A stretch of DNA of 64,000 nt. Source: Haplodiscus bocki (lineage: Eukaryota). Of this stretch, positions 1-64,000 are shown piece after piece. Positions within the stretch are counted from its first letter, which is position 1. The number at the start of each line of letters is the position of its first letter. The notes under the pieces are model-generated. The model searched no databases, was not told the origin of the DNA, and saw nothing but the letters and a program-made list of their open reading frames with translations. The position numbers were made by a program, and so were the translations under genes. The stretch spans positions 117,428,001-117,492,000 of the forward strand of contig OZ296649.1 in the NCBI GenBank assembly GCA_965655095.1, in the 5' to 3' direction.

Positions 1-484
1 TGAAATATGAAAATTGATCAGAGAGGTACACTCAGTCTGAACTAGGAAAACTGTTTAACTAACGGTTACCGTTGATGGGACTGGATGATCTGTTGATAAC
101 TCAGGGACTCTCCTCTTATAATTCTGACTTGCAAAGGGATTGAATAGGGAATTTCAAAACAAAGCAGAGAATGGAATTATGGAATTCAGAAAAGGACGGT
201 TTCTGCGTATTTAATCCATAACTCGGAATTTAGAATAAATTCTAAAGACCATGGAAGCAGACGAGGTGAGAATGATCTATGAGTAATGTCAATTCTCTTT
301 GCCTAAGAACCTCGTGGGGGGTCGTGCATAATTAAGGTCCACTCATGCTTCAGAACTTGCGTTCATCCACGGAACCCGCACACGCCAATGCCGAAGCTAG
401 CGTCAGTGGACATCGTTTAGACTCCAATGGCAAGAGTATACAAAAGGTAAATAAAGAAGAGGGAATTTTTCTAAGTCAGGAGAA

Positions 485-865
485 AAATGGGACTTAGAAT
501 ATTTTTGTAGCGTTGAGGTGGAATTGCGGCTAAGACAGAATTTGGAATTGTCTTAGAATATTTTAGCGAAATGGGAATGAATTTGCGGCTAAGACAGAAT
601 TTGGAATTGTCTTAGAATATTTTTGCGAAATGGGAATGAAATTGCGGCTAAGACAGAATTTAGAATTGTCTTAGAAAATTTTAGTGGAATTGGAGTTGGA
701 CTTAGAATAATTTTGTCCAAGAAGGGAAGAGAGAGGAAGAGAGAATTGGACTTAGAAAATTTTCTCCAAAAGGAAGAGAGAAGAGGAGTTAGACTTAGAA
801 AATTTTTGTCCAAAGAAGAAAAAGGGAGAAGGAGAGTTGGACTTAGAATAATTTTGTCCAAGTAA
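485..865. repeat. Compound minisatellite: 3 x 59-bp units, then 4 x ~25-bp palindromic units with purine-rich spacers
   Basis: CTAAGACAGAATTTGGAATTGTCTTAG at 530, 589 and 648; TTGGACTTAGAA.AATTTTGTCCAA four times between 696 and 861. Confidence 0.85.
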
Positions 866-977
866 AAGGGAGAAGTAAAGTAAGCAAGTCAGAAGAGGAG
901 TAAAGCGTCCCGTCCGCTGAACGGGAAAGTGAGTTATGTTCAAGCCCGTTTCTCAGAGCGGCTCCAAAATAACATCA

Positions 978-1181
978 TGTAACCGCATGCTGTCATAACA
1001 TGCAACCAATAGGAAAAAAGCTTGTAACAGCCATGGAATTTTGCTTGTATCAGCAGGAGCCAATAGGAAAAAAGCTCGTGTTAGAATTTTTTATAAAAAA
1101 TATTTATGCAACTCCATTGGTTTATATCTCCAGCTTTTTTATTCATTTTCTTATTCATCAGCCTGCGTCAGTCCCTCAACA
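978..1181 (-). mobile_element. Possible LTR (TGT...ACA) next to the 5' internal region of an LTR element extending left of the window
   Basis: TGT/ACA termini, duplicated CCAATAGGAAAAAAGCT (1006, 1060), TATA-like and AATAAA-like motifs, and TGG-initiated sequence 11 nt inside (966-964). No coding domain is visible. Confidence 0.3.
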
Positions 1182-1769
1182 AGGTTAGCTTTAATTAATT
1201 TGTCATGTTTTAATTAATTAACGTTTGAGCGTTATGCGTAACGCGATACGGCTCGGAAAAAATTTAAGACTTATAACACTTGCTTGCGCAAGTGTAAATA
1301 TGCTCAGTAAACAACTAAGCACAGCTCGAATCGTATTTTTTTTCCAGGGGAACAGTAACCTACGTTTACTCGAATTTTCTTAATTGTGACTGAAATTGAA
1401 TCTATTTTCTCTTGAACAATAAATAGGACATCGATATAAAATTCAGCACATAATCTACTAAACAGAGGTGAAGAGGAAATTCACAACACATTCTGGCTCA
1501 ACAATTCATATCAAAGATCTTGAAAAGTATTTGAAACCATGATCAGAGATTTGATTGGCACAATTAGAATTAGCACACCAGCTATCAGTCAAATGTTTGT
1601 TAGAAAAAGTCGAATTGAGACAAGTACATGTCACGGGGTCTCATACTCGAAAAATTGATATGCCAATCATGTCTTTTTAGGTTAGGTCCTTCTGCAGCCC
1701 AATGTTTAAGAAGTTTTCATACTAAAGAAAAGCGCGAAAATGAACAAGTACCAGCAAAAAGAGACCGCT

Positions 1770-1900
1770 TTTAACCGTTTACACTAGATGACTAGCTCTC
1801 TGGTGACATCACCAAAATGCAAGTTTCGGACAGGATGAAAAAAAAACAGCATCAGCCGGTTTCAATATACATACTTCCTTTCAGTCAGAACGTGTGAAGA
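1770..1900. repeat. Short interspersed repeat family (other copies ~4865-4980 and ~38700-38830)
   Basis: Shared CTGRTGACRTCA..GCAAGTT..GGA..GAT.AAAA..CC(G)GTTTC.ATA.ACAT.CTTCCTTTCAGT..GAA.GYGT core in three places. Confidence 0.65.
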
Positions 1901-1954
1901 CTATTTCAGCATCGAAGTAAGAAGTCAAAAACAAAAACCTTGCGGGAATAGAAG

Positions 1955-4900
1955 CTAATCTTCCATTATTTTATATATTTGGCTTTCATTATACAATTCG
2001 CCCAACATGATGAGGTATATTTCATCTTCGTATAACCTTGAGCACAATTTACTCATTTCATCCAAAATACAACTCAGATACATTTTGCAAATATGCAACG
2101 CACCAAGTGTTTCATGTATTAGAGGATGTGATTTGAGGAACCAGACGAGTAGCCAGACACATTTGCGTAAACTTTTCCACACTTCAGTTCTGTCGATTGT
2201 GAGTAAGAAATCGTGCAACATTATACCGTAGTGACAACAAGACTCTACCAGTGGAACCCACGTTCCCGATTGTTTTTCTCGGTGTATGTCGTACACTGAT
2301 TGGACTAGATTCTGACAATGAACTTGGATGATGTTAGCGAATTCTGTCAACATGACAACATTGAATGGTCTTCTCTTGGCATCCATCGCTGGCATGTTGT
2401 AGTCGTTGTAGGGATCAAGCAGCTTCGAGTGCTCCAGAACTTCTTGCGTGTCAAACCATCTGACACTGTGGCAAGAAAGTTGTGTGGAGTCGAAATTGCG
2501 TGCAAGCTCACCTAAATCACTTCAAATTAAGTCTTCCCCTTTTCTATTGGTATTTTGTTTTAGGGAAAAGTGCCATTCACTTGATCGGCAGGTTTTACAT
2601 GGAAAGATCGCACAATTAAATCATAAGTTTCAGGCATTCTATGGAATTTTAGGAAAAACTATATGGTCAGGTAAAATTTTGTACACTAGCCATGCGGTAC
2701 CTTACTTCGACCTGTTCTGCTCAACAAACTGTTCTATTCCTTCAATTTCTGTCAACTATTTCATTATTCTCCGAAGTGATTTTTCATGCCACCTGTAAAT
2801 TTAACTCAGAGCAATTTGAAATAAATATCGGCTGAGTTTTGCTCATAATTGTATCGATTTCATTGAAAAAATTTCAAACAAATTAGAGTATCTTCGAACT
2901 GAAAACATAAAATATTCTTTCAACTCAAAATAAAAAAAATTGAAACTCATTCTAGGGCGAACAAGTGGATTTACCCAAGTGAAAGCAGAGTGTCTTTTGG
3001 AACTGGTCCATCATTGTGTCATAACAGATGTTGGTCATGAAATCTTCGTCACTGAGGTAGCTGGGCACGTCCTTCGGCTCCACTTGGGGCAGTTTTAGGG
3101 TCTTTTTCACTTTGTGCACATTCGTCACAAAACGACGACTGTCCATTACACTCACAATTAATTTTGTCAACACTAAGTTTTGGTAGTTCACGAAGTTAGC
3201 ATCGTTCAGAGTTTTAAAAGGTTGAAAATGTGATAGTCTCGTACCATGTCTTTGCTCGTTGTCAGTAACGGCCGTACTTTCTTGCAGCGAAACCAACGCA
3301 CTAAAATCGAAACTCTTTCCCATATTTTTAACAAACTTTCATATAGGAATACCTTTAAGTATAACTAAAATTACAAGACAAGTGGGGCACCTCTTTTTCG
3401 AGCAGTTTTTTTCTGGTTGCAGAACCAACAATTCAAAATCCCAATTCCAAAATTCAACTTTCTCAGGAAATTAATCTTTTTGGTAGAAATCTTCAATTTG
3501 CAATTGGCTCAAATTCACGTTTTAACTTCGCTTCAGGCAAATACGTACGCAATTCCTGACTAAACTTGATCCCAGAGCATAAAATACGTACTTGTCTAAA
3601 ATATCAACGGAAGACCAGAAAGCTTTCTCGGAGCGGGCGATTGACTTTTCAATATCAGCCGTAGAGCCCAGCTCATCAGTGTCAAGATGAGAATTAGGGC
3701 TTTGGGCCGTCGAGCCGGATTCATCACGTTCATATGGTTCTGACATGAGATATTTCAAGTCTTTCAATTCTTCACTCTTCAGTTTTATCATCGAATCCTT
3801 CAAGTTTGGCTGGTTTCTCTTGATATTTTCAAACCACTTAGTGAGAGATTCTAGACCACTTATTTCGTGAGATTTGTTGCCATTTTTACCTCCACAAATG
3901 ACCTAAAACAAAACTACACAAAATTTATTAGCATAGACGCATCATTGTGCGTTGCGTTTTTAGCCAAAAAATATTATTCACCATGCACCTCAAGAGCAAT
4001 TCTCAAACAGAGCATACCAGTTCATACTTTCTCAAACCTTTTTTGATGATACCAGGCAAAGAGGGTCTTGCAAACACATAATGACTTGACAGTTGAAATC
4101 ACGAAGGACATTTGAAAACATGTTCGGACAAGTGATTGACACTTTTAGAACACAGAGGCGAAAATACGCTTCGCAAACACTTGCGAAACCAATTATCACA
4201 GCGAAGTAACACAAAACGAACTCGGATTCCAATTTAATCTCAGCTGCAGTTATTACTTAATTCGACACAATTCTTATAGGCTACTTCACCAAAAAATATA
4301 GGCTGAAATGGTTGAATCAGCGCTACATGAAGCCAAACTGACAATTAGTCATAGAAACCGAACAACGAAAGTGAAAGCATTATCCATACTTCTTAATTCA
4401 GATCAAGATGCATCACTACAAAAATCAAAAATACGCAATCCAAGCTATTATACAGAAATTCTAGAACGCAAGTGGTTGAAACAGCGCCAAACGGACGCAA
4501 TCCAACAGTAGCCATTGAGAAAAACAGTGTCACGGACAACGCAAGTAACACCATCTTTGATTTTTCGACAATAAGTCAGAATGTTTCGCAATGAAACCAG
4601 AAACAGCAGCTCCAAGAGTCTCTGTAGACCTAAGCTACCAGTGCTATCGAGCCAATATGACTCCTAGTCATTGAAAAACTGTTCGAACGATCAACGCCAG
4701 AAAAACAATTTTTGAAATACAAGACTATATTTTTTGCCTCAAACGAAAAAATAACACCATTTATGCTACTTCGCAGACCCTTCAGGCAGTCAGTGGTTGA
4801 ATGATTGCTGGATTGACCCAATCGTTCAGTCCAGCAATCATTCAACCACTGACTGTCTAAAAAAAACGAGACTCACTGATGACGTCAAAAACTGCAAGTT

Positions 4901-5448
4901 TTGGACAAGATAAAAAGAAACTAACCATGAGCCGTTTCGATACACATTCTTCCTTTCAGTTGGAACGCGTAAAAAGAGACTTCATGCATTTTAAATTTGA
5001 AAAACTTGCTCACAACACACCACGATCCATTCATTTTTCAATTGTTCTTCGGACAAGCCGAACAAAATTACAAACTACCAACTAGAAAATCATGGACATG
5101 GTAGAGAACTGAACCCTCACATTTTAGATTTCCAGACTTAAACTACACATGTCACTTCTCAGCTATCTGTCTAACCTGAAAGTCACAATTTAACTGACGC
5201 ACTTGAATTGAAAAATTCTTTTCCATGGAATATTTGGAGCCTTCAGAAGATTGAGTCAGATCTTGGACCAACTTCTGTAAGGTGTCGAGGTCATGAAACC
5301 CGTCACGACCAAAGCCGATCTCAGCGCTGAATTCAGTATTAGTCATGACACAGTCAACTTCGTCTGCTTTGCTGGAATTGGTCTTGATTACAAATGGAAC
5401 CCCAGCTGCCACCACCATCATTTTATCATTCATTACCTGAAAGACCAT
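1955..5448 (-). CDS. Hypothetical protein, 4 exons, ~483-488 aa, no recognisable family
   Basis: Four ORF-track segments join by canonical GT-AG junctions in consistent phase: 5448 (or ATG 5433)-5176, 3902-3592, 3300-2975, 2511-1955. Total 1467 nt with no internal stop. Confidence 0.75.
4784..4858 (+). repeat. Near-perfect inverted repeat with a 33-bp stem (hairpin)
   Basis: AGGCAGTCAGTGGTTGAATGATTGCTGGATTGA / TCAGTCCAGCAATCATTCAACCACTGACTGTCT with a 9-nt loop. Confidence 0.85.
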
Positions 5449-7182
5449 TTTCGAATATTAAATTCTTGTCTCAACTGACACTCTGCGATTGAATTCTTAA
5501 TTTTTCCCACTTTTTATATTGGTTTCCAGGAATTTTGCAACGCACCAAAAAACTGCACTTCGAAACTCGGGTCAGCTTGATAACAAGCGAATTTCAGGCG
5601 AGCGTAGCGAAAGCGTCTCGAGGCCTCTTTAAACCCCAACCTTGGTAAATTCAGAGGCAATTTTTTCTTCAAAGTTCAATATATCTAATCTACCACTCCT
5701 TAAATTTTGGTTGCGGTCCGACAATTTCTCGGTAGGCATTTTTGCGACCGAAACTTGAAAATCGAGCTATTTTTCTAATAATTTTAGATGTCACGTATTT
5801 TGGCACGTAGACAAAAGCCCCTCAATTTTGCATGCTCTTTACGGGTAGATTCCCATCTAGCACATTCTAAAATCTAGTCGCGGTGTGAAAAGTTTTCGAT
5901 GTGTTTTTTAGCGAAAACGAAACTTCAAAATGAGTCATTCTGAAGAAATTTATTAATTTTGAATCTTATATACTGGGACCTAGGTCTTCAAATTGTTCAC
6001 ATTTTACATAGGCTTAACAAGGAGGCTCCAATAATATCATTTGATGTGCATTCTACAGCTAATTTCCCACTTTAACCGCTTTTGAAAAAGCTATCTTTTT
6101 TCAAAAAACACAAATTTCGTATGTAATTGAGAAATCTCACTATTTCAGTCGCATTCTACGGCAAATTTGCTATAATTTGAGGATAAAGAATTTTCAAATT
6201 CTGGATCTGGTTATTGTCCTGACAACTGGCAAGTAAACTTAATACACCGATTTGAGCGGATGATTTTTTCATATTATAAATATAGATGAAAATAGCAAGT
6301 AGACTACAATACAAAGCATACATGTTGGTTGCGGTCAGAATTTTTTTGGGGTTTTGCGAAAAAATTGAAAATCGATCGATTTGAAAACTTTCAAATCTAA
6401 ATCAGTAGCTTGATATCAAATCTTCTCGGAACCGAGGTTCCAATCAAAATGTGATGGCATGTTTTTCTTGTTTTGTTAGATCTTGCCGCGGCCTAGCCCT
6501 AAGCCCTCACTGCCTATGTTTTAATTTTTGAACGCTTTGATGATTCTCGAAACGTCTTTCCAGGTGATGGTTAAATTGGAGACTTATTAATTATCCATGG
6601 TACGCGCTATCTTGCAGAAAAGTGGCGCCAAAACCTGTTTGTAATGACTAAGGCAGTTTTGCAAGTCTCGGAATTTCACTTTTCCTACTCTGTGATTTGC
6701 ATACTTGATGTGCACACTAACAATTCAGTTCCAAAAATTTAAAATGCCAACATAAAGCCATGTGCTATAATTGAGAAACTTGGGATTAAATTAAATATCT
6801 GGGCAATATCAAAAACACTTGAAACAGAAAAGGTGAATCTCATTTTAAATCTGTTTTAAATACTGTAAATCAACGAGCACAAAATGAAAAGAAACAGCGT
6901 CTTTGGAAGAGAAACTCTGCGCATCTTTGAAAACACAAATAATCTACATTTTGAATGAAACATCAAGAGATAATACTGCGTCAAGCGAAACACTGATCTA
7001 ACGCTGACGTAAACAATTAATTCATCTTCAAAAAGATCGAAGATTGTTTCAAACTGTTCTCAAATACACAAGAAGGAGTCGAGGTTACACGAGCATGCAT
7101 TGATGCTTCAAATGATTTTTTATCGGCCAAATTCTGGGCTGATTAATTTCAACAAATGTGAAGTTTGGGTTCCCGTATTGCA

Positions 7183-26241
<19,059 letters not shown>

Positions 26242-28170
26242 TCTCTCTGAATTAAATTAAGGCTACAATCAACACGAAAACTTGAGAATTACACATCAAA
26301 ATTAGTTTTTAAAAAGACTGCAAGGCCCTTCAGCATCACAAAAACTACTGGTGACAATTTAACTCCGACTTTTCTAACATTTTTCCCGATTTCATCTTTG
26401 TTAGAATAGATAATAACGCTCCTCTGAATCAGAGGTTGTATGAAGCGGATTTCCTGTGATCTCCAGCTACCGCTTTTAAGTCACCCATGAGTGACAGCTC
26501 TCATGAAGGGATGACACAGCGATTGACGTTCCTGTCAAATCGAGACTTTTGAAGCTAAGCTTTGAAGTTTGAAATGGTTAATTTGTCCATTTTCAGTTGC
26601 AGCATTGTGAAGTTTCAAAACGTTGAAATCGCCCTAAACAATTTTTTCAATTCATGGAGGACAAAGATCGTAATTTGACTACGAAAGCAGGACGCCTGCG
26701 GAGTTTTTTTTGAAGATAAATACGGAAAACTTTTTAGCAATCAAACTGCGTTTTCTGTGCTGTGTACTTTCATGTTTTTCTCATACATTTTCTGTGTAAA
26801 TTTCAAACGAGGGCAATTTTTTGGTATTCTCCGCTATTACTTCTATCGAAGTTGCGAGACAAGATATTATCGATGCTAGTCGACCAACGTCCTCAAGTGA
26901 ATAAATAGTTTGCCTTCGAATTGCAGTCAATCATAAATCCTTCTGTTGTACGAATAGGCGTTTCTAATTAGCGTTAGAGGTTTTTGATTTATAGAAAAAG
27001 ATAGCCTCTCCAGGCGGATAGGACTTTACGAATTTTTTCTCAGGCTGTTCAAGATAGAATATTAGTTGAACGGGTAGTGTTTCCAAAAATTCGACATAAA
27101 CGAATGATTCATTGGAACTAGTATATCATCAAAATCTTGGACTGGATTTTCACTAAGATGCTTCATAATATAGACGTACAATGCATCACTTAGTTTGTCC
27201 TTCAAGTTACTTCAATAACTGAAGAGTATCAACTGATTTCAAAACACAGAAGCGAACCAGGGTTATGCAACACTTGCGCCAACGGAATACTAGTGATCAA
27301 ATTGAACAAGTATCACTGATTTTTGAAGGGAATACGGTACTAGGAAAACAGAAAATTAATGAACTCAGTTAATTCTGATAAACTTACAAGTGTGAACTGC
27401 TCTAGCTGTCAATTCTTTATATTTAAAACAAGCGCATACACTGGAAAATAGGCTTCATGATCAAATTCTTGCAACTGGGCGAGAGCGCATGAACAAAATC
27501 TAGGCAACATTAGAATGTAGGCATAAATGCGAGTTGTGAAAGGATCGAGAAAAAGTAAGCATAAGCCTGTGATGAAGCACTTGTTAACACAAGGGTAATA
27601 AGCCGAGTTGACTGTAGTACTTCCTAAAATGACAGTTTTGTGAAATCTTTGCTAACGGCTAAAACTTCCGAACCTCACGAACGTTGATCTTTTTTCAAGT
27701 TTCCACAATTTTTTTTTCGTTTAAGAGGTAGGCGGCATTCTTTTTATTCCACTGTTGTATTCCTAATCAATCACTTATTAGATATAAACTATCATGGAGG
27801 TAGGACTCAGCTGATTAAATAATACCCTTCCTTTCGCCACCGTTTCATTTGACTGAGGTCAAATTCAGTTTTACTTCTAACCGTATTGGTGGATTTCATA
27901 ATTTAAATTCAATCAAATAATTGTCAGCGGGGAAAACATCAAAAAGGAGTATAGATTCAACTTATATTACTCTAGGGTTCCTTATTATCAGAAAACAATT
28001 TTGACTAGCCGGTTAATTATGACGCTCTCGCTTATTAAAAACCCCATAGTAATACGACGAACATTATTCCGGGAAAAGGTCACACCATGCTTTCAAGAAC
28101 TGGCAGAAAGAATTTGTATTTAGATCGATTGAAGGATAAATTACAAACTATGATTTCAAATATCTCATCA

Positions 28171-29642
28171 CTATTTACTTCCCATTTCAATCACAATTGC
28201 CAAATCGTTCAAACACTGAATCTGACAGGTCGGTTCTCGAGATACGGAGTCACACGTTTTATTGTCCGGGTTCAGCCAAACTGTCTTAAGACCAGCAAAA
28301 TTGCCGCCCAAAATATCTGTGTCTAAGGAGTCTCCGATCATCGCAGTCCGATTTGGTTTTACATTCAACTGCTGACACACAACCTCGAATATTCTAGGGT
28401 CTGGTTTGTGGATTCCGTACTCCCCACTGATAACTACGGCGTCAAAGAGTCCTCCAGGTAAACTTTCAAGGATTGATTTCACCTAAAATGGAAAAATACT
28501 CGGAAGTAAGGAACTAGTTCTAGAGAACTCTGAATGCAAACGCTCAAACCATTAATCATTTCAATCTACATTCACTGCGTAACTCTTAAAAAAGAGGCTT
28601 GCACGAACCCCTTAGAATTTGAATTTCAAGGGACTTCATCATTTCAACGGTCATGCGGAAACAGCAGTCATTTTTTATAACACGAAAACTAAATGTTTTC
28701 GAAAAAAGCAACATGTATTAGGGCAAACTATTGAAAGTTTAATAGTAACACAGCGTAGAACTCTACCATATCTTTCCCGAGTGAAATAAAAGTAATATTG
28801 AATTGCATAACCGAAAGTGTAGTCACTTGAAATGTTGCTAACTTTGATTTCCTGGATATCTTTAGGTCCATTAGTGAGAATTCCCAGTTTGAACCCGGAC
28901 TTTTTGATCTTTTCCAGCAAGATGGCAGTTGTGGGAGATATGAAGAAGCCAGCTTCTCTAGTTTTGCTCCAGCTGTTGTTGCAGAGAGCAGCTATGTTAC
29001 AAGGGTCCAAGGAATGTTTAGCCGAAATGTCTACTGGAATGTTCCTCTTGACTGCTTCACACCACATCTCGTATCGGATTTCATGAGAGCTTTTCCCCGC
29101 GCTAAAGGCGTCTGTCGCGTTCAACTCAGCACCAGAACAAAGCAACACTCTGCAACAGTACAAAACTCTCTTGGTAACAACTGTTCACGTTTCAAGGTGA
29201 AAATTTTGTGATCGATTGCATCAATCGCGGCCAATGAAACCGCTCATATATTTCTTCCATTCACACTTCAGCAGCTTTGGTTATTGGGACCGTCTGTGGA
29301 CAAAAATGGAATTTCACAAACTAGAAAATTGAAGCTAAATTCAAGAAACTACCCGCAATTCATCTTCAATTCGGGTTTCCATATGTCACCATTTTCAAAA
29401 ATTCGATGAATTAAATAGTAAGGCGAAAACAATGAGACTGGTGTTAATTCGGCGATTGTAATAGGAGAGAACCTAATAATTACAACTGACTTGAAAGTTT
29501 CGATAACTTGGCGAGGGTTATCGAAGATAGGATAATTAGAATGTAGCATCTGATGGACCTTGTCAAAAGCCAGTTTGTCAGCACCTGTCGTGTCCATCAA
29601 AGTGTTGTCCAGGTCAAACACTATTGCATCGATATTGTCCAT
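28171..29642 (-). CDS. NANP: HAD-superfamily hydrolase, N-acylneuraminate-9-phosphatase-like (HDHD4), 3 exons, 256 aa
   Basis: Exons 29642-29491, 29149-28843, 28482-28171 join in phase (771 nt). HAD motifs: I VFDLDNTLMDT, II LTNGP..IQ, III KPDPRIF, IV MIGDSLDTDILGG..AGL.TVW. Confidence 0.85.
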
Positions 29643-30813
29643 TAGCACCAGTTAGCTTCAAAACGGCCTTTCATAAAATTACAGCAATGCCAACTGAAAC
29701 CATGTGATGTAATTACTTTTTCACGCAGAATAATGCGATTCAAACCTGAGAACGAAGCTGGTTATATTTCCCAAGCACAACCGTTTTTAGTCCACATAAT
29801 GCAAAAAGTGTCTATACCAACAAATTTTTCGACATTGTAAAGCCAAATGTTGCCAACAAAAACTCAATTCCCTACTCCTTCTCAACGAATGTTTTCGGAG
29901 GGCCCGCCACCAGTATTTTTGAGATTTCGAGACATCGATTCCAGTCGTTCTCCGGCAGATAAATTTGTAGATTACGAGGAAAATTGAAGCAAAATCTCGA
30001 AACTATCTTTAGTGCAAAGCATGCGGCTTGTAAGAAAATTCCACTATTTAAGAAAACCCAGTTCACTTCCTATTACTTTACCACTACCGTATCACGTAAA
30101 CTTGTATATGGTTAAAATCTTCAACAATTTCTTGAGAAAATAAGATACGAACAAAATACAAAAACAAAATACGAACGAAACACGTGTTTTATCAAACCTG
30201 TTCTTTGAAAATTTTTCAACGAACTTTTCAGGGAATGGCAATACAATTTCAGTGTTTTGAAATTTCTGGACAAAAACACATAAGAAGCGCGTCTCAAAGA
30301 AAAGATCACTTCTTGTCCTCAAATTCCGATTCTTTCGAGCTGCGGCGACTTGAGAGTTCCAGATGCTTCATCAGCTTGTCATTTTGTTGCAAAATTTTTA
30401 ATCTTAGAATACTTCAATCGTGTACCTGATGGCAAGACACGTCACTTTGTAATGAATCAAACTATTGCCGTTGAGCTCAATCATAATACCATATCAACCA
30501 CTAGGAACGATGGCAAAATTACGAACGCAGCGAATTCTGATTTTATGAAACTACGTTTGCACGCGGTATTTTTAGTCGTTAGCTTCGGAAACACTTCATA
30601 AAAATATAATTTTGCAAGTGTAACCTTTTCTCAATTTTTGACCTAATGAAACAATTTGTGTTTACAAATATGCCATTTCAACTTACTTATTAATATGGAA
30701 AATTGAGTAAAGATGATATGTTGTGATGCAACGCAACTAAATAAATGGATTCTTAGATGCGTCTAAATTATCATCGAGAGGGAGTGATGTCTGCTTTTCT
30801 GTTTGACGGCCGT

Positions 30814-33800
30814 TCATTGGTAGCAAGGTAGGAGCTTGATGTACTCTGAAACCTTCTCTCGAAACAGGTTGCTTGTGATTGGCTGTTTCCAGTCACACAA
30901 AGGGTTCTTTACCACGTATTCGACCCAAACCTAAACAAGCGGTAGAGGCCTTAAAATTGAACCGAATCAAAAATGACAAATTTATTGCAGAACATATGAA
31001 GTTACTTAGATTTTTTTCACCGAAATTTAAGACCTTGGCTGAAATTTTCCGCCTCAAAAGTTTCCGACACTTCCATTCCGTTGAAAAACTTGATTCGTTT
31101 GCTTTTAACTATTCGCAAAAGTCTATTGACCACTTATTTCGAGATCAAAATAATCGGAGCCGGTTTCAAGGCGGTTCCAGAGAAGTTTTAATTAACCTTC
31201 CCGGAAATTTCAATTCCATGCGACCTGTCATTTTTGCTGGCAGAAAATGAACTTTTTCGATGAACTAGATCCATCATTGAGAAATGTTGAAACACCACAC
31301 GTGATCAGCCAGATTTCATTGGAATACTAGAAAGCAGTTCCTCTTTATCTACCCTGCGTTTAACTTTCATTGAATCCCGCGTGTCTATGATAATTCCTAT
31401 TAATTTCCGTTGTCATAAATATTACGAAAAGAAAACCATTCCCTCAAAATGTAAACAATTATTCTCCGTAACTTTTATTCTCAGAGTGAACATGTTCACG
31501 TTTTTCAAACCACAAAAGGATTCTCTGGACACGTAGACTGCAGTTTTGACAATTGTGCCGAGATTTTTTGCCCAAAATTTTTGCTCAAAGTCCGATGCCA
31601 AAAAGGCTGTTAATAAATACAAATCTCGGTTACCAAATTCATGATATTTCAAAACAACAAGCTCGATGTGCTGCATCAAGGTTTAACCGACAGCTCTCCA
31701 CTTCAGGAAGGCTAGTCTATAGAGATAAAATCGATTTTGATCCTTTCGTCGGAATCCTGATAGTGTTAAAACTGCACAAAAGGCTAATTTAGACACATCT
31801 CGATAATTAAATTCCTTTTTCTCAATAATTACTTCCTCCATTCCATCCACAAAGGTCTCAATCATCAGCTTCTTTCTGGGGAGGACTACGGAAGAAAACA
31901 ATTATTGATTATTTGTTGTGTCCGAATCCTGATACCGCTGAAATGTCAAAAAGTGCTCATAATATTGACATCTCAACATTTTCATATTTCCTCATTACTA
32001 CGTGACTCACTCCTGCAAATGCCTCAATCAACAGCTTTTTACTGTAGGAACTCTGCAGGAGCTTTTTTACTTACCTAAAACTCATCACTTTCAGGCGAAC
32101 GTAACAAAAGCCAAGCGAGTCCCCTTCAGACACCCACACTGGAAAACTAAGGCAAATTCATACCTTTCCACTTTCAACTCAATTATTCTTGTTCAAAGCT
32201 CAGTATTTCTCCACTTAATTGACGGATGTTTCTGAAATCTGCAAAAAGTTATGGCAAGACTTTAATCTTTCACGTACCACGTTTTGGTTGCGGCCCGATA
32301 ATTTTTCCATAGTTCTTTCTGCGAAAGACACTTGAAAATTGAGTTTGGACACTTTGACCACAGTTGTCATACTATACGTAGTTTATTTCCGGATGAAAGG
32401 TTCCAAATTGCCTGTATTTTGCACCGGCTCAAAAAGAGACACTGCTCTATCACAAACTTAACTTCAGTCAGTCGTACAATTTTTCGATCTGTTTCTCTCC
32501 AAAAGAATGCTGAAAATCGAGCTTTTTCGGGTGTTTCGAAGATTTCTGTGAGTTTGAAATCTGTCAATTTGTCTCCTAGCTCCTCAATTAACTTCAATTT
32601 TGAGCAAACAACAGGAAAGCTCAAACCAATCAGATACTTCATTTTCGATCAGGTGACAAAGATTTACGATTGTTTTTTTTTCGAACAGATTTTGAAAAGA
32701 GATCTTTCCAATACTTTCCGTCACAGGTTCATTCCTTGTACCGGGAGGAAGTCCGTTAAAAGACCTCAACTTCACGTGGCATCAGAAAAAGACAAATTAT
32801 TAGGCTGTTACATTTAAGTTGCTGATGGGCTTCCGGTGGGCTTCTTTTCGAGAAAAATCTCGAAAATCCAGTTCATTATGGTCTTCCGGAAAAAAAATGT
32901 CAATTCGAAGTTCATCTTGGAACCTAGTTTTTCAACCTACTTGAATTTGAATAACTTTAATCAAAGACTTGCATGCATGAGATAGCTTTTATATTCAGTA
33001 TCAAATGATTCTCTATAGGTTTTTCGTTGTGAAAAATTTATTTTTTTGAAGTTTTTCGTTGATTTGAAGTCGTATATAAAAGAAGTCATTCAAAGAAGAC
33101 TCGATAATTCACACAGGAAGACTAGAGGACTTTGGTCGGTTGTAGCTCACGGTTTGGCTCCGTCGAAAAAAAATTTCGAAAGTCTTTGTAGCGAGAGAAA
33201 CTTGATAATCGAGCTAATTTCATCTATTTTGAGTTTTTCCTCAATTTTCGACTTATGTCTTCAGAGATTAGCCTGAAAATGTCCCCTTATAGATTCCTCC
33301 TCTGCAAAACAAAGTGACTCCAGTATCTTATCTACTAACTTGTGCGTGAGGCGATAGGTTTTTGCAAGATTTTTGGCGAGAAAACGTGATAATCGAGCAA
33401 CTGTCGAAAGTTTGAACTTCATTGTCGAGTTTCATTATCTTGGGACAGTTACGTCTAGAAACAACTAAACTTTTCCATTAACGTAAAAAGGAGCTCCAAA
33501 TTTCTACCAATTATTTTTGGGTCGCGATCAGAAAATTTGTCCAAAAATTTTTAACCATCGAAATGCCAAGGTTGGGATTTTTTGACAATTTGAAACCTTG
33601 AGTTTTTCAGGTTTCTATGCTGGAAACAAGGACTCAAAACTCAGTCGACTTGGCGTTGCAAAAACAAGAGCATTCCAATGTATCAAACACTACGTTTTAG
33701 TTAAAATCACAACAACCTTTTGGAAGGTTTTCTCCAAAAAAAAAATCGAAAATCGATCGATTCTACACTTCCTAAAAGCTTAGATGTATGTCAAATCCGT

Positions 33801-36800
33801 GAAGCACCGAGGTTTCATCCAAAAAAGTGATGGCACGAGTTTCCTGTTTCTAGGTCAGCTCTTGTCGCGCGCTTAGCATTGAGCCCTTAGTGCCTTTGTT
33901 TTCTCTTGATTTCTGTTTCGTCAAGACAGGCCGAAAATGCTAAAAGGTTATTAATTATATCTAGGTTTTCGAACCCATATTTCTGCACAGCTACGATCTT
34001 GAAACTTTCCAACAAGGTCTCGAGCGACACCTCTCTAGTTGAGAACTATTCAATAGAAAAATGATATAGCTTGATCCTTGAGTCGGAATCCTCATAGTCC
34101 CAATAGGCCAAAAATTGATATTAGATTTGATTTATTCCTATTTCCAAATTCATATTCCCCGAAGTATTTGCTTGACTTCTTCCCATCAAATTAAAAATTG
34201 ACAGGATTCTATCTATAGAAAAGTCTTAGAAATGAAATTCCTTGATTTGTGCACAAGCAACAGAACTTTCAAGGTAGGCCCAAAAGTGCAATTTTTATTG
34301 CTATTTTTTCGATATTGAAACTCCCAATAATCTAAATTCAAAATGTATGCAAAAAGTGCGGAATGAAGTTCAGTTATTCCAGCAATGGTATCGAGAAAAG
34401 AGGCAGCTTTGTTGTGTTTTCATCCATAATTTTTTTCTGGAAGCAAAAGTTATTTTACTGCCCGTTTAACAAAAAATCACTTTTCAGCTAAATTCGAGAT
34501 TTGAGATGTAAATTTTGGGCCATACCGTGAGCCAAGCAGCATAACTCTTACACCGAAATCCTGATTATCGAGAAAATGTGCGCTAAATTGTAAAATCTTT
34601 GATCAGGATGTTATTATGCACCATCTGTCTGTCAAATGACTTGTGCGCAAATTGAGCAATATTGCGCGCCGCACTAAATAGCCAGCCCCGGTGCAACCGT
34701 TACTCATCACATTGTTTTGGAAAATTGGAATTAGGAGGTATCTTTAACCGTGGATTTCACCATAAAACTGAAGCTTTGAAGACTTTTCATTACCGTTTTG
34801 TGAAGGTCTTGTAAAATGTTTCTGATATCTCCAACGGAAGGATCGGTGGTCAGTACGAACACAATACCGGAAGGAGTTTCGTAGTAGTGCACTTTCACCT
34901 TGTTGGTTTTGTACGACACAAAAGGCTCTTTGCAGTCCGTCGGAGATACTCTTTGCATGAAGTCTTTCAAAGAATAAATGATGCCAAGCATATTATCCTA
35001 CAACACACACAACTGTTATTTTTCGCCCAATATTTTATGTTTGGAAGGAAAATCATTGTTTAACATATAGATTTTTACATCCATTTTGCCAATTGCACGA
35101 TGAAGCAAAACTTCACGCAAAAAAAAACTTTCACCAAATTTTTCCCAGGTTTCCCGTAGAAAGCGTCTAGCACAGTGGTCTTTCAAAAATAAAAACATTT
35201 TTAGTTTGAATTACGGCATTTTTAGGTTTTTTTCGCAATTTGGAAGGCGGAATATATCCCGGAGTTAGCCGGATATCTTATTTTATGTTTCATTAGCAAC
35301 GTGTTTCGATGTTCGACAGCATCATTATCAGGTTTTAATGGAAAGCCAAACTTCCTTCTGCAGAAGTGACGAATTTCCAAGTTTCGTAAACTGTACCCTC
35401 AAAACTGCGAAGGTTTGCAGCAGATATTGACATAGAAAAAACTTAAGACCAAGCAACGCATCATTACCTCAAAATTTTACACTCATCGGCAAAACTCTTG
35501 GTCACTCTGAATTTCAGAATTTTTTCAGAGCTCAACAGGAATTGTTATGAAAACATACTTAAATGATGAGCATATCAGAATCATTTCAGAGCTCGAGTAG
35601 AAATTTTTATGAAAGCATACTTGAACGTTGAAAGTGTTGTCCTCCACAAAGTTTTACTCGCGATTTCAATGTGTTCCAGCAGTAAGAATGCTAATTAATT
35701 TCCGGAGAAGATGTTTTTTTACGATTGCACGGGTGTGGGAGAAATTATCAAAACAACTGTCTCCGTTGATCGCTTGAACTAGAAAGCTGGCGAAACTTAC
35801 ACAAAAGGTTAGAAAAAGCATAGGCATCAAGGATGCTAGGTAAAAAACGCTAAGAATTTAAAACAATTAAAAAAATGGAATTGAGCGAGTAAATCAAAAT
35901 GTCAAAAAAGTTGAAAAAGCGGAAAATAGGACGCGAGTTCAATTGACAAATTTGAGAATTTTTGAAGAAAAAACTGAATATTTCTGAAATCGAAGAGTAA
36001 ACAGTGAAGTTCGCTTTAGCTGGGGGGAAGCGCAACAAGTATATAAAATAAATGAATAGAAGTAAACAAAAAAATTCTCCGCTTCAATTTGTCAATCAGC
36101 TGGCCAGTCGTATGGATTTGCGAAGTGCGAAGAAAAATAGGCATCAAGGATGCCAGGCATTAACCGCTAAGAATTTAGAATAGTGAGAAAACTGGAGTTG
36201 GAAAATTAAAAAATCCCATAGCATCGAACATTCAAAGCGTTCCCAATATCGGAGTAAACAATGGTCAACTGGTCAATTTTTGACGCTTTAAATGGTTTGC
36301 AATTTTTGACGCTCTGCAAATCAACACATTTTAAACGCGAGGAATGGTCACATTCTGAAAACGTGGAAAACAATATGCCATTTGATGTCACAGGTTTGAG
36401 AATAATTGAATCTAAGCTCCAGCTACTATAAATACTTTAAGTCTAAGAGTAAACAGTGATGCTCGCTCTGGCGCAGGGAAGTGGAAAGTTAGTACAAAAT
36501 AATAAAAGTAGATAATGAATTTGATGAGGTATATTTTTGTTATCATGAATTTTTCACATACCACAACTATTAGGTTGACTTCCGGTTTAAGGTGGTGTGA
36601 CGTAGCGTTAGCCGACTTAAGCTTCGTTGTTAATCATTATGTACTTAACATCTGAGAAAAAGCCGAGACAAATGCATCTAATTCCATGATAAAAAGATTG
36701 AGCGGTGCTTCGTGGAGCATCATTTGAAATTTCTCGGTGCTTTCGGTGAAAACTACCAAACAATTACACCAATTCTTCCTTTAGTTCGTAACACACTCTG

Positions 36801-39800
36801 TTTTCGAACCATTTTTATAGCACCAGGAAAACTACAATTTTGAGTACAAAGACGTGTGAAAAAACCATTTTAATTACCGAATTTTGTGAAAAAATCGAAT
36901 TTCTCCTAACTGTGACAGGCCCAACAAGTATTTTGAAGTTTTATTTTTGCGACGATTCTGTTTTGATTCCCGTTTACTATACCGACAATTTTATTCGACG
37001 AGTAGCTGGCAATATTCTTTCGGCGTTTTTCGACCAGGATGTAGGAAAGATCACCGGACATTTTCGTTTCGAACAAGACGGCTTTCCTTGGTAAGTCAGA
37101 GGTGTTAGCGTCTTCATAATTATTATACATTAGAATTCTTTCAAATTGCGCGCAAAAATATTCAATATCTTTTTCATATGTCATTGCATAGAAATCAAAG
37201 AAATCATCTTCAAAATACAGCATTTATTGACAGAAAAAAAACGGAAAATTTCAAGGTAGTTAAAATTTAGCCACAACTACAAGTACTACAAGAAATATCA
37301 AAACTCGATACCAAAGACACTGTTGAAAACCTTCCGCCAATATGAATTAGATATCCTCGGAAACGTTTCGGCTATTTTGTTATTATTTTCCGCCCATATT
37401 TAAAATATGGAAAGAAAATCATCCACTCAAAACGGTCAAATACGACGTTTTTTCAACACTAACTTGCCTTGCCAACTGATGTCTTCGGACACTTTTTGAC
37501 CTTGAAAAATGTTTATCATCAAATTTTACCAATTTGCCGAAGAGTGCGACTGAAATAGTAAGATTTCAAACTTTGAAAAATTTGGGTATTTTTCAAAAAA
37601 ATAGATGGTTTTCTTCAAAATCGTTAAGGAAGGCAAACTTGCTGTAGAATGAGAATCAAATGATATCATTTCTTAGAAATATCATCTCCACCTTAACCAG
37701 GTTTTTTGGCAGAAAATCAGAAAAATTTTAAAGTTGGAAAAAATTATGACGAAGAAAGAGCATTTTGAAAAAAAAAAACGCTTTCATCTTCGTGAAAGGC
37801 ATTTTTACCAAAAAGTGAAAGCGAAAATCCCGGTGGTAGACGGTCGTCTTGTTAGCTTTTCAGTTAACACAATCGTCTTACTGACCTTAGAAAATCTTAC
37901 TTAGTTTAGAATATTTTGGTCCAGGGTTTGCGTTTCCGTAACACCAGCAACATTTCTTGACCAGTGTTGGACGTGTCGGAAACCGAAGCAGATGATTTGA
38001 CTGTCAATTTTCTCGAGTATCCCTCATACAGGGGTCAGATACCGGACCGGTGAACTGCTGGAACTGGAAATTATGTCATTTGATGAAAATTATACCTGTT
38101 TAAAGTATTACACAGAGACGGAGCGGAAGTTCGCAACATACTCTGAATTGTCAGCTGATAACGAAGACCTTGAACAAATCAAAGGCCCTGAGAGGTATTT
38201 GAACCTTGATCGGACACATGATTGACACTTATAGAAATATTACACCAGATGTCTGTCAGAAGGTTGTTCGAAGAAGTTTGAAATGAAACAAGAACCTGTA
38301 ACAGTACCTGATACTGGAAAAGTTCATCTGTCAATCATGGCTTCTTAGATTCGCTAAGTAGCCGCGCAATGTTTAAAAGACTTAAACAGTAAACAACGCC
38401 TAAAATTCCAAGCTCTCAAAGTGGCCAACATCTGTAAAAAAAAAAGATCAAAAATTCTTTCATGTCCAATGTCTCGTTTACTAATAATAACCATTTTCAG
38501 AGCTCAAAAATTTTATACAAGTAACGTTTTTTGGGGACACCTAACACACTTCCCATACTGTTTCATATTCGAAACATTTTTGTGAAGCAGTACCTTTTAG
38601 AATGCTGTTATTCATTTTCCAAACCAAGGTTCAAAACTTTTGCATTTTTCAGAACGCGAAAATAAACAAGTACTTGTCAAGATGTTTCAAAAAGAAGCTT
38701 TTTTGACCGTTTACACCACATAACTGGATTCTCTGATGACGTCATAAAAAGCAAGTTATGGATGGGATATGAAAAACTATGCATAAACCGGTTTCCAATA
38801 CACATTCTTCCTTTCAGTAAGAATGTGTAATAAAAATTATGTTCAAAAAAATCAAATATACGAAATCTATCGAATATCGCCTTTTTAGATAAGAAAATCC
38901 TTTCCGTTCTCTAAATCGATGCGAAGCACTTGGCTCGGAAGCAACCAACGGATTTTTTTCAAAGTGGGGGAAAAATTTGGACAAAATACAAATTAGTGCA
39001 AAGTTTGTTTTATGCGAGCAGAGCATTCTTACTAAGGTGCATCTAAGGGAGCCGGGCTGGAGTACTGCATGCACCCGCGGTAAGTTATCTCTGTGGTGGT
39101 AAACAAGGGCGGAGTGAAGTTCTTGGCCGTCGGTCAAGACATATGAACACAGAAACAAATAGTGAACAAATCGCCTACATATTACTGATTTTTGAAGGGG
39201 TCATGACAGTACTATTACCACTGATAACAAGTTTACAGAAAATCAGTTAATTCTTTTACATTTATAAACAATAAAGAAACGCTATAATATTTCATTCGCC
39301 TCATATTCTAAAAAAACACTGATTCGCATTTGACAATGACAGTCACGTAGAGCAAGCAACTGCAGCGCCAAGGGTCCCTGAGTGGAGCTTAGGCCACTTT
39401 GGTCAAATCTAGGAACTAGTGTCAGTTGTGAACGCATCGGAAAAAAATATTAAAGACTGTTACAACACTCGCTTGCGCAAGTGTAATTACCTAGTTCATT
39501 GTCTTGTTATTCGCTCATCATCAAGCGTTCAACTTCTTACACAGTCCTATATAAAATGAAGATGGTGAACCATAGCTCGGCTTTTCGAAACTCAAAATTT
39601 TTCTGACGTCATTGCCGAAAGAACGAAGCGAGCGAGCGAAAATAGCGAACCAATAAAAAGCGAGTAAATAAAACTTATAGATTGTGTTTCGGTTACGGCG
39701 TCATGATGATCATGTCGAATGAAGAACGCGAGTTTATCAAGTCGTCCGCTATATTTACTTGCCTGCTTTATTCATTCAGCGTGCTAATAATGACTTCAAA

Positions 39801-40041
39801 GCCGTAAGAAAAACGTGAACGGATCTTTGAAATGTTTTGACAGATTGAAAATTTTATCTACCGATCTGTCGGAGAAGGGTTTGCTAGTGATATCTAATGC
39901 TAGGGAATAAAATGAAAAGCGTGAGCAAACCTGGTCATCTTTCTCTTTGAAATCTTGGCCCTTGTGTCGTCGATTGAATTCGTTGTAGTAAACACACTTC
40001 CCGACGTATAGGTTAAAAATATATAAATTGAAAATCGGCAT
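30814..40041 (-). CDS. TRAPPC1: Trafficking protein particle complex subunit 1 (BET5, sybindin/longin-like), 3 exons, 143 aa
   Basis: Exons 40041-39931 (MPIFNLYIFN..GKCVYYNEFNR), 34997-34794 (MLGIIYSLKDFMQRVSPTD..SYKTNK..HYYETPSGIVFVLTTD) and 30930-30814 (VWVEYVVKNPLCDWKQPITSNLFREKV, not in the ORF track). All junctions are phase 0. Confidence 0.93.
31560..32230 (-). repeat. Inverted copy of the 17250-17790 repeat, in TRAPPC1 intron 2
   Basis: ORF 31683-31901 is homologous to ORF 17428-17682, and the flanking DNA is shared (CCAGTGTGGGTGTCTGAAGGG, GCATTTGCAGGAGTGAGTCA). Confidence 0.7.
32230..33910 (+). repeat. Repeat family with degenerate internal ~200-bp subrepeats (also ~5640-6525 and ~14560-15100); possibly Helentron-associated
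   Basis: Recurrent TTTTGGTTGCGG.CCGA.AATTT and GGCACGTAG motifs. A shared end GTGATGGCA..TTT.CT.GTTT..TCTTG.CGCG..C.TAGC..T.AGCCCT.A.TGCCT.TGTT occurs at 6451-6520 and 33827-33900. Confidence 0.5.
35292..35337 (-). ncRNA. Degenerate hammerhead-like motif (probable PLE terminal-repeat remnant) in TRAPPC1 intron 1
   Basis: Minus strand reads CTGATAA-T-GATG-ctgtcgaa-CATC-GAAA-CACG-TT. Core G8 is replaced by A. Confidence 0.35.
39545..39887 (+). mobile_element. Short non-autonomous Helitron in TRAPPC1 intron 1
   Basis: 5' TCCTATATAAAATG; 3' hairpin CCGA-tctg-TCGG then GTTTGCTAG|T. A homologous interrupted copy lies at ~42570-43882. Confidence 0.55.
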
Positions 40042-40553
40042 AAATTCACTCTTCTAAAAAAATAACCATCCGATTGTTATTTCACAATATTACGCAATCA
40101 AATTATCTGTTGCAGTCTACTTTGAAGCAAACAAAATCTGAAAAAAAAACAGCAGAGGTATATTCAAGCGCATTTGTACCAAAAGCTAGAATGGATATCT
40201 TGGGAGAAAACATTCTTTTTTCCCCATCCCGGTAATTGGAATGTGAGGAACAACAAAAAATTCAGGAACGTCTTCTTAAATAACTATTTGTGTAGGTGCC
40301 TTCATTTTTTGCCGCAAAGTGGTCCCAAGTGCTATTTTATTGCTGTTTGCATGTATAGGATTGAATAAATAGAAACGGTTTTTAGGCCCCTGCTTTAAAC
40401 GTCAGAGTAAACTAATGACGATTGAGAAGATTCCAGAGAGAAAATAATGATTTCAATTTTCAGATAGAACACGATGACGAGACGTTAAACAAAGATATCC
40501 AAAATTAAGTTCAAATCAAAATACATATTTACACATTTAAACCTTTCAAACAT

Positions 40554-40559
40554 TTTATT
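40554..40559 (-). promoter_or_regulatory. Candidate polyadenylation signal (AATAAA) of WDPCP
   Basis: AATAAA ~290 nt after the WDPCP stop, followed by a U/GU-rich tract on the minus strand. Confidence 0.45.
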
Positions 40560-40850
40560 AAAGCAACATAACCTATTTACAATTTTAAAGCTGAATGATA
40601 GAAAAAATCAAGATAGAGAAAAGCTTCGAAGTTTCTGCTCAATAATTCAAAGCAAATGCACGCTGTTTTGGGTTTTATAGTCCAATCCTAGCATGAGAGT
40701 TAAAAATGTTTTGTCTCAGATTTAACTTATTTGAGCTTATAGACTGGTAACTTCGGTTGCAAACATGACCATACTAATTGCTGAAGATTTTATTCGTGTG
40801 CAAAAATTGACGAAACGTCTGACCGATAGGATTTACACTCTACATCAGGC

Positions 40851-43800
40851 TCAAAGAATGCCGAACTGGAATAATTCACCGGGTGAAACTTTCATCGCTT
40901 TTGTAGTATTTGTAGATTTTTGTTCATTTCCATCGGCTGAATCATCATCTTCGCTTTCTTCACTGTCTTCTACGGGCTCATTGATGAGATACATATTTTG
41001 GAATGCCTTTTCCACAACCGGAATTGGTACACTGTGGCCTCTTTGCAATTCTTCCATGTTGGGAATGGGTAAATTGACAGGCATCGCCATATCATGGTTC
41101 ATTTCACTCTCACTTGGAACGGGGATTTTAGGAAAAAGCGCTGACGTCGATTCGGGGTAGTTCTGCTCCTTCAACATGTTCTCTGCGTGCATGCGTGCAA
41201 CATTTGCCAATTCAAACTCGTGTAAATCGAGCGCCATGTGACACACGTCCTGTGAAATTCAAGTCAAGTAACGCTTTTAAAGTGCCTTGTGTACGGCAGG
41301 CCTTTCAGAAACTATAAAACAAATTATCACTTCAGAGCAGAGTGAAACCTTTCCGAGGTCCAACTTTGCTCGAGTAAAAACACGAAAATTTAAGATGAGA
41401 ATTCCTAAGCGCTTACAGTAGTGTTTTGAAAGAATGGAGCTTAAGAGCACTCACTGACGGTATTCAGCCAATAGGATCTCGTTATTTGCTCTCAATTCGC
41501 AATCGCATTGGTTAATATTTCCCAATTTTGGTATTCTCTGTCGCTTTTTTTGAAATATGACTAAGTTAGAAAAAACTTTTTCAAGAAATTATGTACAACA
41601 AAAATTTCCCAGAATTTCTTGAATCCTGTGATATATTTTGATTGAACAAATATTTTGAAATTAAATAGAAATCGCAATTTTTGAAAATACAATTCTTAAA
41701 ACCTATCTCAAAACATGTAACTTCAAAGTTCATTGTACAAAAACAACAATTTTATGCGCAATTTGAAAAAAAATTTGAAAACGAAGTATATTGATGGTTT
41801 CAAGATATTTAGGGGAACGTTTACATGAAAATTGTGTCCGAAAAATTTTTCTCTGAGGCCTTTAAATACCAGAAATACACAAAATTTATTTAAAATTACC
41901 CAAAAATGACCATTTCTAACTTTTGCTGTACTGGTTGCAAAATTTCGAAACATAAACGATTGTAAATCTAAGAAATTTTTCTTCCTACCAAAACTAACCT
42001 CTTCGAATAGTTTCAGAGAAGTTGATGTCTAAAGTTGGTCAATTAATGCATAGGAGCTCCGTTCTCTTAAAACACTACTGTACTCTAGGGTACCTTTTGT
42101 ATCTGTGATAGAAAATAATTATCTTGAGAAACGGTTTCGCATGGATTATCACGATGACACTTGAAATTTTAATTACACTAACAACCTATCCCACAAAACA
42201 CCCTTGTCGTTTTCAACTGAAAAACATGACCATCGACATTGCTCCTTTTTCACTTTTCTTGAAGCCGGGAGAGAAAAATTGTAATACTAAAAAGAAGATA
42301 CCTACGCAGCATGATTGTGACCTTGTTGTAAACAAATGGGAATTTTAATTACTCAACATTTGCTAGGGTTTAAAACTCCATCGAGGCCAATTTTGGAGGA
42401 AATTTCAGTTTATATCGATGACTAATAGAGTAAACACCTTTCCAGCAAGTGATGAAGATGACTAATCGAGTATCTTCCCGGCAAGTTTATCGACAATCCC
42501 GAATAAAATGGAGATAATGATCCGTGTCTCGGCTTTTCAAAACTATAAAAAATTTTCTGCCGTCATTGCCGAAGTCAGCAAGTGAAAATAACTGGCCAAT
42601 AGAAAGCGAATAAAAAAAACTCCGTAGCTGTGTTTCGGCAATAGTGTCAATATGATCATGCCGAATGAAAAAAGCGAGAGAGTTCATCAAGTCATCCGCT
42701 ACATTCACTCACTTGCTTAATTCATACAGCGTGATAGGCGTCAAATTTAGGCGGCGCCCATTTCCGTCTTTTCCGCCTATTTTGATCAAGTCTGCACCTT
42801 TTTTCGTCTCAATACCCTATTTCTGAGATATGTAGCTCATACATGAGAATGATAGCGCGTGTTTCTGAGAAATACAGATAAAACAAAAAATCAGAACATA
42901 TTTCTGAGAGCTACAGCGCACTTTATTCAATTATGCGTCTTGTTTCTCTAAATCGTTACAAGAATTCTGAGAAATAGTTGATTTTAGACTTAAGTATGGC
43001 TGGTCACGCGTCATCGGAGGTGACATTACGTGCAAATATAAATGGTATACACTGTTCGAAAACATTGGGATCTATAAATGATGGCTTTGAAGTTGACTGC
43101 AATGTGCCAGTTCTGCGGATAACGTTCGAAACACATTGAGCAGCACATTAAGATCAAAAGCTAAAAAAAATAAATCGACATTTGATATTTTTTAAACAGG
43201 TTATGGAGAAAATAGAGCCTGTCTGCAGCAGCAGCTATAGTTTGCCAGGAAATGGAGAAACCGGGAATCATTAAAAGTATGGTTTTGGTCAGCATTCAAG
43301 GTTCGTGTTGGGTACCCCAAAGAATTAGAAACGAGCGATTTTAGCGTTGTTAAAGCAAATGTCGAATTCGGGCAATTATCCGAAAAATTAATTGACCTGA
43401 AAATTGGAAATATTATAGCAGAAATACTCTTGAATAAGTTGCAAAGAAATCGGGTCTAACAACTGCAGCAAGAATGGCGAGGGGAGAGGGTGTCAGTGAA
43501 CCTCAGGAAATAACTATCTACTCGTTTGCTCCCTGTACTTCTTGTCAATTGAAAATTTTTTTCCCGATCGTACATTCCTTTTTGCAGGACAAAGTAACAT
43601 AACCGAAGCTACACTGCTGAAATTGTTATTTGTTCAGTATAATATCAAACGTTTTTGAAATTTCATATGAATTTAATTGAATGCTTTGTTTCGCCTGTTT
43701 TTCCGCCTAAAGTGGAAGTTTTCCGCCTAAAACGGCCACCTTTTTTTTAGACATTTTCAGCCCAAATTTGACTTACCTAGTGATAACACTGACTCTGGAA

Positions 43801-46800
43801 CCAAAAAGACGTGAACGGATCTTTAGAATGACTTGGAAAGATTGGAAATTTGATCTGCCAATATGGTAGAATGGTTTGCTAGTTATACAAAGTACGATTC
43901 ACTAACCATACATGAATCGGGATTCGAGACAAAAAGGGACTTTTCCAGGGCCTTTTCAAGCTTCCCAGTTCTCAGCAGCATGTGAATGAATCGTAAAGTA
44001 TAGTTGAATATACGCGGTTCAAATATTTCGATGACAGCAGAAGCGACAAGACCCAGAGACACAGGACTCTGATACAAATCTAACAACTTCTCAATGATTT
44101 CCTCGCTTTCGAAGTCTATCGGTCTACAGAGTCGGATGTCCAAAATTTTCGATATGGAATAAAAGAGCAGTTCATTATGTTCATTCCAGTTCAGCATTTT
44201 CATCAGCTTGATGCAATTTTCATGAGACTTTAGTGAGCGCATTTTGGAAGTTAACAAGTTTTGAATATTATATTTGGGAGTAATAAAATCCAGCATTATA
44301 AATGGACCTCGTGAAACTAATAACAAAATTTTGGTATGAGGTCGAACCGACCAGTTCGCAACTTCCACTAAACTCAGTTCGACCTTGTGACAAACTTCAA
44401 CATTGGTGACTTCTAACGACTGTCGCATGATTTGGTTTATGTTGAAATTTGAATCCTGAAAAGACACTGATTCTTTACAGAGAGCGACATCAATTGTGTT
44501 GCCACCAATATCCAAAACTTGTACTTGGCCTTTGTGACTGAAGAGAAAGACGACCAGACTACTGTAATGCCAACATATGAAGTCGACTGAGAATTTAGAG
44601 GATGATATCATTCTGTTGTGAGCCGCTATGTCAACTATCTCCAACTCTTTGTTAGAAGAAGCTACCGCGCAGTATCTTCCATTTGGAGACCATCTGCAAC
44701 ATTGAATTTCGCCTGAAACCAACTTTAAATTTAAGAAATCCATCTTCATGCTGGACACTTATTTCGGAAATGAACTACAATTCCAATTTTTTTTCAGATC
44801 TTAGTTGCTAAGACATATTAGACAATCTCAAAACATGAAATTCTATTAATAAATGTCGTAATTCGAAAACATTTTTGTCTCAGAACGTTCCAAGAGATAG
44901 TTTTAATCGTTGCATGTATTCGATTTACAGAATTTATACAATTAATCACTCTCTTGATGGAACTAGAGGCAAAAACTGTTTTGCATACGACTGCTGAGGG
45001 AACTTTTTACTAGATAATGGATGGCTTGCCAAGATATTTTCAACAAAAGTTTTTCAAAATTGGACTATCGAAATGAATAGTTTTTTTGAAACTAACAAAC
45101 CGATATCAGTTGAACAATGCTATGAAAAATATTGAAAACTAGAATAACGGCACAGTTACAATCAATCTACATAGAATGGGATTTTGCTTAAACCCTGGAT
45201 GAAAGAAATTGAGAGTACAACCTGTTTTCTGAACAAAATCGCCCAGAACTGAACACGAGTGGCTACCTGACTGTATTGGATAACATATCCATGCCCCAAA
45301 TCGTAGAAAAGGTGCTACGGTATGGCCCTAGACACCCGGTACAACGAAGTTCAATGAACAATATTTCCTTACTAATATCGATATCTTGTTGTCTGATTCC
45401 ATATCGCAGAACGCAGAGGCGAAAACGATCAATCAGATTAACTCCCTGACAGTAAGATATACCAACAAAATGCATGAAACGAGTCAAAACAACGAAATTA
45501 TCAAAGTCAAAAAAAATGGCTCAAAGACAACGATATCTTATCAGTTCCCTACGATAAGGGTACAGGATTTTGTCTGATGAAGAGAGAAACATACATTTCC
45601 GAATGCAACAATTTTCTAGCTCTTCCCCAATACAAGAAAGAAACCAATCTACTTTCAAATGAGGAAAAGTTTAGAGAAGAACTCTTACAAACTAAAAAAT
45701 CGAATTTGATCTCGGAAGAATTTTACACCGAGGTAAAACTAGTGAGTTCCCAACCAGCTAGATTTTATGGTCTAGCTAAAGCTCACAAAAAGAACACCCC
45801 GCTACGGCTAATAGTAGACATGCCAGGATCGACATAGCATGCTTTAGCGGCGGAATTGGGAAACTATCAGAGAAAGTTACCTGAGACTAACATAAACACC
45901 AATGTTAAGAAGGTTCAAGAAACACTGAAGGACCTGAACCTTGCTGATGATAACATCATCAGTCTGGATGTGGTTAGCCTCTTTACCAACGTGTCCGTGG
46001 CACACGCAATAGCATTAGCTACAGAGAAAATGTATGATAGTGATTGTGTGGAACCACCTCCAATGCTGGAGAACACCTTCAAAACGTTACTGGACATGGT
46101 GTCCACTGATATCCTTTTTTCTGACATGGATGGAGCCTTTTATCGACAGACAGACGGAGTCACGATGGGATCGCCGGTAGCTCCTCTGCTGGCTGACATT
46201 TTTTTGGCCCAATATGATGACGAACTGTGATCCAATTCAAAGATATATTTTCGCAATGTAGATGATGTCATCAGGTCACTGATAACTGGTGGAAAACAAA
46301 TCCTCTTGGATTTTGTCAACACTTGTCACCCCAACCTCACACTTACTCTTGAAGAACCAAATTTAGACAGACTACTCTTTTTTGACCTTTCCATGAAGAA
46401 GATCAACAGTAGAATTGTATCGACATGGTATCGGAACAGCATAGACACTGGTGTTATTTTGATATTCAACGCTTTTGTCCCCAAGATTTATTTGCCCGGA
46501 AACGTACCTGGCTTCGTGCATCGTATTTTTATTGCCTGTTCAAACTGGGAAAAATTTAACAGAAGTTGGGCAGAATCAGAAAAGATATTAACTAACAATC
46601 AATATCCTAAGCAATTCATCTCGAAAATACTAAACAGTACCTTCACAAAGATAATTTCTAACGGACAATCGAAAGACCAGTACAACATCTCAAAGAAGAC
46701 CAATCCTAAACTAAAGCATTGGCTATCGTTAGAACACCGGGGAAAATCTTCATAAAATTTTGCGCTCAAACTGAAGAAAATAATGCCTTCCGTGAACGTA

Positions 46801-49800
46801 GTCTTCACTACGAACAAATTGAGAAATGTAGTCTCAAATCTGAAAAGCGCCGTTCCGTTTGCCCTGAAGTCTCGTGTAGTGTATAAAATTGCGTGTCCTA
46901 AATGTCATAGGACCTATATCGGACAAGCAATCCGACACATTTCAATACGAGCAAAGTAACACGCTGCGAAAGGTACCCCAGTCCACACACATTTCAGCGA
47001 ATGTGACTCTGCCGTCTCAATTGAAGAACTAGAATAACGGCACAGTTACAATCAATCTACATAGAATGGGATTTTGCTTAAACCCTGGATGAAAGAAATT
47101 GAGAGTACAACCTGTGTTCTGAACAAAATCGCCCAGAACTGAACACGAGTGGCTACCTGACTGTATTGGATAACATATCCATGCCCCAAATCGTAGAAAA
47201 GGTGCTACGGTATGGCCCTAGACACCCGGTACAACGAAGTTCAATGAACAATATTTCCTTACTAATATCGATATCTTGTTGTCTGATTCCATATCGCAGA
47301 ACGCAGAGGCGAAAACGATCAATCAGATTAACTCCCTGACAGTAAGATATACCAACAAAATGCATGAAACGAGTCAAAACAACGAAATTATCAAAGTCAA
47401 AAAAAATGGCTCAAAGACAACGATATCTTATCAGTTCCCTACGATAAGGGTACAGGATTTTGTCTGATGAAGAGAGAAACATACATTTCCGAATGCAACA
47501 ATTTTCTAGCTCTTCCCCAATACAAGAAAGAAACCAATCTACTTTCAAATGAGGAAAAGTTTAGAGAAGAACTCTTACAAACTAAAAAATCGAATTTGAT
47601 CTCGGAAGAATTTTACACCGAGGTAAAACTAGTGAGTTCCCAACCAGCTAGATTTTATGGTCTAGCTAAAGCTCACAAAAAGAACACCCCGCTACGGCTA
47701 ATAGTAGACATGCCAGGATCGACATAGCATGCTTTAGCGGCGGAATTGGGAAACTATCAGAGAAAGTTACCTGAGACTAACATAAACACCAATGTTAAGA
47801 AGGTTCAAGAAACACTGAAGGACCTGAACCTTGCTGATGATAACATCATCAGTCTGGATGTGGTTAGCCTCTTTACCAACGTGTCCGTGGCACACGCAAT
47901 AGCATTAGCTACAGAGAAAATGTATGATAGTGATTGTGTGGAACCACCTCCAATGCTGGAGAACACCTTCAAAACGTTACTGGACATGGTGTCCACTGAT
48001 ATCCTTTTTTTCTGACATGGATGGAGCCTTTTATCGACAGACAGACGGAGTCACGATGGGATCGCCGGTAGCTCCTCTGCTGGCTGACATTTTTTTGGCC
48101 CAATATGATGACGAACTGTGATCCAATTCAAAGATATATTTTCGCAATGTAGATGATGTCATCAGGTCACTGATAACTGGTGGAAAACAAATCCTCTTGG
48201 ATTTTGTCAACACTTGTCACCCCAACCTCACACTTACTCTTGAAGAACCAAATTTAGACAGACTACTCTTTTTTGACCTTTCCATGAAGAAGATCAACAG
48301 TAGAATTGTATCGACATGGTATCGGAACAGCATAGACACTGGTGTTATTTTGATATTCAACGCTTTTGTCCCCAAGATTTATTTGCCCGGAAACGTACCT
48401 GGCTTCGTGCATCGTATTTTTATTGCCTGTTCAAACTGGGAAAAATTTAACAGAAGTTGGGCAGAATCAGAAAAGATATTAACTAACAATCAATATCCTA
48501 AGCAATTCATCTCGAAAATACTAAACAGTACCTTCACAAAGATAATTTCTAACGGACAATCGAAAGACCAGTACAACATCTCAAAGAAGACCAATCCTAA
48601 ACTAAAGCATTGGCTATCGTTAGAACACCGGGGAAAATCTTCATAAAATTTTGCGCTCAAACTGAAGAAAATAATGCCTTCCGTGAACGTAGTCTTCACT
48701 ACGAACAAATTGAGAAATGTAGTCTCAAATCTGAAAAGCGCCGTTCCGTTTGCCCTGAAGTCTCGTGTAGTGTATAAAATTGCGTGTCCTAAATGTCATA
48801 GGACCTATATCGGACAAGCAATCCGACACATTTCAATACGAGCAAAGTAACACGCTGCGAAAGGTACCCCAGTCCACACACATTTCAGCGAATGTGACTC
48901 TGCCGTCTCAATTGAAGAACTAGAATAACGGCACAGTTACAATCAATCTACATAGAATGGGATTTTGCTTAAACCCTGGATGAAAGAAATTGAGAGTACA
49001 ACCTGTGTTCTGAACAAAATCGCCCAGAACTGAACACGAGTGGCTACCTGACTGTATTGGATAACATATCCATGCCCCAAATCGTAGAAAAGGTGCTACG
49101 GTATGGCCCTAGACACCCGGTACAACGAAGTTCAATGAACAATATTTCCTTACTAATATCGATATCTTGTTGTCTGATTCCATATCGCAGAACGCAGAGG
49201 CGAAAACGATCAATCAGATTAACTCCCTGACAGTAAGATATACCAACAAAATGCATGAAACGAGTCAAAACAACGAAATTATCAAAGTCAAAAAAAATGG
49301 CTCAAAGACAACGATATCTTATCAGTTCCCTACGATAAGGGTACAGGATTTTGTCTGATGAAGAGAGAAACATACATTTCCGAATGCAACAATTTTCTAG
49401 CTCTTCCCCAATACAAGAAAGAAACCAATCTACTTTCAAATGAGGAAAAGTTTAGAGAAGAACTCTTACAAACTAAAAAATCGAATTTGATCTCGGAAGA
49501 ATTTTACACCGAGGTAAAACTAGTGAGTTCCCAACCAGCTAGATTTTATGGTCTAGCTAAAGCTCACAAAAAGAACACCCCGCTACGGCTAATAGTAGAC
49601 ATGCCAGGATCGACATAGCATGCTTTAGCGGCGGAATTGGGAAACTATCAGAGAAAGTTACCTGAGACTAACATAAACACCAATGTTAAGAAGGTTCAAG
49701 AAACACTGAAGGACCTGAACCTTGCTGATGATAACATCATCAGTCTGGATGTGGTTAGCCTCTTTACCAACGTGTCCGTGGCACACGCAATAGCATTAGC

Positions 49801-52800
49801 TACAGAGAAAATGTATGATAGTGATTGTGTGGAACCACCTCCAATGCTGGAGAACACCTTCAAAACGTTACTGGACATGGTGTCCACTGATATCCTTTTT
49901 TTCTGACATGGATGGAGCCTTTTATCGACAGACAGACGGAGTCACGATGGGATCGCCGGTAGCTCCTCTGCTGGCTGACATTTTTTTGGCCCAATATGAT
50001 GACGAACTGTGATCCAATTCAAAGATATATTTTCGCAATGTAGATGATGTCATCAGGTCACTGATAACTGGTGGAAAACAAATCCTCTTGGATTTTGTCA
50101 ACACTTGTCACCCCAACCTCACACTTACTCTTGAAGAACCAAATTTAGACAGACTACTCTTTTTTGACCTTTCCATGAAGAAGATCAACAGTAGAATTGT
50201 ATCGACATGGTATCGGAACAGCATAGACACTGGTGTTATTTTGATATTCAACGCTTTTGTCCCCAAGATTTATTTGCCCGGAAACGTACCTGGCTTCGTG
50301 CATCGTATTTTTATTGCCTGTTCAAACTGGGAAAAATTTAACAGAAGTTGGGCAGAATCAGAAAAGATATTAACTAACAATCAATATCCTAAGCAATTCA
50401 TCTCGAAAATACTAAACAGTACCTTCACAAAGATAATTTCTAACGGACAATCGAAAGACCAGTACAACATCTCAAAGAAGACCAATCCTAAACTAAAGCA
50501 TTGGCTATCGTTAGAACACCGGGGAAAATCTTCATAAAATTTTGCGCTCAAACTGAAGAAAATAATGCCTTCCGTGAACGTAGTCTTCACTACGAACAAA
50601 TTGAGAAATGTAGTCTCAAATCTGAAAAGCGCCGTTCCGTTTGCCCTGAAGTCTCGTGTAGTGTATAAAATTGCGTGTCCTAAATGTCATAGGACCTATA
50701 TCGGACAAGCAATCCGACACATTTCAATACGAGCAAAGTAACACGCTGCGAAAGGTACCCCAGTCCACACACATTTCAGCGAATGTGACTCTGCCGTCTC
50801 AATTGAAGAACTAGAATAACGGCACAGTTACAATCAATCTACATAGAATGGGATTTTGCTTAAACCCTGGATGAAAGAAATTGAGAGTACAACCTGTGTT
50901 CTGAACAAAATCGCCCAGAACTGAACACGAGTGGCTACCTGACTGTATTGGATAACATATCCATGCCCCAAATCGTAGAAAAGGTGCTACGGTATGGCCC
51001 TAGACACCCGGTACAACGAAGTTCAATGAACAATATTTCCTTACTAATATCGATATCTTGTTGTCTGATTCCATATCGCAGAACGCAGAGGCGAAAACGA
51101 TCAATCAGATTAACTCCCTGACAGTAAGATATACCAACAAAATGCATGAAACGAGTCAAAACAACGAAATTATCAAAGTCAAAAAAAATGGCTCAAAGAC
51201 AACGATATCTTATCAGTTCCCTACGATAAGGGTACAGGATTTTGTCTGATGAAGAGAGAAACATACATTTCCGAATGCAACAATTTTCTAGCTCTTCCCC
51301 AATACAAGAAAGAAACCAATCTACTTTCAAATGAGGAAAAGTTTAGAGAAGAACTCTTACAAACTAAAAAATCGAATTTGATCTCGGAAGAATTTTACAC
51401 CGAGGTAAAACTAGTGAGTTCCCAACCAGCTAGATTTTATGGTCTAGCTAAAGCTCACAAAAAGAACACCCCGCTACGGCTAATAGTAGACATGCCAGGA
51501 TCGACATAGCATGCTTTAGCGGCGGAATTGGGAAACTATCAGAGAAAGTTACCTGAGACTAACATAAACACCAATGTTAAGAAGGTTCAAGAAACACTGA
51601 AGGACCTGAACCTTGCTGATGATAACATCATCAGTCTGGATGTGGTTAGCCTCTTTACCAACGTGTCCGTGGCACACGCAATAGCATTAGCTACAGAGAA
51701 AATGTATGATAGTGATTGTGTGGAACCACCTCCAATGCTGGAGAACACCTTCAAAACGTTACTGGACATGGTGTCCACTGATATCCTTTTTTTCTGACAT
51801 GGATGGAGCCTTTTATCGACAGACAGACGGAGTCACGATGGGATCGCCGGTAGCTCCTCTGCTGGCTGACATTTTTTTGGCCCAATATGATGACGAACTG
51901 TGATCCAATTCAAAGATATATTTTCGCAATGTAGATGATGTCATCAGGTCACTGATAACTGGTGGAAAACAAATCCTCTTGGATTTTGTCAACACTTGTC
52001 ACCCCAACCTCACACTTACTCTTGAAGAACCAAATTTAGACAGACTACTCTTTTTTGACCTTTCCATGAAGAAGATCAACAGTAGAATTGTATCGACATG
52101 GTATCGGAACAGCATAGACACTGGTGTTATTTTGATATTCAACGCTTTTGTCCCCAAGATTTATTTGCCCGGAAACGTACCTGGCTTCGTGCATCGTATT
52201 TTTATTGCCTGTTCAAACTGGGAAAAATTTAACAGAAGTTGGGCAGAATCAGAAAAGATATTAACTAACAATCAATATCCTAAGCAATTCATCTCGAAAA
52301 TACTAAACAGTACCTTCACAAAGATAATTTCTAACGGACAATCGAAAGACCAGTACAACATCTCAAAGAAGACCAATCCTAAACTAAAGCATTGGCTATC
52401 GTTAGAACACCGGGGAAAATCTTCATAAAATTTTGCGCTCAAACTGAAGAAAATAATGCCTTCCGTGAACGTAGTCTTCACTACGAACAAATTGAGAAAT
52501 GTAGTCTCAAATCTGAAAAGCGCCGTTCCGTTTGCCCTGAAGTCTCGTGTAGTGTATAAAATTGCGTGTCCTAAATGTCATAGGACCTATATCGGACAAG
52601 CAATCCGACACATTTCAATACGAGCAAAGTAACACGCTGCGAAAGGTACCCCAGTCCACACACATTTCAGCGAATGTGACTCTGCCGTCTCAATTGAAGA
52701 TTTTGAAATTTTAGATGGCGCGAGAAACCAAAAGTTACTATTAACACTGGAAGCTCTAACATTCGGCAACAACAACCGTTACTGAATACGAAAGACGTTT

Positions 52801-54465
52801 CGAAGCCGGTCCTTATCCTATGTCTTCTAAGACCAAGAACACCCCCCCCCCCCAGCCATTACAGTCATATATTTCATATATTTCTAGCAGTATACCTGTT
52901 GTTCAAAGATCCTTTCCGATTGAAAAATTTGAACATTTTAACGTACAAAAATTTGTTGCAAATATGTTAAATGGATGCACTGATGATGATCTGAAATGAT
53001 CGAAAAGCTTTTCCTAAATACATTGTTCCTAATATTTTCTAGATTGAGAGTAGCTTACGAAAAAAATCTATTTTGAAAATTGACTGATAATGACATCAAA
53101 TGTTTATGAAGCAATAATTGGCCCTTCATTTTTTACAATTGAAACAAAACCTAGAAAAAGTGCTCCACTTAAATCAATTTACATATAGTAAGCTGTCGAT
53201 TACGCATTTGATAAAAGAAATTGGGGGTTTTAAGAGAACCATTTTCAAAAAGAATGGAAGGCAGCATTTCATGGCCACCAACTGACCTCTCTAATGCTTG
53301 AAAATGAACAAACCTTTCATTGCAATTGTCAAGTTCTCTGTGCGTTGCACGTCTTCGGCGAACACTAAAAAGGAGGAAAGTATGCATGTTGAGCTAGGGT
53401 ATGAAACTTTTTCTGCCAAATGGAACCCGTTTTGTGTAAAATCAAGGTCATAAATATCGTTTTCCAAGAAATAGGACCCGATGTCAACAGCGATTCCTTT
53501 AGTAGATACTGTAAAGACGACTAAATTGTTTATTGCATTCACTGGATCTAACTGCATCTGTCTGCTGTGATCCATGTATTGAGTCGAGTTAACCCTTACC
53601 GGGTTTTTGCGAGCATACACTACGATTTGGTTTCTGTCAGCATTGGCAGCAATGCGCCACTTCAATTGACGAACATCTACAGACGGTAGATCATAGAAGC
53701 TTACTTGAGGATCGTAATGAGAGAGCTTGATAACTTTGTTTCCAGCGAAGGAGACTGGTAGAGATTTTCCGAAAGATATGATAGATATTTTATTGTAACT
53801 CTGGAGTGTGAATGCGTAAAACTGGTCTGCCAGGACTGCATCCCCAACCAGATCATCTAAGAAATATTTGCTAGACAAAGTTGTATCGATGAAAATAATT
53901 TCAACATCACCTGTTTCGGAGTTGACATATATGTGAACAAAAGTGCGATTGGCGAAAGCCAAAATTACGTATAGCCGAGTTCGCCAGTGCACCGTTACCA
54001 ATCTTTGATTCCGGATCAAACTCTCAAAATCCGGCAACTTCGTTTTCAATCTAAACATACACAAATATTTCTGAAAATGCTTCAACAAAATCGCTGAGAA
54101 AATTTTAAGTTCCATACGATGAGTTAATTGATTTTCCTGAGAATATTTCATTTCTGTGAAAAATGAGAAACTCCAAGAAGAGCTCCTGAAAAACTACCAA
54201 ACCCATTCAAACCAAAATAACTGAAACAACTCAGAGGATGGAAACATTGCAGTTCTTACTTGTCGTTTCTTTTACTGGAGGGCTGAACAAGACATCCCCG
54301 CTCTTGCAGCGAGGAATCTCTGTGGAACGTTAAGGGTGTATCACACGTGTGCAATCGTTTGTCTCGGTAGCACCTGACACATGTACTTAGCTCTACATTC
54401 GGGAGCAATGAATCCTGATGTGACGAACTCCATAAACAACAATTGACAAGGATTCCACTGTCCAT
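40851..54465 (-). CDS. WDPCP: WD repeat-containing planar cell polarity effector (Fritz), 4 exons, ~715 aa
   Basis: Exons 54465-54260, 54050-53314, 44712-43907, 41249-40851 join in phase (2148 nt). Similarity to WDPCP/Fritz: KLKTKLPDFESLIRNQRLVTVHWRT, IFIDTTLSSKY..D.VGDAVL, WD-like CCRWSPNG and WHYSSLVVFLFSHKGQVQVLDIGGN, MNWN-like LNWNEH, RFIHMLLR, C-terminal FQFGIL. Confidence 0.88.
41416..42080. mobile_element. Tc1/mariner-type MITE in WDPCP intron 3
   Basis: TIRs CAGTAGTGTTTTGAAAGAATGGAGCT / AGCTCCGTTCTCTTAAAACACTACTG, flanked by TA on both sides. Confidence 0.75.
42570..43882 (+). mobile_element. Second copy of the short Helitron, split by the 42735-43779 insertion
   Basis: Aligns by eye to 39620-39887; 3' hairpin CTGCCA-ata-TGGTAG then GTTTGCTAG|T. 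The 5' end is uncertain. Confidence 0.5.
42735..43779. mobile_element. Non-autonomous TIR DNA transposon inserted into a Helitron copy
   Basis: Imperfect TIRs TAGGCGTCAAATTTAGGC / GCCCAAATTTGACTTACCTA; flanking duplication GTGA(TA). The paralogous empty site is visible at 39777-39797. Confidence 0.65.
45138..52700 (+). repeat. Tandem array of four near-identical ~1891 bp units (starts 45138, 47028, 48919, 50810)
   Basis: The ORF track repeats with period 1890/1891/1891. The only differences I noticed are a T/G near 45226 and a T6 versus T7 run near 46115, both specific to copy 1. Confidence 0.97.
52972..53020 (+). ncRNA. Minimal type I hammerhead ribozyme-like motif at the 3' end of the Penelope-like element (stem I degenerate)
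   Basis: CTGATGA (52980-86), T, stem II GATC-tgaaat-GATC, GAAA, palindromic GAAAAGCTTTTC stem III. This architecture and position are typical of PLE-associated minimal hammerheads. Stem I pairs at only 2 of 4 positions. Confidence 0.6.
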
Positions 54466-54824
54466 TGACACTATTGAATTAAAGGCTGGTTACGCAGTAT
54501 AAATATACATTCTAACTGAAACGTTATCTACTGCAAAAACAGATATCGTACCATATAACAAACTTCTGGATCTAATTCCACAAAAAAGTGGAATTCTACG
54601 TCACAGCAAGGTGAACTCCTGACTCATGCAACTTTACGTCCAAAAAACGAAAAAAAAGTTCGTTTAAGTTTGCTATTCCTTCCACTGGAGCAAAGGGCCT
54701 TGTGGAACAAGTTCTTTGTACTCGCTTTAGCTTCTGAAGATAGTTCCCTACTATAATTTTCCGCGCTGCAGTTAAACTTCACGGAAAAGTATTGAAAGTC
54801 AACTTAAACTTCAAGGAAAAAAGG

Positions 54825-55757
54825 GTGTCGTCTCACAGCTCCGAAAATAAATAAAATGTAGCTTAACTCCGAAAATTTTCAGTCACGTGACCCACGCGGC
54901 GTTAGTGTATACGGCGTTAGTGTTCATTTTAAACATCAGTTTGCACTAAAGTACACAATGCTTGAAATTCTTCAAGGTAAATGAGGAAATTTGAAAAAAA
55001 ACCCTGAATAAAAAATGAAAAATGTTTTCGACAACATTCTGGAAGAAAATCCGAGATAACTGGCTCCGGATTACAGATCAGTAAAAAGCAGTTTATACCG
55101 AATAATGACAAAAAAGTCTATTTATTTAATCTACAGTTTATAATCAACAATTTTAACAATTCCCCCTCTCATTCTTTATCCACCCGCTCCCCCCCCCCCC
55201 CCGTTGTTTCTTCACTCCCACCCCGCCCGTTGTTTCTTCATCACCCCCCCCCCCTCATTGTCCCCCCTCATCCGTTTTAAAAAAGACCCTATCATAGTAT
55301 TTTTGCGATGTCTCCAAAATTACGGTGTAAGTGGGGGAGGGAGATTGAATAAGTGGAGGGGGGTTAAATATTTATTTATTTTGAAATTATTTTGATTCAA
55401 TTTATCCTATTATTATTTTGAACACTATTTTGATTCAACTATTCTCAATTTTAAATATTTTACATTTTCAAGTTGATATCTGTACCTGTGTTCAATTTTC
55501 GGAGTAATGGGAAAATTTTAATTTCGGAGTAATGAATAGCTATTGGGATACGATAGCCCAAATTTGCAATATAAATTAATATATTAATACCAATAGTAAA
55601 AAGAATTTGCAATCTTTTCCGCTTTTATTTAATAATATTCAATCAATATTTTTCGGAGTTAAGCGACACTTAATTTAATTTCGGAGCTGTGGATCAGTTT
55701 TTTGAATTTCGGAGTTGTGAACTACTTTTATTATTTTCGGAGCTGCGGTATGGAATC
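54825..55757. mobile_element. Non-autonomous Mutator (MULE)-like DNA transposon upstream of WDPCP
   Basis: Imperfect ~55 bp TIRs (CAGCTCCGAAAATAA..AACTCCGAAA / TTTCGGAGTT..TTATTTTCGGAGCTG), G..C termini, perfect 9-bp TSD GAAAAAAGG at 54816-24 and 55758-66, and subterminal TTTCGGAG repeats. Confidence 0.7.
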
Positions 55758-55949
55758 GAAAAAAGGTGAGAAAATCTGGCACAAGTATCGGCCGAGACAC
55801 TAATGCAGCGCACTTAAAAAGTTTCCAGCTAATTCACTGTCAGAACATTTTTAGTCGGCTCTGAGTAACGCAACGACTACTACACTGCCTAGTATTTCTT
55901 CGCGTGAAACGCTCTTCTCACTTCGAATCGACCACTTCTTCGGCAAAAA

Positions 55950-57280
55950 TTTTATATCGCAAACAAGAACAACGAAATGCTATCAACGCAATCATTTATC
56001 GACCAAAAATTTCCATTGAAACATTCGCGGAAAATGGAGATTCCTGAACTTCTCAACAAATGACGGAAAATTATGGACCACTGAATTTACCTTTCGTTAC
56101 GTTAACAGTGCTTTCGAAAAATAAAATCTATTATCTGGTTTCCATTCGAATATCGGCCACTATCGAATAGTTTCAGATTAACTAAAATCTCGGAGATAGC
56201 CGTGATTGCCTCTAACCCGAAATGATCTATGTGATTGGTGCGACATCCATTCATCACGCTCTACCCGAAGAACGGTGAAGCGGAACTGGTCCAATTAGCA
56301 GATCAACTACGAAACCAAGACGGAGTATAGGTAGATGCGAAGGAACTACAAGGAACAAAACGAGATTGAGAAGAGTTAAAAGGGAACTGTTAATTTCATC
56401 TTCCAAATCAATCGAAGACATTGAAAGGACGGCATCATTTTAGAATAAGAGCTCTTCGAAAAGAGCCCGGACACAAACGCCTAATCGAGCCTGACTAGGC
56501 CACAAAAACATCGTGCAGACGAATGCGCAGAGTCTTGTCAACTATGAACGTCGTTTCAAACCAGCAAATGCAATCAAAGTTCGGAAATGCCACATAGAGT
56601 GTATCAGCGAAACATGGTCGAATGGATATAAAAGTGACAATGAACTCAAATTGGACGACTCCAACAACTACAGGAAAGACCGGACATCAAAAGCTGACGA
56701 TAAACACGTTGAAGTATTGATTGCAATCAAAATTACCGAGAGCCCTCGTGAAAAAAAAATGAAATAGAACGAAGTCTAACGTGTAAGGCCATCATCGGAT
56801 TCATCATCCGAAAATAGCTTCCCTACAACACACCGGAAAACAGCCCTTTAGGTGTGATGACAGATTTACAGAAGTTCTAGAAACCATACCACAGAACAGA
56901 ATAGCCATACTTTGCGGAGACTTCAATTTTCCGTCTATTTGTTGGGACAGTTCAAACAGCAATGAAGAGTATGAAAAAAGTCATGGATTTGTTTGAGAAC
57001 CGATTTTTCCGACAAACAATTAATTCAACAACAACATGGAGAAACTTGCGCGATGTCGCACTACCCCAGAAAAGTACACCATACGTTACCAAAGCTCTTG
57101 ACTCCGTGTCAATTTATGATTGCTCTCATCATTTTTGCGTCGTAACCTGTCCAGACAACGTACCCTGACAATTTTCCGACAAGTTTTGGCTCAGGGGGCT
57201 ACAATGGAATTTTGCAAAGTATCAAAAAGAGCCGTTTGAACCAGTAGTTCACACAAACATCAAAAAACTATATAACCAGA
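55950..57280 (+). mobile_element. Degenerate CR1/L2/Jockey-group LINE, 5' part (ORF1 remnant + APE endonuclease)
   Basis: QTNAQSL, CISETW, YRKDR in 56513-56767; CGDFNFPSICWD near 56915; many frameshifts. Confidence 0.75.
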
Positions 57281-60200
57281 CCAAGAATGACAGCGCGGCA
57301 TGGCAAGTAGGGCTTTATTATCGACGAAAGGCGGGCGGCCCCGCCCGCCTACAGTCAGGTGGGCGTGGTCCAACTGGTATTGGGGCCCGTTCGACCTCGC
57401 ACTCGCTCCGCTACGCTGCGCTCCGCTCCGACTGAGTGCGATGACTTATGGAGGCCCGCTAGTCTGTCGACTGTACTTGTAGGTTGACGCAACTAAGAAT
57501 TGGTTTGATGTGACATCGAAATATAGCTTTATCAATGCGCTCTGCTAACTCCCAATAATGTGTATCATGAGACAGTTGCAGGTGCCAATAGAGACATTTG
57601 TAATTGGATACGGTAGAAAACTATCTCAGTTCAACTTTCCTTTTGATAGAAGAAATTGGAAAAATGACAATGAAGAGGGAGTCTGACCCGCAGATTTGGT
57701 CACCCGAGGTGACCAAATCTGCGGAAATTTTTCCAGCCGATGGAATATTACCGCCACAAAGCAGACACGATACTTGGCTGCTGAAATACCCATGATTTTG
57801 TTGCCAGTTTTTCGTCCCAAATTTATTAGCGTGAAAATGGTCAGAGGCTCGAGGTATAGATAAAAATATCTCAAAAACCTCGGTCTTCAAAGAAGTTTCA
57901 GCTGTGGATTCCTTTTAGGCAGGGTTCCACTATGAAATGCTGGATATCCCAAGGTTTTTCACTCTGAGTGCAAGGTTTTTCAACTCGATCTAGTACTCGC
58001 TTTGAAAAGAAAAATCTCATTTTTTTCACTTCAGTTTTAATGCGAAAATGTTGTTTAAGAAAGCAGTAAATGTTCAGTTCCCATCATTAGTTTGAGCCCA
58101 GGGAACACCTCTTTAGGACACTAAGTAAGGGGATAAAAGTTAAAACGTAGCAAGTTTCGACATTGTTTTGAAAGGAGAAACAAATCGACGGAAGCTTAAG
58201 TTGTGTATCATGAAATCCAATTGTTTGCGAAAATGGAGAGCAAAATCATTTCTAAAACCTCCAAAAATCTCTCGTACTATATCTGATTTGGCCGCAGCGC
58301 ATACTTAGTTATCTGAATTGTCGCTCAATTGTTGCTAGATCAGTTTAAGCCACCGCCTGTGGTTGTGATTGGAATGATTGTTGACAAACCAACAACTGGG
58401 CGCGGTCAAGTTGGAGGAACATCATGTTAATATGTGAAGTAGTCACCATTTTGGCATTTCCGGAAATAGCAGGCACCAGAGTATCATGTTAGGCTGTTGA
58501 AGCAATGATAACCTTATACAATTTTAAATGTGCATTTTGGAGTCCAAATCCAACTTTTTTTAAAACTTTGATCATTTTAAAAGTTTCAAATGTATAGAGC
58601 ACAAAACATTTCATGATAAACGACAAAAAAAGTAAAAAAACACCACTTTTCTATAGCAACATGCTCTTTGTGGTACTCTTGTATGTCTGCAGACCGTTCT
58701 ATCCAAAAAAACTTGAAACTTTCATGAAAGGAAGACGCAAAAATAAAAATTCGGTCCAAGTATAACTGAACGATGTCAATAAACAAAGAACTTTTTCAAT
58801 TTCCAGGCAAAAAAAGACCCCGGATTTCATGCCAAATGGATTCGCCGGGACTGTATTCGGCCAGGGGTTACCCCCTGTGAAGGTCAAAAAGAAAAAAAAT
58901 AGGCGAAATTGGCAGAGACAAAAAAATGATTTCTTGATTGTCGCCAGAAAATTGGTCATATCTCGCTCAATGTTTTTCACAAAAACACCAAATATACCTC
59001 AACAAACGCCCAACGAAGTGCTGAACAAAACATGTCTCCTGTCGCGAGGCGCTACGAGCAACCCATTTTGAAATATTTGCCGTCAAAGTCAAAAAATTCC
59101 CATTTTTGCCCATCTGGGACCGAAATTTGCAATTTTGGTCAACAAAGTCGTCGATTTGGACAAAATGTCAGCAGGACAAAGTTCTTACAATATGTTCAGG
59201 AGGCCGTGTGCCAATTTTCAGCAAAATCTGTTGGAAACTTTTCAAATTCGTCTGAATTTACCCCCCAACTGCCTAGTTATAAATGCTCCGCCGTTTTTTC
59301 TATAACGCTCGCACAAGGGGCCCTTCCCTAGGGGCAGAGTGGCGCGCGTAATGGACCGCGCGCACACACCCACACACACACACCTACCGGTATGGCCGTT
59401 GCGCTCAGGAGAGACAGCATCGCAATCTGGCGAGTGCGCAATGGTCTCAAATGTTGACAGGTAATGGGCTCGAACGTTGAATCAAATTCATTGCGTTGCC
59501 TACAAGGAACACTGTTGCTAACGACAGAAAACTAGCGTTTTGAGTAATTTGGGACGGCTATGGAGCAACTTCGTTGATTTTTCAGCTCTTGAACGCGGCG
59601 GGGATGTGCTTGTCTGGGGAAAATGTTTTTTGGATGGATTGTTTCAGATAGCCCGAAGGGCCATCTGAAACAATCTTAAATGCATTTTGAACACAAGTTA
59701 TTGCACTAAGTATTGATGAAATTGATAGGAATGGAAGTTGTTGAGACTCCTCTTTGCGGAAAACAGAGGGAAAGTACTCTTGTGTATGTGAAAATTGGTT
59801 CTGGAAAACATATATCGGACATTTTTTACTCTCACATGTTACATCACTTAGAAAAATCGTATCAATGACATCGGTTTAATTGTCTGTTATCTCTACTAGT
59901 GCCTCAGCTACCGGTAACCTGCAGTACTTGTCTGAGAATAGAAGATTTCTTAAGTTTTTTTCGTGAAAAATCTCTAAAACACTTCGGTCATTGTTTAAAA
60001 CTAGCATGGAAATCAGCAAAAAAGAACTTTTTAAAACATGATCGAATCCAAAAAGATGTGCAAACGAACCAAATGGTTTTGTTGGGACGTAGATTGGCAA
60101 AGGATTGCCCTCTGTGACGGTTAGTTTGAATATTTTGACCAAAAAATTCAGAGAAAATCAACAATTCTAGGATTTTGTCCAAAAAAGTTTCAATTTTTGT

Positions 60201-62240
60201 CACAACTGTTTCACATGGAAAGTTTTAAAACGGCTCTGCAGACGCACCATTACATGTGCAACAACTTTGCTTCCACAAAAAGAGCGCTAAATTTCGTTCA
60301 TTTTAGTGGAAATGAGCCGAGAATGGCCAAAAGTGCCCAAAATTGACGAATCTGCCCATACGGAAACGGTAACTCAACAATTCCTGATAAAGTTACACAG
60401 TTCACACTACAATTGCTCAACGTATCAATACCCGTTCTACAAAAGTGCCCTGCTGACACTTACCACAAAAACCAATCGTTCAAAAGATATAGCCGATTTT
60501 CCTCAAAAAATGTGATTTTTCGGTGTTTTCGAACCCGTTTTTCGCGAATATCTCCACACGGACAAAAATCCAGGAAAAGTGACCTGCTACAAAACCTCAT
60601 CATTTATCGATATGGAGCCGCATGCAAATTTTTAGGAAAATCGTACGGAAAGTTTTTGAAATATCCCATTTTTGGGGGGTATTTTGTATACGTATTTTCC
60701 GGTGCCGCTCCGGGTCCCTCCCCGTCGCTAAAAGTCGATTTACTACGCGAAAAAGCTAACGCCCACCTAGAAGAAGAGAGAGTGTGGCTTTAGGTACTGG
60801 GCGATATTTTCGACGAAAGGCGGGCGGCCCCGCCCGCCTACGGTCGGCGAGCGTGGTCCAAAGTTGTTTCATACTTGATGGTTTTTTGATATGTTTTCCG
60901 ATATTGATCAGGGTTAAGGCGTCGCCTGAAAAACAAAACCGTTCTAAATTACGGTAAGCTGGTCAAAACTATGTTGGGGCTGTTGCGGAACAGCTTATTT
61001 GACTTGAAGCTCTAGCGTGTCGACGTTGTGCGTTGTTGGAAAACTGTTCTTTGGATAGATTGTTTCAGATGGCCCGAAGGGCCCGCTGAAACAATCAAAA
61101 ATGCACTTAGTACAAAAAAAGGTTAAGAAGCACTCAGTTTTGTTCAGGAGAGGCCTCGCTGGGTTAATTAGCAAAGAGAGTTGGTTAAAATGCGAAAGAA
61201 AATTGAGGTAAATTTTTGGAAAAATCTGAAAATGTCTCGCGAACGACTGAAAAAACGTCATAAGTCAATGTTACGTTAAGATACACACACGTTCTAGAGC
61301 GCATATATTCTCCCTAATTGAGCTCTTTTCATGTAAATTCACTTGCCCGGACAGTTGTGTAGACGAAACTCTGCTTTTGCTGACCAAATATGAAGTCAAA
61401 ATTTGATAGTTTTTCGTCGATAATCTAAGTAAAATTACTTTTGAACCGGGAATTTCAGGAAACTGAAAACGCGGCAAACGTGCCAAATGGATTCGTTGGG
61501 ACATAAAACGGCCAGGGGTTGCCCCCTGTGAAGGTCATTTTGAAATTTATGGCCGAAAATGGCAGAGACAATTGACAGGTTTTAGAGTTCGTCCTGAAAA
61601 AAACATCATTTTTTCTCAAAAACTTGTAGTAAAAACCTGTAAAACACCTCTGTGCACGTCAAAAGACACGGGCAACAATTTCGTGCTCCTGAATAGGAGC
61701 GCTAAACCTATTCCTTCTTCGTGAAATTGAGCCTAACATGGCAAAAAAAGCTCCAAAGTTGAAAATGGGGTCTTGCGGAAACGCCAAGTGCTCAGTTCCG
61801 GTTGGAGCTAGGCCAATCAAAATGCACCTATCCAACGTACCCAAGGGCGGTCTACAAAAGTGCCGTCCGGATCTGGGCCGCTAGCACCAACCGTTCAAAA
61901 GATATCGCCGATTTTCCTCAAAATTGCCGTTTTTTTGGGGTCAAAAAAAGGCGTTTTTTGCATCTATCTCCACACCCAGTCCAGTTAGGGAAAAGTTGCC
62001 TCCTACACTTTTTCATTACTAGCCAATATAGGGACGCATGCAAAGTTTCAGGAAAATCGTAAGGAAATTCTTCGAGATCATAAAATTTTGCGAAATTTCC
62101 GGTAGTATATACCCATACAAAGGCTAAAGGCTCGGAGTGGGCCCCTTCCCCCTCCTCCAATGCCAAAATCCTCTCAAAAAGAGACGGCCACCTAGCTCGC
62201 GACATTATTTTTTTGGTAAAGCCCGACCCAACGAGGCTAA
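57280..62240. repeat. Cluster of related non-autonomous repeats (Helitron/Helentron-like) nested in the LINE
   Basis: Shared blocks: TCGACGAAAGGCGGGCGGCCCCGCCCGCCTAC hairpin (57321, 60810); GATTGTTTCAGAT-GCCCGAAGGGC-CTGAAACAATC hairpin (59637, 61058); GGCCAGGGGTT.CCCCCTGTGAAGGTCA (58859, 61509, degenerate near 60095); CGTTCAAAAGATAT.GCCGATTTTCCTCAAAA (60477, 61892). The family assignment is inferred. Confidence 0.55.
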
Positions 62241-64000
62241 CCACAAAAATTGATAGAAAAATATGTGCCTCTCAGAACAAAACTTCGACAAGCAGTAAAG
62301 CACTACCATCTCGCATCAGATGTTCAACTTCACAAAAGATGAAAAAATAGCAACGGAAAGCTTTTTGCTCCAGAGCGAACCAACTACAGAAAGTGAAAAG
62401 CGATAAAGCTTGAAAACACTGTAACACGCAGTTTTGGAGAGGAGTACCAGAACAAAAAGATTGGCTGCCGAAATACGGATCCCAAGCTCAAACGCCTCTA
62501 GAAGCCTAAAGAAAGCTGAATTTTCCCAATCATTAATGTCTTGCACTTTGTGTCTTGATGGCGTAACAGAATCGCCAAAAACCGGTATTTTTAACCAGCC
62601 TTACAGATTTTTCAATTCAATTTCTCCATCAAAAAGACATATGAACAGGAAGACATCAAAGTAAACAGTCATGCTCAGCTGACGAATTCCAGTTTATCCA
62701 GAAAGAGAATTCTAGAAATTATTACGAGTTTTGACGTCTTCAAGAACAAAGGCGTAGCTGGAAACCCGCTTGGTTTCTTTTTCAAAACGTGAAACAAAAC
62801 TTGTGACAATCATAACGCTTTTTTCCAGGCAATAAAGAGAACGAAGCAACTACGTTTTTTTCGCAGAAGCGCCTTGTCACACCTATATGCAATAAAAGAG
62901 ACGTGTTGAAATTTTGTGGGATTTCTCTAATGAATATTGATTGCCAAAAATTTGAAAAGTGCATTTATGATCCACTATATCAACATTTTGGATCCAAATG
63001 ATCAAAATCAACACGGTTTCGATAAGAAAAGATCTTTAGTTAATGGCATTCTACGCTTTTTCAAAACCTCCACAGAGTAATAGACAATGACTAAAATGAA
63101 TCTTTAGTAGTATCTAATGCAGACTTCTCTAAAGCTTTTGATCGCGTACTCCATAAACTGTTCACACAAAAACTTGACAAAATTGGAGTAGACAGCGTCT
63201 TTTTGGGCACTCTCTTTGACTACTCGGAGCTACGCAAGAGTGTGTTCGGTTGAAAAACCAGTGTCCAAAAGGATGGCGAGTAACAAGTGGTGTATCCCAT
63301 GGATCATTGTTGTGGCCGCTTCTCTTCTGTAATTTTATATACAGTTTAGCCGAGATCATGAAACTCAGTGAAGCATATTTAACTACCGATAACTTGAGAA
63401 ATCTCATGAAGATAATTGAGCGTAAAAGCTACAGTTTGTTATATCAGGAATGTGAAAACGGGTCAGTAGAAACAAATTCAACCTAGCAACTGACAAATGT
63501 GCACAGTTGATTTTCATATGTGTATCAGAAGTAAGGATCTTGAACAATCAATCTTTCAGAACACTCACAACGAGATAAAGTCTAGATGTTCTCGTAAGTA
63601 GTCTTTTATCTTGTTCTAGTCACATCATGAACGCCTCTGCAAAGCTAGCAAAACCATATACTGCTCTTACGGCGCAACGTTGAGCATCGTGTGAAAAAAA
63701 TTCCTTAAACTGGAGTTTTACGAGTCCAAAATCCTGCCAATTGTCAGTTTTGGCCGGACTTGTTCACATCTGACAACTAAAAATTTCCGAGATCTAGACG
63801 TTTTCCAAAAGAAAACACTGCAAAGTGTTTGTGGCACCCAAAACTAAGATAAAATTTACAACGTACAGCTGTTGCTTCTAAATATTGTGCCGTTTCCAGT
63901 TTATCTGGAAATAAATACATTCCTTTTTCTACCTAATTTGTGTGAAGGAAGGGAACATCCCAAAACTGAGCTACCGATTCTAAAGAGACGGGAAACAGGA
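62240..64000 (+). mobile_element. Degenerate CR1/L2/Jockey-group LINE, 3' part (RT), continuing past the window end
   Basis: KLIEKYVPLRT at 62247; DFSKAFDRV near 63122; VTSGVSHGSLLWPLLF near 63280. Confidence 0.75.

Follow-up and report, generated by a model that had tools for sequence, protein, structure and literature searches.

Operons of Caenorhabditis elegans and of the flatworm Macrostomum lignano bring unrelated housekeeping genes together on one strand in organisms with spliced-leader (SL) trans-splicing, give rise to two-cistron RNA with the leader on the 5' gene and place an acceptor just before the downstream ATG. A dicistronic gene of another kind is Adh-Adhr of Drosophila, which is cis-spliced in an animal without trans-splicing. 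The intercistronic distance is ~100 nt in C. elegans and, in M. lignano, <1 kb after subtraction of the repeats that inflate its operon spacers (PMC8629364). Acoels, unlike M. lignano, are not strictly flatworms. They hold a disputed, early-branching position among bilaterian animals, and SL trans-splicing was reportedly described in them only in 2022. In Symsagittifera roscoffensis, 30.2% of the genes are SL trans-spliced (PMC9911081); that study uses trans-splice sites to separate gene models and describes neither operons nor dicistronic RNAs. Our literature search turned up no report of operons in Xenacoelomorpha.

Here, we analysed 64,000 nt of the Haplodiscus bocki genome (contig OZ296649.1, positions 117,428,001 to 117,492,000; hereafter, the window). 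The best reading of the locus is a probable dicistronic TRAPPC1-NANP unit inside a minus-strand cluster, in the order WDPCP > TRAPPC1 > NANP > ZFR, in an acoel with a 31-nt spliced leader. It resembles the operons of M. lignano and C. elegans in its unrelated housekeeping genes on one strand, in SL trans-splicing and in an acceptor just before the downstream ATG, and also in two-cistron RNA and a leader on the 5' gene, the last two being known here from the RNA of relatives.

Results

The original prediction assigned five genes on the minus strand to one trans-spliced operon (Table 1). Four of these genes were confirmed in identity and strand, with single exons as the queries of all searches. 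WDPCP/Fritz is recognised by the Pfam family Frtz (E 9e-23 and 1e-16) and shares 48% identity with the annotated Fritz gene of Convolutriloba macropyga. TRAPPC1 belongs to Pfam Sybindin, as called on its homologues, and each of its exons matches spliced RNA contigs of related acoels (L011-L016) in an open reading frame. NANP is a HAD hydrolase by Pfam, with NANP/HDHD4 as the closest solved structures (E ~1e-27); its exons match the same contigs and a further one, L025, and passed a frame check, the last exon being 86% identical to NANP of one of the relatives (species B). ZFR carries Pfam DZF_N/DZF_C, and its exons match ZFR transcripts of other animals, including a conserved M-x-NYGYGY start. 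Between these four genes no recognisable plus-strand gene was found; plus-strand ORFs at 19223-20973 lie within a ZFR intron. Rfam and tRNA scans across the window gave no match, no RNA-derived protein identical to the proteins of the window was found in the protein collection, and cluster look-ups with ten exon ORFs returned only ORFs of the ENA assembly of the same species.

The fifth gene is doubtful. Its ORFs, each single-copy, are separated by repeats, and neither Pfam nor a word search, a search of 1.8 billion proteins and two atlas searches gave a match or a relative. The two ORFs that were checked received low language-model recognition scores, and the AlphaFold single-sequence model reached a pLDDT of 54. 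The sole distant match, to the bacterial repeat protein P0011, was rejected as spurious. The acceptor proposed for this chain, TCTTTCAG followed by GTAATG at 5437, could just as well be a splice donor.

Table 1. Features of the cluster, in the direction of transcription (window coordinates)
Feature	Position	Strand	Details
Candidate WDPCP acceptor GTTTCAG	54516..54522	-	50 nt before ATG; weak site
WDPCP/Fritz gene	40851..54465	-	ATG 54465, stop 40853-40851
WDPCP large exons	54151-53291, 44758-43883	-	last exon ~41246-40851
WDPCP-TRAPPC1 spacer	40042..40850	-	809 nt, single-copy in genome
Probable TRAPPC1 SL acceptor TTTTTTTTTCAG	40138..40149	-	first exon base 40137, 96-nt 5' UTR
First-noted TRAPPC1 acceptor TTTTTTTAG	40054..40062	-	12 nt before ATG
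TRAPPC1 coding gene, 143 aa	30814..40041	-	exons 40041-39931, 34997-34794, 30930-30814
TRAPPC1 3' UTR segment	30687..30813	-	conserved with species B spacer
Intercistronic segment, 993 nt	29694..30686	-	starts GTAAGT, ends TTTCAG
NANP, 256 aa	28171..29693	-	5' UTR 29693-29643; exons 29642-29491, 29149-28843, 28482-28171
NANP-ZFR spacer	26242..28170	-	1929 nt, high-copy repeat of ~370 nt at 27236-27604
Candidate ZFR acceptor-like TTAATTCAG	G at 26247	-	5 nt before ATG
ZFR gene	7183..26241	-	ATG 26241, stop 7185-7183
ZFR to ORF-chain spacer	5449..7182	-	1734 nt, repeat fragments at ~5678-6301
Unrecognised ORF chain	1955..5448	-	ORFs 5448-5152, 3323-2952, 2395-1955

The distances between stop codon and next ATG (809, 1171, 1929 and 1734 nt) are as first noted, and so are long introns of 3.9 to ~11 kb with repeats inside. 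Two of the gaps, NANP-ZFR and ZFR-ORF, are not free of repeats: the NANP-ZFR repeat has >40 scored copies elsewhere and a k-mer depth of 13,000-22,000, and the fragments of the last gap recur in many copies genome-wide at 70-86% identity. With repeats subtracted, the gaps measure 809, 1171, ~1560 and ~1110 nt, and the RNA spacers of relatives 125 and 185 nt.

Do the acceptor motifs before the start codons indicate an operon? Acceptor-like motifs are present at all five minus-strand sites of the original prediction (G of the AG at 54516, 40054, 29694, 26247 and 5437). However, when such a motif is defined as a YAG within 55 nt of an ATG, with pyrimidines at 8 or more of the 16 upstream positions, one occurs before 62-66% of random window ATGs, and a motif before every ATG does not exceed chance. 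Only the three sites at most 13 nt from the ATG are individually uncommon (p ~0.06-0.12), and these were picked post hoc. Taken as motifs alone, the acceptors argue only weakly for an operon. The WDPCP site is weak: it has only 8 of 16 upstream pyrimidines, finds an equally good counterpart near 64% of random ATGs and is separated from the start codon by an upstream ATG at 54510.

The genome itself contains an array of SL RNA genes. The published S. roscoffensis leader has ~1,640 genomic copies, and at least 673 genomic matches consist of its 3' part followed by the donor GTAAGT; the 100 matches listed all fall in one tandem array on a single contig (C9). The genomic leader is 31 nt long and ends in AAATAG, that is, it equals the published 32-nt leader minus the last base. 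Exact 32-nt copies were rejected as SL RNA genes, ten sampled copies being followed by diverse non-GT sequence. The Rfam model of nematode SL1 gave no match in the whole genome, an uninformative result, as the controls were equally silent.

RNA that joins neighbouring genes was found, among contigs of related acoels, at one of the four junctions, TRAPPC1-NANP. It comprises six records from two species (B and C) and about four independent datasets. Two contigs of species B (the source of SRR19329409 and SRR19327882), from two Logan runs (L011, L012), contain a TRAPPC1 of 144 aa, a 125-nt spacer and a NANP of 256 aa; all four coding introns are removed, and nucleotide identity to the window exons is 78-88%. 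The contigs of species C (L013-L016, from Logan and JGI assemblies) likewise contain TRAPPC1 and NANP, here with a 185-nt spacer; they represent about two datasets, since L013 equals L014 and L015 differs from L016 by 1 base. Because a genomic contig matching species B (L026) has introns on both sides of TRAPPC1 exon 2, L011 represents spliced RNA rather than DNA that lacks introns. The spacer contains no leader sequence, and the join is therefore not an assembly chimera made via the leader. Only the relatives (L011, L013-L016) thus showed both ORFs complete on a single mature RNA from which the coding introns are gone.

These contigs also bear on the TRAPPC1 acceptor. The 5' end of L011 consists of 9 nt from the 3' end of the leader, followed by sequence homologous to the window from 40137 onward. 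The adjoining site in the window has 14 of 16 upstream pyrimidines (chance 0.02-0.03), and 40138 is the probable TRAPPC1 SL acceptor on the strength of this homology. The acceptor first proposed, at 40054, gives way to it: the homologous leader junction lies 84 nt further upstream, and the position homologous to 40054 falls inside the L011 5' UTR, where species B has no YAG.

Aligned to the window, the L011 spacer matches 30816-30687 and 29693-29640 and skips 993 unique bases, with a score of 105.5 against 43 +/- 6 for shuffles (~10 SD). The UTR segments are thus conserved on either side of the 993 nt, and the collinearity break falls exactly on GTAAGT at 30686 and TTTCAG at 29694; the probability that chance alone puts both splice signals at most 5 nt from the break is ~3e-4. 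For the species C spacer, alignment to the window was no better than shuffles. The 993-nt segment is single-copy in the genome, which excludes a recent transposon insertion, and it is found in DNA contigs of 4 runs, which agree with the assembly over 25600-31500. The 29694..30686 segment probably represents an intercistronic intron or outron. The original prediction had conceded that its acceptors might splice in cis, and for NANP this is in effect the case, in that the 29694 acceptor appears to be used in cis in the RNA of relatives, its partner being a donor within the 3' UTR of TRAPPC1.

Discussion

Based on the SL machinery of this genome, the conserved architecture of this gene pair, the dicistronic spliced RNA of two related species and the leader on TRAPPC1 in one of them, we propose, with a probability of about 0.6, that TRAPPC1 and NANP constitute one dicistronic transcription unit inside the same-strand cluster. 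RNA polymerase II would run on from TRAPPC1 through NANP, and the leader would be trans-spliced to TRAPPC1 at the strong 40138 acceptor. The 993 nt would be removed between two splice sites, the GTAAGT donor (127 nt past the stop of TRAPPC1) and the TTTCAG acceptor (51 nt ahead of the NANP start codon). Removal in cis would produce a mature dicistronic mRNA, the form seen in relatives, and trans-splicing of the leader to the 29694 acceptor would produce a putative monocistronic NANP mRNA. By homology, the dicistronic RNA would thus be made in this species too, with the 993 nt spliced out.

An alternative, which we consider unlikely although it has several points in its favour, is that the genes are independent and have their own promoters. 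The acceptors would then be chance motifs or monocistronic outron sites, and the contigs of relatives would reflect either rare read-through or a tighter layout lost here by spacer expansion. De Bruijn assemblers of the Minia type trim short tips, among them leaders and poly(A) tails, so that a read-through path can be assembled even where it represents a minor precursor, and assembly may favour such paths. Spacers of 0.8-1.9 kb leave room for promoters. The unique 993 nt have no counterpart in the RNA of relatives; they might be a lineage-specific expansion instead of a spliced intron, and might hold a NANP promoter. A NANP contig of a third species (L025) has its own long 5' UTR, 258 nt of non-coding sequence, without TRAPPC1, and the S. 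roscoffensis study reports leaders on 30% of the genes and describes no operons (PMC9911081). Against independence stand the recurrence of the dicistronic form in six records (about four independent datasets) from two species and more than one assembly pipeline, the coincidence of the collinearity break with a consensus donor and acceptor, and the conservation of UTR on both sides of the 993 nt. Furthermore, TRAPPC1 lacks a downstream poly(A) signal, as the scan found neither AATAAA nor ATTAAA within 400 nt of its stop, including 30687-30813.

Is the dicistronic RNA the end product? TRAPPC1 and NANP could be a conjoined, cis-spliced bicistronic gene, with NANP translated by reinitiation or leaky scanning and an acceptor that never takes the leader. 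The cis-spliced dicistronic RNA is the sole form seen, and trans-splice acceptors are known to switch to cis-splicing when a donor lies upstream in cis (Conrad et al. 1993, cited in PMC8629364). We nevertheless find this doubtful, since many 5' ends in the organism are resolved by the leader and since the spacers contain ATGs, one within the NANP 5' UTR segment of the window and another within the L011 spacer, which would hamper translation of the second cistron. An SL-NANP junction was not seen in the RNA contigs of relatives, but assemblers would clip internal leader tips, and their absence at internal acceptors says little. Like Drosophila Adh-Adhr, the pair has, in the relatives, both ORFs complete on a single mature RNA free of introns, and an intergenic stretch apparently removed by ordinary 3' UTR-to-5' UTR splicing. 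Unlike in Drosophila, a leader exists here that could use the NANP acceptor, and the dicistronic RNA may therefore be one of two products.

Could the unit extend to the whole cluster? In its full form, the original prediction implies one promoter upstream of 54540, a ~53-kb precursor and an SL acceptor before each ATG of five genes. What remains of it is the SL system of the genome and one inner junction co-transcribed in relatives; the other three junctions have no spanning RNA, and the five-gene, 53-kb operon is unproven. The single strand and the contrast of 0.8-1.9-kb gaps with 4-11-kb introns fit such a unit, as does the lack of a recognisable gene in the 9.5 kb upstream of WDPCP, and in M. 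lignano, where repeats inflate the spacers, repeat-adjusted gaps <1 kb count as operonic (PMC8629364). However, five neighbours share a strand with a prior of 1 in 16, 65% of random ATGs have a loosely defined acceptor motif nearby, and the fifth gene has no relative and little protein-likeness. An AATAAA (poly(A) signal scan) lies 57 nt past the WDPCP stop, followed by 650 nt to the TRAPPC1 acceptor, and the leader on L011 would fit a promoter of TRAPPC1 itself or one further upstream alike. The NANP-ZFR gap remains ~1.5 kb even without its repeat. In C. macropyga, the WDPCP-TRAPPC1 order and strand are the same as in the window, with a gap of 6.2 kb; unlike in the window, NANP is absent from the 10 kb downstream of TRAPPC1, and the pair is thus not kept in all acoels. 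The UTRs of C. macropyga are too diverged for placing acceptors or the donor. A metagenome scan with the first ZFR zinc-finger exon returned 31 ZFR loci, all of distant animals (33-45% identity where the match exceeded the zinc-finger motif), none of which has NANP upstream or a leader. Taken together, we regard a five-gene operon as very improbable; WDPCP, ZFR and the doubtful fifth chain could lie either inside or outside the TRAPPC1-NANP unit.

The proposed dicistronic TRAPPC1-NANP unit would depart from the operons of M. lignano and C. elegans in its spacer. Against the typical ~100 nt, the window has 1.17 kb of unique spacer sequence, ~9 times the relatives' RNA spacer; this spacer is bounded by a consensus donor and an acceptor and is skipped or absent in the RNA of relatives. 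A leader on the downstream gene, a further hallmark of those operons, was not seen in the relatives' contigs, from which assemblers clip leader tips. More tentatively, we speculate that in acoel operons the spacer may be a true intron, with its donor in the 3' UTR of the upstream gene, whose acceptor is shared by cis-splicing and leader trans-splicing, that the choice between cis and trans may set the NANP:TRAPPC1 ratio, and that this arrangement may have been kept in at least three species, possibly within a three- or four-gene unit starting from WDPCP.

If true, this last reading would be the first evidence for an operon in Xenacoelomorpha. The two-gene RNA in two acoels gives the question of acoel operons a concrete locus with exact junctions. 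For annotation, it means that acoel transcriptome assemblies will fuse gene pairs such as TRAPPC1-NANP. If the shared cis/trans acceptor is real, the locus would be a natural case of a spliceosome choosing between a cis donor and the leader, and it would show how an operon spacer can grow in a repeat-rich 1.5-Gb genome.

RNA contigs of related acoels join TRAPPC1 to NANP

The original prediction placed WDPCP, TRAPPC1, NANP, ZFR and an unrecognised fifth gene in one trans-spliced operon of about 53 kb; the TRAPPC1-NANP part of this claim is supported by dicistronic RNA of relatives, but the five-gene unit is not. Starting from TRAPPC1 exon 2, a word search recovered full-length TRAPPC1 proteins from two related species, with 89% and 77% identity over that exon, and the RNA contigs L011-L016 were retrieved as those encoding these two proteins. 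L011 and L012 represent species B (two Logan runs, identical over 974 nt), and L013-L016 represent species C (two Logan runs and two JGI records, with L013 identical to L014 and L015 nearly identical to L016); the species C records amount to about two datasets with two assembly pipelines each, the pairs being 0.8% apart. All six contigs carry TRAPPC1 followed by NANP on the same strand; they match the window in its exons and lack all four coding introns. Since introns flank TRAPPC1 exon 2 on both sides in L026, a genomic contig matching species B, L011 is spliced RNA rather than DNA from a compact genome. In the genome of Haplodiscus bocki, this locus alone matches L011, at about 80-88%; species B is thus a separate species, and L011 does not come from a paralogue.

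Species B has 125 nt between the two ORFs and species C 185 nt; leader sequence is absent from both spacers. A leader-mediated assembly chimera, in which the two genes would be joined through a shared leader, is excluded by these leader-free spacers. Contigs with two cistrons are evidence of the defining kind for polycistronic transcription, although these come from assemblies of relatives. No RNA run covers the locus, and in the protein collection no transcript-derived protein was identical to the window's exons.

A candidate intron in the TRAPPC1-NANP spacer

The spacer of species B aligns first to positions 30816-30687 of the window and then to 29693-29640, with a score of 105.5 compared to 43 ± 6 for shuffles. 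Two conserved anchors are separated by 24 nt in L011 but by 23 nt plus another 993 nt in the window. These 993 nt (30686-29694) begin with the spacer's only GTRAGT and end with the predicted TTTCAG acceptor; the probability that GTAAGT and an acceptor this good both lie no more than 5 nt from the two break points is about 3e-4. Because the stretch is single-copy in the genome and was found in DNA contigs of all four runs, a transposon or an assembly error can be ruled out. Contigs of some runs differ from the window at 25936, 26208, 26310, 28701, 30790 and 30799 (a 12-nt deletion, a 6-nt deletion, a 1-nt insertion and three substitutions), the differences at 30790 and 30799 falling within a conserved segment of the TRAPPC1 3' UTR. 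Neither AATAAA nor ATTAAA occurs within 400 nt after the TRAPPC1 stop, in contrast to the WDPCP stop, which has AATAAA at +57.

In our reading, the 993 nt would act as an intron of a TRAPPC1-NANP precursor. In nematodes, an acceptor for trans-splicing becomes a cis acceptor when a donor is present in cis (Conrad et al. 1993, cited in PMC8629364). By this precedent, the same NANP acceptor could serve two products, yielding a dicistronic mRNA in cis or, with the leader, a NANP mRNA. The leader-carrying NANP product was not observed; assemblers of the kind used clip short leader tips on internal nodes, so that it could not have appeared in the relatives' assemblies.

Spliced leader genes and the TRAPPC1 5' end

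The 1.5-Gb assembly contains about 1,640 occurrences of the published 32-nt spliced leader (SL) of Symsagittifera roscoffensis (up to 3 mismatches), while a reversed-pattern control gave 0 matches. The 3' part of the leader followed by GTAAGT has at least 673 genomic matches on both strands, and a tandem array of such sites was found (see table); in the one unit inspected, a leader exon of 31 nt, against the 32 nt published, ends in AAATAG with GTAAGT immediately after. Thus, this genome has bona fide SL RNA genes. Ten places on contig C1 hold exact 32-nt leader copies with diverse non-GT sequence downstream and are not SL RNA genes; one downstream sequence is common to four of the ten and another to two, and partial leaders are nested in some of them. 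They resemble retrocopies, either of mRNAs carrying the leader or of a trans-spliced retroelement, and the genome may contain up to about 1,000 of them.

The first bases of L011 are the final 9 nt of the leader, after which its sequence aligns to the window from 40137 onward. In the window, a run of nine T and CAG immediately precedes 40137; this acceptor has 14 of 16 pyrimidines (chance 2-3%) and lies 96 nt upstream of the ATG. The site predicted for TRAPPC1, 40054, falls within the orthologous 5' UTR, and its homologous position in species B is not YAG; the leader in L011 is joined at the position homologous to 40137 instead.

Gene models and acceptor motifs

The identities of the four named genes hold: Pfam matches were found for WDPCP (Frtz), ZFR (DZF) and NANP (HAD hydrolase), TRAPPC1 matches Sybindin, and the closest solved structures of the HAD protein are NANP/HDHD4 (E about 1e-27). 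The stop-to-ATG gaps of 809, 1171, 1929 and 1734 nt agree with those first estimated (about 0.8, 1.2, 1.9 and 1.7 kb). The window, positions 117428001-117492000 of its contig, contains no N and has a G+C content of 34-43%.

Coordinates of gene models in the window and of the SL RNA gene array
Feature	Position	Strand	Remarks
WDPCP start codon	54465	-	
TRAPPC1 exons	40041-39931, 34997-34794, 30930-30814	-	143 aa; comparison with orthologous spliced RNA
NANP coding exons	29642-29491, 29149-28843, 28482-28171	-	256 aa; comparison with orthologous spliced RNA
ZFR start codon	26241	-	N-terminal M-x-NYGYGY as in ZFR transcripts of other animals
SL RNA gene tandem array (L058-L069)	contig C9:72473748-72686933 and beyond	one strand	100 matches listed, spaced about 1.7-3.6 kb

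Acceptor-like motifs are indeed present at 54516, 40054, 29694, 26247 and 5437 (G of AG), but as bare motifs they barely exceed chance. In the window, 62-66% of all ATGs, on either strand, are preceded within 55 nt by a YAG whose 16 upstream bases include at least 8 pyrimidines. Neither the WDPCP nor the NANP site rises above this level (0.64 and 0.40), and the WDPCP site leaves an upstream ATG within the would-be 5' UTR. The other three sites, chosen post hoc and no more than 13 nt from an ATG, are each matched at 6-12% of random ATGs.

The large WDPCP intron (45138-52700) holds a four-fold tandem array of 1891 nt with ORFs recurring at that interval, and the gene-poor 9.5 kb upstream of WDPCP contain diverged direct repeats (58830-62078; period about 1.4 kb, 67-86% identity) with palindromic GC-rich cores and no Pfam match above threshold. 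Within the 11-kb ZFR intron, plus-strand ORFs of 379 and 171 aa (19223-20973) probably belong to a transposon.

Remaining junctions

Does the unit extend beyond TRAPPC1 and NANP? In the annotated Convolutriloba macropyga locus (OZ077313.1:41850790-41876359), Fritz/WDPCP and TRAPPC1 are neighbours in the same order and strand with a 6.2-kb gap, and the 10 kb downstream of TRAPPC1 contain neither NANP nor ZFR. The adjacency of WDPCP and TRAPPC1 is thus seen in a second acoel family. In the window, the spacer between these two genes is unique sequence. The leader on TRAPPC1 is uninformative about where transcription began.

Downstream, L011 ends 95 nt past the NANP stop, collinear with the window to its end. 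Between NANP and ZFR lies a repeat of about 370 nt (27236-27604) with a k-mer depth of 13,000-22,000 compared to about 40 nearby; its many copies are 70-82% identical, and no tRNA or Rfam match was found. A consensus GTAAGT lies in it at about 27386 (minus strand). One metagenome scan returned distant ZFR transcripts only. The gap from ZFR to the ORF chain contains about 620 nt of repeats, and the gene downstream of it is doubtful. The proposed constraint on intercistronic spacing therefore applies only to the first two gaps, from WDPCP to NANP.

The fifth 'gene' (1955-5448) is a chain of ORFs with only 98, 123 and 146 codons. It has no Pfam family, and both protein searches returned no relative except in this species' own assembly. 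The two ORFs scored reached recognition values of 1343 and 1284, below the mark of 2300 that 91 of 100 known-family proteins and 9 of 100 shuffled ones reach, and the predicted fold is helical with low confidence (pLDDT 54). Its 'acceptor', TCTTTCAG followed by GTAATG, reads equally well as a splice donor. We consider a real protein gene here doubtful.

Discussion

SL-resolved operons occur in nematodes, flatworms, tunicates and others. In the flatworm Macrostomum lignano, 15% of the genes have been placed in operons, with gaps below 1 kb after adjustment for repeats (PMC8629364). For S. roscoffensis, SL trans-splicing of 30.2% of genes is described and operons are unmentioned (PMC9911081); a full-text literature search found no paper on operons in Xenacoelomorpha and, for acoels, this trans-splicing report alone.

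We estimate a probability of about 0.6 that TRAPPC1 and NANP are co-transcribed in H. bocki. A unit starting at WDPCP or continuing to ZFR is unlikely, and a full operon of all five genes, for which the common strand and short gaps would speak but which would have to include the doubtful ORF chain, is very improbable. The TRAPPC1-NANP unit would be an SL operon of a kind already known, to which an acceptor shared between cis- and trans-splicing would possibly add a new twist.
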